In this document: positions 1-64,000 of the stretch, piece after piece | Layout: the number at the start of each line of letters is the position of its first letter | Position numbering within the stretch: the first letter of the stretch is position 1 | Position numbers and translations under genes: made by a program | Notes under the pieces: model-generated | What the model saw: only the letters and a program-made list of their open reading frames with translations | Told to the model about the DNA's origin: nothing | The model's database searches: none | Virus record (IMG/VR): IMGVR_UViG_3300031993_000008 | Span: 184,383 to 248,382 of that record | Length of the DNA: 64,000 nucleotides | Reading direction: 5' to 3' (one strand) | Origin: a virus | Taxonomy: Duplodnaviria; Caudoviricetes

Positions 1-1
1 T

Positions 2-1126
2 CATTGTGATAACAGAACTTCTGAATATTCTCAGGAATATATCAATATTCTCAATGGTAATTTGGGAGATAAGAGTTATCTGATTAGTGAGGGTGGTATT
101 CCTGTTGACAATGATACTATCAATCCACAAGGAGAAACAAATGTTTATACTCTTCTTGGTAGTAGTAATGCTGATGCAATAGTATTATTCAGAGATAGTA
201 ATGGTGAATTGAAACGTAGGTATCATATAGATAATGAACACACTGCAACTGCTAATGGAGATTATAGTAAGAGTCAGTTTGCTTATGTCCCTCAAGGATT
301 TACCAAAAATAAAATTCTGGATAATGCATTTACATTCAGATATAATCTTCCAAGACAAACTGATTTGTCAAGTCAGCAAATAATGTATGAAACCGGAATA
401 CAGTGGACTGCAGGAAATTATAGTAATGAGCATAATCCCGAAAGTCATCCAGAAAAATGGCCATATTACATACAATATTTCTTCACTATGGATGAGAGTG
501 TGTCTTGGAGTGATGTAACTTCAATGACATCACCATTCATACTTGATGAAATGGATGTTGATTATAAAACTGGTGAAGTGAGGATTTTCTCAACAGTTGA
601 TGGTAATTATAAGAACAAATGGTGGTGGAGACCTGAAAATGTAGGTATTGGAAGGTGGCAGGATGTAACCGGAGGAAAATTCAATGTATTCTTGGATATT
701 TGTGGTACAAGAGATAAAAGAACAGGTTTACTTAAAGATTGTGGAGCTATGATAAGTAAATCAATTGATGCAAATAACACCTCAATAGGTTTGGATATGT
801 TTGTTTCAGGTCCATTGGTTGTATTCTTGAATGGAAGGGTATTTGATACCGCTCTTGATGCTATTAGATTAACAAGATTGAATGGTTCAAGTATTATAAA
901 TTACAGTATGGGATTTGGTAGAAACATCATATTTCCAAGACTTGGAACAATTCCATATAGTGATATAAGTATGATTCCAAAAGTTTTGTTGTCTTTCCCA
1001 ACAACATCAGATATGGTGAGATTTTATAGTTATATGTTCCCAACAGATTCACTTTCAAGGTATGATTTGATATATAATATTTCAAATAGTATTGATAGTT
1101 CAACACCTAAGTTTATAGTTATTTAA
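2..1126 (+). CDS. 5'-truncated hypothetical protein, probably virion/structural
   Basis: Frame is open from position 2 (HCDNRTSEYSQ...) through the tracked ORF 62-1126; beta-rich, aromatic-rich composition; followed by a terminator. Confidence 0.6.
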   Translation, partial: HCDNRTSEYSQEYINILNGNLGDKSYLISEGGIPVDNDTINPQGETNVYTLLGSSNADAIVLFRDSNGELKRRYHIDNEHTATANGDYSKSQFAYVPQGFTKNKILDNAFTFRYNLPRQTDLSSQQIMYETGIQWTAGNYSNEHNPESHPEKWPYYIQYFFTMDESVSWSDVTSMTSPFILDEMDVDYKTGEVRIFSTVDGNYKNKWWWRPENVGIGRWQDVTGGKFNVFLDICGTRDKRTGLLKDCGAMISKSIDANNTSIGLDMFVSGPLVVFLNGRVFDTALDAIRLTRLNGSSIINYSMGFGRNIIFPRLGTIPYSDISMIPKVLLSFPTTSDMVRFYSYMFPTDSLSRYDLIYNISNSIDSSTPKFIVI

Positions 1127-1129
1127 CAG

Positions 1130-1160
1130 AAAACCCAGGAGCCAATCTCCTGGGTTTTTT
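1130..1160. terminator. bidirectional intrinsic terminator
   Basis: AAAACCCAGGAG-ccaat-CTCCTGGGTTTT hairpin between convergent genes. Confidence 0.85.
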
Positions 1161-2658
1161 ACATCTTCAGTTTCTTCACTTCATAAGGGAATCCCTGACT
1201 TTCATATATCTTTATTCTTTCCCTGGCATGTGCCATCTCATAACATCCGGAATAAATGTCATCAGAGATGTCATATATGTTGACGAAATCCTTGTTTATG
1301 TTCTCATTCTTTCTCAATCCTCTACCTATACTCTGGAGGACCGTTGAGATTGACTTGTAACTGCTGACAAAGAATATGTTGAATATCTTGTCAATACTGA
1401 TACCCATTGATGATGTACCGAAACTGGCAATAAGTATGACATCATCCTTTATCTCCATTCTCTTTCTTATCTCCTCACGGACTTTCTTGTCAATGTCACC
1501 ATCAATATAGTATATCATCTTGGTGGTGTTTTCCTTCATCCACTTGAAGAGTTTCTTACCATAGTCCTTATCCTTGAAGAGAACCATTGTGTTCTGCTTG
1601 GTGTTTGCGATGAGTTTCGTAATTATATAGAACCTCTTTTCACTTTCATTGACAAACTTGTTTTCAAGCTGAAACATATCCTTACCCTTACCTGCTTTCA
1701 CAAGATTCTTCTTTGCACCCTTGAATGCCTCTTTCTGTTTATCTGATGTGTAATCAAGTCTTACCTGGTGAATCTTACAGTTGGAAATATAACCTTCTTC
1801 CTGGAGTTGTTTTGCAGTGATGTTGACCATAATGGGTCCGAAGTTGGAGATGAGTGTAAGACCATCAGCATACTTTGTTGCCGGGATGGTACCTGACAGA
1901 CCAATCCTGTATGGAAACTTACACATATCCATAATCTTGATCTGTGATGCACAGCAGGCCTTGTGTACCTCATCTGTGAGAACTACATCAAACTGGTTGA
2001 AGAATGAAGCACATTCTTCACGGAGAGACTGATATGTTCCTATATAGATGTTGGCATTTGGTGTTGCCTTGCATCCGGAGAATATCTGCTGAATCTTGAT
2101 GTCCAGTTTTCCATTGTTGTATTCTGTGAAGTCTGCTGTTGGTTGGAGTACAAGATCCACACTCGGTACAACCATCATTATCTTCTTTATATTCCTGTGT
2201 GTGAGAAGCCAGGCAAATATCATAAAGGCTATAAATGTCTTACCGGCAGATGTGGCAAGTTGAAGCATACATCTCCTGTACTTCAGTCCCTTATATGCAG
2301 AATCAATCTGGTAATATCTGGGTTTCTTCTTTGCATCCTTGAAGAAATCATCACACCATTCCTTGAACTCATCATAATCAATGTCATTGTCAAAGAGGGT
2401 GTCAAGACCTTCAATCTCACAAGAGAACCCAAACTGTTCACATATACTGAAAAGGTAATTGTATGAAGTGGCAGGAAGATACTTACCCCTCATAAAATTA
2501 ATCTTACCATCCCAGCTTCCAGCCTTGAACTGCGGAGACCATCTGGCATTCTTGACATCTTTGTTAAAGGAGATGCACAACTGGTCATATTCCAGCTGTG
2601 TACACTCATCAATTACAAGATATTCTTTTGTGTCATCTATGTGTAACTTCATAGGCAA
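1159..2658 (-). CDS. uvsW: UvsW-like SF2 DNA helicase
   Basis: ATSAGKT Walker A, DEVH, GLSGT, QSIGRGLR, T4 UvsW-like N-terminal WDGKI motif; 499 aa. Confidence 0.9.
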   Translation of the reverse strand: MPMKLHIDDTKEYLVIDECTQLEYDQLCISFNKDVKNARWSPQFKAGSWDGKINFMRGKYLPATSYNYLFSICEQFGFSCEIEGLDTLFDNDIDYDEFKEWCDDFFKDAKKKPRYYQIDSAYKGLKYRRCMLQLATSAGKTFIAFMIFAWLLTHRNIKKIMMVVPSVDLVLQPTADFTEYNNGKLDIKIQQIFSGCKATPNANIYIGTYQSLREECASFFNQFDVVLTDEVHKACCASQIKIMDMCKFPYRIGLSGTIPATKYADGLTLISNFGPIMVNITAKQLQEEGYISNCKIHQVRLDYTSDKQKEAFKGAKKNLVKAGKGKDMFQLENKFVNESEKRFYIITKLIANTKQNTMVLFKDKDYGKKLFKWMKENTTKMIYYIDGDIDKKVREEIRKRMEIKDDVILIASFGTSSMGISIDKIFNIFFVSSYKSISTVLQSIGRGLRKNENINKDFVNIYDISDDIYSGCYEMAHARERIKIYESQGFPYEVKKLKM

Positions 2659-2728
2659 ATTCTTAATCTAAATATAACAAAAAAGGTAAAATGTACTTGT
2701 TCAGAAGACATTCTACCCATCATTGTAT

Positions 2729-4441
2729 TTATGATTTTTTTGAATTGAAATACTGTTTTCTTTCATCCAGAATCTCATTCATCCTTTGTCTTTCCTCATC
2801 TGTCAGTTCATTGGATTCAGCAATGAATCTTTTCAGACTTCCCATTGATATTGCCCTTATCCTGAGTTCTTTGAGACATCTGTTCACTTCATTCAGGAGT
2901 TCCTTCCTGGTTATCTTTGTACTGGTGTTCTTTATCTTATCCACCATAAACAGTTTTATCTCCTTCTTTTTCCATCTTGACCTCTGTGATTTTTCTCTGT
3001 CCTCATTGGTGTAGGAAACGTTATTGATGTTCTGCATTGAATAATCCCAGGCAGAATTGAATGTCTTCTTGAACTCACCGGTTGTAAATGATGATATGTT
3101 GGTGGTTTCGGGCCAAACTCCATCATAAAACTCATCAGTCTTCTTGAACTCCTGATAGACAATATCATAAACCTCTCTTCTGAATTTGTCAAACTGCTCA
3201 TGTGAGAGTTTGTGTATATCCTCTTTGTTCCGGTATCCATATTTCTTTGACACATCCAGAACAGCATATCTTGTAAATGAAAGTACAAATGCATTTCTGG
3301 ATTTACCGAACTTCCTTATCTTCTTGGGTTTATTTTCTATTTTATTATCCTGGCTGATTTCAGATACATCATTTGCATCCTCAATCTTCATAACTTTCTT
3401 CTCTGTGACTTTCTTCACCAGGGGATCCATCAGTCCAGACAACTTTCCACACCATTCCTGGAAATCAGGTGCATTTTCAAAATAAAGTTTCCTTTTCTCC
3501 TTTGATGAGAATATCTCCAACATATCATTCCTTGAGAGATATTTGATTTCTCCATCAGAGTAATATGGCATTTTCAGTTCCAGGTCATATATACCCATCA
3601 ATGCAGACATAGGATTCTTTGCCTTCCAGAATGTGTAGTTGGTATCACCGAACTTTTTCTTCTTGCTTATGTTACATAATGCCAAGGTGATACGTCTGTA
3701 CTGTACTCCCAGTTTGGATATTTCAGTGAAATCAACTTTCCTGTAATCAAGTTCCTTATTCTTTTCAGAGTCATTCTTCAGTTCATTGATGATACTGTTG
3801 ACAACCTCCATATTGATGTTTTTGTACTGGAGGTTCTGTATCAACCATTGGAGTTGAACATGGTTTGACTGGTGGTTGAATATAAAGAAATCAGGGAGTG
3901 CATCATACTTTGCAAACAGGAGAAGGATGTTGTTGAGTTCCTCTTCATTGTCAGGTCTGGTGCAATCCACATCAATATCCATCACCATAAGGTTTCTGGT
4001 GATTCTGTTGTATCCTGTACCTATTGCAGTGTAGTTCCTGTATTCATAGCAGAGATCCAGGAAGTTGTTTATCTTCTTGTTTTTCATCTCTCCGGCAGTG
4101 ATTCTCTTTGACGGTTCATTTTTGGTTTTGGAGATATCATTGCTCTTCACTGAATACTCCACAAGTACATTGACATATGTACTTATACTGTTCCTGTACA
4201 TTGCCCTCTTTGGGTCTACAAAATATGCATTGGTCTCATCTGCCTTGTATGCCAAAAAGAAACTGTTGTCCCTTCTGAGATATACCGGTCTGAATGTATA
4301 ATCCTTGAATGACTCATCTGTCCATCTTGAATCCTCCATCTTGAATGTCCAGGTGGAAGGATCTATCTTGGATGGTTTGTCCACATGAATCTTGAAGAGA
4401 TCATTACTTGTTCTTAATATTTCCTTTAGGGTTTTTGGCAT
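2729..4441 (-). CDS. ColE2-type replicase/primase-like (AEP) replication protein
   Basis: LMVMDID (DxD), P-x-F-FIFNHQSNHVQLQW and GDTNYTFWKAKNP resemble ColE2 Rep/Replicase motifs; basic helical C-terminus. Confidence 0.6.
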   Translation of the reverse strand: MPKTLKEILRTSNDLFKIHVDKPSKIDPSTWTFKMEDSRWTDESFKDYTFRPVYLRRDNSFFLAYKADETNAYFVDPKRAMYRNSISTYVNVLVEYSVKSNDISKTKNEPSKRITAGEMKNKKINNFLDLCYEYRNYTAIGTGYNRITRNLMVMDIDVDCTRPDNEEELNNILLLFAKYDALPDFFIFNHQSNHVQLQWLIQNLQYKNINMEVVNSIINELKNDSEKNKELDYRKVDFTEISKLGVQYRRITLALCNISKKKKFGDTNYTFWKAKNPMSALMGIYDLELKMPYYSDGEIKYLSRNDMLEIFSSKEKRKLYFENAPDFQEWCGKLSGLMDPLVKKVTEKKVMKIEDANDVSEISQDNKIENKPKKIRKFGKSRNAFVLSFTRYAVLDVSKKYGYRNKEDIHKLSHEQFDKFRREVYDIVYQEFKKTDEFYDGVWPETTNISSFTTGEFKKTFNSAWDYSMQNINNVSYTNEDREKSQRSRWKKKEIKLFMVDKIKNTSTKITRKELLNEVNRCLKELRIRAISMGSLKRFIAESNELTDEERQRMNEILDERKQYFNSKKS

Positions 4442-4480
4442 AAATATTTTATATTGTAGTGTATTAAAAATAACAATAAT

Positions 4481-5233
4481 ATGAAAAAATTTGGAGAAAT
4501 TTTAAATGAAGGTGCATGGGGTTATGAACCTGATGAAAATGATGGTACTCTTGACTTGAGAGGTGATATATTGTTTTCAATATGTGAACTGGTTTATGAC
4601 AAGTGTTCCAATCCTACAGATACACAAGTTGCCTGGGAAAATCTCGGTGCAATTGAATCTTTCTTTGAAGAATTTACAAAAATAGAGGATTTCAGTCTTG
4701 GTGACAAGGAGTTTAACAAATACTATTACTGGTGGAGACTTATTGACAAGAAGAAGACCAAGAACATTGTCTTACTTTATGAAAAACTTCTTAATATGTG
4801 CAAGAAGGATGATAAGTGGATTGATGACTGGTCAGAACCGGATAAAATGAAGGAATCATTGAATAAGAGAGAGGAAGTCCTTGAAAGATGGAAGAAACTC
4901 CTTTCAGACAGGACAGAATATGAGAAAGAACTGAAGAATAAAAGAAACACAACAAAACAGGCGGAAGCAACAACTGAAGTTGTTGAGGGTATCCAGGAGA
5001 GTAAAAGCAACCCCAATGATTGGCCTGATGTAAAAACTCTTGGTAGTGGTTCATTTGAAGGTATCCTCTGGGGTCACTGTTTCCTTTACAATGAGCAGAA
5101 ATATTATTCTGAAATGGGATGGAGGAACTGTTATCCATCATACTGCAAGATGATAATTGAAAATGACAGTGTATTTCCGGAACAGGTTGATATATATCAG
5201 AGACCTAATTTAAGAAAGTTGTTTGATGAATAA
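4481..5233 (+). CDS. putative internal head protein
   Basis: N-terminal MKKFGEILNEG leader; CATAAATA at 4439. Confidence 0.5.
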   Translation: MKKFGEILNEGAWGYEPDENDGTLDLRGDILFSICELVYDKCSNPTDTQVAWENLGAIESFFEEFTKIEDFSLGDKEFNKYYYWWRLIDKKKTKNIVLLYEKLLNMCKKDDKWIDDWSEPDKMKESLNKREEVLERWKKLLSDRTEYEKELKNKRNTTKQAEATTEVVEGIQESKSNPNDWPDVKTLGSGSFEGILWGHCFLYNEQKYYSEMGWRNCYPSYCKMIIENDSVFPEQVDIYQRPNLRKLFDE

Positions 5234-5795
5234 GTATGATATTCTTGAATGGTCAGACTATTTTGAGAAGGCCGGTGGAGTGGTAAATCCCAAGACAGAC
5301 TTCCTGGAGAGTAACAGTATTGTTCTCTATCCGGGAAGATTCTATGTACTTGAGTATATGGCAAAGACAAAGGAGAGGTTCAATTCCAGACCGGTCATTA
5401 TCAGTATGGGTGTCAGTAAGAAAGAACCGGATTCATTCCTTTGTGTTGACCTCTGTGTGATGCCGGTCCAGGTCCGCAGAAGATTCCTTGAGATGTATTT
5501 CAACATTTACAAGAGGGAGATAATGGACAACATTGACAAATACTACCTGGTGGAAGATGCAGACAAACAGTCCTGGATGAAGAGTTTCAATTATGAGAAT
5601 TTATGTAAGTCAATGCCAATGCTTCCCATCAAGAATGCCATCAAGAGATACAAGATAGAGAACACATATAGGATTTATTCACTTCCTTTCAGTGGTGTCT
5701 ATAAGGTTATTGGCAAGTTCTGTGATGAAAATTATTATGTAAATGGACACATAAAAGAAGTTCAGAAGGAATTTATTGACAAAATGAGGAAGTAA
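5223..5795 (+). CDS. T4 gp2-like DNA end protector protein
   Basis: PGRFYVLEY..K....RPVII...FLCVDL..MP..VR resembles the gp2 pattern; similar length. Confidence 0.55.
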   Translation: MMNKYDILEWSDYFEKAGGVVNPKTDFLESNSIVLYPGRFYVLEYMAKTKERFNSRPVIISMGVSKKEPDSFLCVDLCVMPVQVRRRFLEMYFNIYKREIMDNIDKYYLVEDADKQSWMKSFNYENLCKSMPMLPIKNAIKRYKIENTYRIYSLPFSGVYKVIGKFCDENYYVNGHIKEVQKEFIDKMRK

Positions 5796-5812
5796 TTTGT
5801 TATATTTACAAT

Positions 5813-6106
5813 ATGACATTCGAAGAATTAAAACAAGAGTTTATTGACAAGGGTTTCCAGGTTGATGGAGACTCTTTTGTTCATGAGTTTGAGGATCCCA
5901 ACACAACCATCAATGGTGTCCATCCCAAACAGAGATTTGAGATGACCTATATCTATGAGGGTTGGATGAAAGATTCCGGTGATTCTGATTCAGATTCTGA
6001 TGATGGTGAACCATTGTATGAGTTTGCTGTATTGGGTCAGAACAAAGAACCTGCATTTATGATATGTATAGGTAGTTTTGAAGACTTCACAGAACTTGTA
6101 AGATGA
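5813..6106 (+). CDS. hypothetical acidic protein
   Basis: 97-aa ORF after TTGTTATATTT motif; DSGDSDSDSDD tract. Confidence 0.6.
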   Translation: MTFEELKQEFIDKGFQVDGDSFVHEFEDPNTTINGVHPKQRFEMTYIYEGWMKDSGDSDSDSDDGEPLYEFAVLGQNKEPAFMICIGSFEDFTELVR

Positions 6107-6324
6107 AAAGGATATTCAGGTTCATAAAAGCATTGTGGAGATACATATTGTATGGTAACAGGGTTTCCTTTATGTTGTATGTATCAAGACTGGATGAATG
6201 TTGCAAGTGTAAGGACTTTGGAACAGATGACAACCCTGACAAATGGGTTTGTGGAAAGTGTGGTTGTTATGTGACAAAGAAAGCAAAGATGTCAACAGAG
6301 AGATGTCCAAAAGGCAGATGGTGA
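6103..6324 (+). CDS. small Cys-rich protein (DUF6171-like)
   Basis: RL..CxxC...CxxCGC...K.K...CP.G.W. Confidence 0.6.
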   Translation: MKRIFRFIKALWRYILYGNRVSFMLYVSRLDECCKCKDFGTDDNPDKWVCGKCGCYVTKKAKMSTERCPKGRW

Positions 6325-6373
6325 TGAGCATTCATCACCATTTTTCATAAATACCTTATAATAGTATGTACTT

Positions 6374-8479
6374 ATGAATAATATAAAGAGTTTTGATGAG
6401 TTTACAGGTCATGAACTTGAACAAATGGTTTATGAGCAGGAACTTAATGAAGGAAGTATAATGGGTAAAGGCATCAGGGGTTTCTTCAATAAGAGAGCTG
6501 CCGGTAAGGTAAGGGCAGAACTTGCTGAAGAGATTGATATGAGTAAGTCCATTATGGATGGTATCAAGCAGGGTCTTGAGGAACTGAACAAAAACTTTGA
6601 TGTAATAAGAGACAAGATTGATAAATCTGATGATAAAGTTAAGGGTGAAAAACAGAAGACTCTTGATGCCATTATGAAGATTCTTGAGGATTCTAGAAAG
6701 AACACCTGGGACTTGAATGAACTTATTGATGAGGGTGAGATTGATTATACAGGTTTCACTGCCAATGTTGGTATTGCAACAGTAGCATATTTTGGTATTC
6801 TTCTCACTCCATTCAGGGCTGCTGTTATGGTTCATAAGGGATATAACTATTTCTTCAACATTGTTAAGAACACAATCAGAAAATCTCTTGTAATGTTACA
6901 GTTGAACTTTGACCAGTTTGAAAACCTTATTATTACACAGGGATTCAAGAGTGCCGGATATATCCAGGCTGATGATTCTGCCCAGAAGATTTCAGAATTT
7001 TATGGAAGTATCAATGCACAACTTTTTGGTGAGAAAGGTTCATTGAAAGGTAAGAGAGGAAGTAGAGAACTGGAGATGAAACTTAAGTCTGCAAAACAGC
7101 AGTTTGATCAGCAGATGAAAGCAGATAAACAGTTCCAGCAGGCTGATAATGCATATAATTGTCTTGATATGTACAATAATACTTACACAAAGTCATTGGA
7201 GGCATTGAGACAGTATTCTGGTGATGATGTTCAGAAACATCTTGATGCAATCAAGACATCAATGACCAAACTTGCTGGTCAAGAGGTTGATTTACAAACA
7301 TATGCGGAATTACTTATCGCAACCGCAGAGGAACATGCATATAAGGTATCTTCTTCAATTTATAATAAATTTGCAAAGATGACTGAAGTATTCAGTCTTC
7401 CTAATCAACAGAAACTTCTTGACTTGATTCTTGAAGCAAACAAGGAGAATGAAAGTGCAGCAAAGAAACTGAAGAAAGAAAAGAGGGAAGAAAAGAAACT
7501 CAAGGAAGCAATTGAAGAAAACAATAAGAAAGAATCAGAAGGTCTTGATGTATTCAAATCAATTGATGGGGTTGAGATTGGTGAGATAGATGATGAGACA
7601 AAGAAATATGACAAGTCAAAAATATCAAATGCCAAAGACTGGACATATGAGAAATATTCTGAACTTGATGATGACAAGAAAGAGATGCTTGGTACCTGGC
7701 TGATGATGCATCCGGAAGTCCTCAAAGAATGTGATGAGACTCTCCAGGTTGCAATAAACATACCTTTCAATGACACATCTTATATTGATTCACTCATTGA
7801 TTATGTTGGACCATATATCAAAGAGAAAGAAATCAAGAAAGTGAGAGAATCATACTTTATGAACTTTGACCAGTTTGTTTTTGAAAGCGAAGGTTCAAAG
7901 GAAGAATATGAAATGTCAGAAGATGACAAGAAGAAGTTTGATGATGAGTTTGATAAATTAGAACCAGACGATATGAATAAGGATGATTTACTCAAACTGA
8001 TGTTTGGTGATGAGTATGATGATCCCGATGACATTAAAAAAGATTCTGAAAGTAGGGTTAAATTGGATTATTTGATTGGAAAGTGTGAGAAAGTTGCAGA
8101 ATTTCCTGATTCAATATTGAATGATTTGAAAAATATCAGAAAGGGTCTTGATTCCGAAGGAACAAAAAATTCAAAGTATTACATTACATTTGGAGATCTC
8201 AATGACAATCAGATTGATGACCTCAAAGAATTGTATGAAAATGAGGAAGTTTCAATAGTAGCACTTAAAGTTATCGGTGAAAAGGTTCTCAATGATAAGA
8301 CATTCAAGAAAAACAGTAAACTTATTGTAGAAACAATCAACAAGTGTATTGAGTCAAAGAGAGAGAAGATTTCACTTATGACATATAATCTTCTTAAAAA
8401 GAGTATTGAGAAGTTGGATGATTTGAGAAATCATGATTACATATCAGTAGAAAATGAAAAAGAAAAGAGTGAGGATTAA
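6374..8479 (+). CDS. large acidic/coiled-coil putative internal virion (ejection) protein
   Basis: MNNIKSFDEF...ELNEG leader, second internal leader-like segment (MNFDQFVFESE), one hydrophobic segment; CATAAATA at 6346. Confidence 0.55.
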   Translation: MNNIKSFDEFTGHELEQMVYEQELNEGSIMGKGIRGFFNKRAAGKVRAELAEEIDMSKSIMDGIKQGLEELNKNFDVIRDKIDKSDDKVKGEKQKTLDAIMKILEDSRKNTWDLNELIDEGEIDYTGFTANVGIATVAYFGILLTPFRAAVMVHKGYNYFFNIVKNTIRKSLVMLQLNFDQFENLIITQGFKSAGYIQADDSAQKISEFYGSINAQLFGEKGSLKGKRGSRELEMKLKSAKQQFDQQMKADKQFQQADNAYNCLDMYNNTYTKSLEALRQYSGDDVQKHLDAIKTSMTKLAGQEVDLQTYAELLIATAEEHAYKVSSSIYNKFAKMTEVFSLPNQQKLLDLILEANKENESAAKKLKKEKREEKKLKEAIEENNKKESEGLDVFKSIDGVEIGEIDDETKKYDKSKISNAKDWTYEKYSELDDDKKEMLGTWLMMHPEVLKECDETLQVAINIPFNDTSYIDSLIDYVGPYIKEKEIKKVRESYFMNFDQFVFESEGSKEEYEMSEDDKKKFDDEFDKLEPDDMNKDDLLKLMFGDEYDDPDDIKKDSESRVKLDYLIGKCEKVAEFPDSILNDLKNIRKGLDSEGTKNSKYYITFGDLNDNQIDDLKELYENEEVSIVALKVIGEKVLNDKTFKKNSKLIVETINKCIESKREKISLMTYNLLKKSIEKLDDLRNHDYISVENEKEKSED

Positions 8480-8495
8480 ACCTCACTCTTTTTTA
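8464..8495. terminator. bidirectional terminator
   Basis: AAAGAGTGAGG-attaaa-CCTCACTCTTTTT. Confidence 0.8.
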
Positions 8496-9221
8496 TTCAA
8501 TATCAAACATGTCTTTCAGTTTCTGTACAAATTCAGGTTTCCTCATACTTGAATTGTAATAACCTACCCATCTCTTGTCGCCCCAGTATGTTTCTCCGGA
8601 TGTACAATGATACTCATCAAAATTGGGAACACCCTTTTCATTTATGAAGTTGTAATACAGATCATAGATGGTGATACCTGTCTCTGTCTTGTATGGGAAC
8701 TTGTTACACATCCTGATGAACTTGTACTTATTCATTGGACTTGGGATATGTGGATTGAAGAATCTGCATCCTATTCCTTCCCTGGGAAATCTGTTGAAAC
8801 ACTTCACAAGTCTCTTATACCATATCCTGTTCTTTGCCATACTGAGAAACCAGGGAAGTGTTGATTCATTGTAGATCTTCATATACCTTGGTGTTGTGTC
8901 TGACCATTCTGTATCCTTGGTTATGAACTGGTCATCACTCCACATAATGAAATCATCACTCAAATCTGGAACCTTCTCAATTGCTGCCCTCACCTTCTCA
9001 ATGATGTTTGCATCTTTGTCGTGTTTATATATATCATCCTGATACACCCACACAATATCATCACCCAGTTCTTTTATAGGTTCAATTTGGGTGACAATAA
9101 TAATCCTCTTTAAACACTTGAAATACTTCTTGATACTTGCAACTGCAACCTTGATTTCAAAGTTGTCATCATTGTAACTTTTAACTCCAAGAGGTATTAC
9201 AACATCATGCTTTTCCTCCAT
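8493..9221 (-). CDS. Stealth-like / GT-A family sugar(-phosphate) transferase
   Basis: DVVIPL...E.K.A..SI.KY...IIIV; LSDDFIMWSDDQF; HIPSP.NK. Confidence 0.6.
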   Translation of the reverse strand: MEEKHDVVIPLGVKSYNDDNFEIKVAVASIKKYFKCLKRIIIVTQIEPIKELGDDIVWVYQDDIYKHDKDANIIEKVRAAIEKVPDLSDDFIMWSDDQFITKDTEWSDTTPRYMKIYNESTLPWFLSMAKNRIWYKRLVKCFNRFPREGIGCRFFNPHIPSPMNKYKFIRMCNKFPYKTETGITIYDLYYNFINEKGVPNFDEYHCTSGETYWGDKRWVGYYNSSMRKPEFVQKLKDMFDIE

Positions 9222-9281
9222 AAAATATCTATATTAAACATAAATAATGTATACATATTTATGAATAATATTGGTTAGAGC

Positions 9282-10166
9282 ATGCCCAGTATAACAATTC
9301 TCAATCATACACAGAATATGACTCCGAGAAAATCCGGGGAAATAAAATACATCATTCTGCACTATACAGCATCAACAACTTCAGGTTCCGGTGCTGCAAG
9401 GAACTGTGTGACCACATTGGATTCAAGGGGTTATTCAACAGACTTTGTTGTTGATGATTTTGAAATACTCCAGTTTGCCGATGACCCAAAGAGATGGGCA
9501 AGCAAGGCCTGCCAACCCTGGAACAGCAGTGGAACAGTGGCAGGAAAAAATGCTAATAATAACAATTCGGTTTCCATTGAAATGTCATCAACACTTGTTG
9601 GTGGAAAAAAATCAGACTGGGAGGCCAACAACCCAAACTTCAAGTTCACAAATGAGGTTCTTGAAAATACTGCATATCTTTGCAGGATGTTGATTTCCAA
9701 ATACAACATACCCCAGTCAAACATCATCAGACACTTTGATATAATGGGTAAGAGTTGTCCTGGTATTATAGGATGGAATACTGGTGAAGGATCCAACAAT
9801 GATATTCTGTTCCATTCTTTTGTTGAATCCCTTTATAAGAATCTTGACCCGGCATTAGCACAGGCTGATTATAAATATGATAATTACAAGCCCTTGAAAC
9901 CCCAGGGTGTTTCATATGTCAATGATAATGGTGAGACTGTTAATATACCCAATGTTCCAAACAAGGTGTCAATGCTTGCTTCTGCAAAAAAGGCAAATGA
10001 TAATGTCCTGAAACAGGATGATTCAAGGAAAGCAGAATTTGAATCATTGAGAAATACTATGGCAACAAACTCTCCACAGATGGGAAGGGAGATACTCATC
10101 ACTTCAGAACTGTATGATTCAAACATATTGAAGGGAAAACCAGAAACAAAAAAAGAGAGGTTGTAA
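9282..10166 (+). CDS. N-acetylmuramoyl-L-alanine amidase (Amidase_2) with C-terminal extension
   Basis: YIILHYTA, SVSIEM, RHFD..GKSCPG zinc-amidase motifs. Confidence 0.85.
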   Translation: MPSITILNHTQNMTPRKSGEIKYIILHYTASTTSGSGAARNCVTTLDSRGYSTDFVVDDFEILQFADDPKRWASKACQPWNSSGTVAGKNANNNNSVSIEMSSTLVGGKKSDWEANNPNFKFTNEVLENTAYLCRMLISKYNIPQSNIIRHFDIMGKSCPGIIGWNTGEGSNNDILFHSFVESLYKNLDPALAQADYKYDNYKPLKPQGVSYVNDNGETVNIPNVPNKVSMLASAKKANDNVLKQDDSRKAEFESLRNTMATNSPQMGREILITSELYDSNILKGKPETKKERL

Positions 10167-10180
10167 CCTCTCTTTTCTTT
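10150..10180. terminator. bidirectional terminator
   Basis: AAAAGAGAGGTT-gt-AACCTCTCTTTT. Confidence 0.75.
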
Positions 10181-10635
10181 TATACCAACTGTTGTGAAAG
10201 TATTTCCAGTTTGTTTCTCACTGCAAATCCGAAATTGTCCAGGGTCTTGACACATTCCTCAAAATAAGTAATCTGTGTTCTTATCATATTGACCTGCTGT
10301 TTCAAGGCAACACAATCTGCACTTACAAATGAGTTTTTTTCAGCTGAACTGAGTTTGATGTCATAACTCAAACAGTAATCTCTGAATCTCGATGTCATCT
10401 GGGTTTCCAATTTTCCCTGTCTCTTGTCAAGGAGGATTCTGTAGTCTGCCAGTTTTTCCTGAACCTGCTGACGGTATGACAACTGGAATACCTGAGCTTC
10501 TGAAAGTTTCCTGTTATCCTTCATCATATCTATGAGTTCAATAACCTTGGTCTTCCAGTTATCTCTTTCCTTTTTCAAATCATCTTCCAGTTTTGTATTC
10601 TGTTCAACTGTCTTCTTATCATCCAATGGTTTCAT
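10180..10635 (-). CDS. uvsY: UvsY-like recombination mediator
   Basis: 151-aa helical protein ending YFEECVKTLDNFGFAVRNKLEI, like the UvsY C-terminal GF.IKN.IE motif. Confidence 0.65.
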   Translation of the reverse strand: MKPLDDKKTVEQNTKLEDDLKKERDNWKTKVIELIDMMKDNRKLSEAQVFQLSYRQQVQEKLADYRILLDKRQGKLETQMTSRFRDYCLSYDIKLSSAEKNSFVSADCVALKQQVNMIRTQITYFEECVKTLDNFGFAVRNKLEILSQQLV

Positions 10636-10778
10636 AATAACCTTCTAAATAATTGCTTTAATGTAGTTCTTGACACGGTAGTGTCCATACCTTCCCACCA
10701 ATTTTCAAATCCTTTCTTTGGATGACAATCCCTCTTGTGTGGAAAATGGACAGTCTTTATTCTACCATATGGTTTCAT
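10632..10778 (-). CDS. small hypothetical protein (48 aa, not in ORF track)
   Basis: MKPYGRIKTVHFPHKRDCHPKKGFENWWEG...; ATGA overlaps with both neighbours. Confidence 0.65.
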   Translation of the reverse strand: MKPYGRIKTVHFPHKRDCHPKKGFENWWEGMDTTVSRTTLKQLFRRLL

Positions 10779-10924
10779 AATGTAATCTTCTTATTTTTCA
10801 ATTCTTTCAGTTCATCTTCCAGATTCTCATCCAGTTCAAACTTTGAAATCAGTTTCAGTTTCTTGTTTCTCAGTTTCAAGTCCTGTTGAAACTCTTCAAA
10901 TTCTTTATTTATCTCGTCTCCCAT
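10775..10924 (-). CDS. small coiled-coil protein (49 aa, not in ORF track)
   Basis: MGDEINKEFEEFQQDLKL...; immediately after TTGTTATATTT motif. Confidence 0.55.
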   Translation of the reverse strand: MGDEINKEFEEFQQDLKLRNKKLKLISKFELDENLEDELKELKNKKITL

Positions 10925-10990
10925 ATAACTAAATATAACAAAAAGAGGCAGGAGTTGATGAGTCCTGCCATCTTTTAATGATATAATAAT

Positions 10991-11878
10991 TTAAAGAGTA
11001 AGAATCATATCAATGAGTTCAGGTTGTGGGAAGACATCAAACTTATCCTTCCTGATTGATCCATGACTCAACAATCCCTTGACCTTACCTTTGTAAGCAT
11101 CAGGGTGCATCTCAAATGCCTTGAACTCTCCTTCCTTCTTTATCCATTCATAAAGACCTGAATGGAGGTCGATGTTGTCCCTGTTGGCAACATAGAGAAG
11201 AAGATCATGAAGTACATTCAACTGTTTGTCAGAATATCTGTGCCAGTCCTTGTATCCTCTGAATTTTTCTTTGAGAGTTACAATCTGTTCAGGCATCACA
11301 GCGGTGTTCACATATGTTCTGTTATTCTTGATGTAACCCATATTACAGAGTTCAATACCTACTGAATGGGTGTTCATATAAGATGAACCTGATGAACCTA
11401 TGTGGTATCCCTGGTTTCCTGCCGGATATGACCTGATGAGTTTTCCATCATAGGTACTTCTACTGTCAGTTGTCCTCTGTCCACCTATCACAAACTCTGT
11501 TGCAACTTTACCAAGACTGTCCTTTGCCCAACTGTCAACAACCTGCTTGGGGTTATCCCAACCGGCAGTGTGGTGAAGGATGATGTAACTGTTCAGGTAT
11601 TCACCATTCAGGTATTCCTTTTTGGGAAGATGATACTCCTCAATGTCAACAAATGTCGGAGGTGTTATGATTGGTGTCAGGTCTGTATCAAATTGAGGTA
11701 TGAGTTTCTCAAAGGTCTTCTTTCCCACAATACCATCAGCCAAAAGACCATTTGCTTCCTGGAATTTTTTAACAGCTGCTTCTGTTCCCTTTCCGAAAAT
11801 ACCATCAGCTGTGATATCAAGAGCTTTTTGAATTTGCTTTACCTCTTCTCCTTTACTTCCTACTTTATATACAGACAT
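10991..11878 (-). CDS. endolysin: peptidoglycan-binding domain + Amidase_2
   Basis: DGIFGKGTEAAVKKFQ...DGIVG PG-binding repeat; IILHHTAG, SVGIELCN, SH...RKDKFD. Confidence 0.9.
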   Translation of the reverse strand: MSVYKVGSKGEEVKQIQKALDITADGIFGKGTEAAVKKFQEANGLLADGIVGKKTFEKLIPQFDTDLTPIITPPTFVDIEEYHLPKKEYLNGEYLNSYIILHHTAGWDNPKQVVDSWAKDSLGKVATEFVIGGQRTTDSRSTYDGKLIRSYPAGNQGYHIGSSGSSYMNTHSVGIELCNMGYIKNNRTYVNTAVMPEQIVTLKEKFRGYKDWHRYSDKQLNVLHDLLLYVANRDNIDLHSGLYEWIKKEGEFKAFEMHPDAYKGKVKGLLSHGSIRKDKFDVFPQPELIDMILTL

Positions 11879-11964
11879 AATTTAACTATTTATTGTATAA
11901 TTTATTTATGAGGAGATTACCATAAATACATTATATATAGTGTTTAACAAAAAAATAGACATTT

Positions 11965-14900
11965 ATGAAAATTAAGAATTCCTTAAGCACATATCTTGAG
12001 CAGGCAATGGTTATGACCGGAAACAGTCTGGAGACCATTGATAAAATCAGTGATGCAGTTGTATCATCAGAAGACAGTGTTAAGCTGGTTTTGACAGATC
12101 CAAATGACCCAAAGAAATCAGTGGAATATACCATTCCATCACTCCAGTATTTAAAATCAGAGATTGACAGACTTTCTGCCAGTTTCAACACTATGACCAA
12201 CATTACAGATGGTGCTGGAAGTAAGGTGAGATTGTCCGATGGTTCATACAGGAAGATTATTGCAAGTAAGGTACCAAGTGAAGCACCAACCATTACAAGT
12301 GTGAAAGGTATCACCAATTTCAATTTCAAGTCAAATTGGTTCTTTGAGGATATGCTCAATCCTCTATTGTATGTGACATGGGATATGTCAAGTCAAATCA
12401 GTCCTGACACTGAAAAGGTGATGATTCAAAGATGGATATTGAAGTGTGACACTCAAGCAAAGATTGATACTTTCAATAAAGATATTAAGGGAAGGAATGA
12501 CATTAATTACAAAGAGTTCTTAACTTTCATTAAAGATAATCAAATTAAATATACACTTGATGATGAGATTAAGGATCTTCCACCAAGGTCAAGAAGATAT
12601 TATGGAACATTTTCAGTAATAAGGGTTGAGACTGAAAAGGATTCAAATGGAAATAATGTAAGAAGATATATTCTTGACAGTCTTGAATTTACAGATTCAA
12701 GAAGTGGTTTTGAGAATACAAGAGTACTTACACCTGGTGATTTTGTTGAGGTCAATACAAATCCTGTAACTACCAGGTATGAAGTAATATATGTTGAAGC
12801 ATCAGAGAATAAGATTGGTCTCAAATGTATTGAAGGAAGTGAACCAATAAAGATTGGTGCAGATGTATTGAAAATAAGTGCATCACAGGATACAATTGTT
12901 TCTGTTGATGTTCCTGTTGGTTATAATGAGAGACAGGTTATCTTTGTCAAATCTATTGACCCAGATTCTCATATGCCTTCAACCAGGTGGTCACCGGGTG
13001 TTGGATTCTATACCAATGAATTGACATATAAAGATAATAATGGTACAACACAGACTCTTCAGAAGTTCTATCAGAAGAATGTTGTTGACTTTGGTCAGGT
13101 TCTGCTTTCATATGCTACTGATTATTATCCTTCAATCAGGGAAGGTATCAAACCAAATGCACCTGTCTTGAATTATGCAAATGGTGAAGGTGATTTTAAG
13201 ATTGTTCAGATAAACACTCAACTTACAGAAACTGCTGATGATGAAACATTCAGAAGTGACATTTCTGATAAAGTCAGAATCCAGAGTGAACTTGATAATA
13301 TGGCAGATGAGATTGCTAAAAAGAAAGAACTCATACAATCTTCACAGTATGCAAATACAGATGAACTGATGAAGGCTCAATCAGATTTGAGTACACTCAT
13401 AAACAATCAGTCAATAAAGGTTGCAGAATATAATGCTGTTGTAAATAAGATTAAGGCCAGGGCAGAATCAGGTAATATTGTGACACCTAAATATCGTGTT
13501 CGTGGTTTCTGGAATATACCTGATTCAAAAATAAGTCCTTCTTCAGGAGAACAGAAGATTATCAAATTCAAAATCAGATATAGATATTTGAGTGAATATG
13601 GTAATACAAACAAAGAGGAAGAGTTTACATATAAATCAGGAAATGTAAATGTTACAGGTAGGTTCTCTAACTGGAATGAAATTGAAACAAAAACAAGAAG
13701 GAGAGTAAAAAACGAAAATACAGGTTATTGGGAATGGGAGAAAATAGATACAGCAGATCCAGATGAGGTAAATATCAATCAGTTGGATATTCCTATTAAT
13801 CCTGATGAACAGGTTGAAATTCAGGTGAAGTCTGTCAGTGAAGCAGGTTGGCCAGCCAATCCAATGGAGTCAGACTGGTCTGAACCTATTACTGTGGCAT
13901 TTTCAGAGTTTGGTGAACTCCAGGCAGATGATGTGACAGAACTTGTTGCACAGAATAGGGTGGATGCTGCTGTTGCCAATGTGACAAAGATGTTCAGTGA
14001 AAGTGCTGCACATATGAACACCAGTTTCTACACCAATGATAAGTATTTTGCCCATACTGCTGAAAGTATAACATCTGGTTTCCTGTCACCTGAACAGACA
14101 CCTATCACATTGTATGATAAACTCCAGGAACTTCAGAACCAGATTACAGAGATTATTGAAAGAATCAACAGTGAGGTTGGAGACATTACAGTCAATCTTT
14201 ATGATGATTCTGATGAACATAAGGTATATACACTTACAGAAGGTGGTACAACATATATCTATGCTGGTGATTATATGTCTGCTGTTAAAAATGTAACAGA
14301 CCAGAATGGTGCAATTATCACAAAGAAATACTATATTGATATTTCAACAGATACACAGAGTGGTTTGTTCCTTCTCAGTAAACTGACAGGTAACAGGTTG
14401 TCAATGTGTCCAAATACTATTATAAGTGAAGGTGAGACTGTTGTAGATTCAGTAGAAGATGGTAATGATTATGCAATGTATGATAATGTCATTACACCAA
14501 CTACTGCAAGTGGATTGTATTATAAGGAACAGGGAAGATATGATTTGGTTCCAATTAATCTGACAAATTCAGATATGGTTGATTTACAGATTGCTTCTCC
14601 AAGTATGTATCAGTCTGCACAGTGTAGGGGTCAGTTTATTTATTCACGTTTCAGAAATATAGGTGACACTTTTGATATGTATGCCAACTGTTTGGAAAAT
14701 GCAGAATCTGGAACAACTACTACAACATCAAATGAAGAAGAATCAACAGTTCCACCAACATTTAAGTATAATGCAAAATTTGTAGATGGAGAAAAAACAT
14801 ACAGTTATAGTTCTGCTGCAAGTATTACCCAAGAAAATATTTTGAAGGAATATAATTTATTAACAGGTTCTAATGTACCATTAAACACTACTATACCTGA

Positions 14901-15693
14901 TGGTGTGTATAAAATTATAAATAGACTTCCAAAAACATGGACAAAGGCAGAAACTGCTGTTGGTAATATCCTTAAAGATAAGAAGACAGTAATAAGACTC
15001 TCCAAATCAAAAGGATTAGATGAGTCAACATTAAAGACTGTCAACAAAATGAATATAAGGTTATCAAAACTTTTATCTCAGGAAATGCCTAATACATATA
15101 CTGTTATACCAAAGATACAGACAGCATATGGATTTACTGATTTGGGTAAAATTTATAATGATGAACTTGGAGAAATTGATGAAGATACAACATTTGTAAC
15201 AACCCATAAGATTGGATATGAAGATAAGGATAAGTATGGTAAGGGTCCAGAAACTTGTGATTCATTTTTGTTCTTGAGTCCTGTTAGTCATACTGATATT
15301 CAGGTTGATGGAGATACATTTGATTCAAGTAAGAAACTGAAGAGTGGTGAATCATTAAGAGTTCCTGTTATTTATCAGTATAGAATGACAGATTATGAGG
15401 GTAAGATTTTTGGTACATATGAGAATAATACAGATCCAATTATTGTAAATACAAAATATGCCAACATCATAGGTATTGACATCTGGACAGACAGGAATGC
15501 ACAGAGACCAAAACAGTATGATATCATTGTTTATTCTACTTATGGTACTACAACAAATACCAACACAAGTACTACAAAGACTTCATCACAGCAGACTTTG
15601 ATAAATGTTGGTAATAAGATTGCCAAGAATCTTAATAACTTGATTACATCCAGCAAGACTGTTCCAAAACTTAAAAGAAATTTGAAAAAGTAA
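11965..15693 (+). CDS. large virion structural protein (baseplate/tail-like), 1242 aa
   Basis: Long ORF under CATAAATA (11921); central coiled coil and an FnIII-like segment (QVKSVSEAGW...SDWSEP). Confidence 0.6.
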   Translation: MKIKNSLSTYLEQAMVMTGNSLETIDKISDAVVSSEDSVKLVLTDPNDPKKSVEYTIPSLQYLKSEIDRLSASFNTMTNITDGAGSKVRLSDGSYRKIIASKVPSEAPTITSVKGITNFNFKSNWFFEDMLNPLLYVTWDMSSQISPDTEKVMIQRWILKCDTQAKIDTFNKDIKGRNDINYKEFLTFIKDNQIKYTLDDEIKDLPPRSRRYYGTFSVIRVETEKDSNGNNVRRYILDSLEFTDSRSGFENTRVLTPGDFVEVNTNPVTTRYEVIYVEASENKIGLKCIEGSEPIKIGADVLKISASQDTIVSVDVPVGYNERQVIFVKSIDPDSHMPSTRWSPGVGFYTNELTYKDNNGTTQTLQKFYQKNVVDFGQVLLSYATDYYPSIREGIKPNAPVLNYANGEGDFKIVQINTQLTETADDETFRSDISDKVRIQSELDNMADEIAKKKELIQSSQYANTDELMKAQSDLSTLINNQSIKVAEYNAVVNKIKARAESGNIVTPKYRVRGFWNIPDSKISPSSGEQKIIKFKIRYRYLSEYGNTNKEEEFTYKSGNVNVTGRFSNWNEIETKTRRRVKNENTGYWEWEKIDTADPDEVNINQLDIPINPDEQVEIQVKSVSEAGWPANPMESDWSEPITVAFSEFGELQADDVTELVAQNRVDAAVANVTKMFSESAAHMNTSFYTNDKYFAHTAESITSGFLSPEQTPITLYDKLQELQNQITEIIERINSEVGDITVNLYDDSDEHKVYTLTEGGTTYIYAGDYMSAVKNVTDQNGAIITKKYYIDISTDTQSGLFLLSKLTGNRLSMCPNTIISEGETVVDSVEDGNDYAMYDNVITPTTASGLYYKEQGRYDLVPINLTNSDMVDLQIASPSMYQSAQCRGQFIYSRFRNIGDTFDMYANCLENAESGTTTTTSNEEESTVPPTFKYNAKFVDGEKTYSYSSAASITQENILKEYNLLTGSNVPLNTTIPDGVYKIINRLPKTWTKAETAVGNILKDKKTVIRLSKSKGLDESTLKTVNKMNIRLSKLLSQEMPNTYTVIPKIQTAYGFTDLGKIYNDELGEIDEDTTFVTTHKIGYEDKDKYGKGPETCDSFLFLSPVSHTDIQVDGDTFDSSKKLKSGESLRVPVIYQYRMTDYEGKIFGTYENNTDPIIVNTKYANIIGIDIWTDRNAQRPKQYDIIVYSTYGTTTNTNTSTTKTSSQQTLINVGNKIAKNLNNLITSSKTVPKLKRNLKK

Positions 15694-15699
15694 TATTGA

Positions 15700-15733
15700 A
15701 AATGGGAGAAATTAATGATATTTCTCCCATTTG
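15700..15733 (+). terminator. intrinsic terminator
   Basis: AAATGGGAGAAAT...ATTTCTCCCATTT. Confidence 0.7.
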
Positions 15734-15777
15734 CTTTTCATAAATAATATATAAGAAACAACCATAAAAACAATAAT

Positions 15778-17223
15778 ATGAAAAAGAATTACAATTACAA
15801 CTATGTAAATAGAACAACTGTTAAAAAACCAGCAGTAGAGTATGGTAATGTTGAAGTTGCTTCTTGTACATCTTCAAAGTTGAAGGATGAGGCCATTTCT
15901 AATGGTATAGTATGGCATACAACAGATACCAATGAGTTCTATTATGATTGGAATGGTAAGAGAATTAAATTGAGTCTTACTGGTGACAATGCAAGTATGG
16001 CAGCAGAAATCAATAAGATCAAATCAGATGTTGCCAAACTGAATCCTGAAAATTTGGATGCCCTTGAAACCAAAGTTAATACAGCTGTTTCAAAAGTTAA
16101 CACAATGTCTACAAGAGTTAACAATGCTGTTTCTACTGCACAGAGTGCAGCACAGGCAGCACAGGATGCTGCATCACAGGTTGAAGGTAAAGTCAATGCA
16201 TCTGATTTAGCAGAAGTTGCCACAAGTGGTAGTTACAATGACTTGTCTGATAAACCAAATCTCAATAATTATGCAACAAAGAGTGAGATTCCTTCAGTTG
16301 AAGGTCTTGCATCAGAGTCTTGGGTAGAAGGTAAGGGTTATCTTACTGAACACCAGTCATTGAGTGCATATGCAAAGAAGACAGATATTCCAGATGTTAG
16401 TAATCTTGCAACAAAGAGTGAGATTCCTTCAGTTGAAGGTCTTGCATCAGAGTCTTGGGTAGAAGGTAAGGGTTATCTTACTTCACACCAGGATATTTCT
16501 GGTAAGGCAGATAAGGCAGAACTTCCTACAAAGGTCAGTGATTTGACAAATGATGCCGGTTACCTCAAGGAGGAAGACCTTCCTGATTTCTTGACTGACA
16601 GTGACCTTCCAGATATGACAGAAGGTTCATTCCCAACTGGTGATGATGTTGAACATGCAAGTGCTGATGCTGATGGTCTTGCAACAGTCCAGGATGTAAT
16701 GGACTATGTCCGTGCATACTTTGAAAAAAAAAAGGATGAGTTAGAACCAGAAGGTTCAGAAGTTCCTGTTGCAATACCTTATCTTTATACCAATGGTTAT
16801 AAGAGGGGTGACACAGCAACTGAACTGACAGACCCTCTTAATGCATATGAGATTGAACTTGATGGTAATGGTGAGTTTGTAATTGAACTCCTCCACAAGG
16901 ATGAGTCAGATGGTTACTTTGATCCAGAAGGTGACCCAGCAGATAATGATCCTGGTATATATTTCAAGGTTATTCTTCCTACCGGATATAATATGACAGT
17001 TTATTCTTGGAATCCAGAAGCAACAGGTGATGATAAATATGAATTGGCTTCAACAAATGATCCAGGATCTAATTTGGTTGCCTATGATGTAACACCAGAT
17101 AATACAACATATTATTACAGTGTTGTTGCTATTAAATATTTGTGGGGTGGAGGTAAAGGTGTAGAGAATTCTATTAATACATATGGTCATCTTCTCAAAG
17201 TAGTTGTTACAAAGAATATTTAA
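15778..17223 (+). CDS. fibre-like virion protein with repeats
   Basis: VATSGSYNDL, GYLTEHQ, PTKVSDLTNDAGY repeats typical of phage fibre shafts; late motif at 15739. Confidence 0.7.
   Translation: MKKNYNYNYVNRTTVKKPAVEYGNVEVASCTSSKLKDEAISNGIVWHTTDTNEFYYDWNGKRIKLSLTGDNASMAAEINKIKSDVAKLNPENLDALETKVNTAVSKVNTMSTRVNNAVSTAQSAAQAAQDAASQVEGKVNASDLAEVATSGSYNDLSDKPNLNNYATKSEIPSVEGLASESWVEGKGYLTEHQSLSAYAKKTDIPDVSNLATKSEIPSVEGLASESWVEGKGYLTSHQDISGKADKAELPTKVSDLTNDAGYLKEEDLPDFLTDSDLPDMTEGSFPTGDDVEHASADADGLATVQDVMDYVRAYFEKKKDELEPEGSEVPVAIPYLYTNGYKRGDTATELTDPLNAYEIELDGNGEFVIELLHKDESDGYFDPEGDPADNDPGIYFKVILPTGYNMTVYSWNPEATGDDKYELASTNDPGSNLVAYDVTPDNTTYYYSVVAIKYLWGGGKGVENSINTYGHLLKVVVTKNI
16272..16482 (+). repeat. 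exact 76-bp intragenic direct repeat, period 135 bp
   Basis: 16272-16347 = 16407-16482. Confidence 0.9.
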
Positions 17224-17242
17224 AATAAACACATAATAAGAT

Positions 17243-19534
17243 ATGGGAAAAATTTATGATGGTAGTGCTCCATTATCAAAAGTGTATGATGTAAGTATCA
17301 ATGCACCTCTTGATAATAGAATTGCAGTCAGATATGTTGCGGACTTGACTACTGGTGAGAATGGAGGTATTGCTGCTCAAGTTTATAAAGGTATGATTGT
17401 ATATGTACAGGAAGATAACTCTTTGTACATTTATACTGGTCAGTCTAATAATAAATGGAAAACATCAACAGGTAAACTTGTAAATGGCGGTGATATAAAC
17501 AACTGGAAGAAAGTTGACTCATTCCTTGATCCTTCAGTTAACCTTCAGTACTATGCAGAAAAGATTGGTGCCAAAATCTTTGAGACTGAAGATGAACTGA
17601 CAGGTACAATTGATTCAGCATATCGTGGAATGTTCGCTGTTGTTACTGGAGATTCAGATGAAACAACAGTTGAAGAAACAGGTTTGTATATTCTCCTTGA
17701 TGATGACAATACCAACATTGCTAACTGGATGAAGATTGATTCAGGTAATGGTGATTATGTCACAAGAGATGAACTTGATGAATATCTCAAGAAGAATGAA
17801 CTTCCTGATTTCCTGACAGACAGTGACCTTGACGGTTATGTAAAGGTTGAAGATCTTGATGGTTATTTGAAACCAGAGGATATTGCAGACCTTGCTTCAA
17901 AATCAGATCTTGATGGTTATGTGAAGGTTCAGGATGCACTTGATTTCCTGACAGACAGTGACCTTGACGGTTATGCAACAGAACAATGGGTAGAAAACCA
18001 GGGTTACCTTAAAGAACACCAGTCACTTGACGGTTATGCAACAGAACAATGGGTAGAAAATAAAGGTTATCTTACAGAACATCAGGATTTGAGTGACTAT
18101 GCAAAGCATGTTGATCTCATTGACTTCCTTACAAATGAAGACCTTGGTGACTATGTAAAGAGAGAGGAACTCACACCTTATCTTACAGCAGAAGATATTG
18201 AAGACCTTGCTGCAAAGTCAGACCTTGATGGTTATGTAAAGAAAGAGGATGCTCTTGAATATCTTACAGCAAGTGACCTTGACATATATGCTACCAAGAG
18301 TTATGTTGACAAGAAGATTACTGACCTTGTTGGTGGTGCCCCAGAAACACTTGACACATTGAAAGAAATAGCAGAAGCACTTGAGGATAATGCCACAATG
18401 CAGATGGTTTCAGATGCCATCTCAACAAAGGCCAACAGTGCTGATGTATATAAGAAGAATGAGGTTTATACCAAGGCTGAGGTTGATGTAAAGATTGATG
18501 CACTTCCTGATGAGGGTACATTCCCGGAGATTGGAGACAGTGAAGCAGAGTTCAATGATGGTCTTGCAACTGTTGGAGGTGTTATAGATTATGTTGCTGA
18601 TGCAATTTCAGAAGCAGCACCAGACTTGAGTGGTTTTGCAGAGAAGTCTGAAATTCCAACCAAAGTGAGTGACCTTGCAAATGATGCAGGTTATATTACA
18701 GAACACCAGGATTTGAGTGACTATGCCACAAAGGATGAGATTCCTACTGTTCCTGAAAATGTAAGTGAGTTCACAAATGATGCTGGTTACCTTACCGAAC
18801 ATCAGTCACTTGAAGACTATGCTACCAAGGATTATGTTGATATTGCCATAGCAACTGTTCCTGAACATTCAGAGGTTATAACAACAGATGGTACACAGCC
18901 AACATCAGGTAGTGGTATTTCTGTTTCAGATAATTCAGAGAATGCATTTGTTGAAGAGGTTTATGTTGATGATTATCTCCATGCTGGCATTTACTACACA
19001 AGTAAGGGTATTGCCAGTTCAGATAAGAATGGAGGCAGTGAACTTGAAGGTGTAGGACATATTGTATTATCCAATGGTGGAAATTCTTGGATTAAGATAA
19101 ATTCAAGAGGTGTAATGACTGTACTTATTGAAGATGATTCACTTGGATTCAATGCAGAAAATATTGTTGGTCTTATTTCAAATGATCATGAATATATAAA
19201 TCCTTATGAAGGACATGCATATCCAGGTTCTCGTCTTACATTCTCTCTTGGTGGTGGTGATATGATCAAGTTTAATATTGATGTTGACTTCACTGGATTT
19301 ACTGAAGTAAGGGATGATGAGTCAGAGGAATACATCTTTGGTCAGACAGGTAGTAACTATGAAGACATTGACTTCTATTCAGTAAATGTTCTACCAACAG
19401 TAAATGCTTATGTGGATGGTGTTTCCACCAGAGTATTGACTGAGGGTGACAAGCTTGAACTTGCTAATATGATTGATGAGAAATCATCAATTCAACCAAT
19501 TTCCAACCAGGAAATTTTGAATTTGTTTATTTAA
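17243..19534 (+). CDS. fibre-like virion protein with DLDGY/YLTEHQ repeats
   Basis: Repeats plus GAPETLDTLKEIAEAL fibre motif; highly acidic. Confidence 0.75.
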   Translation: MGKIYDGSAPLSKVYDVSINAPLDNRIAVRYVADLTTGENGGIAAQVYKGMIVYVQEDNSLYIYTGQSNNKWKTSTGKLVNGGDINNWKKVDSFLDPSVNLQYYAEKIGAKIFETEDELTGTIDSAYRGMFAVVTGDSDETTVEETGLYILLDDDNTNIANWMKIDSGNGDYVTRDELDEYLKKNELPDFLTDSDLDGYVKVEDLDGYLKPEDIADLASKSDLDGYVKVQDALDFLTDSDLDGYATEQWVENQGYLKEHQSLDGYATEQWVENKGYLTEHQDLSDYAKHVDLIDFLTNEDLGDYVKREELTPYLTAEDIEDLAAKSDLDGYVKKEDALEYLTASDLDIYATKSYVDKKITDLVGGAPETLDTLKEIAEALEDNATMQMVSDAISTKANSADVYKKNEVYTKAEVDVKIDALPDEGTFPEIGDSEAEFNDGLATVGGVIDYVADAISEAAPDLSGFAEKSEIPTKVSDLANDAGYITEHQDLSDYATKDEIPTVPENVSEFTNDAGYLTEHQSLEDYATKDYVDIAIATVPEHSEVITTDGTQPTSGSGISVSDNSENAFVEEVYVDDYLHAGIYYTSKGIASSDKNGGSELEGVGHIVLSNGGNSWIKINSRGVMTVLIEDDSLGFNAENIVGLISNDHEYINPYEGHAYPGSRLTFSLGGGDMIKFNIDVDFTGFTEVRDDESEEYIFGQTGSNYEDIDFYSVNVLPTVNAYVDGVSTRVLTEGDKLELANMIDEKSSIQPISNQEILNLFI

Positions 19535-19558
19535 GAAAAAATAAATTGAGTAAATATA

Positions 19559-19927
19559 ATGGACAACGCAGAAAAATATTTGAGTTATGAGGGTCTTGCT
19601 ACTTATCAGGATGAATTGATAAGAAGATTGACAGACCTTGATTATGACCCTAACAGAATGTTTGCAGACAAGACAGAGTTATTCTCATTGGAGAAATGGG
19701 GTGTAAACAGGTTTGGTAGAGTTGTAGGATTGAAGGAAGGTTTGATGATCACCATTGATGGTCAAATCTGGCAGCTTGAAGATCCTGTGGTGTTCAATGG
19801 TATTCTTTCCGGAAGTCAACCTGTGGAACAAAAGGTTCTTATTCCTATGGAAGATTTGGGTTGGAAAATTGTTGGCAACACTGTGGATTTTAATATCAAT
19901 AACCATACTTTGGAATTGACAAAATAA
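19559..19927 (+). CDS. hypothetical fibre-associated protein
   Basis: KYLSYEGLATY N-terminus; co-transcribed with fibre genes. Confidence 0.55.
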   Translation: MDNAEKYLSYEGLATYQDELIRRLTDLDYDPNRMFADKTELFSLEKWGVNRFGRVVGLKEGLMITIDGQIWQLEDPVVFNGILSGSQPVEQKVLIPMEDLGWKIVGNTVDFNINNHTLELTK

Positions 19928-19945
19928 GTTGACATAATAAGTATT

Positions 19946-19982
19946 AAATGTTGGTCAGAAGGTATTCTGACCAACATTTTTT
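19946..19982 (+). terminator. intrinsic terminator
   Basis: AAATGTTGGTCAGAA-ggta-TTCTGACCAACATTTT. Confidence 0.85.
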
Positions 19983-20029
19983 ATTATTTCATAAATATCT
20001 TGAAGGTTTAATCTTTAATAACTTTATAA

Positions 20030-20755
20030 ATGATTGTAGTTACATTGACATCCTGGACAAAGAGAATCAAAAATGTCAAGGTTGTTGTAGAAAGTATAAT
20101 GAACAATACTGTCCAACCAGACAGGGTATATCTTAATTTAAGTCAGACAGAGTTTGAGGGAATTGAATTACCCAAGGACCTGGTTGACTATTTTAATTCA
20201 GATGAGAGACTCATCATCAACTGGGTTCCAGGACCAAATACCAAGTCAATGAAGAAAATATTTCCAATCCTGAAATATCTTCAGGATGATGATATTATTA
20301 TTGATGCTGATGATGATATTCTGTTTCCAAAGGATTTGATTGAAAGCAGACTGAAAGACTTTGAAGACAATGGCAGAAAATTCTGCATCACTTCCAATAC
20401 ACACAGAAGTGTAGGTTTCGAGGGAAAGATGTTGGTTGTATCTGCAATATCCCTGTTCCAGAAAAAGATGTTGAACCACTGGCAGAAATTTGTGAACCAG
20501 GTTATATTGAATACAAACAATGATGACAGGACATACCTTCATCTTATCTGGTTGAATGGATATCTCAACAGGGGTTGTACAAAATGGGATATACAAACCT
20601 TACTTGAGAAGTATGATATGAATGTTGGATTCACCTTGGGTTCTGTGGTGGGGACAGGGTTCAAGACAGGAAGAATATATGACAGGATTGCCCAGAGGGA
20701 ATTCAATAAGATTGCAGAAAGAGAAGTATATAAATCATTTGGTTTTTGGAAATAA
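20030..20755 (+). CDS. GT-A fold glycosyltransferase
   Basis: VTLTSW..RI, IIIDADDDI (DxD), NNDD. Confidence 0.8.
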   Translation: MIVVTLTSWTKRIKNVKVVVESIMNNTVQPDRVYLNLSQTEFEGIELPKDLVDYFNSDERLIINWVPGPNTKSMKKIFPILKYLQDDDIIIDADDDILFPKDLIESRLKDFEDNGRKFCITSNTHRSVGFEGKMLVVSAISLFQKKMLNHWQKFVNQVILNTNNDDRTYLHLIWLNGYLNRGCTKWDIQTLLEKYDMNVGFTLGSVVGTGFKTGRIYDRIAQREFNKIAEREVYKSFGFWK

Positions 20756-20756
20756 T

Positions 20757-22445
20757 ATGTTACACACACTGATAATCTGGCCTAATGCCATGAATAAGGA
20801 ACAGTTCATCCTGGATGATGTAAGGAAGTCATTCAAGATAAAGAGACTGTTTCATATGAACTGGACACAACAGGATTTCCTGAAGAATCTTTATGTGTTC
20901 TATGCCAGTATGGATGCTGCAAAGTTGGACACCACAGCATACAAGAATATGATTGTCAATAAGGTCAAGGTAAATGGTACCGGTAAGTTTGATGTTCTTG
21001 TTGTGGAGGATCCCAATCCGAAGATTGAACACACAAAGACCATAGGTGGTGAATGTGATGCCAATACCAACATATATGAGAAGAAGACATATTACAGGTC
21101 ATTGACAAAACCTGGATACAAGATTCATTCAAGTAACAACACCCAGGAAACCACCAGGGATTTGTTATCTTTATTCAACCTGACAGTGGATGAGTTTGAA
21201 AAGAAATACCAGGGTTATGATGAGACACCTATTGAATATACAGAGAAGTCAAGGGGAGTCAAGGGTGGGTTTGACACCATATATGATTTCTTCAAGACTC
21301 TGAACAATAATATCAGGTATTGTGTGTTGAGAGGATTCGAGAATCTTCCTGATGAGTATCCAGTTGATGGTGGTGACATTGATATCCTGGTTGAAGACAA
21401 GAGATTCTTCAAGTATCTGACTGATGGAAGGAAAGTTTATCCTGAAGTTTACAGAGTCCAGTATGAAGTGAATATTGCCAGTAAACCTGTGAAGGTTGAT
21501 GTGAGGAATGTGGGAGACAACTATTACTGCAAGAAATGGGAGGAAGATATTCTGGAGAGGAGATTGTTTGTGAACGGTATCTATATTCCTTGCAACAATG
21601 ACTACAAGTATTCACTTCTGTATCATTGTCTTCTCCAGAAGAAAGAGATAAGTCCAAAATATAAGGACATCTTTGTATCATTCAATCTCATAGGAAGTAA
21701 GGAACATTTCCTTGATGAGTTGTCAGCATATATGATCAACAATATGTATGAGTATATCGCACCGTCAGACATCAGGGTATATTCCAATACAGAAAACATT
21801 GATGCTCTTACAGGAAAGAAGATTAAGAAACTTGGTGGAATATTGAATGGAACAATGTATCCTCTAATTGATTATGTGTATGAGAGAAAGAACAGTTTCA
21901 TCAAGTATGGTATAAAGGAGGTCATTGATAATGAGAAGAAAGTTCTTTCAGGTATGTGGAGTCCTCATTTTCCAAGAGTCCTGGCATATGGTACGGATGG
22001 AAAATTCTCCAAGTTTGAGATGACAAGGGTTGATGGTGTGAGACTGGATAAGTTAAAGAGTTCACCCAACTTCCTCTCTGTCAATGGAGACAAGATATTC
22101 AATGGTCTTCTTGATGTCCTGATTGATCTGCTTGACAACAACATCATCCACAGGGATATCATAGGACATAATCTCCTGGTCAATACAACCACATTCAATA
22201 TAGGTCTGATTGATTTCGGTTGGGGAGAATATATAACCAGTATGGACAAAGGTCTTCATCCTACACCATTGAAGAAATACAGACCGGATGATGGATTCTC
22301 CGACCCATATGCTATGGGTGTTGTCATTGATGAGATATTTGGTAACAGGTATAAAAACAAGACAGATATTCTGAAGACCATACATCATAAGGATTATAAG
22401 GATCCAAGCAGAATTAAGGAAATAATAAGATTATTATACATATGA
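20757..22445 (+). CDS. NDK-like + nucleotidyltransferase + kinase fusion protein
   Basis: Probable ATG at 20757; IHSSNNTQETTRDL (NDK-like), GGDIDILV (NTase), HRDI...NLL...IDFGW (kinase). Confidence 0.65.
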   Translation: MLHTLIIWPNAMNKEQFILDDVRKSFKIKRLFHMNWTQQDFLKNLYVFYASMDAAKLDTTAYKNMIVNKVKVNGTGKFDVLVVEDPNPKIEHTKTIGGECDANTNIYEKKTYYRSLTKPGYKIHSSNNTQETTRDLLSLFNLTVDEFEKKYQGYDETPIEYTEKSRGVKGGFDTIYDFFKTLNNNIRYCVLRGFENLPDEYPVDGGDIDILVEDKRFFKYLTDGRKVYPEVYRVQYEVNIASKPVKVDVRNVGDNYYCKKWEEDILERRLFVNGIYIPCNNDYKYSLLYHCLLQKKEISPKYKDIFVSFNLIGSKEHFLDELSAYMINNMYEYIAPSDIRVYSNTENIDALTGKKIKKLGGILNGTMYPLIDYVYERKNSFIKYGIKEVIDNEKKVLSGMWSPHFPRVLAYGTDGKFSKFEMTRVDGVRLDKLKSSPNFLSVNGDKIFNGLLDVLIDLLDNNIIHRDIIGHNLLVNTTTFNIGLIDFGWGEYITSMDKGLHPTPLKKYRPDDGFSDPYAMGVVIDEIFGNRYKNKTDILKTIHHKDYKDPSRIKEIIRLLYI

Positions 22446-24118
22446 ACCCTAAAGTAATAGTAACACTGACATCTTATCCATATAGGTTCAAGAAACCCGA
22501 AATGATAACCTGTCTGAAATCGTTGGTGAATCAGGAGACGGATGTACCATACAAGATTGTCTTCAACATATATGAGGGTGACATCAAGGAGATGCCTATC
22601 GAATTGTTCAAGTATGTTGAGAATAATAACATAGAACTTTACAGATGTCCCCTGGATCTCAGGTCACACAAGAAATACTACTATGTTATGCAGAAGTACA
22701 GAAACCTTCCAATCATAACTGTGGATGATGACATTGTGTATTCAAAACACCTTGTCAATGATTTGTACTCATCATATATGAAGTATTCAAAGTGTGTATC
22801 TGCCTGTTACCTTTACAGGATGACATTTGATGCCAATGACAAACTCATATGTTCATTCAAGAAATGGGATAAGAAATATGACAAGTATGAACCTTCATTC
22901 AGGAACTCATTTGGTTCAGGAGGAGGTACATTGTTCCCTCCAGGATGTCTTGACATCTCTGAAAAGAGGATGCCTATGATAAAGAGTTATATTACCGATG
23001 ATGAACTTCTTCTGAAGAAATGGTTGAATGATGCCGGCATTCCTGTTGTAAAATGCAGATATGACTGGACAGATGAGTCACATGGTGCAAAGAGTAAATG
23101 TGGTTCATATCTTGAGGCTGCCACATATGCCACAGACAACAACAGTCTCTGGAGGTCAGGAAACAATGTCAATATGGATAAACATATGAAGGAACTCCTG
23201 AGTATGTATAACTACAAGAAACTTGATGACACCATCAAACCTGATGTGGTGGTGACAATGACATCCTGGAAGAAAAGGATTGACAATGTGATGAAGACCA
23301 TTGAGTCCTGCAACAACCAGACCAGGATCCCGGATAAGATATACCTGAACCTCTCAATAGAAGAGTTTCCTGGAATGAACAATGACATTCCTGAAAGTAT
23401 TGTAAAGTATGAGGAGAGTCATAAGAACTTCATCATCAACTGGGTTGACGGTCCGAACACCAAACCATTCAAGAAGATGTTTCCAATTCTCAAGTATTGC
23501 AGATACAATGACATCATCATAACTGTAGATGATGATATGATAATCCCGGAGGATTTTGTGGAAAACAGAGTCAATGATTTTGAGAAATACAGACAACCCA
23601 TAACATCAGCAATATCTGTTGACAGACTGTTGGGATGTAACAAGATAAATGCGGGAAGTCTTTTCACCAAAAAGATGTTGTGGAACTGGGACAGGGTTCT
23701 GACAGACAAGGTGATAGAGACTTGTAATGATGACAGGACATACCTTTATATACTTTATCTGAATGGTTATATCCCAAGACTTGCATCAACATATGACATC
23801 AGGGACATATTCAAGTATATGCTTAATGAAGGTGCAGACAACAAATTGAGTAGTGTTGCATCAACATACAAATTCGGAAGACATTATGATGAGCATGTCA
23901 AGGATGTGATTATGAAGTTGACAGGGAAACCCATTGAGAAGTCATTCGGATATTTCAACAACAATAATTCCCAGAACCCATCCTGTGTTCCTTCATTTGT
24001 GAAACCTGAACCTGTAAAGAAGATGAATAAGATCCAGTCCTTGAGAAGGGACATTGAAGCAGGAAGGGTAGTGAGAGTTCCTGTTGTGGGAGGATTTGTC
24101 TGGAAGAGAGTTAAATAA
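22442..24118 (+). CDS. tandem two-domain GT-A glycosyltransferase
   Basis: Two copies of VT[LM]TS...ITVDDD; second domain is paralogous to 20030-20755. Confidence 0.8.
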   Translation: MNPKVIVTLTSYPYRFKKPEMITCLKSLVNQETDVPYKIVFNIYEGDIKEMPIELFKYVENNNIELYRCPLDLRSHKKYYYVMQKYRNLPIITVDDDIVYSKHLVNDLYSSYMKYSKCVSACYLYRMTFDANDKLICSFKKWDKKYDKYEPSFRNSFGSGGGTLFPPGCLDISEKRMPMIKSYITDDELLLKKWLNDAGIPVVKCRYDWTDESHGAKSKCGSYLEAATYATDNNSLWRSGNNVNMDKHMKELLSMYNYKKLDDTIKPDVVVTMTSWKKRIDNVMKTIESCNNQTRIPDKIYLNLSIEEFPGMNNDIPESIVKYEESHKNFIINWVDGPNTKPFKKMFPILKYCRYNDIIITVDDDMIIPEDFVENRVNDFEKYRQPITSAISVDRLLGCNKINAGSLFTKKMLWNWDRVLTDKVIETCNDDRTYLYILYLNGYIPRLASTYDIRDIFKYMLNEGADNKLSSVASTYKFGRHYDEHVKDVIMKLTGKPIEKSFGYFNNNNSQNPSCVPSFVKPEPVKKMNKIQSLRRDIEAGRVVRVPVVGGFVWKRVK

Positions 24119-24156
24119 TTTTGTTATATTTACAATAACCAATTAAATTATATTAT

Positions 24157-24486
24157 ATGTTTGGATTAAAAATAGTTAAGAGTCAGGATTATGCTGATTT
24201 GCAATATCAGCTTCAGCAGGCACTGGAAATCATCACAGAGGATAGTAAGAAGATTGATGACCTGAATGATACCATCAGAAAGCAAAATGAGTTGCTCAAG
24301 AAGTACAGGTCAGAATCCAAGAAGTCTTCAAAGACTACCAAGAGTGATGTAATTCTCCTCACTGATGTTGCAGAGACTCCATTGGTTGAAGAAACAAACT
24401 CAAATGGAAAACCAAAGAGGGTTATCAAGAAGACAGGTAATTCAAAACCTCATAGGAGAGTTATTCACAAGACTACAGAAAAGTAA
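24157..24486 (+). CDS. hypothetical coiled-coil protein
   Basis: ORF after TTGTTATATTT at 24121. Confidence 0.6.
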   Translation: MFGLKIVKSQDYADLQYQLQQALEIITEDSKKIDDLNDTIRKQNELLKKYRSESKKSSKTTKSDVILLTDVAETPLVEETNSNGKPKRVIKKTGNSKPHRRVIHKTTEK

Positions 24487-24549
24487 AAAGAAAGTCACCA
24501 AATTGGTGACTTTTTTGTTATATTTATTATATATAAAACATTTATAGAT

Positions 24550-25248
24550 ATGAGAAAGTTTGTAGGTTATGTAAATGGGAAATCCTATACTGATGAAGAG
24601 GATTTCAACAAAGCCGCACAGGAGGCTATCAAAAAGAATGAGGATAATCTTTCCATCACTTCATATTACAAGTACACAAGTGACAAGAAAGAAAACAATG
24701 AGGATGAAAAGAAGGAACTGCCTAATTATGTTTCCATAAATGAGTGCTTCCTTGGAGAAAGAAAACCAGATCAGGTTTCAAAACTGAATCCTGAGGAGGT
24801 AGGTAATTCAGGTTACACAAATGTTGTATATGAGGTATCACCAGAACTGGAGGCAAAACTGAAGACCGCAGTAAACAAGGACAACCTTAAGGAAAGTATT
24901 GAATACCATATCAATAAACTTGTCAATAACATTCAGAAATATAGGAGTGATTTGAAGAATACTGAAGACAAGATTGAAGCACTCCAGAATAAATTGAGTG
25001 ATCAGCAGGGATTGTTGTTGGACCAGGAAGGAAGGAGAAAGTATTACAACAATCTTATTGACATTCTTGAAAAATCAATTTCAGCTGAAAAGTCAGAAGA
25101 TGAGCAGAAGATAGAATCCAAAGATGAGCAGAAGGTTGAGATTCCTGTCATATCTCCAAAGGTAAAAGAGGATATCAGGAAGCTTCTCAATATTGATGAG
25201 AATACAAGTCTCTTTGACATATTAAGACAAGTAGGAGTATTGAAGTGA
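24550..25248 (+). CDS. hypothetical coiled-coil protein
   Basis: 232-aa ORF after TTGTTATATTT at 24515. Confidence 0.65.
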   Translation: MRKFVGYVNGKSYTDEEDFNKAAQEAIKKNEDNLSITSYYKYTSDKKENNEDEKKELPNYVSINECFLGERKPDQVSKLNPEEVGNSGYTNVVYEVSPELEAKLKTAVNKDNLKESIEYHINKLVNNIQKYRSDLKNTEDKIEALQNKLSDQQGLLLDQEGRRKYYNNLIDILEKSISAEKSEDEQKIESKDEQKVEIPVISPKVKEDIRKLLNIDENTSLFDILRQVGVLK

Positions 25249-25249
25249 T

Positions 25250-25777
25250 ATGGTAATAAAAGGTATTGAAAGAGGAGATAAGGATCTAAGACATTTCACC
25301 TTTGATGATGGTGATTATGTTGTTAGAGGAGGCAAGTATTACTATAAGGTCAATTATGGTAAGAATAAACTTGAAGGTGAATATGCTGAAGATGAGATAT
25401 CCTTTGTTGAGTGTACCAGGGTAATTCCCCTTGGTGGAAAGAAACCCAAACCAATTCCTGAATTGGTTGCAAAGATGACACCGGAAGTACAAACTTCAAC
25501 CCCTGAAGTTCCAGTCCAGGAGCCGAAGAAAAGGGGAAGAAAGGCAAAGGTTGAAAGTTCTGGTGATATTGGACCTGAAGCAGGTGTTTATCTCCAGGTT
25601 ACACCAGGCATATTTGAGTACACAGTAAACCAGTTCAATTTCAATGATATTGAAAAGTTACAGTCCAAATTGAATGAGATGGGTGAACAGGGATGGGAAA
25701 TGTGTGGATTTAGTCCTTACAGACCATTGTTTGGCGATACGCATATAGTCGCAGTATTCAAAAGAAAAAGAGGTTGA
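25250..25777 (+). CDS. hypothetical protein with C-terminal DUF4177-like domain
   Basis: EY.V...LNEMGEQGWEM...VFKR. Confidence 0.6.
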   Translation: MVIKGIERGDKDLRHFTFDDGDYVVRGGKYYYKVNYGKNKLEGEYAEDEISFVECTRVIPLGGKKPKPIPELVAKMTPEVQTSTPEVPVQEPKKRGRKAKVESSGDIGPEAGVYLQVTPGIFEYTVNQFNFNDIEKLQSKLNEMGEQGWEMCGFSPYRPLFGDTHIVAVFKRKRG

Positions 25778-25796
25778 GAAATCAACCTCTTTTTTA
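25765..25796. terminator. bidirectional terminator
   Basis: AAAAAGAGGTTGA-gaaa-TCAACCTCTTTTT. Confidence 0.85.
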
Positions 25797-26234
25797 TTAG
25801 TAACCTCTTTTCCTTAAGTTCTCAATATATGCTTTCCTGTTCACACCACCATTCTTGTCTGCTGACTTTTCCCAGGGTTGGTTGTAATACCATTCGCAGG
25901 AATCACTGTATTTCCAATTACTGTGGAATATCCTGTCATATATATTACCGAGAAGACTTGGAAGACCTATAACAATAAGATATAGAGGTCCCAGTCTTCT
26001 GGAGTCAACAGAATGACCATATTCATGACACATTGTCTCACCCCAGTCTTCCTTCTTTATGATGATGTAGTTTCCAAGACTGATTCCGGAAACCATCTCA
26101 TCTGTATAATAGAATGTCCTACCATTTAATTTGTGGTATGCCTTATCCTTTTTGTAGAAAAGAAGCAACATCAATCCAAGAATGTTCTGTGGGAGTTGCC
26201 AAATATAGAGAAGAATTTCTGTAAATGTTTTCAT
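25797..26234 (-). CDS. membrane-associated HExxH (zincin-like) protein
   Basis: MCHEYGHS...PWEKSAD; hydrophobic segments; late motif at 26258. Confidence 0.6.
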   Translation of the reverse strand: MKTFTEILLYIWQLPQNILGLMLLLFYKKDKAYHKLNGRTFYYTDEMVSGISLGNYIIIKKEDWGETMCHEYGHSVDSRRLGPLYLIVIGLPSLLGNIYDRIFHSNWKYSDSCEWYYNQPWEKSADKNGGVNRKAYIENLRKRGY

Positions 26235-26278
26235 ATTGTATACTGTTAGGTATTAGATATTTATGAAAAAAGCGGGGA

Positions 26279-26698
26279 TTACTCATCCTCGCTTTCTCCA
26301 TTATCTTCCTCATTATCACCATCATCTGTTTCTGTCTGGAATAACTTGTCTATGTTTTTCTTGACATCATCAACAATAGTCCTCATTTCATTTTGGTATT
26401 CTTCAATGGTTGTCATATCACCGGTAATATTGGGTATGTAACTTTTATCAGTCTGTATCCATTCCATAAGACTGATGTCATTTTCCTTTTTTGACTTTAT
26501 CCATTGATCATACACATCATTGGGAAAATCACTGATAATATCAAATATGACATCATTGATGCTTATGACATCACCATTCTCAAAAACAATGTCTGACATA
26601 TAATCATCAGACGGAACAGGTGATGAGTATTTGACTTTTATCTTTCCAGAAAGGTTATGCTTTCTGAAGAATGTTTCCAGATATTCTATATTTTTCAT
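26279..26698 (-). CDS. hypothetical protein
   Basis: 139-aa ORF after promoter motif 26704. Confidence 0.6.
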   Translation of the reverse strand: MKNIEYLETFFRKHNLSGKIKVKYSSPVPSDDYMSDIVFENGDVISINDVIFDIISDFPNDVYDQWIKSKKENDISLMEWIQTDKSYIPNITGDMTTIEEYQNEMRTIVDDVKKNIDKLFQTETDDGDNEEDNGESEDE

Positions 26699-26838
26699 AC
26701 ATTAAATATAACAAAAAGGGAAGGATTTCTCCTTCCCTTGTTTTTACCACTTTTTTGCCCTCTGTGAGACTTTATGGTATTTGGATGACCAAGTTATCAC
26801 ATTTGGAATAAAAGTGTCTTATATGTCATCTTTTGGGG

Positions 26839-28413
26839 TTATGACTCAAGTGCATTCCCAATTACCTGGTATCTTTCACTATCAAGTACTGACTTCAGTG
26901 CAGTCCAGGGATCTGTCTCTCCAGAGAGGATCATCTTGACATTGTTCACAGAGAATCCTGAAACAAGGATGACTCCTGCCTCATTAGAGGTTACAGGGAT
27001 TGTCTGTGTCCTGGAGTTGACATTCCAGAATACAATGTTAGGCATTGTGTAACCGGCATCAGTCCACCTCTGCTTGATTGTCTCAAAGAGAGACTTGTAC
27101 TTATCCATTATCTCGGTATGAGAAGTCCTATACCCGGCATATTCACAAGCCCCATCAAACTCCATATCAGAGACAATGAGGATTCTCTGAGGAACCTCAG
27201 ACTGTGGTATGTTGTTTGTAATTGCTGTCTCCAGGAGAAGGTCAAACACAAGCTGAAGATTGGTGTTTGAACAATCATCAAACTTGTTCATCTTGTTGTA
27301 CTTCTCAACAAGAGAGTGGCAGTCAGACAGGTCAATGTACCTTGGAGATGCTGAGAACTCAACAACCTTATCCTTATACTCACCTGTATTCCTCTCAGAG
27401 AAGAATATAGAGAGTGACCTTGACACATCAATGGCCATTATATTGTTGGTACCCTTGATGTAAGACTCCATAGAGCCGGAACCATCACATACCACCATAG
27501 TGTTACCGGTAGTAGGAATGTCCTTAAGGTTTGCCCACAGAGCCTCAATACCCTGGTCAAATTCAGCAGTATAATGACGGAGGTTATATGGACGACCATT
27601 ATTATACTTTGCATATACCTCATGAGGATAGAGGTTGGAAGCATGCATCACTGCACCTGTCTTTTCAGGTGAGTTGAGAGCATCCAGGTATGCCTTTCTT
27701 CTCTCTGGGTCATGCTTCATAAATGCCTTGACATAACGGGCATTGGCATTAGATGAGACCTTGTTGTAGTCAATCTCATTCCACCTGTCAGAACAGGTCT
27801 TAATCTCTGTCACATCAATGTAACTGCGGAGAGCAGAAAGCATCTTACGATACTCCATACTGCACAGTTCCATCTTACGGGCAATGAAGAGAGCAGTCCT
27901 TCTGGCCTTCTTTGAGGCATTGATTGAAGGTAACCACTTTGCAAGAAGTGATATTTTCTTTTCCTCCTTCATATTGATGAGGTCCTCCTTTATCTGCTCA
28001 CTGATAAGAGTACAGATGCTTTCGGCCAAGTAATTACCCTCACCTGTATAGGAGAGAATGTCAATGAGATCCTTCCAACGGCCAAACTCCGGGATGAGAG
28101 GAATGAGTTTCAGAGCAGCATCAATGTTATATGCACTGAATGCCAAGAACAGGGTTACAAAGGAGTCTCTCTCACCGAGTCCCTCACGGACATCACGGAG
28201 ATAGAACAACCACTTTGCAGCGGTCACCATATCATCCTGCAAGGCACTTACAAATGAATGTACATCCTCACCCTTCACATTGTTGTGATTGGAAGGGATA
28301 CGGAAGTTGAGGTCAACCAAGGGATTACCTGAAGTTGAATAACCTACTGCGCCATTCTCTGTTCTCTGAATTGAATTGACCATATCAAGGGTCTTCTGAT
28401 ACTCATTCATCAT
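26839..28413 (-). CDS. DUF2828/TROVE-like protein with C-terminal VWA domain
   Basis: RDVREGLGER, GRWKDL, LAKWLPS, VCDGSGSM (MIDAS), SDMEFD, VFWNV, VSGFS. Confidence 0.85.
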   Translation of the reverse strand: MMNEYQKTLDMVNSIQRTENGAVGYSTSGNPLVDLNFRIPSNHNNVKGEDVHSFVSALQDDMVTAAKWLFYLRDVREGLGERDSFVTLFLAFSAYNIDAALKLIPLIPEFGRWKDLIDILSYTGEGNYLAESICTLISEQIKEDLINMKEEKKISLLAKWLPSINASKKARRTALFIARKMELCSMEYRKMLSALRSYIDVTEIKTCSDRWNEIDYNKVSSNANARYVKAFMKHDPERRKAYLDALNSPEKTGAVMHASNLYPHEVYAKYNNGRPYNLRHYTAEFDQGIEALWANLKDIPTTGNTMVVCDGSGSMESYIKGTNNIMAIDVSRSLSIFFSERNTGEYKDKVVEFSASPRYIDLSDCHSLVEKYNKMNKFDDCSNTNLQLVFDLLLETAITNNIPQSEVPQRILIVSDMEFDGACEYAGYRTSHTEIMDKYKSLFETIKQRWTDAGYTMPNIVFWNVNSRTQTIPVTSNEAGVILVSGFSVNNVKMILSGETDPWTALKSVLDSERYQVIGNALES

Positions 28414-28477
28414 ATGTGTGTTGTTTTAAGGTTTAACTATACAAATATAACAAATTATTCCGGATTTTCCAATTTTT

Positions 28478-28933
28478 TCACTCAATATTTTTCATTTCCC
28501 TGTCCAAATCCCTCTCCTTTATGGTCTGGGACTTGTCATAAGTGTGTTTACCTTTCGCAATCGCAATCGTAAGTTTCACATAACCAGACTCATTGATGAA
28601 CATATTGACAGGGACAATGGTGATACCCTTTGTCTTTACTTCATTCTGGAGTTTGTTGAGTTCTCTCCTTTTGAGAAGGAGTTTCCTGTCTCTCTTGGGG
28701 TCATAGTTCTGGTAAGCAAACCCGGAGTTCTTATAGGGGGAGATGTGTAAGTTCTTGATATACAGTTCATTATTATCAAATGAACAATAAGAGTCAGACA
28801 TATTCACCTTACTCTCCCTGATGGATTTTATCTCACAACCCTTCAAGACAATACCTGCAACATACTTATCCAGGAGGAAGTAGTTGAAGTTTGCCTTTCG
28901 GTTGTCAATGAATATGTCCGGTTTCTTTTCCAT
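28478..28933 (-). CDS. smpB: SsrA(tmRNA)-binding protein
   Basis: NRKA.FNY, AGIVL.G.EIKSIR, RDRKLLL, AKGK..YDK...IKERD. Confidence 0.95.
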   Translation of the reverse strand: MEKKPDIFIDNRKANFNYFLLDKYVAGIVLKGCEIKSIRESKVNMSDSYCSFDNNELYIKNLHISPYKNSGFAYQNYDPKRDRKLLLKRRELNKLQNEVKTKGITIVPVNMFINESGYVKLTIAIAKGKHTYDKSQTIKERDLDREMKNIE

Positions 28934-28952
28934 TTTATAATCTGTTTATGAA

Positions 28953-29237
28953 TTAACTACACCATCCACAAGTACCGACATACAAGATGTCTTCCAGGAG
29001 ATCACATATCTCCAGATAGTCATCAAAGTCTATGCCATACTCTTCCAGTACTGATGGTTTCTCGGTTCTGTCTGCCTCAAACTTATGACACCCGCAACCA
29101 TAGTCAGGTGCATGTTCTATATCATCATCAAAACCTCTTCCAAAATCACTCTTGTCTGCATCCTTACCATTTATTGTGAATACACATAACTCACAAGGTA
29201 ATGCATCATATGGTTCTGCTATAACTTTTGCTTTCAT
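28953..29237 (-). CDS. hypothetical Cys-containing phage protein
   Basis: YGCG...CGWC motifs. Confidence 0.6.
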   Translation of the reverse strand: MKAKVIAEPYDALPCELCVFTINGKDADKSDFGRGFDDDIEHAPDYGCGCHKFEADRTEKPSVLEEYGIDFDDYLEICDLLEDILYVGTCGWCS

Positions 29238-29244
29238 TTTATGT

Positions 29245-29496
29245 TTATTTTTTCATAAAGTTTTTAAAACCATCAATGAACTCTTCCTTCTTGACAAATC
29301 CACCACATACACCATATTCATTGTCACCATCATAGTGATCATATATATTGTTTTCAATATATTCTAATGCCTTCTCAATAAAGGCATCAGTACGGATGTA
29401 TTCAATAAAAGAAATGTCACCCTTACCAATTAACCATGTTCTATTTTCGATATTTGGGTTTATGTAAATCTTCTCTGGTGCTTCGTTTTCTTTCAT
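29245..29496 (-). CDS. hypothetical phage protein
   Basis: APEKIY...EYIRTDAFIEKA motif common in Bacteroidota phages. Confidence 0.6.
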   Translation of the reverse strand: MKENEAPEKIYINPNIENRTWLIGKGDISFIEYIRTDAFIEKALEYIENNIYDHYDGDNEYGVCGGFVKKEEFIDGFKNFMKK

Positions 29497-29499
29497 AAA

Positions 29500-29793
29500 T
29501 CAATCTTCAAAATATATAGGTTCAACAGATACAATGCCACTACATTTCTCCAAATGTGTTTCATCTTTCCATGCCTTTATGTAAAAACATATTTGGTCAC
29601 CTGACCTTGTTCTTATTAAATTCTCGGGTTCAATTTGTAATGATGGGTCTTGTAAATTACACCAAGATACTATATCACCCAACACTGATTCCATTCTATT
29701 TTTTGCCTTTTCTTCTGAATGATAATAAAATGGTCCCCAGGTAAGCATATGTTCATCGGGAAAGACTATATTTCCTTCTATCTTATAATCCAT
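29500..29793 (-). CDS. hypothetical protein
   Basis: Probable start MDYKIEG at 29793 rather than the tracked longer start. Confidence 0.5.
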   Translation of the reverse strand: MDYKIEGNIVFPDEHMLTWGPFYYHSEEKAKNRMESVLGDIVSWCNLQDPSLQIEPENLIRTRSGDQICFYIKAWKDETHLEKCSGIVSVEPIYFED

Positions 29794-29800
29794 ATATTTT

Positions 29801-30436
29801 TTATTCCTTACAATTATAATACAGCAAGGTGGGGTTGTTATCGTGCACATCAATTTGCTTGTTGTACAACTGTGAGAACTTCTGCTTGTTGAAAGGTCTG
29901 GTGATGAGGTGATAACCATGAAGGGTGGGAATGGTTGCAACAATCTTATCCACACCGAAAGGTTCACACTGGTCAATCACACTCTTGAGAACATCCAGTT
30001 CAGAAGTCTCCTTGGTGTCGACATCAACAACCCAGGTCTTATTCTTGTCACAGGCACCGGTCTGACCACAGGCAGAATCAATGATGGTCTTTACACCTCT
30101 CCACTCATCAGGATTACCCTCTGCCCTCTCAATGATTCCAGCCAGAATACTGAGAGTCTTCAAGGAGATCTGTCTCCATGACTTTCTGTTGAGGTTGATG
30201 TATGCCCTGGCATTGAACAACTCACACAAATCTCTAATCTCCGGCATCTTGTATTCAAGATATTCCGGTGAAGAGATGTAGTAGGTCTTCACAGTCTGCT
30301 GTGAGATCTTCTTATCATCCGGTTCATAAGGAGTCTTACCATCCTTTGCCCTGTGGATAATCTGGAGCATATAAAACTCATCCTTGCCACAACCGGCAAT
30401 GATATTCTTAATCAGTTCTGTGTTATCTATAATCAT
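29801..30436 (-). CDS. AEP (primase-polymerase)-like small protein
   Basis: WVVDVD and TLHGYHLI motifs; probable start MIIDN. Confidence 0.5.
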   Translation of the reverse strand: MIIDNTELIKNIIAGCGKDEFYMLQIIHRAKDGKTPYEPDDKKISQQTVKTYYISSPEYLEYKMPEIRDLCELFNARAYINLNRKSWRQISLKTLSILAGIIERAEGNPDEWRGVKTIIDSACGQTGACDKNKTWVVDVDTKETSELDVLKSVIDQCEPFGVDKIVATIPTLHGYHLITRPFNKQKFSQLYNKQIDVHDNNPTLLYYNCKE

Positions 30437-30720
30437 AATTCCTTTTTGTATAAAATTTCCCAATCTGTTACTCTCTCATTCCACATATCCTCATAGTCAT
30501 AGTACATATAACCATTAATTGTGAATAAGTCACCATTGGTACATTTGTGTCTCTCAATAAGAAGAAATCTCTTCTTCTCCATAGGGATGTCCTCGTGCCT
30601 TACTGAACTATATTCTGTATGTTTATATGTGACAAGACAGACCATACATCCACCCTCCTTTGGGGTTTCTTTATCTAAAAATTCTCTGTATGTCATTTTC
30701 CTACCATATAATACTTCCAC
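30433..30720 (-). CDS. hypothetical protein
   Basis: ORF in tightly packed minus-strand operon. Confidence 0.5.
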   Translation of the reverse strand: MEVLYGRKMTYREFLDKETPKEGGCMVCLVTYKHTEYSSVRHEDIPMEKKRFLLIERHKCTNGDLFTINGYMYYDYEDMWNERVTDWEILYKKEL

Positions 30721-31622
30721 TTACTTGGAGTCATTTTTCTATATTCTACAACTGTACCATTTGGAAGTCTGGTTACAGGTGTAAATATGTCAATACTCTT
30801 CAACCATCTTACATATTCATCAATGTTTATGTCATTGATTCTCTCATTTACCTCAACCTCTGCACAGTTGTATTCCGGATAAATGGATGGAGTAATTACA
30901 CCAGGATGATAGAATCTTGACATATCATATTCCACCTTATGGATTATATTATTCATATCTTCCTTTGTTGGTTTCTTCCCATACTCTCTCCTGAACTTTT
31001 TTCTTTCATAATCAATATTCTTGAGTCTGTCTTCCTGATATTGTTTTGGAAATTCCACATCATAATATTGATGTTCCATTTCCTTGAAATCAGAATCATT
31101 ATTAGGCATACTGTAACCAAGTATGTGTAGAAGTCCACCAATTGAAATATCAGTTGTATTCAGTTCAGTTGTCAGAACTTTTGAATAACAATTTGTAGGA
31201 TACTTCTCATATGGGTTGAATTTATGAAGAAAATCACAACTAAGTTTGGCATTCTTATGGGTTATGATGTCAAGATATATATCAAAGATACGTTTCATAC
31301 CAAGTGCCCAATACTGTTGTTCCTTGGATTCATTTGATGAAAAATCCTTGTCAAAGTATTTCCTTCCATCTTTTGTGATGGTATATCTCTTGAAGTCTTC
31401 AGTAAGGGGTGCTTCATAGTCTCCCTCACCATAACCTATACACTCACATTTGGCAATAGCGGTTGATCTTCCACCAAGAAGGGCATTATACATATTAACC
31501 ACATCCTTTTTTGAGAAGCATGCATCCATAATAATATCCTTATGGATGTTGCAGTCCATCGGACTATCATAATCACTGAATCCGGAATATGCATCAATGT
31601 GCCATACTTTAAACTTTTTCAT
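30693..31622 (-). CDS. hypothetical protein
   Basis: 309-aa ORF directly after host-type promoter. Confidence 0.65.
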   Translation of the reverse strand: MKKFKVWHIDAYSGFSDYDSPMDCNIHKDIIMDACFSKKDVVNMYNALLGGRSTAIAKCECIGYGEGDYEAPLTEDFKRYTITKDGRKYFDKDFSSNESKEQQYWALGMKRIFDIYLDIITHKNAKLSCDFLHKFNPYEKYPTNCYSKVLTTELNTTDISIGGLLHILGYSMPNNDSDFKEMEHQYYDVEFPKQYQEDRLKNIDYERKKFRREYGKKPTKEDMNNIIHKVEYDMSRFYHPGVITPSIYPEYNCAEVEVNERINDINIDEYVRWLKSIDIFTPVTRLPNGTVVEYRKMTPSKWKYYMVGK

Positions 31623-31641
31623 ATCTTGTCGATTTACACTA

Positions 31642-31673
31642 CAAATATAATGGATTTTTTTAACAAAACCAAA
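31642..31673 (-). promoter_or_regulatory. Bacteroidota primary-sigma promoter
   Basis: Minus strand TTTG-N20-TATATTTG. Confidence 0.75.
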
Positions 31674-31696
31674 AAAGGCAGGTATTTTTTGTAAAG

Positions 31697-31849
31697 TTAC
31701 CCGCCTTTTCCATATTTTTCTCTGTATTCTTTCAGTTCAATCAACCAGTCCCTCAACTGTATGTGTTCATTCATACACCCAATCTTGTTACAGGACTTCT
31801 GTTCTGAAATCACATCATCACAATGTGAAATTGCTTCATCAAGAGTCAT
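31697..31849 (-). CDS. small hypothetical protein (not in track)
   Basis: MTLDEAISHC...EHIQLRDWLIELKEYR, a common phage motif. Confidence 0.6.
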   Translation of the reverse strand: MTLDEAISHCDDVISEQKSCNKIGCMNEHIQLRDWLIELKEYREKYGKGG

Positions 31850-31855
31850 AACCAA

Positions 31856-32161
31856 TCAGTCATAAAAATGTTTTATTGCTTCTTCCCTGAGATTATCATA
31901 TATCTGATATATTGCAGCTCTTGCTTCAGGGTCATCCTCCTTATGATACTGACAATAGACAAATGTACCAATCTTCTTAAAACTCAATCTATAATCATCT
32001 GGTGCCTCATAGAATCTCTTCCATCCCTGGTAATATGGACAACCCTTACAGAAAACTCCTATTGTAGTATTGCTTTCAGGATTGACATCACAGTCTCCCC
32101 ATACCTTTTTGAGAACGAAATCTCTTTTTATTTCTCCGGATGTATAATCATAACTTAACAT
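31856..32161 (-). CDS. hypothetical Cys-rich protein
   Basis: CxxCPYY motif. Confidence 0.55.
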   Translation of the reverse strand: MLSYDYTSGEIKRDFVLKKVWGDCDVNPESNTTIGVFCKGCPYYQGWKRFYEAPDDYRLSFKKIGTFVYCQYHKEDDPEARAAIYQIYDNLREEAIKHFYD

Positions 32162-32300
32162 AGATCAATATTTATAAAGATTAACATCATCTATTTCTAA
32201 ATCATACCTATGAACTGCATCCATCAATAAATCATATGGATAACTGCAATCATAATTATCAGGAACATTTATCCTTACTTTGAGTTCAACACACTTCATA

Positions 32301-32939
32301 TCACATGCACTCTACATATTCCTCATATATTCCGTCAGTGTGGTTCATCAGTCCCATATATCCGTCTGATGAACATACCCACTTACCATACTTACAACTT
32401 TCACAGAGACAATCCAGACCGAAAGTGAACATATTCCAGTCATTGGGGATGTTCTTTCCATGACTCTCAATGAATGTGGAGACAATCTCAAAGAGGGCAT
32501 CTCTGCACTTCTCAAACTTTTTGAGTTTCTTTTCGTCTTCCTCCTTGACTATTTCAGGATATTTTCCTTCAGGTTGGGTTATGGACATCTCAAAGAAGGG
32601 GAAATAGACATTCTCACCATTCTCCACACCTCTCCTGAGTCTGAAATCAAAAGACCACAGGTCTTTCCAATCGACATTTTCAACACACCAGTCAACCAGA
32701 GCCTGGCCAAGCATTGAGAACAATATACCCCATTCACTGTTCAGGACATTTGTTCCGTTCTTGAACAATGAGGAATCATTCTTCTCATCAATTGTGAGAA
32801 ACTTGACAGTCTCAATATAGTCACCCTTTGGTTCAAGATCATCTTGACTTCCTCTTTTCCACCATTCACTCTTCTGTCTTGATTTCCATTCAAGGTGTTC
32901 CCTCATTCCGAAATCATAGTATTCCTTGTATGTTTTCAT
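32301..32939 (-). CDS. hypothetical protein
   Basis: 212-aa ORF in operon. Confidence 0.6.
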   Translation of the reverse strand: MKTYKEYYDFGMREHLEWKSRQKSEWWKRGSQDDLEPKGDYIETVKFLTIDEKNDSSLFKNGTNVLNSEWGILFSMLGQALVDWCVENVDWKDLWSFDFRLRRGVENGENVYFPFFEMSITQPEGKYPEIVKEEDEKKLKKFEKCRDALFEIVSTFIESHGKNIPNDWNMFTFGLDCLCESCKYGKWVCSSDGYMGLMNHTDGIYEEYVECM

Positions 32940-33241
32940 TATCTTCTATAATTTATTGAATCATAATTCTGGATTTTGAACATAAACTGCCTAATCTCAT
33001 CGTCTGTCGCAAGTCGCACATCACCACCCCAACAGAAATTGCCTCTACCAGTACTGTGTACCAGTTTTCCATCTTCCCAACCAATCAGCATTCCATAACC
33101 ATCACCATCTATGTGACCATCATAGATAAACACCCTCTGATCTTCCGGGTTATACTTTGCAGATTCTTCACTTGAGGGGATTCCATAAAGAAATGAACCC
33201 ATTTTAATATTCTCCATATTCTTGTTTATTATCATAATCAA
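32939..33241 (-). CDS. hypothetical protein
   Basis: RLAT.DE motif; operon context. Confidence 0.55.
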   Translation of the reverse strand: MIMIINKNMENIKMGSFLYGIPSSEESAKYNPEDQRVFIYDGHIDGDGYGMLIGWEDGKLVHSTGRGNFCWGGDVRLATDDEIRQFMFKIQNYDSINYRR

Positions 33242-33462
33242 TTTATTTAATATATTTCACAACATTAATGTTGACAAATTACATAAAATATTTTCCACAA
33301 TTTGGACATCTATACAGTTCCTTCCATTCTGACTGGATACTGAATTGTCCATTTTCAATATGGTGGGCATCTTTTTCACCAAGAAGATTGGTCTCATCAT
33401 CTATATATTCTGCAATGTCCTCACCACAATAGGGACATTTCTCATAATCACACTCTTTCATA

Positions 33463-33801
33463 TTAATCCTTGAAATAGTTTATCAATGGTGAGTTGTATT
33501 TTCCCTGTGCAATCTCCCTCAAATTTTCAATAGGGGTTTCAACCCTTAATCTTGTATAGAAATCCTTCATATCCCTTTCACTGTTGAAACATAGGAAAGC
33601 ATCTATGACTTCATCCCAACAATGGACAATCCCTTCTTTCTCCAGGAGTTTATCCATATTTCCAATCTTCTCATCATTCCAGTTCAATGTCCACAGATTA
33701 CAGGAGAAATTCCCGGCAGCAAGTTTCTGCTTGATTATCTTAACACTGATTTCAGGAGACAGATTAACACTAACTTCTTTATTATCAGGATTTTCCATCA
33801 T
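33463..33801 (-). CDS. hypothetical protein
   Basis: ORF in operon. Confidence 0.55.
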   Translation of the reverse strand: MMENPDNKEVSVNLSPEISVKIIKQKLAAGNFSCNLWTLNWNDEKIGNMDKLLEKEGIVHCWDEVIDAFLCFNSERDMKDFYTRLRVETPIENLREIAQGKYNSPLINYFKD

Positions 33802-34607
33802 CTAAAATCTCTTTCCCTTTCCATTCTCTTGATACATTCCATAGGTGTCTCATTTTCCAGGAGGTCATAACTGCAACCTATACAACCACCCTTCCAACTT
33901 CCTTTTCTTGAACCTACTTCATTGTTGAATACAATTTCTATATATTTTTTGACATGCTTCCACCTTCCTGTCCAGGTCAGCCATTTAGGTCTCCATTCCC
34001 TCTCCTCTATCCAGAATGTACAAGGGATTACCTCACCATCATATTTGTCGGTGTAGTCATAGAAATACCTGTCAACCATTTCATTCTTTTCCAGGGGGAG
34101 ATATTTTCCATCCTTTTCCTTTCCAATACTATCATAAGGTATGAGTTTCTTCTCACCATCAATGTTACACGTCACTTCGTGTCTCATATGTATCATTGTC
34201 CAGAAGGGAATATCCCAAGTCCACCACTTGGTTCCACCTCCCATATTTCCGTTTCCACCTCTATATATCCAGAATGTATTGTTATGTATGGCAATACCCC
34301 ACTTTGGTGCATCACAATCACCATAGGGAAATTTTTTGCTCTTCCAGGGAAGTCTGAAAGTACTATGCCAACCCAGGATACTTATATTGAGTTCACCATT
34401 GGCAGTTTCATAACCACATGCCTCATAGGAAATGTCAAATTTCCAAGAGTGCCAACCGGCATACCAATCATCAGCATCCCAATGATCTCCTTTGATTGGT
34501 TTCAGCAGATAGAAACAATTACCATTTTTCTTGGCGATTGGTCTATTAAACATAAACCAATATTTCACACCATTACCATAATCTAATTTTCTGAATATCT
34601 TTCCCAT
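33798..34607 (-). CDS. Trp-rich hypothetical phage protein
   Basis: 269 aa; EEREWRP, EVG...GSWKGG; after promoter motif 34633. Confidence 0.65.
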   Translation of the reverse strand: MGKIFRKLDYGNGVKYWFMFNRPIAKKNGNCFYLLKPIKGDHWDADDWYAGWHSWKFDISYEACGYETANGELNISILGWHSTFRLPWKSKKFPYGDCDAPKWGIAIHNNTFWIYRGGNGNMGGGTKWWTWDIPFWTMIHMRHEVTCNIDGEKKLIPYDSIGKEKDGKYLPLEKNEMVDRYFYDYTDKYDGEVIPCTFWIEEREWRPKWLTWTGRWKHVKKYIEIVFNNEVGSRKGSWKGGCIGCSYDLLENETPMECIKRMERERDFR

Positions 34608-34700
34608 ATTTCAATTTATCAATTACCACATTAAATATAACAAACCCCCTCAAAAAATCATAAATATCTTATAATTATTTTTCAAAAAATATCATAAATT

Positions 34701-37700
34701 ATGCCTGAAATTCCTTCAATTTCCTATATCAGGATAGGTGAGGTTGATCACCCAATAGATGCAGTAACACTTAATGGACAAACACTTCCGGATGATTCAA
34801 AATATCTTCCAACAGTATCAAATACTGAAGATGGACAGATGTTGGGAGTTGATACCGGAGAATGGTCTTTGTTTGATCCGGCAGATATGTATGAGGATAT
34901 AAACGGTCTTCCTGTAGGTGGTGACATATCAGGTGACAGTGACAGTGATACTGGTGACAGTGACAGTGACAGTGATGAACCAGTTCATGACTACTCACTT
35001 GACTATCTCACCTTTGAAATACTCGGAAATGGTACAATAGGTTGGAAGAATAATGGTACAGGTTCTGCTAAGACAATCCAATATTCAATCAATGACGGTA
35101 CCTGGACTTCAATTACCGCCGGTTCAGATACAATCAATGTGTCACAGGGTGACATAATCAGGTTCAAGGGTACAAACAATGCATATGCAATAGACAATAG
35201 TAATTTCTCTGGATTCGGAAATATTGGTACTGCCACTTTCAATGTGTCAGGTAATATTATGAGTCTTATCTATGGTGACAACTTTGCAAACCAGACCACA
35301 CTTCCTACCTCCCATACATTCCAGAGTCTGTTTGACCATTCAAATATAGTCAATGCAGAGAACCTCATACTTCCTGCAACAACATTGACAGGTCACTGTT
35401 ACAGGGCAATGTTCGCAAACTGTTCATTATTGAGAACAGCACCTCAACTTCCTGCCACCACAATGGCTGACAGTTGTTATAGGTTTATGTTCCAGGGTTG
35501 TGTACTTATGACAACAGCTCCTAACCTTCCTGCAACAACATTGATAACCAACTGTTATTATGGTATGTTCTCCGGTACATCATCACTTAATTATATCAGG
35601 TGTCTTGCAACCAATCCAAGTTCCACATATACGTCATCATGGACATCAGGTGTTGCAACATCAGGTACATTTGTGAAAGACATCAATGCACAATGGGACA
35701 CCAACACTGCTGATGGTATTCCAAGAGGTTGGACTACCATTGATGAGGGAACACAGATAGTGGCAGCCCCAACCATACATTGTGTAAACAATATAATCAC
35801 CTTTGGTTGTGATACACCCAATGCAACCATTTATTACAGATTGGGTGGTTCAGGACAATATCTCATCTATGACAACCCTATTGAGATTCTTGAGGATACT
35901 CTTGTAGAGGTTTATGCATCAAAGAATGGTTCTGACAGTACAGTGACATCACAGACTTGTATATATGTTGAACCTGAAATTCCTGGAGATAGTGATTCAG
36001 AATCAGAAGAGGGAGAGCACAATTATACATATGATTACCTTACACTTGATATTATCACAGGAGGTAATCTTCTTTGGAAAGCAAATGGAACAAATGCCAC
36101 CAAGACTATTCAGTATTCTATAAATGATGGAGAATGGACTTCCATCACATCAACAACATCAGGTGTGACCATTCCTGTTTCAGCGGGTGATAGTGTCAGA
36201 TTTAAAGGAACAAACACCAGGTATTGTGAACAGAACAAGGCAAACTATTCTGGATTTGAAGCTGGTTCAGCCACATTCAATATATCAGGTAACATATTGA
36301 GTCTTATCTATGGTGACAACTTCATTGGTCAGGACATTGTTAATACATGGGCATTCACTCAGTTTTTCAAAAACTCAAAACCGGTATCAGCAGAGAATAT
36401 GATACTCCTTGCACCATCTGTTCCTAATTCTGGTTACCGTGCGATGTTCAGTAAGTGTTCAACCCTGTTGGTTGCTCCAAAGGAACTTCCGGCAACCACA
36501 TTGGGACAAAATGCATATTATTATATGTTTGAGGATTGTGCCTTCACTAATGCACCAGTCCTTCCTGCTGCTTCCAGGTCATCTGCCTGTTATCAGTATA
36601 TGTTCACCAACTGTAACAACCTTAATTATATCAAGTGTCTTGACACCAATCCCCAGTCGGGTTATTACACAGGTTGGACAACCAATGTTGCCGCTGTGGG
36701 TACATTTGTCAAGGCAGACAATGTTTCTTGGACAACAGGTGTAAATGGTATTCCTACAACATGGGTACAGGTCAACCAGAGTGATGAAGGAAGTGGTCAG
36801 GGTGGTCAGGATGAACCTGAAGAATATGATGGTTCAGATGCACCTGTTCTCCTGGGTTGGAAATATGCCGGTAATGACATCACTCTTCCTTATTCAGTCA
36901 ATGCCATCAACGGACATACAAACTCTTATTCAAAGGGAACATATGTATTTACTTCAAAGATTGCATTGGATGAACTCAATCCTACATACCTTTGGTTTAA
37001 CCAGGCATCACAGTCTGCTGAGATTTATATTGACAACTCAAAGGTGACCACACACTGGGGAGGTTACAACTCTTTCTGTGTCGACATTACCAACTATGTA
37101 CATACAGGTATCAACAATCTGATGGTTGCACTGAACAACACAACAAGGAACACCCTTGCTCCATGTTCAGGTGACTTCAACTTCAATGCAACCCTGGGTG
37201 AGGTGAGACTTCTTTCATCTCCTGTTGTTCCAGATCCATCATTTGGTTATGACGGATTCCATATATCAGCAAATGTGACAGATGCATCAGCAGCCCTGAC
37301 AATAAGTACATCTGTTCCAAACACTGCCACTGTTGTACTTACAATAGATGACGGTACATATCATTATACAGATACAGCGACAGGTACAGGTGCAATCACA
37401 TTCACACATACCATAACAAATCCACATCTTTGGCATGGAAGGACAGACCCACATCTTTATAACATAACACTGGAGTTCTATCATGATAATACACTTTATC
37501 ATACCTTCACAAGACCTTATGGATTAAGATACTTCTCTTATGTGTATAATGATGCAAATGTAATTCCAAACCAGACTTACACAGGATTTCTGCTCAATGG
37601 ACAACCTTATTACTTGAGGGGAGTCTGCATGCACCAGGATATTGAAGGAAAGGCAAATGCATTAAGTTACCAGGATATTCAGAATGACTTCAACATCATC

Positions 37701-38786
37701 AATGAACTGAACTGTAACTTCATCCGTACTGCCCACTATCCTCATCCAAAGGAGTTCTATGATTTGTGTGACCAGTATGGTGTGATTGTTCAGACAGAGG
37801 TACCTTGGGTAAACAAGGCACAGTCATCAATGCCTGCCGATTATTATACTCACCTTGAAGGTCAGTTCAGGGATATGGTGAATGAACATTACAACCATCC
37901 ATCTATTCTCTTCTGGGGTCTTGCCAATGAGATTTCAACAGACGATGCATCGTTCGCACAGACAAAGATAAACGGTTTTGTTACTATCATCAAGAATATA
38001 GATCCTTCAAGATGGGTTGGTTATGTGGTGTCACACTCATACCCCAATGGTCTGGGAACATTCAATTACCCCAATGTGGACTGGATTGGTCAGAACCTTT
38101 ATGTGGGTTGGTATCTTGACAAGACTTCAAACAATCCTTCATCAAGGCTCAACACCTGTCTTAATAATGCCAACAACCGTTCAACTCCTATGGCATATTC
38201 TGAATACGGTTGCGGTGGTAACATATTGTGTCACTCTGATGACCCATTGACAACAACTACAACAGGTAATAACCCCCGTCATGACATTGAGTTCCAGATG
38301 TGGCTTCATGAAGGACATATCCAGTGTATCAAGAATTATCCCCAGCTTCTTTTCTCAGCCCAGTGGGTACTCTTTGATTTCGCGGTATCAACAAGAAATG
38401 AAGGTTACATCACCTGTCTTGATGGTGTGAATGAGGGACCCAATGATGACACCAACAGGTATCTGAATGACAAGGGTCTGGTCAAGAGAGATCACATCAC
38501 AAAGAAGGACACCTTCTATCTCTACAAGGCATGGTGGAATCAGACAGACATATTCATACACATATGTCAGAAGAACTATCAGAAACTTTCAGACAGGGTG
38601 TTCAAGTGTTATACCAATGATGTCGGTCCTTACAAAATCTATGTCAACGGAACCCTGATGGAGACAATACAGACAGATACAACAAACTATATTGTTGAGT
38701 TCACCCAGGACACCTATCAGACAGGAGATGTCATCAGGGTGGAAAGTGCCAATGCATATGACACCTTCCAGCTTGTCTTCTCATAA
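34701..38786 (+). CDS. multidomain protein: two BspA/LRR-like repeat modules + GH2 beta-glycosidase
   Basis: LPATTL...CY..MF..C repeats; GH2 motifs LNGQPYYLRGVCMHQD, NFIRTAHYP, HPSILFWGLANE (acid/base), SEYG (nucleophile), NDKGLV. Confidence 0.85.
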   Translation: MPEIPSISYIRIGEVDHPIDAVTLNGQTLPDDSKYLPTVSNTEDGQMLGVDTGEWSLFDPADMYEDINGLPVGGDISGDSDSDTGDSDSDSDEPVHDYSLDYLTFEILGNGTIGWKNNGTGSAKTIQYSINDGTWTSITAGSDTINVSQGDIIRFKGTNNAYAIDNSNFSGFGNIGTATFNVSGNIMSLIYGDNFANQTTLPTSHTFQSLFDHSNIVNAENLILPATTLTGHCYRAMFANCSLLRTAPQLPATTMADSCYRFMFQGCVLMTTAPNLPATTLITNCYYGMFSGTSSLNYIRCLATNPSSTYTSSWTSGVATSGTFVKDINAQWDTNTADGIPRGWTTIDEGTQIVAAPTIHCVNNIITFGCDTPNATIYYRLGGSGQYLIYDNPIEILEDTLVEVYASKNGSDSTVTSQTCIYVEPEIPGDSDSESEEGEHNYTYDYLTLDIITGGNLLWKANGTNATKTIQYSINDGEWTSITSTTSGVTIPVSAGDSVRFKGTNTRYCEQNKANYSGFEAGSATFNISGNILSLIYGDNFIGQDIVNTWAFTQFFKNSKPVSAENMILLAPSVPNSGYRAMFSKCSTLLVAPKELPATTLGQNAYYYMFEDCAFTNAPVLPAASRSSACYQYMFTNCNNLNYIKCLDTNPQSGYYTGWTTNVAAVGTFVKADNVSWTTGVNGIPTTWVQVNQSDEGSGQGGQDEPEEYDGSDAPVLLGWKYAGNDITLPYSVNAINGHTNSYSKGTYVFTSKIALDELNPTYLWFNQASQSAEIYIDNSKVTTHWGGYNSFCVDITNYVHTGINNLMVALNNTTRNTLAPCSGDFNFNATLGEVRLLSSPVVPDPSFGYDGFHISANVTDASAALTISTSVPNTATVVLTIDDGTYHYTDTATGTGAITFTHTITNPHLWHGRTDPHLYNITLEFYHDNTLYHTFTRPYGLRYFSYVYNDANVIPNQTYTGFLLNGQPYYLRGVCMHQDIEGKANALSYQDIQNDFNIINELNCNFIRTAHYPHPKEFYDLCDQYGVIVQTEVPWVNKAQSSMPADYYTHLEGQFRDMVNEHYNHPSILFWGLANEISTDDASFAQTKINGFVTIIKNIDPSRWVGYVVSHSYPNGLGTFNYPNVDWIGQNLYVGWYLDKTSNNPSSRLNTCLNNANNRSTPMAYSEYGCGGNILCHSDDPLTTTTTGNNPRHDIEFQMWLHEGHIQCIKNYPQLLFSAQWVLFDFAVSTRNEGYITCLDGVNEGPNDDTNRYLNDKGLVKRDHITKKDTFYLYKAWWNQTDIFIHICQKNYQKLSDRVFKCYTNDVGPYKIYVNGTLMETIQTDTTNYIVEFTQDTYQTGDVIRVESANAYDTFQLVFS
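34932..34976 (+). repeat. GACAGT hexamer tract encoding an Asp-Ser linker
   Basis: GGTGACAGTGACAGTGATACTGGTGACAGTGACAGTGACAGTGAT. Confidence 0.8.
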
Positions 38787-38810
38787 AACCCCAAAGACAC
38801 ATAAACAACG

Positions 38811-38846
38811 AATCCCAACCCTAATAAGAGTTGGGATTTTTATTTT
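38811..38846. terminator. terminator between convergent genes
   Basis: AATCCCAAC...GTTGGGATT followed by T tract. Confidence 0.75.
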
Positions 38847-39193
38847 CAGTAAAGTGATCCTAAACTGGTAAACAGTTCCGGAAAATAAATGCCTGCCTTT
38901 TGTACACTGTTCATCCTCTTTGCATGGATTGAACTGTCTTCCTCTATATAGACCAGAATGTCTTCACCTGGATCTGCCGGATCCGCAGGATTCGTGTCAA
39001 ACCACCAGCATTTGTACATCTTATCCAAATCAGGAGTCCATTTCTTGTCTTTCAATTCTTGGGGAATCCCCTCATTCCAGGGTTTATGATCATAGAATTT
39101 ATTCTTTACTTCCTGACCGGTTAAATAACTGATTTTGTAATCGTTATCCTTACTAAACCCCCGGGGGGTTTTCATTATCTTTTCCTTCTTCAT
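38846..39193 (-). CDS. YKCWW-family paralog 1
   Basis: KMYKCWWFDTNPADPADPGEDILVYIEE. Confidence 0.7.
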   Translation of the reverse strand: MKKEKIMKTPRGFSKDNDYKISYLTGQEVKNKFYDHKPWNEGIPQELKDKKWTPDLDKMYKCWWFDTNPADPADPGEDILVYIEEDSSIHAKRMNSVQKAGIYFPELFTSLGSLY

Positions 39194-39659
39194 CTTCTTC
39201 TGTTTCTATCTTCCTGATGAATTTTATCTCCTTTGCACAAATGGTATCATTATATTCCAGACCTTCATAATATTCTACTCCCACCGGAATCTCACATTCA
39301 AATATGGTAAGATTTCTGAATTCTTTATATGCCTCAACATATTCTTCATATGCTCCAAAATATTCTTTATATTCTTTTTTTGCTTTCTTTACTTTCTGAA
39401 TATTGGTAAAACAATGAATATATCCTCCTTTTATCTGATATAAATCTCCTTCTCCATAGGGATTATGTGTCTTCTCTATTGTATGGAGTCTTCCGAAAGC
39501 ATCCTTATCGGGAGCCTTGAAATTTCTCTTACCTTCTATAATATCATCAACTACAGTCCACCCCATAAAAGGAGTTTCATAACCATACTTTCCTTTCAGA
39601 ATCTTGTAACAGGTTATAGGTTTTTTTGATATACTCGGTTTATCTGATTTAGTATACAT
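39153..39659 (-). CDS. conserved phage hypothetical protein
   Basis: CYK..., YETPF, GYIH.F, ECEIP.G..YYEG. Confidence 0.6.
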   Translation of the reverse strand: MYTKSDKPSISKKPITCYKILKGKYGYETPFMGWTVVDDIIEGKRNFKAPDKDAFGRLHTIEKTHNPYGEGDLYQIKGGYIHCFTNIQKVKKAKKEYKEYFGAYEEYVEAYKEFRNLTIFECEIPVGVEYYEGLEYNDTICAKEIKFIRKIETEEDEEGKDNENPPGV

Positions 39660-39688
39660 ATTATATTTTCCTCTTTATTGAAATCATT

Positions 39689-39958
39689 TCATTCATCTTC
39701 CTCTATATATATCAGATAATCCTCACCTGTATCACAAGGATCACTCGGATTGGTTGAAAACCACCAGCACTTGTACATCTTATCCTTTTCCGGTTTCCAG
39801 GAAGATTTTTCCAGTTCCCTGGGAATATTGTTCCACAGTCTCAAACTTCCACCAGATTCTTTATTATAGAATCTGTATAATACCATATCCCCTTTCCAAT
39901 AACTGATATGACATTCTTCCAACCCTTTGGGTTTCTTCATTATCTTCTCATTCTTCAT
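39689..39958 (-). CDS. YKCWW-family paralog 2
   Basis: KMYKCWWFSTNPSDPCDTGEDYLIYIEE. Confidence 0.7.
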   Translation of the reverse strand: MKNEKIMKKPKGLEECHISYWKGDMVLYRFYNKESGGSLRLWNNIPRELEKSSWKPEKDKMYKCWWFSTNPSDPCDTGEDYLIYIEEDE

Positions 39959-40224
39959 CCTCTTGTCTTTTCCAGATGTTTTATATATTCCTCAATGATG
40001 TGGTTGGACATCTCATCCGGGTGCAAAAACCCCTCCTTGAGAAGTTCCCCCTTGAGGACTGAACTCTTCCAAAGTCCCCATTCATTCCTGATCCATCTCC
40101 CCAGACTGAAATGCACGCTTTCAGGTCCGTTCTGTACAAGGAACTCCTTGTCAAGATCATCCAATTCCTCATCCAGGATTTCAATTGCCTGTTCCACAGT
40201 CTCTGGTATTTTCACTTTTCCCAT
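39955..40224 (-). CDS. DUF6794-like protein
   Basis: HFSLGRWIRNEWGLW...HPDEMS. Confidence 0.6.
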   Translation of the reverse strand: MGKVKIPETVEQAIEILDEELDDLDKEFLVQNGPESVHFSLGRWIRNEWGLWKSSVLKGELLKEGFLHPDEMSNHIIEEYIKHLEKTRG

Positions 40225-40549
40225 CTTTCTTAATTCTTGCTTTTCTTATATCACACCATCCTTCCGGAAGGGTCTCCCTTATCAACTGAATAACATCTTT
40301 CTCATTATATTCTGAATCCTTGACTTCAATGTCCGCCTTGAACACACACAAATCAGGAATCACATTATGCTGGGTGCCCGCCTTTATATAGATGTAATCA
40401 AACCGTATCTCATCACATATCTTCCTTGCACCTTTCAGAGCATAGGGGATATAATAATTTATAATCTCTATTGCCCTGTAAATGGCATTAACCCCCTCAT
40501 CATATGCAGCATGTCCTGCAACCCCGTGTACTGCAAATCTGTATATCAT
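40181..40549 (-). CDS. stand-alone M20 peptidase dimerisation domain
   Basis: G.AGHAA..EGVNAIY.A and AGTQHNVIPD.C.F motifs; no catalytic domain. Confidence 0.7.
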   Translation of the reverse strand: MIYRFAVHGVAGHAAYDEGVNAIYRAIEIINYYIPYALKGARKICDEIRFDYIYIKAGTQHNVIPDLCVFKADIEVKDSEYNEKDVIQLIRETLPEGWCDIRKARIKKDGKSENTRDCGTGN

Positions 40550-40935
40550 ATGGAATATCTCTTTTTGATATAATCATCCAAACCCTTGAGTTGGTCAACA
40601 GACATATTGGCAATCCTTTTGCTTATACCGGAAACCAGGGAGGTCTTCATAGTCTTCATTCTTTTCTCATTCATCTCCTCAATATAGACCAGAATGTCTT
40701 CACCCGGGTCTGCAGGATCTGAGGGGTTTGTCCAGTACCACCAACACTTATACTGTTTATTTTCATCAGGGGTCCATTTGTTCTCTTTGAGTTCATCAGG
40801 TATATAATCCTTTGTAATACTCCCGAAGAAATATTTACCATAAAACCTGTTCTTCACCCATGCCCCAGACCAATAATTCACCCTGATGTGTTTCATCTCA
40901 TCAAGATGATCAGGTTTTCTCATTATCTCACTCAT
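40546..40935 (-). CDS. YKCWW-family paralog 3
   Basis: KQYKCWWYWTNPSDPADPGEDILVYIEE; probable start MSEIM. Confidence 0.7.
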   Translation of the reverse strand: MSEIMRKPDHLDEMKHIRVNYWSGAWVKNRFYGKYFFGSITKDYIPDELKENKWTPDENKQYKCWWYWTNPSDPADPGEDILVYIEEMNEKRMKTMKTSLVSGISKRIANMSVDQLKGLDDYIKKRYSI

Positions 40936-41058
40936 TTTTTCTGTATAAATTAGGTTCAACTTCCCAATAACCGCAGTCCTCACATACAAGGCATGTGTTG
41001 AACTGATCCCATGAGATTTCCTCTTTTTTCATTGTGCCTCCGCACTTCGGACAAACTA

Positions 41059-41310
41059 TCATACTCTCTTTGCTATTTCATTAATGAACTTCAACTGTTC
41101 GATCTCTTCCTCCTCCGTGAATTCAGGACTGTCTTTCCTTTCAGGATGTTTTTCCAGAAACTCCATAGAATGAAGATGGGATATATTCCCGTCCTCATTG
41201 ACCCTGACGGATTCCATTGAATAGGCGAAAGTCTTTTCCAATATTTTATGTACCATATCCGGTGTGATTTCCTTTCCGCAATCAGATCCTGATTTGTTCA
41301 CCTGTTCCAT
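41059..41310 (-). CDS. hypothetical protein
   Basis: ORF in operon. Confidence 0.45.
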   Translation of the reverse strand: MEQVNKSGSDCGKEITPDMVHKILEKTFAYSMESVRVNEDGNISHLHSMEFLEKHPERKDSPEFTEEEEIEQLKFINEIAKRV

Positions 41311-41692
41311 AAGTCATCTTCTTTATCTTATATTTCTTCATAAACTCCCTCCTTGCTTCATCAAGGATTTTATTCAGACTACCACCAATAGAACCATTAT
41401 GATCCTGTCTATACTTGTCTATATGTTCACCCTCTATCTTTTTGAGTTCCAAATAGACACCATGAGGGAGTTTCATGAAATTGACAGACTTGTGCTTACC
41501 TGACAAAGCCTCCTTTCTCCATTCCTCCGACCTGATGTTTTCAATCTCTTTCAGTTCATCACTCATTTTCTGGGAAAGGGCAACCTTCTCCTCTTCAAGA
41601 TCAGCTATCTTCTTTTCTATTTCAAAAAGCTGGGAGTCATAAACCCCATGTATCCTCTCATACTCCTTTTTCAGTTCTTCCGATTTCATCAC
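41282..41692 (-). CDS. coiled-coil hypothetical protein
   Basis: ORF in operon. Confidence 0.55.
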   Translation of the reverse strand: MMKSEELKKEYERIHGVYDSQLFEIEKKIADLEEEKVALSQKMSDELKEIENIRSEEWRKEALSGKHKSVNFMKLPHGVYLELKKIEGEHIDKYRQDHNGSIGGSLNKILDEARREFMKKYKIKKMTYGTGEQIRI

Positions 41693-41988
41693 TTCATACT
41701 ATGATACCATTCCCAATAATCCCTGTCCTGTTCCTCCGGTGTCTTACTGAACTCAAACAAGAGTACAAAGGGAATGGAAAGAAAACACAATACAATGAAC
41801 AAAGGCCAGAACAGTATAGTGAGAAACCTTCCAATACGGCTCCGGAAACCGTTAGGACAAATACCCACTCCTATCATTGTATACAGTATAAAACACAGGG
41901 TCAGGGCAAATACCATACCTATGAAATCACCTGTATCACTTACTCCCATCCAAGCGGGAAGCCAATCATAAGACAATAATGTAAACAT
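41689..41988 (-). CDS. small membrane protein
   Basis: Two hydrophobic helices, FWP motif. Confidence 0.55.
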   Translation of the reverse strand: MFTLLSYDWLPAWMGVSDTGDFIGMVFALTLCFILYTMIGVGICPNGFRSRIGRFLTILFWPLFIVLCFLSIPFVLLFEFSKTPEEQDRDYWEWYHSMK

Positions 41989-42008
41989 ATTCCTTTATAT
42001 ATAATCAA

Positions 42009-42146
42009 TCAAACTTCCAGAACCTGAACATTGGAAACAAAATCAATATGTCCCTGTTCATCCTCTATACCATAAAGAACAATCCCTCCAGGTATTACCT
42101 TGGTTTCATTCACCTCATAAACCTTACCTGCATATCTTACCTTCAT
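42009..42146 (-). CDS. small hypothetical protein (45 aa, not in track)
   Basis: MKVRYAGKVYEVNETK...; after TTGTTATTTTT variant motif at 42170. Confidence 0.55.
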   Translation of the reverse strand: MKVRYAGKVYEVNETKVIPGGIVLYGIEDEQGHIDFVSNVQVLEV

Positions 42147-42386
42147 ATCCAAACATTTTTACTCTATATAAAAATAACAAACTATTACCATATATTGGGA
42201 AAAATGGGGACATTTCAAAAAAATTTTTTTGTCCGATCTTCCAGGAAAACCTCAAAATCTGTTAGCAGGATGATCTTATATGAAAAAAATGAATATATCA
42301 ATGGAAAACAAGGGGGAATATGTGGGGAATTTATGGGGAATCATATAGGGGTATATATATTGGGAATAGATGGGGAAATGTAAGGG

Positions 42387-42431
42387 GAAATAGGTAAAGA
42401 AATAGGTAAAGAAATAGGTAGGGAAATAGGT
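42387..42431 (+). repeat. 12-bp tandem repeat x4 (GAAATAGGT core)
   Basis: Units start at 42387, 42399, 42411, 42423. Confidence 0.9.
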
Positions 42432-42908
42432 GATCAATAAAGGGGGTAAGATAATATAGACAGGTATAGATTATTGGGGAATGAATGAAGGGGAAATTGG
42501 GGATAAATGGTGGGATCTATGACATTTTCTGACATCCACCAGCCTTTTCTACCACTTTACTCCACTTTCACCCACTTTTTATAAGAAAATGTAATATGAA
42601 ATTAACTGAAAATCAATGATTTATAAATATACTCAAAATAGAGGGGTAAAATATATGAAAAAATAAATATACAACAACCCCATAGGAGTTTATCTCATAC
42701 CCTTCTCTATATAGTGTGTGTGGGGGAAGTCGCACGCCGCAATCGCCAAAAATCACCATTCTGGGGGTGACCCCCAAATACCCCTATTTTGGGGATATCC
42801 CAGAATTCCCCATTTTCCTGGAATTCCCCATTTTTGGGATCCTCCTCTTTTTGACCTTTTCTGACCATACCCCCAAAATGCCCATTTCCAGGATATCCCC
42901 ATTTTGAC

Positions 42909-42941
42909 CATTTTCCTGAATTCCTCATTTTCCTGAATTCC
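42909..42941 (+). repeat. CATTTTCCTGAATTCC x2 (17-bp period), variant at 42811
   Basis: Direct reading. Confidence 0.85.
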
Positions 42942-44202
42942 CTATTTTCTCGTTTTTCGCTGTCGTGGGGAAATGTGGAAATCTTGGTTTTTGGTGTTTT
43001 TGGTAAAAATGGCAGATCTCCCTATTTCCCCATTTCCCATATATGTAAAAAATAACAAAAAAGGTGTTTTCCCAGTAAAACTGTGTTTACCTGGAAACAC
43101 TGGTTTTTGAACCTTTTCCACTGTTTTCCCATAGGGTGAAAATGACAGATCTGCTGTTTTTGACCATATTTGGTTATATATGGGTATGATTTCCATCAGA
43201 TGTGGAAGATCCGGGGAAGTTTTCCTGGAAAATAGATGTAATATATGTGAAAAGTTTCAAGATGGAGTTTCTCCGGAGAGAAAAACTCTTCCCTGTAGAG
43301 ATCAAGCGGGATACAGATTGCCTCCCTGTAGAGATGAGGTCACCGCCATCCGCCACCGCAGGGTTGGACAGGTGTGGGTTGGAGTGGACAGGTGGTTGGA
43401 GATGGGATGGGCCTGGACCTGGACCCTGGTAGACAGTGTCTGTCCATCAGATGGAGATGAGGTATCCTGCTGGTGACCCATGTCTACCGGTGACTGGGTG
43501 TGGGCCTGCTGCTGGTACTGGACCTGGACCAAACTGTGGATACTGGATCTGCACAGACACTGTCTACCCTCCACAGTATGCCTGAGGGCACTTTTTGAGA
43601 TGTCAATCAGATAGGATCACACTGTCTACTTGGTTCTGGATACCATCAGAACCTTGGTGATAGCCTTCATCAACAAGATGAGGAGGAGATGAGATGTCAA
43701 TCTTGGACTTGGGTTGGCGGATGAGTCGCCACCGCAGATGGTGATGGGTATGTGGGTTGAAGACTTGGATTCAAGAAGTACTTCTTACATCAGGATGAGA
43801 TGTCAGGATGATGACCCATGCCAATGTCTGAAGTAGACAGTGTCTGGTGAGATGAGTCTCTAGTTCGAATATAGATTCCCACTGCTGTTGGATGAGATGT
43901 CCAGATCAGCACTGTAGTCAAAGTCACCTATGGGTGGGTTTGGATTTGAGTCTCTAGTTTGACTTGGGTGGTAGATGATGTCTGAAGTAGACAGTGGGTT
44001 TGGTACTGGACCAGGTCCTGGGCCTGGACCACTGTCAGATTCAGGTTCTGCTTCCCTGTTGTTCCCTGTTGATCCAGGATCTGCCACTGCTGTTGGACAC
44101 CTGCTGGAAATGGTATCCGGGATTTGAGTCTCTAGTTTGAGAAGAGTCACCTTGGTTCATTGAACCTTGGCGAAGATCATGATCATGTATACATGATCTA
44201 GT

Positions 44203-44241
44203 AAAAAATATCCCATCACAACTTCACAGTCATGATGGGAT
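44203..44241 (-). terminator. terminator closing the right-hand minus-strand operons
   Basis: ATCCCATCA...TGATGGGAT hairpin followed by a T run on the minus strand. Confidence 0.75.
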
Positions 44242-44278
44242 GAAAATTAAAAACAAAAATGCTATGCAGAAATATTAT

Positions 44279-44812
44279 TCAACCGATCTCTATAAGATTG
44301 ATGAGATGGTAACCTTTATACCCTTCCACTATTTTCCAGAGGAACTCCTTGAAGGAGATCTTCCTTCTCTCCGGAAGAGTCCAGTTGGTCATGTCGAATC
44401 CCAGTTTGTCCATCTCATTCCTGTAGTCATCCCTTTCCGGATGATACTCATACCTGGTGTTTACCTGGTAGGCAGTCACATGCAGGGTGGCCAACCAGGC
44501 AGGAAATCCTTCATCAGTGTTATGTCTCAGATCTGTCACCTTGGTGACCACATATTCATAGTGGTTGGGGTTGGACTTGTAATGGGCGGCGGGAACAGTG
44601 ACTCCCTTTCTGGGTTTGAGCAACCGGCAGTACTGTTCGGTGAAATGCTCGACAGGTATCCTGTCCTTGACCTCCCCTTCTCCGGAGGAGTAGTATCCCT
44701 GTGGTTCCGGGATATCAACAGTCTCGATCAGGGCACCGGACTCCTGTGATATGAAAGTGAGGTAAGGTGACCCACACTCTTGGGGATGATGATATATTAC
44801 GATTACGTTCAT
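44279..44812 (-). CDS. hypothetical protein
   Basis: 177-aa ORF in operon. Confidence 0.6.
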   Translation of the reverse strand: MNVIVIYHHPQECGSPYLTFISQESGALIETVDIPEPQGYYSSGEGEVKDRIPVEHFTEQYCRLLKPRKGVTVPAAHYKSNPNHYEYVVTKVTDLRHNTDEGFPAWLATLHVTAYQVNTRYEYHPERDDYRNEMDKLGFDMTNWTLPERRKISFKEFLWKIVEGYKGYHLINLIEIG

Positions 44813-44833
44813 ACCTCGTCTGTAGATTTCAGG

Positions 44834-45238
44834 TTATTTCAGGAACTTCTTGAGTTTGTAGTAGAAGTCATTATATGACCCGAGTTTGTCAAAGACGGCA
44901 TTGTCCTCACAGTACTTACAGATGTTCTCTATCAGTTCAGTGTTGACCTTCACCTTCCTGGGCCTTGAGATGACCTTGAAGAGATCCGGGTAGACTTCCA
45001 TATAAACCTCACCCTCATCATTGACATACTTTACAGGGAAGGGAAGGGTGCAGATCTTCTTCACCAGGATCTCATCATCTCCTTCTCTCACCCTGGTGAT
45101 TCCATCCTGATCAAGGTGTACATATCCATATTCGGAGTAGTACTCATCAAATGAGGATACCACCTTGAACTTCTTACCATTGATGATGACATCAGTTACC
45201 TGGATACCACCATCATTATTATGCAAATGCCTTTTCAT
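44834..45238 (-). CDS. hypothetical protein
   Basis: ORF in operon. Confidence 0.6.
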   Translation of the reverse strand: MKRHLHNNDGGIQVTDVIINGKKFKVVSSFDEYYSEYGYVHLDQDGITRVREGDDEILVKKICTLPFPVKYVNDEGEVYMEVYPDLFKVISRPRKVKVNTELIENICKYCEDNAVFDKLGSYNDFYYKLKKFLK

Positions 45239-45375
45239 AATTATTCAATTTCCTATTTTCTTTATGATGAAGACAATCATAAATCCCAATCCAAACCAGA
45301 AGAGGGATTTCGCTGTCGCCTTCGCCAATGATTTGAGTTCGCTCTTTGTCATATGTCTGTGGATTACTTTTGATT

Positions 45376-45681
45376 TCAGTGAAGTATCACCTGGATGTGG
45401 TATCCATCAGGGATGAAGACTTTCACCATTGATGATGGGTATGGTGCAAATTCATACTTCAACTTATAGTGATCCCAACTTTCCTTCAGGAGATCCTGCA
45501 TCTCTGTGTATGTCAGTCTACCGATATGATTCTCCTTGATGGACAGATCAACTTCAATGGTTCTGCTGTCGGGGTCAATCTTGAAGGTGTTGAAGTCCTC
45601 ATAGATCTTGTCGAACACCGGGATGTAGTCTGCTGATCCCTTGGGTTCATTTGGTTCTACCAATAGTCTGAACATAATCAA
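45376..45681 (-). CDS. hypothetical protein
   Basis: ORF in operon. Confidence 0.55.
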   Translation of the reverse strand: MIMFRLLVEPNEPKGSADYIPVFDKIYEDFNTFKIDPDSRTIEVDLSIKENHIGRLTYTEMQDLLKESWDHYKLKYEFAPYPSSMVKVFIPDGYHIQVILH

Positions 45682-46241
45682 CTGTTTTTGGATTTACTTG
45701 ACACTTCCTCAAAGTCTGTTGACCAACCTGCATCAGTCAATTTCTTGAGAGTCTCTCCATCACAAAGATAGACACTGACCTTGGAACAGTCACCCAATCC
45801 TCCATAACACTGGTCAGTCTTCTTGAGAATTCCTTTCTCCTCAAGTTCCCGGATCTTCTCAGGTGTGTTCCTGTAGAGACGCTCCTTGGATTTGGAGGTC
45901 TCCTCCGGGAAAAGCCAGAACTCATGCTGTCCATAGTAGGACATCTCTCCGACATGGATCTTGTGATCCCATTCCCTGGTTTTCCTGTCCAGCCACTCCT
46001 GGGTATCCGGGTTCTGATCTGCCTCGGTATACACTGTCCTGATTCCCAGTCCTAGAACCTTGTCTCCCTTCCTGACCTCAACCAGGGTGAAGAGTTTGGG
46101 ATGGCTTTCGATATATGCCATCACCTGGGTTTTCTTGACACTCATCTCCTTGGCGACCTCGGAGATCAGGGCAAAGTTCTGACAGTTGACCTTCTCGATC
46201 AGTCTTACTGTCTCCTTGACGTTTTGTATGTTAAGTTCCAT
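45678..46241 (-). CDS. hypothetical protein, possible HTH at N-terminus
   Basis: ISEVAKEMSVKKTQV resembles an HTH. Confidence 0.55.
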   Translation of the reverse strand: MELNIQNVKETVRLIEKVNCQNFALISEVAKEMSVKKTQVMAYIESHPKLFTLVEVRKGDKVLGLGIRTVYTEADQNPDTQEWLDRKTREWDHKIHVGEMSYYGQHEFWLFPEETSKSKERLYRNTPEKIRELEEKGILKKTDQCYGGLGDCSKVSVYLCDGETLKKLTDAGWSTDFEEVSSKSKNS

Positions 46242-46252
46242 ATCAGTCTATT

Positions 46253-46771
46253 TCAGATTGTGCAATCATCAACCACTATCTCCCAACCAGGGAATCTGAT
46301 CTCTGCCACCTTCCTGGCAACCTCCAGGAGTTCCTCCTTGTTCTCGAATCCGTTGGTCTTCTCACCGGGATGATAGAATTCCCATCTGTGTGGGTCATTC
46401 TTGATCTCCTCTTCGGTGACACCTCTGGCAACCTCTATGTCATATGATGATGACCATTTGTCTTTGAGTTCCCTGGACAGGTTCTTGTATTCCTCACCGA
46501 TGTATCCGCCGATAATATAACCTTCATCATTTATAATGCGGATACCATCACCGATGAGTTTGGCATAGTAGTGAACCGCTTCCCAACACGTTCCTATGAA
46601 GGATGTGATTTCTATCTTCACCTTCCTGGGTTCTCTGATTTGGAATGTCCATCCGGGATGTTCATTCAGATGGAAATCATTTCCGAAATCTATGGGGAAA
46701 ACATCAGGATACTCTCCCTGATCGATGGAATGATCCCTGGCATACTGTATGTTGTCATTCTTTATTTCCAT
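46253..46771 (-). CDS. conserved phage hypothetical protein
   Basis: ITSFIG...AVHYYA.L, RFPGW. Confidence 0.6.
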   Translation of the reverse strand: MEIKNDNIQYARDHSIDQGEYPDVFPIDFGNDFHLNEHPGWTFQIREPRKVKIEITSFIGTCWEAVHYYAKLIGDGIRIINDEGYIIGGYIGEEYKNLSRELKDKWSSSYDIEVARGVTEEEIKNDPHRWEFYHPGEKTNGFENKEELLEVARKVAEIRFPGWEIVVDDCTI

Positions 46772-46864
46772 AACGATTGCGCTTTATGGTTATGACAGGG
46801 AGTCCAGTGAAATGCACTCCACTGACAACTCCTGCTCAAACTCTCTGTATATCTCTTCCATATC

Positions 46865-47305
46865 TTACCTGTTAATTTTGTAGAACTCTGCAAATGACAT
46901 CTCGGGTTCCTTGATACCCCAATGTTCTGCAACTTCCTTGTGCCATTCATCAACAGTCTCGGGTTGATCAAAGTGGACACCCTTGAAAAGTTTCAGACCA
47001 TTCTTGGTTACATCACCTCCATCATATCCGCAGATGTTGAGGAAATATGTACCGTCAACCGTCTCCTCATATTCAACACAGGTGGAATACTTATCCAACC
47101 AATCAAGGAACAACTTCTTATCCTTGGATACTGTATTTGATAACTTCTTTTTCATAACCTTTGAATTTAAACAGCACCTACCTGAATCAATCAGACTCTC
47201 TACCACCTTCTTGGTTTCCTTCTTGATGTTCTCATCTTCAAAATGTATTATAGTTGTATTGTTTTTATTTACCAGAAACATAATAGTCTCCAACTCCATA
47301 ACCAT
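46865..47305 (-). CDS. hypothetical protein
   Basis: ORF in operon. Confidence 0.55.
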   Translation of the reverse strand: MVMELETIMFLVNKNNTTIIHFEDENIKKETKKVVESLIDSGRCCLNSKVMKKKLSNTVSKDKKLFLDWLDKYSTCVEYEETVDGTYFLNICGYDGGDVTKNGLKLFKGVHFDQPETVDEWHKEVAEHWGIKEPEMSFAEFYKINR

Positions 47306-47327
47306 TGGGATTCATAATGATTTGGGA

Positions 47328-47456
47328 TTAACTGTTCTTTACTCTGTTGTAAATCTCACTTGCAACATTGAGAACAATGTTACCTACCAATATTGCTACT
47401 CCAAACAGTATCACTGTTGTCACTACTGCTGCAAAGATAATTCCAAGACCTTTCAT
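47328..47456 (-). CDS. 42-aa single-pass membrane peptide, copy A (not in track)
   Basis: MKGLGIIFAAVVTTVILFGVAILVGNIVLNVASEIYNRVKNS; first gene after promoter. Confidence 0.7.
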   Translation of the reverse strand: MKGLGIIFAAVVTTVILFGVAILVGNIVLNVASEIYNRVKNS

Positions 47457-47499
47457 AACTGTTGTTTTTAATTGTTACTTATCTTTCTTATTTCTGATA

Positions 47500-47531
47500 T
47501 AAAGATAATGCTTTTATTTGGAACCACCAAA
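47500..47531 (-). promoter_or_regulatory. Bacteroidota-type early promoter
   Basis: TTTG(GTGG)-N20-TATCTTTA. Confidence 0.7.
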
Positions 47532-47598
47532 TATATTAACACTATTTAACAAAAATCTTTGGATTTCATATTTCGCAGGTCGTGGTCGTCAGGGGATT

Positions 47599-47832
47599 TC
47601 AGTTGGGTGTGTTCAGATTGTAAAGGAACAACTGGGGCATTCTCATCATTGATCTTGCCAGGTTGGCAGCTTCCATATATGTGGATACCATCTCGGCGGC
47701 ATACCTTGGGTCATTCATCATCCTGATTGGATCTGCCTTTCCTGATTCAACCAATGTGGATATTATGTCTTTGATCACTCTCTTGTTGTGATCTATTGCC
47801 TCTTCTATAGTCATTGTCCTATTATCTAACAA
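47599..47832 (-). CDS. hypothetical protein
   Basis: ORF in operon. Confidence 0.5.
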   Translation of the reverse strand: MLDNRTMTIEEAIDHNKRVIKDIISTLVESGKADPIRMMNDPRYAAEMVSTYMEAANLARSMMRMPQLFLYNLNTPN

Positions 47833-47907
47833 CTGTTGATTTCTGATTCAAATCATATCATCCTGATTTCCAATTAACTGTGACCTTGATTGGACAAAAT
47901 CGGACAA

Positions 47908-48078
47908 TCAGTATGTGTTGACATATTCAATATATGTACAGACGGCATACATACCAGGGTGTCTTGAACCCTTGGGCATCTTGAAGACCTGGAGGCCTTT
48001 ACCATAAGGTTGGTTTCTCCTCTCACATGCCTTGAGTGCGGCGGGTTTGCTTTTGAAGTATTTCCTTTCTCTTGCCAT
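47908..48078 (-). CDS. small basic protein (56 aa, not in track)
   Basis: MARERKYFKSK...VFKMPKGSRHPGMYAVC. Confidence 0.6.
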   Translation of the reverse strand: MARERKYFKSKPAALKACERRNQPYGKGLQVFKMPKGSRHPGMYAVCTYIEYVNTY

Positions 48079-48082
48079 AATA

Positions 48083-48532
48083 TTATAATGCTTCTACTAT
48101 TCTCTCCAACAGATCTTTGCTGATGGGCTTTGAATATGCCTTGTATCTGCCGGGTACCCAACCGATGGGCTTGAACTTCTCAAAGTATACACTGTGAGGA
48201 TCCTTGCAATTATCAAGTCTGCTCTGGAGATATTCCTTCCAGGTTTCCACCGGCTTTCCTGATTCCTTCAGATAGTCGAAAAGAAGTCTGACGGATTCCT
48301 TCCAGTCATAGTAATCTGCTGCCCAGGGTTTTCCTCCCTGCAAGTCTGAGAACCTGACAACCATTGTGATGAGTTTGCCTTCCGGTTTCTCAATCTTGTT
48401 GGGATTCATCTCTGCTACTGCATACATAGCATCCTCAACCAACTTCAACTGTTCATTGTGGATTTCCTCTATCTGCTTTCTCAGATCTGCCTTGGATTTC
48501 CCCAGCTCCTTTATTTTATCTGAAGTATTCAT
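48083..48532 (-). CDS. hypothetical protein
   Basis: ORF in operon. Confidence 0.6.
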   Translation of the reverse strand: MNTSDKIKELGKSKADLRKQIEEIHNEQLKLVEDAMYAVAEMNPNKIEKPEGKLITMVVRFSDLQGGKPWAADYYDWKESVRLLFDYLKESGKPVETWKEYLQSRLDNCKDPHSVYFEKFKPIGWVPGRYKAYSKPISKDLLERIVEAL

Positions 48533-48698
48533 TTTATTGCGGCATAAACTGTGACAATATAATTCGGATCTTTGTTTCCTTTCATTATCTCATCTTTAGC
48601 GAAGAGAACCAGGTCTGATTTCTCATACTTCAGGTTTCTCTCATCTGCTATGTTGAGAACCTTTATTATCTGGTCATTAAGAACCTTACTGTCTAATA

Positions 48699-48827
48699 TT
48701 AACATGACTTTACCTTATTATAGATTGCTTTTGCTACATCAACAATGATATTACCTACAAGTATTGCCACTGCAAAGATGATCACTGTTGTTACAATTGC
48801 TGCAAAGATAATTCCAAGACTTTTCAT
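48699..48827 (-). CDS. 42-aa single-pass membrane peptide, copy B (not in track)
   Basis: MKSLGIIFAAIVTTVIIFAVAILVGNIIVDVAKAIYNKVKSC; first gene after promoter. Confidence 0.7.
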   Translation of the reverse strand: MKSLGIIFAAIVTTVIIFAVAILVGNIIVDVAKAIYNKVKSC

Positions 48828-48871
48828 TGTTGTTCGTTTTTAATGTTGTTGTTTCTTGTTCCTTTCTGATA

Positions 48872-48903
48872 CAAATATAATAACATTATTTGGACTGACC
48901 AAA
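48872..48903 (-). promoter_or_regulatory. Bacteroidota-type early promoter
   Basis: TTTG-N20-TATATTTG. Confidence 0.8.
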
Positions 48904-49054
48904 TTTTTTAACACATTTTAACTGTTCTTTTTGTATTCTTGTATTTCACATCATCAAATATAAAAAGCAAGGGGCACTTGGCATCATTGTCCAGTGTCCC
49001 TCTGATTTCCTCTTCTCAAATGAGAAGTGAACTTTCGCAATTCGTTATCGTAGA

Positions 49055-49327
49055 TTATTTAACCTCTGATTCAACCTTTGGTTCACCATCTGGTTTTGGG
49101 TCTACCTTCTTGAATGACTTTATCTCTTTAAAGTCACAAGAACATCCATAATATACATCTCCGAAAGGAGGTTCAAAGATTCCTCCTCCTGGCCAACTGA
49201 AGTCTTCAACATCAAAGTTCACATCATAGTAAACTTCACCGGTGTATTCAACCTCAAGTTCACCTCTCATTATACCATTCTCAAGTTCATCCTTACTGAA
49301 CTTGGTAAATATGTTCCTGAATGCCAT
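49055..49327 (-). CDS. hypothetical acidic protein under late motif
   Basis: CATAAATA on minus strand at 49350-49357. Confidence 0.55.
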   Translation of the reverse strand: MAFRNIFTKFSKDELENGIMRGELEVEYTGEVYYDVNFDVEDFSWPGGGIFEPPFGDVYYGCSCDFKEIKSFKKVDPKPDGEPKVESEVK

Positions 49328-49371
49328 ACTCTTCTTAATTTGTATATTATATTTATGTCATATTGTCACTG

Positions 49372-50562
49372 TCAGATTGTCACCTCGGCATTGACCTCAT
49401 TTACCCAATCCTGAACGTTGGCATTGAATCCACCTCCGGAGGATTGCGGTTTCTGGTTGATGATGTCATCAGGGATCTGCCCAGCATCAACATAAACTGT
49501 GATGATTCCTCCAGTGGGCTTGGCATGCATCTCCTTGGTGATGTCCAGTGTGATAGTGTAACCGCAGCCGTTCCGCAGGGTGAACCCAATGCCAATGAAG
49601 TTCTTATCCAACTCAACTGCTGTGTTTCCTGACTTTGTAGTCTCTAGTGGGCAGATTCCTGGAAGTCCCCAGGTGAGTATCCTAGAAGAGATGATGTCTA
49701 CCGGCAGATCCTGACCATCCAGTGGGACAGTGTGGGCCTGCATCGGCTTTACATCATCAGTGGAGATGGAGATGGTGTTGTTGAATGTCTTCCTGGTGAA
49801 CAGTTCCACTCCCTGGGCTAACCCAGTGACAGTGATTCCCCTAGCACCTGTGATCCTGGATCCCTGTTGATCCCTGTTGTTCAGGATTATAACCTGATAC
49901 AGGTATATGAAGGAGTACGGCCGTAGTGCCGCATTTATCCTGTAGATGTATGTGATGTTCCCCTCCTCATCCACTTCCTTATCATACAGTGTCGGATCCT
50001 CATTGATGGTGAGATCTTGGACAAATGTGCCGAACAACTCATCAGGTTGATTATAGTCAATGTAGACCTTGGTTGTATCCGGCATGTCACTGTTCTCACT
50101 TTCACCTCTGGTTCTGACCCACCTTGCTTGGGAACTCATCCTGGTGGAGGCAGTGAATATCTCATAATCCTCACTCTGGTAAAATGATGTATACTCGGTT
50201 CCGAAGTTATAGAACATCATATCATATGTAGAACCTGTTGTCAAGGAGAGTCTCCCTCCATTAGAATCAAAGATCTTGAAGAATGAACTGTAACGCTGGT
50301 GACTGGTGGCATCCACATTATATATGACCCCCTTGATCAGATCGGGCTTACTGTATCCAACTATACCAAAACTGGTGGCAGACTCATCCCACTCATAGAA
50401 CCAGTCCATCTCCCAGTCAATACCCCACAACAGATCCAACCTGATGTCACTGATTTCAACTGTGATTTCTGTGCAATCCACCCTGAGATACAGATTCTTC
50501 CTACAGCAGGATGTGAATCCAATCAGTAATATTAGAACTATGGTGATGAATCTACTCTTCAT
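49372..50562 (-). CDS. DUF5119-like (Mfa/fimbrial-associated) lipoprotein
   Basis: Signal II lipobox LIGFTS-C; G.YDMMFYN, NQPDELF, GGGFNANVQDW C-terminus typical of Bacteroides DUF5119. Confidence 0.75.
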   Translation of the reverse strand: MKSRFITIVLILLIGFTSCCRKNLYLRVDCTEITVEISDIRLDLLWGIDWEMDWFYEWDESATSFGIVGYSKPDLIKGVIYNVDATSHQRYSSFFKIFDSNGGRLSLTTGSTYDMMFYNFGTEYTSFYQSEDYEIFTASTRMSSQARWVRTRGESENSDMPDTTKVYIDYNQPDELFGTFVQDLTINEDPTLYDKEVDEEGNITYIYRINAALRPYSFIYLYQVIILNNRDQQGSRITGARGITVTGLAQGVELFTRKTFNNTISISTDDVKPMQAHTVPLDGQDLPVDIISSRILTWGLPGICPLETTKSGNTAVELDKNFIGIGFTLRNGCGYTITLDITKEMHAKPTGGIITVYVDAGQIPDDIINQKPQSSGGGFNANVQDWVNEVNAEVTI

Positions 50563-51368
50563 TATCTTCTGCTGGAGCTGCCGGATACAGATCTGCTTGG
50601 AGATGATGTGGTCCTGCTGCCAGATGGAGATGATGTTGATCTGCTATTGCTTGATGGAGATGTCACTGTCCTGCTGGTAGACCTTGACTCTGAAGAGACA
50701 CTCCTGTTGTATACACTTCTGTCACTGCTTGAAGATGTGGTGGCAGATCTGATAGAACTACTGGTACTGGACCTACTGGTACTGGACCTGCTGACAGAAC
50801 CTGAAGTACTTGGACTTGAAGTCCTTGACTCTGAAGAGACACTCCTGTTGGATACAGATCTGCTTGGAGATGATGTCTCCACTCTTCTGGATGTTACAGT
50901 TCTCTCCGGTGTTGAACCACTTCTCCTCTCTGTCCCATTCACCTGTCTGTTGGGTCTGAATTCATCCACCCTGCTTGGTCTGGGTTCAGGTCTTGGAGGA
51001 TTAGGTTTATGTGGGGGTCTCACCACTGCGGTGCGGGGGTGATGTCTCCAATCATAGTAATACCTGTAATCATAATATGTATACCTGTATTCATACCTGT
51101 AGAACCTGTGGTCATAATAACTGTAATAGAATACAGGTTCATAATACCAGGGATCATAATAGTGATCCCACATTATCTCCCAATATATGTCATCATAAAG
51201 CAACACATAATGGGGACTCTCATAGTGATGGAATCGGATCAGTCTCCTGGTCAATGGATACTCATCAACATATTCCACTTCTACTGTGGTATACAAGTCC
51301 AACCTCTGTGCAGGGATCTGTGCAAAGGTCATCATCATCAGAATCAGTGTGATCAGAAGTTTTCTCAT
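50562..51368 (-). CDS. exported protein with Tyr-rich domain and Ser/Arg-rich disordered tail
   Basis: Signal peptide MRKLLITLILMMMTFA; YY-rich block; SR repeats. Confidence 0.7.
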   Translation of the reverse strand: MRKLLITLILMMMTFAQIPAQRLDLYTTVEVEYVDEYPLTRRLIRFHHYESPHYVLLYDDIYWEIMWDHYYDPWYYEPVFYYSYYDHRFYRYEYRYTYYDYRYYYDWRHHPRTAVVRPPHKPNPPRPEPRPSRVDEFRPNRQVNGTERRSGSTPERTVTSRRVETSSPSRSVSNRSVSSESRTSSPSTSGSVSRSSTSRSSTSSSIRSATTSSSSDRSVYNRSVSSESRSTSRTVTSPSSNSRSTSSPSGSRTTSSPSRSVSGSSSRR

Positions 51369-51369
51369 A

Positions 51370-51624
51370 TTATTTCCTTTTGGATTTTTTCTCTTCTAAT
51401 TTAATCCACCCATTGGTCATCCAATCTATCAGCCAGTCAAACCACTGAAATATCCAGAACAATGGAAATGCGATTGCGGATATTACCCAGATGATTGGCC
51501 ATCCGGATGCCGCCATTATCACATCCTTGTTGGTGGATTGTGTGTATGCCTTCATATATGCTGCTGTCAGGATACCCATCAGGATGTAACCCAGTATAAT
51601 TACCAATATCTTCAAAATCATCAT
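51370..51624 (-). CDS. small membrane protein, GYILM-WP paralog
   Basis: ILGYILMG...WP. Confidence 0.65.
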   Translation of the reverse strand: MMILKILVIILGYILMGILTAAYMKAYTQSTNKDVIMAASGWPIIWVISAIAFPLFWIFQWFDWLIDWMTNGWIKLEEKKSKRK

Positions 51625-51627
51625 ATG

Positions 51628-51867
51628 TCAGTCGATTTCAGATTTATTATTCCACCTGTCTACCAGTTTCTTGACCAAGGGGATCATATACTTGGTTATC
51701 AGGAAAGGTATGACATAGAACACAAGACAAAGCAACAATACAGGCCACATGATTGCAACCAGGAGTTCCCCATCCTCTGCTTTGAAAAACTTCATAAGGA
51801 TCACCATACTCAGGAACATCATCAGGATGTATCCGAGTACCATCAGGATTATATACAGTGCATTCAT
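51628..51867 (-). CDS. small membrane protein, GYILM-WP paralog
   Basis: VLGYILMM...WP. Confidence 0.65.
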   Translation of the reverse strand: MNALYIILMVLGYILMMFLSMVILMKFFKAEDGELLVAIMWPVLLLCLVFYVIPFLITKYMIPLVKKLVDRWNNKSEID

Positions 51868-52109
51868 GATTTCTTATTCTTTCTACATTTATTCCAGAAC
51901 TCCAATTCCTCCCATGCACTTGATATTAGGGCAATGATTGCAAAAGGAATCAGTGCAATAAGATATATAAGACCCCACGCCAATGCAATTGGCCATATGA
52001 ATCCGGCTGCAACACAGTCAAATCTTTCCTGGTCGGGGAAGATCTTGTGAATGCAGACTGCTGTTATCACTCCCATCAGGATGTATCCCAATATAATCAA
52101 TGTAACCAT
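51864..52109 (-). CDS. small membrane protein, GYILM-WP paralog
   Basis: ILGYILMG...WP. Confidence 0.65.
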   Translation of the reverse strand: MVTLIILGYILMGVITAVCIHKIFPDQERFDCVAAGFIWPIALAWGLIYLIALIPFAIIALISSAWEELEFWNKCRKNKKS

Positions 52110-52134
52110 AGTTGTTTATTTGTCAGTCAATTTC

Positions 52135-52209
52135 AGAAAAAAGAAAGGTCTAACAATGCGAGAACTACAGAGTACCATCTCCAAACTCTCATCACATTGC
52201 CGACCTTTC
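52135..52209 (-). other. long imperfect RNA hairpin followed by a U run
   Basis: GAAAGGTC/GACCTTTC outer stem with further G-U-containing stems; intergenic. Confidence 0.6.
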
Positions 52210-52300
52210 AGAATTTTTGTGTGGTTTACCTCACTCGGGTCATTTCTGGTTCTTGGACTGTGTAGTGCAGACCTCAGGCTTTCAGGCCGGACATATTATG

Positions 52301-53080
52301 CTAACGTCTGAATCCGAACTGCGGGGCGCGAGGCATATTGACTGTGAAGTTCAGGCGTTCAATCATCCTGGTGATCTCATCAACACCATTGAATGGCAGC
52401 TGAATCTCACAACTGATGTTCTCATCTCCGGAGAAACCCGGATCAATGATGGAACTCAAATCCTTAAACTTGATGCGGCAATATGAAATACCTTCCAGGA
52501 CAATCATAGGTTCATCACCCTTACCACTGTGAATTATAATAGGATCAATCTTGTTGTTGAATCCTGCATAGTCATCCCAGAAATATGCCGACTGTGGCAT
52601 TGCCTTCTTGATCTGCTTTACATATGCATCTGTCTCCTTCTTGGACAGTTTGCCCTTATCCTGGATCTCTACCATCACAGACTTGACGGTCTTCAGGAAC
52701 TCAATTGTCTCATTAACGCCATAGAATCTCAACAGTGTCGTACCTGCTGAATCAGGAATCTCAAATGTAACTACAGTATTGCGCTTGCGGCTGAACCTCT
52801 TCTCGAATTCAGGAATCTCACTGATATATACCCTTACCTGATTAAGTTTGGGTGTGTTGAGATTGAATACCGGTTCAAAACCTCTCTCACTGAAGTTGAA
52901 CATACCACCCCAACCTCTGAACTGCGGTGCGACTGCCATCGGGGCAAATCTGCCTGCAGGTCGGAACTGGGTCATTGAACTCTCTGCTGCACCGGGCATA
53001 CCTTCACTTCTGAACATAGGCTGGGCAAAGGTCATGCTTGTAACAAGCATCAGTGCAATCAAAATCAAAAATCGTTTCAT
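52301..53080 (-). CDS. exported hypothetical protein
   Basis: Signal peptide MKRFLILIALMLVTSMTFA (probable start 53080); TAG stop. Confidence 0.65.
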   Translation of the reverse strand: MKRFLILIALMLVTSMTFAQPMFRSEGMPGAAESSMTQFRPAGRFAPMAVAPQFRGWGGMFNFSERGFEPVFNLNTPKLNQVRVYISEIPEFEKRFSRKRNTVVTFEIPDSAGTTLLRFYGVNETIEFLKTVKSVMVEIQDKGKLSKKETDAYVKQIKKAMPQSAYFWDDYAGFNNKIDPIIIHSGKGDEPMIVLEGISYCRIKFKDLSSIIDPGFSGDENISCEIQLPFNGVDEITRMIERLNFTVNMPRAPQFGFRR

Positions 53081-53110
53081 TTTCTCTTTTTTTAAATTAG
53101 ACGTTTGCAT

Positions 53111-53464
53111 TTATTCTTTGACGGACTTCACTGTACCACACTTTTTGCAACGGTACTGGGCAAAGTTTCCGCCATAACTCTCTCCTTCATAGGTGAAATC
53201 ATGGTCACACTTCTCGATCATGTGAAGATATTCAATATGGAGTTTCTTCATCCGGCGTTCAATCTTCTTCTGTTCAGACTTGACCGCCTTCTTGATCTTG
53301 GTGATCTCATCAGAAACTTTCTGACCCATATCCTTCACATTCTTGACAGACTCATTGATCTCTCTCAAGGCATTGTCCAATCCTGAATACAGTTCTGCGA
53401 GTGCGATATGCTCATCCCTGTTTTCCTGGACATCCTTGTTCTTGTACTTCTCTCTGGTAAACAT
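53111..53464 (-). CDS. coiled-coil protein with C-terminal Zn-ribbon
   Basis: CDH...CKKCG. Confidence 0.6.
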   Translation of the reverse strand: MFTREKYKNKDVQENRDEHIALAELYSGLDNALREINESVKNVKDMGQKVSDEITKIKKAVKSEQKKIERRMKKLHIEYLHMIEKCDHDFTYEGESYGGNFAQYRCKKCGTVKSVKE

Positions 53465-53946
53465 TATACCATATATTTTTTAATGTACTTGTCGGTAATT
53501 GTCTCTATCTCTTTCAACAGCGGTATATTGTGTGCAGTGTCATATTTTGTGTTCCAGGTATTGTTATTGTGTCTGTATGCCTGGATCAATGACATCGGAT
53601 GGACATTATTATATGTACTTACTACACACTTACACTTCTCGCTGGAAAAATAATTGTAAACACCTGTACAATCACCCAACATAGTTTTGTTTCCATCCAC
53701 TTCCACTTCTATTCCGACATGAACAAGACTCCATCTGTTGACGACATATTTGAACCATTTCTTTCTGATCCAATCTTCATGCCGGAAAATCACCACCCTA
53801 TAATTGATGTTCATTAACCGAAGGTACTTTGCCAGGACATATGCGGCAAAACAACAACCTCCATTGAACAAGTCAAACTCCTTTTGGTACTGGTTGATCT
53901 TCTGATCAAGTTCCCAAAGAAAACATCTGATATCTTCAGGTTTCAT
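53464..53946 (-). CDS. papain/transglutaminase-like Cys-His protein, paralog 1
   Basis: FNGGCCFAAY, HVGIE, GDC. Confidence 0.5.
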   Translation of the reverse strand: MKPEDIRCFLWELDQKINQYQKEFDLFNGGCCFAAYVLAKYLRLMNINYRVVIFRHEDWIRKKWFKYVVNRWSLVHVGIEVEVDGNKTMLGDCTGVYNYFSSEKCKCVVSTYNNVHPMSLIQAYRHNNNTWNTKYDTAHNIPLLKEIETITDKYIKKYMV

Positions 53947-53956
53947 ATCACTGGTG

Positions 53957-54442
53957 TTATTTACCAATACGCTTATCAAGGTATTTCTCCACGATTGCGT
54001 TGATATCCCTCATCAGCGGACCGTTGCACTCCCTATTGTAATAAGGGTTCCAATCATTGTGGCGGTATGCCTGAAGAAGTTCCATAGGATTGATCCTCTT
54101 GTAACTCCTTATATTATATTCATATCCAAACCTGTGGAAATATATATAAATACCGGCACAGTTACCGATTATCCACTTCAGTCCTCCAAGATCTACCTCA
54201 ATGGCGACATGTGCCACACCTTCACCATTGATGGCCTTATTGAACTTCTTTTCATTGAGGATCTCATCATACTGATAGAGAACCACATTATACTTTACTC
54301 CCAATTTCTTGAGGTTCTTGGCCAGGGCATATGCCGAGAAGCAGCAACCACCTGAAAACAGGTCAAATCTGTCTACATAATGGTTTATCTTCTGATCAAG
54401 TTCCCAAACCAACTCTCTCATTTCTTCTACTGTCAGTTTCAT
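53957..54442 (-). CDS. papain/transglutaminase-like Cys-His protein, paralog 2
   Basis: FSGGCCFSAY, HVAIE, GNC. Confidence 0.5.
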   Translation of the reverse strand: MKLTVEEMRELVWELDQKINHYVDRFDLFSGGCCFSAYALAKNLKKLGVKYNVVLYQYDEILNEKKFNKAINGEGVAHVAIEVDLGGLKWIIGNCAGIYIYFHRFGYEYNIRSYKRINPMELLQAYRHNDWNPYYNRECNGPLMRDINAIVEKYLDKRIGK

Positions 54443-54473
54443 ATTGTTCGGTGTTTGTTGTTTATCTTCATTA

Positions 54474-54505
54474 CAAAGATAATACATTTATTTCATACCA
54501 CCAAA
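54474..54505 (-). promoter_or_regulatory. Bacteroidota-type early promoter
   Basis: TTTG(GTGG)-N20-TATCTTTG, perfect consensus. Confidence 0.85.
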
Positions 54506-54617
54506 CATTTCGCTGACTTTTTTCAGAAAAAATCAGAAAAAATCAGTTTACTGAAAATCGCAGACCGTCACCGCAGATTTCACATCACTTGTCAGTCAAT
54601 TGCAGATTGGTCAGGAC

Positions 54618-55433
54618 TCAATATTCCTCAGGCTCTGATCTCTGGAGTTCCTCTCCGGAGTCGAATTCCCTGATCTTCCCAGTACTGTCAATATAAAAAG
54701 GTCTTCTGCAATCGAGATCTGCAATACAGTCAAGAAGAACCGGTTTCTCCCTGCACTGTGTATGACCGACTATGTTGAACCCATATGTCTTCTCTTCCGT
54801 AACCTTTGTCCATGATCTGATGTCAGACCATACTGGGGATCCTCCATATGGATACAGTGATCCTCCGAAACCTCGGAATATGTCATATTCTCCCAGATGT
54901 TCCAGTACTCTGAAGTCATAGGTCAGCCATGCTTCATTGAGTTTCCTGATGATGTTGAATTCAGGATCTGCCATCTCCTTCGGTGTCCATACTCCGGCTG
55001 CCCAGCCTTTCAGGATACCGGCATGACTGAAGACAAAGTGTCTGTCCGCAATCTCGCAATCGTATGCCAACCTGAACATCTCTCTGTTACCATTGAATAA
55101 TCCTGATATCACATCCTTGTGTCTCCTATCCATCCTGGAAGAGTTGATGTCTTCACTGATACAGTATCCACAGTCATGGTTTCCGATCAGCAAGGTTACC
55201 CGGTCAGGATAATGCTTTTTCAGTTCTACTATTCTCCTGAACCTGTCCAAGGATACCATCCTGGTGTCATCCACATCTCTCCACTCCTCTTCATGGGGAT
55301 ATTCATCCAGGTAATCTCCCAGGAAAACTATATGGGCATCGGTACTGCACAGTGTCTCACCGACCGGGTTGATCCAGAACTGACGGCCGTGAACATCAGG
55401 AATTATCAATATTTTAATGTCTGGTTTCTTCAT
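54618..55433 (-). CDS. calcineurin-like metallophosphoesterase
   Basis: DVHG, GDYLD, GNHD, HAG, GHT. Confidence 0.9.
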   Translation of the reverse strand: MKKPDIKILIIPDVHGRQFWINPVGETLCSTDAHIVFLGDYLDEYPHEEEWRDVDDTRMVSLDRFRRIVELKKHYPDRVTLLIGNHDCGYCISEDINSSRMDRRHKDVISGLFNGNREMFRLAYDCEIADRHFVFSHAGILKGWAAGVWTPKEMADPEFNIIRKLNEAWLTYDFRVLEHLGEYDIFRGFGGSLYPYGGSPVWSDIRSWTKVTEEKTYGFNIVGHTQCREKPVLLDCIADLDCRRPFYIDSTGKIREFDSGEELQRSEPEEY

Positions 55434-55719
55434 AGAACTTACCTTCACTGTTCCTAGAGTATGTTGTCACCACTTCAGTGTCCATCACATCTTGGCTCTC
55501 TCTTCTGATCATGCCATACATCTTCTTGACTGCCTCCTCTTCAGAATGGTAACCCATTGCATCATCTATGTTTCTGCTGTACATACGGTCTACATTGTAA
55601 TCTGCATAGTACTTCCAGATCAACTTACCTGTCAGCCATCTCTGGAACAGAGCCTGGACAACCCATCTCTCCTCACCACTTATCCTGGTGATCTTCACTA
55701 CTCTGAATTTGGTTATCAT
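55414..55719 (-). CDS. hypothetical protein
   Basis: ORF after TTGTTATATTT motif 55743. Confidence 0.55.
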   Translation of the reverse strand: MITKFRVVKITRISGEERWVVQALFQRWLTGKLIWKYYADYNVDRMYSRNIDDAMGYHSEEEAVKKMYGMIRRESQDVMDTEVVTTYSRNSEGKFYEETRH

Positions 55720-55806
55720 ATCAAATTGATTTTCTACATATTAAATATAACAAAAACACCAGGCAAATGCTTGTCTGGTGTAGATTTTTTTCGGTACTGG
55801 ACCCAT

Positions 55807-56607
55807 TTAATTGGGAAGTTTGAACCCCTTCAGGATCTTGGCGAGTTCAGGTATATGGATCTCATAGAACCAGGTGAATGTGAAGAGTATGTCTTCCACC
55901 ACTTCCTTACAGGATACAATATGATTCTTGAGTCTGGTATCCATAGGTTCATGCAGGGCTTCATCCAGATCCTCGCAACTGGTGAACCTGTCGTTCTTGT
56001 CACCGAAGTTGTAGAAGTCCTCTATAGGATGGTTCTGCACATCATACAGTCCTATGATGTTGTCGATTCCATCGGTGAAGATCACTGTTCCGTCTACTTC
56101 AAAGTGACCCTCCTTGTTCTTGTGCAGATTCTTGACCCATACATACTGGGAACCTATCTCATCATCTCTGAAGTACAGATACTTCCCTGTATAACTTCTG
56201 CTGAGAGTCCTGACAGTCATTCCATCCTTACCTTGGACAGGAACATCATCAGATTCCATCTTCTTAAGGATCACATTGCAGCATTCTATGCACTCATTCA
56301 GGATATCTGTATCCTGAAGTACGGGTCTCTCCTTCTCTATCTTCTTACAGAGATCACTGAATGTATTAACATCTCCCTTCCTGTAATATTCCGGAGCCGG
56401 AGAGTCATCGAAGACTGTATCGAAGATGTTGGTATATGCTACCTTCTTCAGGTCTTCCTTCTTGACCTTCAGCAGTGTCATAAAACTGAACTTGAGCAGT
56501 TCAGCCGCTTCCTTGGTGTTGGTTCTGAGTTCTGAACCTGTAAATTTCTGTTTGGACCCGGAGACTATGTTCTCTAGTCTGCAGATCGCTTTCTCTAGAG
56601 TCATCAT
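55807..56607 (-). CDS. hypothetical late protein
   Basis: TATAAATA at 56635-56642 on the minus strand. Confidence 0.6.
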   Translation of the reverse strand: MMTLEKAICRLENIVSGSKQKFTGSELRTNTKEAAELLKFSFMTLLKVKKEDLKKVAYTNIFDTVFDDSPAPEYYRKGDVNTFSDLCKKIEKERPVLQDTDILNECIECCNVILKKMESDDVPVQGKDGMTVRTLSRSYTGKYLYFRDDEIGSQYVWVKNLHKNKEGHFEVDGTVIFTDGIDNIIGLYDVQNHPIEDFYNFGDKNDRFTSCEDLDEALHEPMDTRLKNHIVSCKEVVEDILFTFTWFYEIHIPELAKILKGFKLPN

Positions 56608-56666
56608 GGTATTAGGAAAATTTGGGCTATATAGTATTTATAGAAATCCCAAATTATTTCCTGATT

Positions 56667-57188
56667 CTATGATGACCTTTTGGCTTTAAGTTCATCCCTG
56701 AGATCTGTCAAGATCTTACCTAATTCATTCCTACCCCAGTTGTCCACATGATCAGGGGCATCATTCTCATTGTATCCCACTCCCCAGATTCTGTCATACC
56801 AGGAAGCTTCCACAAAAGTCTTTCCTGAATACTTCGGATCCAGGAGTTTCTCCCTGAGATCTGAATTCTGGTAGAACTTATACCTCACTGCGGTGCGCAT
56901 ACGGTCTACCCTGACTTTGTCCCACTCCTCATCAACATAGTTCCTGACCTTCTGTCCAAGATCTCTTGCTTCCTGGGGAGTCTGACTCTGAAGGATCTTC
57001 TCCGCCATCTCCTGGTCATTAAAGAAGACGGCTTTGAACCACATAAACATCTGTTCACTGGAACTGAACTCAATGGGGTCACTTTCCAGGGGGACATAAT
57101 AGGGATCTGAAAACTTTATCTTACACTTGGTGAAGTTACACATAGGATGTTCCTTCCAGAAGAATACATATTTGTCGGTTATTCTCAT
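56667..57188 (-). CDS. NADAR (YbiA-like) family protein
   Basis: F.SSEQ.FM..KA, KFYQN, FVEAS..DRIWGVG, GRNELGKIL. Confidence 0.9.
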   Translation of the reverse strand: MRITDKYVFFWKEHPMCNFTKCKIKFSDPYYVPLESDPIEFSSSEQMFMWFKAVFFNDQEMAEKILQSQTPQEARDLGQKVRNYVDEEWDKVRVDRMRTAVRYKFYQNSDLREKLLDPKYSGKTFVEASWYDRIWGVGYNENDAPDHVDNWGRNELGKILTDLRDELKAKRSS

Positions 57189-57200
57189 AGATCTGCAATA

Positions 57201-57467
57201 TTAATAGGTAAATACTGTCTCCTGCATCTCGACTGTTTTTGTCTTGGTTTTCCGGATATACTTGAGGAGATCTTTCTTGGCAGTCTCCAAATCATCATAT
57301 GTATCCTTCAGACTCGAGTCAAACAGATAGTCCCAACCACCGGTGACAAACAATGCTGTCCACAGATTCCGGTACTGCAATTCATAATAGACATCATATA
57401 CAGCAGTCTCCTTTGTAACCGGATCTGTAGATTCTGTCCAACACTTGACGATACGATATTTCTTCAT
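57201..57467 (-). CDS. hypothetical protein
   Basis: KYRIVK N-terminus, similar style to 55414-55719. Confidence 0.55.
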   Translation of the reverse strand: MKKYRIVKCWTESTDPVTKETAVYDVYYELQYRNLWTALFVTGGWDYLFDSSLKDTYDDLETAKKDLLKYIRKTKTKTVEMQETVFTY

Positions 57468-57473
57468 AATTTC

Positions 57474-57833
57474 TTAAATATTGATCCCATCATAGTCGTG
57501 GGCATGTTCTGGAAAATACTTGCTGACAAAGTACTTGTTGAAAGGCACCGGATGACCCAACTCGGCATCCTTCATATCATCATATGTCAGGGATCTGCCC
57601 AGCCTTTTCTCCATGCAATCCTTACATAGGTATCCACCTCCAATCCAGGTCTCACCATCTTTCATATAATACTGTACCTGGGGTTCATCCTTGGCGATCT
57701 GTTCCCAGATTTCATCTCTGAGCATCGGGGACTCCTCACCGAAGTAAGGGAACTGGTGTCCACAGTTCCAGCACTTGCACTTGGATGCATCAGTTACCAG
57801 TTCTCTTTTCATCTTCCCAGTTAAACAGTCCAA
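57474..57833 (-). CDS. Zn-finger hypothetical protein
   Basis: CWNC...LCKDCMEKRLGR. Confidence 0.6.
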   Translation of the reverse strand: MDCLTGKMKRELVTDASKCKCWNCGHQFPYFGEESPMLRDEIWEQIAKDEPQVQYYMKDGETWIGGGYLCKDCMEKRLGRSLTYDDMKDAELGHPVPFNKYFVSKYFPEHAHDYDGINI

Positions 57834-57999
57834 AATAATCGAACAACCACCAGATGATCACATCAATGGGAACCATAATGGCGATCTGCCATCCATGCTT
57901 GATTCCTGACAGGACAGTAAATACCAGAACAGTGTTGACCAGCAATGTCAACAAGAAAACCAGTATGTCCATCCACATTCTTATGTATTTGGGTTTCAT
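57790..57999 (-). CDS. small membrane protein
   Basis: Two hydrophobic helices. Confidence 0.6.
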   Translation of the reverse strand: MKPKYIRMWMDILVFLLTLLVNTVLVFTVLSGIKHGWQIAIMVPIDVIIWWLFDYFGLFNWEDEKRTGN

Positions 58000-58230
58000 A
58001 TGATTTGAAATTAAAGGTTAAACACTACAGTTCCTCACACAGATCACTGGTGATGGACCAGATGAACATGTCAACAATGATCATCACAATAACTCCTAAA
58101 AAGGATGCCACCATACCTGCCTGGTGAAAGATGTTCAGACAGTATCCATTCAATAATGTCATCAGAATGAACACTATTACCTTGATGAAAATTTCCATAT
58201 GATTTGAAATTAAAGATTAAACACTACAGT
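57997..58230. repeat. 35-bp direct repeat (1 mismatch) spanning stop-spacer-start
   Basis: CATATGATTTGAAATTAAAG[G/A]TTAAACACTACAGT at 57997-58031 and 58196-58230. Confidence 0.9.
58025..58198 (-). CDS. 57-aa membrane protein (not in track)
   Basis: MEIFIKVIVFILMTLL...LCEEL, TAG stop. Confidence 0.6.
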   Translation of the reverse strand: MEIFIKVIVFILMTLLNGYCLNIFHQAGMVASFLGVIVMIIVDMFIWSITSDLCEEL

Positions 58231-58403
58231 CCATCACACAACCACTTGGCGAGGTGTTCAGCGATAAACCAAATCAGGATATCGGTGACAATCAGGATGA
58301 TACTTGTCAGGATAATGTTGACTCCTACAAAAAACATGTTGTACAACATTACATTGATAATGAATGTCAAAATGAAGATATAAAACTTTGTAACTGTTTC
58401 CAT
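58224..58403 (-). CDS. 59-aa membrane protein (not in track)
   Basis: METVTKFYIFILTFII...LCDGL, TAG stop. Confidence 0.6.
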   Translation of the reverse strand: METVTKFYIFILTFIINVMLYNMFFVGVNIILTSIILIVTDILIWFIAEHLAKWLCDGL

Positions 58404-58405
58404 AA

Positions 58406-58840
58406 TCAGTTCTTTTTGGTGAAACGTCCCTTTGCATCTCTCTTGAGATCCTTGGTCTTGGCAGACTTTTCAGACATATCGGTTTCAAAGTCATTATCCT
58501 TGATTCCCAGAACCTCTTCCCTGTAGGTCTCTATGTATTCCTGCATATAATTACTGTCGGTTGCAAATGCCTCCATCTGGGTTGCCAGGCTTTCTACCAG
58601 CAGATCCCTGGTGACCTTCACATTGTCCATCTCAAAGGATTTGACAATCTGTGACAACATATAGTTGATGAATTTCTCACCCAATGATTCCACGACGGTG
58701 CGGGCGATAAACCAGCCTGCCGGAGTGGGCTTTCTCATCATATAGTGCATGAAACACTTTTTCTTGTCTATTTCAGAAAACTTGTTGATGATCTCTGCCG
58801 GCAGATAGCCGTAAATCTCATTGTACTCTTGTCTTTTCAT
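58406..58840 (-). CDS. hypothetical protein
   Basis: C-terminal RDAKGRF motif. Confidence 0.6.
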   Translation of the reverse strand: MKRQEYNEIYGYLPAEIINKFSEIDKKKCFMHYMMRKPTPAGWFIARTVVESLGEKFINYMLSQIVKSFEMDNVKVTRDLLVESLATQMEAFATDSNYMQEYIETYREEVLGIKDNDFETDMSEKSAKTKDLKRDAKGRFTKKN

Positions 58841-59280
58841 TTGCTTATGCTTCTTTTGATAAAATCCAAACTCTGTTCATCTCTCTCCTCAATATCCTCA
58901 ATGATTGCCTTGACCATATTGTCAATCACCGATTCAGGACTCTCATCAGTGAGGAACTCCAGGCAGACCTTTCTGTCTTGGCAAATCTTCCAAAGGGCTC
59001 CCATTGTCCAGCAGGGAATATCTTCATCTTTCACTATAGGACTTCCTGTCACCAGAATTGTTTTTCCGTCTCTTGGAGACTTGATGTAAGACATATCCGC
59101 TGTTGTCGGATCCACTCCGATTCCCAACAGTTCCTGAACCTGGTCTATACTTGTGACTATCATATCAGTCAAATTTTTTGAGATCTTCCTTGAACTTGGC
59201 ATATATCCGGAGACTGTCTGCCTTATTCTCCTGAAGTCTTTTGATTTCTTTGGAATGGTAATTGATATGCCACTCTGCAT
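58837..59280 (-). CDS. hypothetical protein
   Basis: TSIDQ..ELL..G.DP.TADM...IPCWT.GAL; true start probably downstream of the tracked start. Confidence 0.55.
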   Translation of the reverse strand: MQSGISITIPKKSKDFRRIRQTVSGYMPSSRKISKNLTDMIVTSIDQVQELLGIGVDPTTADMSYIKSPRDGKTILVTGSPIVKDEDIPCWTMGALWKICQDRKVCLEFLTDESPESVIDNMVKAIIEDIEERDEQSLDFIKRSISK

Positions 59281-59809
59281 CCTCGATCAGCGAATTGCGG
59301 TAGTCTTCCTTTGTCTTCTCGAAACCTTCCTTGGTGGGTTCACCGCATTTTGCCAATTCATCATCATAATATGATGACTTGTTTATGGATATATCTATCT
59401 GATCGATGGCGAACTTCTTGAGTCCTTCGAATTCCTCATCACAGTTCCAGGATTCTATCTCCTCCTTTATCTTCAGGTAGTCTGCATAGTTCTCCAGATC
59501 CTTTTGTCTGGCCTTCTCAAGAGTTTTGATTCTGTCCTTGGTTTCAGAAATGTATTTCTCACACAGTTCATCATCAGACATATTTTGGATCTTCTCAAGA
59601 TTGCTCTTCTCACCATCCAACATCATCTGATGGTAGTCTATCGAGTGCTGATATGATTGGGTGAGGTCCTCGGTATAGTCATCCTGGATCTCCAGAGGTC
59701 TGTCCATCAGTTTGGTGCAGACTCCGAAACCGCGTAAACAAAGGTGGAGGAATGTCTTTGCATCCTTCACCTTACCGTTTTCTATAAAAGAAGTATAACT
59801 TGTGGGCAT
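59165..59809 (-). CDS. conserved phage coiled-coil protein
   Basis: MPTSYTSFI...F...C.RGFG N-terminus. Confidence 0.65.
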   Translation of the reverse strand: MPTSYTSFIENGKVKDAKTFLHLCLRGFGVCTKLMDRPLEIQDDYTEDLTQSYQHSIDYHQMMLDGEKSNLEKIQNMSDDELCEKYISETKDRIKTLEKARQKDLENYADYLKIKEEIESWNCDEEFEGLKKFAIDQIDISINKSSYYDDELAKCGEPTKEGFEKTKEDYRNSLIEDAEWHINYHSKEIKRLQENKADSLRIYAKFKEDLKKFD

Positions 59810-59842
59810 ATATTAGTAAATTTCAGACGATTGCGCCTGCGG

Positions 59843-60472
59843 TTAAACATCTTCCTCATCAAAATCAGAGTCACCCTCATCATCATCCATAGCCTTCATC
59901 TCGGCCTTCAGTGATTTGCGGGCTTCCTTTCTCATAATCTTGATAGCCTCCTTTGACTTTATGAACTTCTTGAGTTCATCTTCAATGAGACCGTCAACCT
60001 CCTTCTGGAAATCTTCCTCAGATGCCTCCTTCCAATCCAGACCTGTGATCTTCTCCAATGAGAACATCACCTTGTCAAGAATCTTGGGCATCTCCTCATC
60101 GGATGTACCCCTGAATTCCATCTTCTTGCGTTCCTTGATGGCGGCAATCAGGTTGTTGTAACAGAGCTGACCTTCTTCGGTCATCTTGCCGTCCTTGAAA
60201 AGTTTGATGGGAGTGTCATCCTTCTTCTTGGGACCAAACACTCTCAACAGTGAATCAAGGTTCTCACAGATGTGGACTTCTGTATAGCTGAAGTTGGCCA
60301 CATCATAACCGTATTTCTTCTTAAGGATACCAGGAACCTTCTCGGTCACCTCAAAATCATCTCCGGCAAGGAATCCCTTTGATGTAGGAAGTGATGCTTT
60401 GACCTTTCCCTTCTCTTCCGGAGAGAGGTCATCAAGTTGCCAAATTATCTTTGTAATCTTAACTGCTTTCAT
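59843..60472 (-). CDS. hypothetical early protein with acidic tail
   Basis: First gene after promoter 60516-60547. Confidence 0.65.
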   Translation of the reverse strand: MKAVKITKIIWQLDDLSPEEKGKVKASLPTSKGFLAGDDFEVTEKVPGILKKKYGYDVANFSYTEVHICENLDSLLRVFGPKKKDDTPIKLFKDGKMTEEGQLCYNNLIAAIKERKKMEFRGTSDEEMPKILDKVMFSLEKITGLDWKEASEEDFQKEVDGLIEDELKKFIKSKEAIKIMRKEARKSLKAEMKAMDDDEGDSDFDEEDV

Positions 60473-60515
60473 AATTATAGTTGTTTATTTTTATATGATC
60501 TTCTAATCTCCTCTA

Positions 60516-60547
60516 CGAATATACGGGTTTAAAACGAAACCACCAAA
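60516..60547 (-). promoter_or_regulatory. Bacteroidota-type early promoter
   Basis: TTTG(GTGG)-N20-TATATTCG. Confidence 0.65.
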
Positions 60548-60675
60548 TTTTTTAACATCTTTTTTGAATTTATTTTTTGATGTCGGTGGATTGCAGGTTT
60601 CGCAGTCCGCAACCGCAGTAGAGTATATATAAGTATTTATACATCTGCCAATTTCGGATCAGGAAATTACAGTGT

Positions 60676-61170
60676 TTAATCAGGATGGTTGAGATGGTCA
60701 TCCTCACACTCTATGATTTTGTCAATGAACATCTCCGCATATTTCCTGATTTCCTGAACCGAATACTTGTGTCCCGATTCCTGTCCTTCATTGTCCCGGG
60801 TATACATATCTGTCTGATTCATATCATACATATAATCCCCTTCCTTACAGAAAGAATATTCGAACCTGGTCTTGCTTCCTGACGCAATTCTGTCCAGTTC
60901 ATACTTTTTGTCATCAGTGAATTTCAGGATCACTGAATCATGTCCTGAAAATGCGGATATAGTAGAATCCGTAGTGATGACCAGTGACGGGAAGTCACCA
61001 TCAGTCTTGATATCATAATGATACCCTCTGTAGTCATCCTCCTCCACTGTCACTATAGGACTCTTCTTTCCTTCGGATCCATAGTAGATCCTGGCGAACT
61101 CTTCCTTGGATATATTATCACCGATGCCTTTGTCTAACATCTCTCCCCAAATTCCACTCATAATTGTCAA
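60676..61170 (-). CDS. hypothetical protein
   Basis: ORF in operon. Confidence 0.55.
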   Translation of the reverse strand: MTIMSGIWGEMLDKGIGDNISKEEFARIYYGSEGKKSPIVTVEEDDYRGYHYDIKTDGDFPSLVITTDSTISAFSGHDSVILKFTDDKKYELDRIASGSKTRFEYSFCKEGDYMYDMNQTDMYTRDNEGQESGHKYSVQEIRKYAEMFIDKIIECEDDHLNHPD

Positions 61171-61173
61171 TAT

Positions 61174-61506
61174 TTAAAAGGTTAGTAATTCCACCCACTC
61201 CTCCAGATAGTTCTCACTGAAGTCTGAAATGGGTCTTGTATTTCCTGGACGCAGGATGGTGCTGAAGTCATCTGTATCCTCATCAGAGATCTGCACCTGG
61301 ATGTTTCCATATCTGTCCAACATCAGGTGTGTCACATATGTTCTTTCATTCAGTTCATATGATTTCTGTTCCTTGGATCTTCCGGAGAATGATATTACTG
61401 CTGAATATCTGTCAATGTTGTTCCACTCCCTGAACCTCTGTCCGGGAAGTGTGTCAAAATAGTTGTTCTCCAGGATGATCTCCTTCAGTTTCTCTATAAG
61501 TTCCAT
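61174..61506 (-). CDS. hypothetical protein
   Basis: ORF in operon. Confidence 0.55.
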   Translation of the reverse strand: MELIEKLKEIILENNYFDTLPGQRFREWNNIDRYSAVISFSGRSKEQKSYELNERTYVTHLMLDRYGNIQVQISDEDTDDFSTILRPGNTRPISDFSENYLEEWVELLTF

Positions 61507-61509
61507 ACC

Positions 61510-61731
61510 TTATTTCTTTATATATAAGTCATAATATGTCTTTGCACATTTCAAACCAAGATCAGGATGGGTGGCATTGATGTATTTGACTACCTTTGGG
61601 TATCCATACTTGGCCAACATCATTGCATATTCCTTTTCATCATCAGTCAGGGTATCTTCCGGAACCATCTCCTTGAGATCCCTTTCTATCTCCTCATCAG
61701 TGAGTATCTTGGTCTCCTTTTCCATAATCAT
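61510..61731 (-). CDS. small protein with L7/L12 C-terminal-like motif
   Basis: VVKYI...DLGLKCAKTYYD resembles GLKEAK..VE. Confidence 0.4.
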   Translation of the reverse strand: MIMEKETKILTDEEIERDLKEMVPEDTLTDDEKEYAMMLAKYGYPKVVKYINATHPDLGLKCAKTYYDLYIKK

Positions 61732-62129
61732 AATCCCAATCTGTCCAAAATAGGTGTTATGTTCTCTCTGATCATATCCTCTTTGTCAGGATACTTCTTT
61801 ATCTCCTCCTCCATAGTTGCTCTGGCAGCCAAAGGTTTCTCGGACTTGGTGAATCTCGAGCATTCCCAGTCTATCACCATAGCTTCCCAGTCATATCCTC
61901 TCTTTCCCTTGTAGCGGAGATGATGTCTGTTGTGTTCCTTGTGCCAATTCCTGGTCTTGGTGTAGTCATTCCTGAACAACAACATCAGGAAAGGCTTCTC
62001 AATGTCATGGAACAGGTACTTGAACTTCCACACACCCAGGTTGAGCGCTGTCATATTGAATGCGCACCAATGGGCGAAGGTATATTTGAATCCTCCTCTC
62101 TCATCATTGCTGAATCCTGCACTCTTCAT
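61728..62129 (-). CDS. HD-like (DUF5662-type) protein
   Basis: HDIEK, H...N.HH, MVIDW. Confidence 0.65.
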   Translation of the reverse strand: MKSAGFSNDERGGFKYTFAHWCAFNMTALNLGVWKFKYLFHDIEKPFLMLLFRNDYTKTRNWHKEHNRHHLRYKGKRGYDWEAMVIDWECSRFTKSEKPLAARATMEEEIKKYPDKEDMIRENITPILDRLGL

Positions 62130-62476
62130 TTCTTTTTCTTTTTACTGACACTATAAGGATCTGATGTTATTCCCCTAAGAACAGGAATCCATACTTTTTC
62201 AACATTCGGCTGACCAACTTTCATCAGTTTTGCATTCTCACTGCCATATCCAATTGGACGTGGACCATAATTATGATTGTACTTCTCAACATATGATTCC
62301 TCATTGTTTACAGGAACCTCAAGTTCAATCTGTTTCCACATCCAGATAAACACACCACGAATAGATCCGTCTTCATTCTTCCATGTTTGACGAAGAGTAT
62401 TCCATGCCTGCTCATCTGAATCAAACTCCTTCGCTTCCGTGCCGCGAAGTGCATTTTCCAATTTATAGCGTGCCAT
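62126..62476 (-). CDS. hypothetical protein
   Basis: ORF in operon. Confidence 0.55.
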   Translation of the reverse strand: MARYKLENALRGTEAKEFDSDEQAWNTLRQTWKNEDGSIRGVFIWMWKQIELEVPVNNEESYVEKYNHNYGPRPIGYGSENAKLMKVGQPNVEKVWIPVLRGITSDPYSVSKKKKK

Positions 62477-62478
62477 AA

Positions 62479-63012
62479 TTATTTCAGTTTTCCTTTTACT
62501 TCATCTCCAATGAGATGTCTCATTATATATTCACAGGCAGATCCTGTGTTTATCTCCTCATATCCGATACTCATATTGTCCAGACACTTCTTTATCTTTG
62601 CATCAACCTCCTTTGCCTCCTGGAGATCCTGCATCCTTCCGGTAGTCGTGTAGAAAGAGTCATCCCTGTTGAGGAAATAGACCACATTGTCGAACTCATT
62701 CCACTTTTCCAGGACAATATCCTTGAATGCCTGGGATGGTTCACCATAGAACAGTCCTGCCAGGATGGAGGAGTCGGTGATGATGATGTCAACCTTCTGG
62801 GAGACCCTCCACAGTTTATGATAATACTTGGCGGTCAGGTAGAACTGATCTTCTATCGTCTTACTTCTCTCCTCCCAGACAGCATCTTTCACCCACTCGG
62901 TGACCAACTCACAGTTGACTCCAAGTCTGTTCAGGTTGTAGAAGACGCCGGCCGCAGCCGTTGACTTTCCTGAACCGGGACCACCCACCAGATTGATTAC
63001 TTTACATGCCAT
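62479..63012 (-). CDS. P-loop nucleotide kinase (AAA_28/NadR-kinase-like)
   Basis: GGPGSGKST, IITDSS, GR.Q. Confidence 0.85.
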   Translation of the reverse strand: MACKVINLVGGPGSGKSTAAAGVFYNLNRLGVNCELVTEWVKDAVWEERSKTIEDQFYLTAKYYHKLWRVSQKVDIIITDSSILAGLFYGEPSQAFKDIVLEKWNEFDNVVYFLNRDDSFYTTTGRMQDLQEAKEVDAKIKKCLDNMSIGYEEINTGSACEYIMRHLIGDEVKGKLK

Positions 63013-63031
63013 ATCCTTACTTCTTATATCT

Positions 63032-63535
63032 TTAAATGTCTGATTTAATTTTAGCCAATTGACATTTTAATTCATTATACTTTGCCGTATATTCATCATA
63101 AACTTCTTTCCAACGATTACCAAAGTTTGTGCCAATATTATTTACATAGTAATTATAGGATCTTTCAATCCATTCTTTGGCATTTGCCATTTCTTCTTTA
63201 AGTTCCTTTTCAGCCTTTTTGAGCTTCTCTACAATAGAACTCCACTTTAGTATAGGATACTTTTTTAAGTAATTGGCTTTTACTGCTTTGTGTTTAACTT
63301 TATCATAGTAAAAACAATCATATTCTAAATCTTCTATACAACGTCTGTCTTCCACAGTGGAATAGTCGTCACAGCTCCATTTATTCAGAACCATATCATC
63401 AGGTATCACTACTCGGATCCACCCAAACTGTGCATATGTTGAGTTTGCATCTAACCTAAATTTACTTATCTTCTGATCTACTGTAGCAACAGGAGATATA
63501 ATATAGCGATATCGTTTTCTTTTAGATTCTCCCAT
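63032..63535 (-). CDS. hypothetical protein
   Basis: 167-aa ORF, AT-richer than neighbours. Confidence 0.55.
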   Translation of the reverse strand: MGESKRKRYRYIISPVATVDQKISKFRLDANSTYAQFGWIRVVIPDDMVLNKWSCDDYSTVEDRRCIEDLEYDCFYYDKVKHKAVKANYLKKYPILKWSSIVEKLKKAEKELKEEMANAKEWIERSYNYYVNNIGTNFGNRWKEVYDEYTAKYNELKCQLAKIKSDI

Positions 63536-63551
63536 ATTTGAATATTTAATC

Positions 63552-63845
63552 TTACTTCTTATACTTGATAATATATCTCTTGTGTATCACAGTGTCTCCA
63601 TTTGTTATGTACATCTGTGACTGATCAAGGACTTTATAATCTGAAGTCACAACAGTGACATATTCATCATTCTGTCCATCATCCTGTCCATCTAATTTAA
63701 TGAACCACACACCTATTCCTGCACATAATATAGCAAGTATGAGACCGGTTATGGCAAGATTCCATTCCGATTCCAGTATGTATATGATAGAGATGATGCC
63801 GAGGATGAATCCCAGTACTATCAAAAAAGCTCCAATTACTCCCAT
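63552..63845 (-). CDS. small membrane protein
   Basis: Two N-terminal hydrophobic helices. Confidence 0.6.
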   Translation of the reverse strand: MGVIGAFLIVLGFILGIISIIYILESEWNLAITGLILAILCAGIGVWFIKLDGQDDGQNDEYVTVVTSDYKVLDQSQMYITNGDTVIHKRYIIKYKK

Positions 63846-64000
63846 ATTGTTTTAATTTTAAAGTTACTCACTTATCTTATCCATAACTGCCTTGATCATC
63901 TCATTCTGATACTGGGCAGCCATATCCTCCTTCATCTTCAGTCCTCCGGTGAGATGACCCCAACCTCTGAAATATCCTATAAGATTTCCATACTGGTAGA

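Follow-up and report, generated by a model that had tools for sequence, protein, structure and literature searches.

A polar triple-CpG box at the borders of early transcription units in a clade of CpG-depleted jumbo phages from the cattle rumen

The early region of this jumbo phage carries a short polar element, three CpG steps in direct array, which recurs behind the stop codons of early genes and ahead of host-type promoters and is a functional cis-element. In the literature searched no known equivalent of the box was met, and an earlier note on this DNA did not recognise it either. In the 64,000-nucleotide stretch analysed here (the window; positions 184,383 to 248,382 of IMG/VR record IMGVR_UViG_3300031993_000008), the 17-base pattern YCGY-N3-YCGY-N2-YCGY occurs seven times, on the + strand in all seven cases, which bears out the copies, their coordinates and the single orientation that the note had reported; no further copy occurs anywhere in the 248,382-bp record. 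Dinucleotide shuffling, the comparison suggested in the note, gave 0 matches across 100 shuffles, and the expectation is about 0.002. With a first-order Markov model the expectation in sense orientation is still 0.0025 for positions 42001-64000 alone, so that local CG richness is rejected as the cause of the seven copies, and the spacing was not cherry-picked: when every pair of CG-CG-CG spacings between 2 and 15 is considered, (7,6) ranks first. On the gene strand the refined consensus is YY(T/G)-RCGAY-N-RCGA-NNT-GCGA, in which a CpG step flanked by purines makes up each of three direct half-sites, 6 and 7 (+/-1) bp apart. The CGs, the flanking purines and pyrimidines and the spacing are kept, while the spacer bases drift; the note's argument from this pattern to a protein reader is supported, and because the spacers vary freely a protein, rather than a pairing RNA, probably reads the box. 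The DNA is indeed CG-poor, with a CpG observed/expected ratio of 0.21 genome-wide (0.4-0.5 in the window at 52-64 kb) and a TG/CA value of 1.36.

Conservation in related phages, by which the earlier note would have had the motif judged, was found. Jumbo and huge phages of Bacteroidota make up the relatives, and every one of them that has this early region has the box: strict copies in 8 loci number 47 in gene sense and 2 antisense, against an expectation of 0.001-0.01 per locus, and in one relative (G002) 12 copies share an orientation and 1 is opposed to them, the reversed-pattern control giving 0. At the orthologous sites after a Metallophos gene in four phages, the CG, flanking R and spacing are kept and the spacers vary, and boxes persist across phages even where the identity of early proteins is only about 40-55%. 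The proposal of a dispersed, oriented binding-site system is supported, as a system under selection whose binding partner we infer to be a protein. Four distant relatives (G001, G003, G004 and G005) have neither gene Y, described below, nor a convincing box; TCGT-rich matches in G003 apparently fall inside coding sequence. A consensus scan of IMG/VR gave scattered single matches, G002 excepted; two early proteins used as probes against IMG/VR found no relatives, and a search of the deposited phage collection found no near-identical DNA. Among 124 AAATTTGGTGG-N14-18-TATCTTTG promoters on metagenome contigs the box stands at 4, all four on low-CpG contigs that we take as members of this clade, and at 0 of the roughly 120 look-alike promoters on unrelated contigs, which does not fit a general upstream element of Bacteroidota promoters. 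The cassettes described next occur within one clade of CpG-depleted jumbo phages from cattle-rumen metagenomes.

These cassettes, of 60-120 bp, separate early transcription units and have the box at their gene-proximal edge, starting a median of about 5 nt past the upstream stop codon and, in one subfamily, overlapping the TGA stop. Then come an optional hairpin/T-run terminator or CTGAAATYCACTGA element, an A-rich tract and a host-type promoter (-33 TTTGGTRG, -7 TAnnTTTG). Hairpin and T-run are present in 9 cassettes (5 independent), where the box ends 1-14 nt ahead of the hairpin, and many other cassettes have CTGAAATYCACTGA alone or nothing in their place. Five independent cassettes read stop codon, box, terminator hairpin, promoter, and the box there lies within the upstream transcript; in two independent cases (L116 13796 and a box downstream of a conserved ncRNA) it stands after the terminator, just before the promoter. 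The idea that the box is part of the hairpin was rejected, overlap being seen in isolated copies only.

The link to host-type early promoters claimed in the earlier note is real. A box lies within 140 nt upstream of 21 of the 25 class-A (TTTGGTRG) promoters, and most direct boxes (30 across five loci) are followed within 21-63 nt by TTTG-N19-21-TAnnTTTG; genome-wide on the sense strand, TTTGGA-type promoters number 7 with a box and 18 without. A scan for sigma-70 promoters counted 60 where 50.9 were expected, which is no excess. The distances from box to TTTG in the window, recomputed, are 41, 131, 52 and 52 nt, where 42, 132, 53 and 53 had been given. However, more is involved than a site upstream of a promoter, for the box lies directly behind the upstream stop, a hairpin intervenes in the 5 cassettes above, the 21-63 nt spacing to the -33 element has no significant helical phasing (Rayleigh p about 0.1), and direct copies without a promoter occur in at least four independent places (G002 35674, L116 14644, L118 12567 and L121 16190). 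Nothing was found in support of a genome-entry or partition role, also offered in the note.

Table 1. Boxes, variants and promoters in the window (window positions).
Feature	Position	Strand	Sequence and context
Triple-CG box	60600..60616	-	sense GCGGTTGCGGACTGCGA; 59 nt past stop of ORF 60676-61170; 52 nt upstream of -33
Host-type class-A promoter	60516..60547	-	-33 TTTGGTGG, degenerate -7 TATATTCG; precedes conserved early gene X (59843-60472)
Inverted box copy, spacing 6,6	59827..59842	+	X-Y intercistronic gap; without promoter; position kept in five phages
Triple-CG box	54558..54574	-	sense GCGGTGACGGTCTGCGA; 43 nt past stop of Metallophos-like ORF 54618-55448; -33 at +52; weak hairpins/T-runs come next; orthologs L116 9853, L118 9872, L121 9873
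Class-A promoter	54474..54505	-	TTTGGTGG ... TATCTTTG; precedes ORF 53957-54487
Triple-CG box	49035..49051	-	sense ACGATAACGAATTGCGA; 3 nt past stop of ORF 49055-49327; promoter 131 nt downstream
Host-type promoter	48872..48903	-	TTTGGTCAG ... TATATTTG
Triple-CG box	47573..47589	-	sense ACGACCACGACCTGCGA; 9 nt past TGA of ORF 47599-47832; -33 at +41; then GAAATCC, weak hairpin, T-run
Class-A promoter	47500..47531	-	TTTGGTGG ... TATCTTTA
Spacing variant (6,6)	45310..45325	-	sense GCGAAGGCGACAGCGA; 50 nt past ORF stop; no promoter after
Island pattern match, GCGG units	43343..43359	-	poor fit to refined consensus; membership uncertain
Island pattern match	42950..42966	-	poor fit to refined consensus; membership uncertain
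Box copy, non-coding repeat island	42730..42746	-	no promoter after; conserved with flanks in L116 (19539)

Of the three copies that had been placed in the non-coding island, that at 42730 is conserved in L116; the other two match the original pattern but not well the refined one (Table 1). The spacing variants exist (28556, 33001, 45311 and 55047), together with the inverted copy, but 28556 lies inside the smpB ORF and 55047 inside ORF 54618-55448, and these two may be chance matches. In the five phages that share the inverted copy at the X-Y junction the X proteins are only 40-43% identical, and it abuts the Y start codon or lies 17-26 nt before it. AlphaFold models of X and Y (pLDDT 85 and 86) gave no informative fold match in Foldseek against the PDB, with nothing below E 0.09. 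A trans-acting factor for the box was sought by domain, fold and record searches and none was found: Pfam and PHROGs recognised no nucleic-acid-binding domain in nearly all of the window's early ORFs, and in the record, which is 67% complete, neither NusG nor a tyrosine recombinase nor sigma region 4 was matched, and sigma region 2 only once, below threshold.

We tentatively favour, at somewhat less than even confidence, the reading of the box as an operator in double-stranded DNA to which CpG methylation may matter. A clade-specific protein, perhaps made early by the phage or brought in with the virion, would read the duplex by binding the three half-sites side by side, and its binding would govern the neighbouring early promoters co-ordinately, or block read-through from the upstream gene into them, or both. 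The motif and its polarity, conservation, position, promoter association and clade specificity are observations; protein binding, a duplex substrate and an effect on transcription we infer. A duplex site fits better than a strand-specific RNA site because the inverted X-Y copy is conserved in five phages, because the non-coding island copy is conserved in L116, because two independent boxes sit past a terminator and just before a promoter, and because shuffling the flanks leaves the predicted single-strandedness of the box in sense RNA unchanged (0.43 in both cases). Against an operator, the variable and unphased distance of 21-63 nt is unusual for an activator or repressor that touches RNA polymerase, the box lies inside the upstream transcript in 5 cassettes, at least four independent direct copies have no promoter, and Pfam recognised no DNA-binding domain in the window's early ORFs, nearly all of which were searched.

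The same placement would suit an element read co-transcriptionally, as nascent RNA or as the exposed non-template strand, just before a terminator or boundary, where its reader would decide between termination and read-through or the box would mark a processing or stability site. The lambda nut and HK022 put sites and RNA sites of the HutP/TRAP type are likewise polar elements transcribed ahead of early-operon terminators, those of HutP and TRAP consisting of repeated short units with short spacers. The near-absolute sense polarity (47 to 2), the position just past or over the stop codon, the close approach to the hairpin in the terminator cassettes, the promoterless boxes and the free distance to the promoter all speak for this reading, which we nevertheless consider unlikely. 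A conserved inverted copy is senseless for a strand-specific RNA site; the two boxes past terminators misfit; a box is missing at about 20 of these regions' 31 terminator-like hairpins, and a hairpin at many boxes; single-strandedness is not selected; and the record, 67% complete, gave no NusG-like gene. The lambda nut site, moreover, joins boxA to a boxB hairpin downstream of an early promoter, whereas the box has no boxB-like internal hairpin and lies upstream of promoters, after stop codons, and nut-type sites occur once per operon rather than once per boundary. Rfam 15 at the gathering score gave no match in the window and only a tRNA in L116, L118 and L121. A resemblance to E. coli ops (GGCGGTAG..) was rejected, the matching spacer bases not being conserved among boxes. 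Pairing between RNAs, in which direct boxes in early mRNAs bind the inverted copy in the Y leader, or the reverse, and so control translation or decay, has in its favour the place of that copy at the Y start codon and its partial complementarity, by construction, to the direct boxes. It is barely credible all the same, since the spacers of the direct boxes differ freely and show no co-variation with those of the inverted box in their own phage, and pairing would therefore rest on three isolated CG cores.

T4-type phages carry PeSLs (promoter-early stem-loops), short composite units of terminator and early promoter in many repeats, concentrated among small variable ORFs and at indel/replacement junctions between related phages (PMC2839356, PMC4122927). 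The architecture here resembles theirs in the host-type early promoter within a repeated unit, in the region of small variable ORFs and in the location at indel/replacement junctions (L118, L121 and L116 breakpoints, flanking repeats and strain joints); it differs in the optional stem-loop, in promoters of Bacteroidota type (-33 TTTG, -7 TAnnTTTG) rather than sigma-70 type, in lineage (Bacteroidota jumbo and huge phage relatives) and in the triple-CG box at the upstream edge, which has no described PeSL counterpart. That early gene cassettes enter, leave and change places by crossover or recognition at the box itself, by integron-like site-specific means or PeSL-like short homology, is improbable; so is the integron-like form proper, a jumbo-phage early array with a polar site directly past the stop of each small gene. 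Several observations point that way: in L121 a 70-aa gene lies between 33-nt direct repeats that end exactly at the box 3' edge, the orphaned copy having lost one CG (now TG), and every extra L121 gene has a box of its own at its end but no promoter there; L118/L121 breakpoints and L116/L118 rearrangements cluster at cassettes; and in related-strain contigs of other rumen runs 54483 is joined to 60540, and 47507 to 48887, each time at promoter cassettes. Other junctions, however, fall inside the promoter or the end of the upstream gene, away from the box, as plain homologous exchange between any repeated regulatory sequence would give, and this reading does not account for the tie to one promoter class. 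Integron attC sites, too, are polar and lie directly past the stop codons of small genes arrayed in one direction, but they are imperfect inverted repeats (R''/L''-L'/R') served by an IntI tyrosine recombinase; the box has three direct repeats and neither a conserved inverted partner nor inverted core sites, most units here carry their own promoter, and a PF00589 search of the record, 67% complete, gave no IntI-type integrase match. The cassettes are clearly inter-related and copied around, and the box could be a functionless passenger spread with them; this is very improbable, for its three CpGs are kept in a CpG-losing genome while neighbouring bases drift, and boxes are kept away from cassettes and between phages with strongly diverged early proteins.

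For the duplex operator there are partial parallels. The C1 operators of P1 are asymmetric operators dispersed in a phage genome, and the ribbon-helix-helix repressor omega of pSM19035 binds tandem 7-bp heptads. Omega heptads share with the box direct repeats of 6-7-bp period, side-by-side binding and tolerance of direct or inverted arrangement, but the sequences are unrelated and no ribbon-helix-helix protein was identified here, so that the analogy is one of geometry only. Spo0A boxes, sites of a host regulator, lie near the phi29 and Nf early promoters (PMC2731898). Both these and the C1 operators are, like the box, many short oriented sites tied to early promoters for co-ordinate control. 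They overlap or closely adjoin their promoters, whereas here the distance is 21-63 nt, a terminator may intervene and some copies have no promoter.

The methylation-sensitive switch entertained in the earlier note gains in plausibility. The phage encodes at least three C5 cytosine methyltransferases (genes at G000:C1:20130-24872), one of which has the CG-specific M.MpeI as its best solved relative and may share that specificity. Because of these enzymes and the CpG-to-TpG decay signature, read-out of the box may depend on methylation of its three CpGs, and a protein that senses it might conceivably distinguish parental phage DNA from fresh replicas and switch the early cassettes accordingly.

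The organisation of early transcription in the uncultured jumbo phages of rumen and gut Bacteroidota is almost unknown, and the box, optional terminator and host-type promoter, common to several phage genomes, provide a testable regulatory grammar, tied to the sites of early-gene swapping. Were the box a site of cassette exchange, the early region would in effect be an integron-like array in a jumbo phage. Since its CpGs are held against CpG loss in a phage with several cytosine methyltransferases, the box is a good place to seek a new sequence-specific reader, possibly a methylation-sensitive one, and in related metagenomic contigs it can serve as a marker by which to find early regions and the borders of cassettes.

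The triple-CG box is a real, conserved, polar cis-element, and the boundary cassette that it belongs to is novel. The earlier note had claimed seven copies of YCGY-N3-YCGY-N2-YCGY, all in one orientation and in CG-poor DNA, and this description stands: exactly seven matches occur in the window, at the positions it named and all on the + strand, versus none in 100 dinucleotide shuffles, and the CpG observed/expected ratio, 0.21 across the genome, reaches 0.4-0.5 in window 52-64 kb. Window 42001-64000 by itself, under a first-order Markov model, would yield 0.0025 sense matches, and thus raised regional CG content is not the source of the boxes. The pattern is absent, on either strand, from the rest of the single 248,382-bp virus record, of which the window is the final 64 kb. 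When all spacings from 2 to 15 were tabulated, (7,6) was the commonest CG-CG-CG class, with CG pairs spaced 6 or 7 two- to three-fold above background, and a looser box pattern retained the polarity, 14 to 1. Since the genes beyond window 44 kb, small and mostly unannotatable, all lie on the - strand, the motif in gene sense is RCGR-N2-RCGR-N3-RCGR.

The source genome is a jumbo-phage genome, and the proteins encoded in the window include SmpB, a Ro/TROVE-like protein, a GH2 fusion and a DUF5119 fimbrial-type protein; a search with a 1242-aa protein matched only huge/jumbo phages of Bacteroidota (24-34% identity). Matching DNA occurs in one bovine gut metagenome run, and other gut and bovine-gut runs contain shorter stretches. 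Relatives comprised G002, a 411-kb IMG/VR genome whose counterpart of the 1242-aa protein is 69% identical; L116, L118 (the same as L119 and L120) and L121 (the same as L122), reached via homologues of the early protein at 53957-54487; and L149, L169 and L213, added by a promoter-based scan of metagenome contigs. A tRNA gene lies in the early region of relatives (see table); ARAGORN found none in the window. Conservation of the box is evident in G002, with 13 strict copies (35-89 kb), 12 of them in one orientation, and 0 matches to a reversed-pattern control. L116, L118 and L121 hold 7, 7 and 6 strict sense copies and 0, 0 and 1 antisense, and all loci combined give 47 sense versus 2 antisense (46 distinct). 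The genes flanking boxes are often different, and non-homologous ORFs precede similar boxes. Behind the Metallophos gene, at the orthologous site of four phages, the CGs, purine flanks and spacing are preserved, and the remaining bases differ. The gene-sense consensus is YY(T/G)-RCGAY-N-RCGA-NNT-GCGA, in which the first spacing is invariably 6 and the second 7, occasionally 8 or 6.

Upstream of the box an ORF ends: from its stop codon to the start of the box the median distance is ~5 nt (-1 to 24 nt for most copies), and one subfamily overlaps a TGA stop. The association with early promoters proposed in the earlier note was borne out, as a canonical Bacteroidota promoter (TTTG, 19-21 nt, TAnnTTTG) follows most copies, its onset 21-63 nt after the box. 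A hairpin and T-run starting 1-14 nt past the box is clear in nine cassettes (five independent); in others, a recurrent CTGAAATYCACTGA element and then an A-rich tract lie between box and promoter, and in some an A-rich tract alone. The order terminator-box-promoter occurs in two independent cases, L116 13796 and the box after the conserved ncRNA. A following promoter is lacking for at least four independent direct copies, and one of these, at G002 35674, precedes a terminator common to convergent genes. By promoter class, 21 of 25 class-A promoters (-33 TTTGGTRG) carry the box; TTTGGA-type promoters, present throughout the genomes, are mostly without it. Metagenome contigs gave 124 AAATTTGGTGG-N14-18-TATCTTTG promoters, of which only 4 are boxed, all on low-CpG contigs that we assign to this phage clade, and hence the box is not a general Bacteroidota promoter element.

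Elements like CTGAAATYCACTGA, with many copies in the relatives, adjoin boxes in both orientations, follow terminators and precede start codons, and in some cassettes supply the loop together with the 3' arm of the terminator hairpin. Strong terminator hairpins of a second class have no box and run straight into TTTTTGTTATAT, possibly a further type of promoter or boundary; such hairpins also occur at several places in G002, L116, L118 and L121. The short gap between the conserved early genes X and Y holds an opposite-orientation box in 5 of 5 phages, abutting the Y start codon in two, and no promoter was found in it. Both genes are conserved across the whole set of box-bearing phages. In confident AlphaFold models, X combines an alpha/beta N-terminal part with a long helix and an acidic tail, and Y is all-helical; neither model returned an informative structural match. 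The non-coding island has an AT-rich core between GGGGAAAT-type arrays to one side and CCCCATTTT-type arrays to the other, with repeats of 12-nt and 17-nt period; it contains one conserved box copy and might be origin-like. All five phages also have, in the early region, a conserved structured ncRNA candidate of ~165 nt, whose conserved 5' part precedes a long hairpin and then a T-run; of the 32 pairs predicted by RNAalifold, 14 show compensatory changes, and Rfam gave no match. Triple-CG boxes stand on both sides of it in four phages. As the phage encodes a Ro/TROVE-like protein and SmpB, a Y-RNA-like role for this candidate would be conceivable.

Coordinates of features in the window and in relatives
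Feature	Genome	Coordinates	Strand	Remarks
Gene X	window	59843-60472	-	conserved in five phages; 40-43% identity to window protein
Gene Y	window	59165-59809	-	conserved in five phages; 46-56% identity to window protein
ncRNA candidate	window	52125-52292	-	
ncRNA candidate	L118	12832-13000		
ncRNA candidate	L121	12566-12733		
ncRNA candidate	L116	11940-12108		
ncRNA candidate	G002	73826-73995		
CTGAAATYCACTGA-like element	window	59813-59826; 60572-60585; 52122-52135	-	
Box-free hairpin	window	55757-55780	-	
Non-coding island	window	42300-43200		
tRNA gene	L116	16505-16576		
tRNA gene	L118	17704-17775		
tRNA gene	L121	18147-18218		

At least three C5 cytosine methyltransferase genes lie outside the window (G000:C1:20130-24872, locus L245 of the source genome). 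One has an HhaI-like catalytic part; another, split or permuted, has 4DKJ/8C56, the CG-specific M.MpeI (PMC10899764), as its best solved relative. The dinucleotide odds are 0.21 for CG, 1.36 for TG/CA and 0.57 for GC, and CCGG is a context in which CpG is spared, with 414 of all 1744. CpG methylation with loss by deamination matches this dinucleotide picture, the specificities of the phage enzymes being putative; if so, the box CpGs would be retained under strong selection. The read-out of the box may be methylation-dependent.

The spacer bases vary freely among copies, with no co-variation with the same phage's inverted copy, which makes reading by a protein more likely than base pairing; on the same evidence, action by RNA-RNA pairing is the least credible of the five models that we ranked. 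The model placed highest, tentatively, is a double-stranded DNA operator. It is supported by the conservation of the inverted and island copies, the two boxes placed beyond a terminator, the link with a single promoter class and the lack of selected single-strandedness in the predicted sense RNA (0.43, versus 0.43 with shuffled flanks). A classical operator is disfavored by the variable box-promoter distance, which shows no phasing (Rayleigh p ~0.1), by the usual order of stop codon, box, terminator and promoter, and by the promoter-less copies. These same features suit a co-transcriptional element, read on the nascent RNA or the non-template strand; however, that leaves the inverted copy inexplicable, and a box is missing from ~20 of 31 terminator-like hairpins, making it the rather unlikely second choice. 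No trans-acting factor for the box was identified: Pfam and PHROGs gave no nucleic-acid-binding domain in the early ORFs, and the record, 67% complete, has no NusG-like gene and a single, sub-threshold sigma-like match.

Breakpoints between L118 and L121 are concentrated at cassettes. A 70-aa gene in L121 lies between 33-nt repeats ending exactly at the box edge, with one CG lost in the orphaned copy, and two more extra L121 genes each have a box at their end. In related-strain contigs from other rumen metagenomes, window 54483 is joined to 60540 and 47507 to 48887, each time at a promoter cassette, and a further skip or rejoining at a promoter cassette concerns window 54489/56628; this indicates strain-level mosaicism of the early genes. 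Some junctions fall within a promoter or gene end, so that plain homologous exchange between repeated cassettes is sufficient, as likewise proposed for the PeSLs of T4-type phages (PMC4122927, PMC2839356). That the box is itself a recombination site is improbable, and the 67%-complete record shows no tyrosine recombinase; that it is a passive passenger of the cassette is more improbable still. The probability beyond these five models belongs to mechanisms outside them.

No Rfam family matches the box regions, and our literature search found no described equivalent of the triple-CG box. The closest described architecture is the PeSL, from which the box cassette differs in its promoter type, in its optional stem-loop and in carrying the extra box. 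Overall, the box cassette varies an established type of phage regulatory architecture, with the triple-CG box as a new part.
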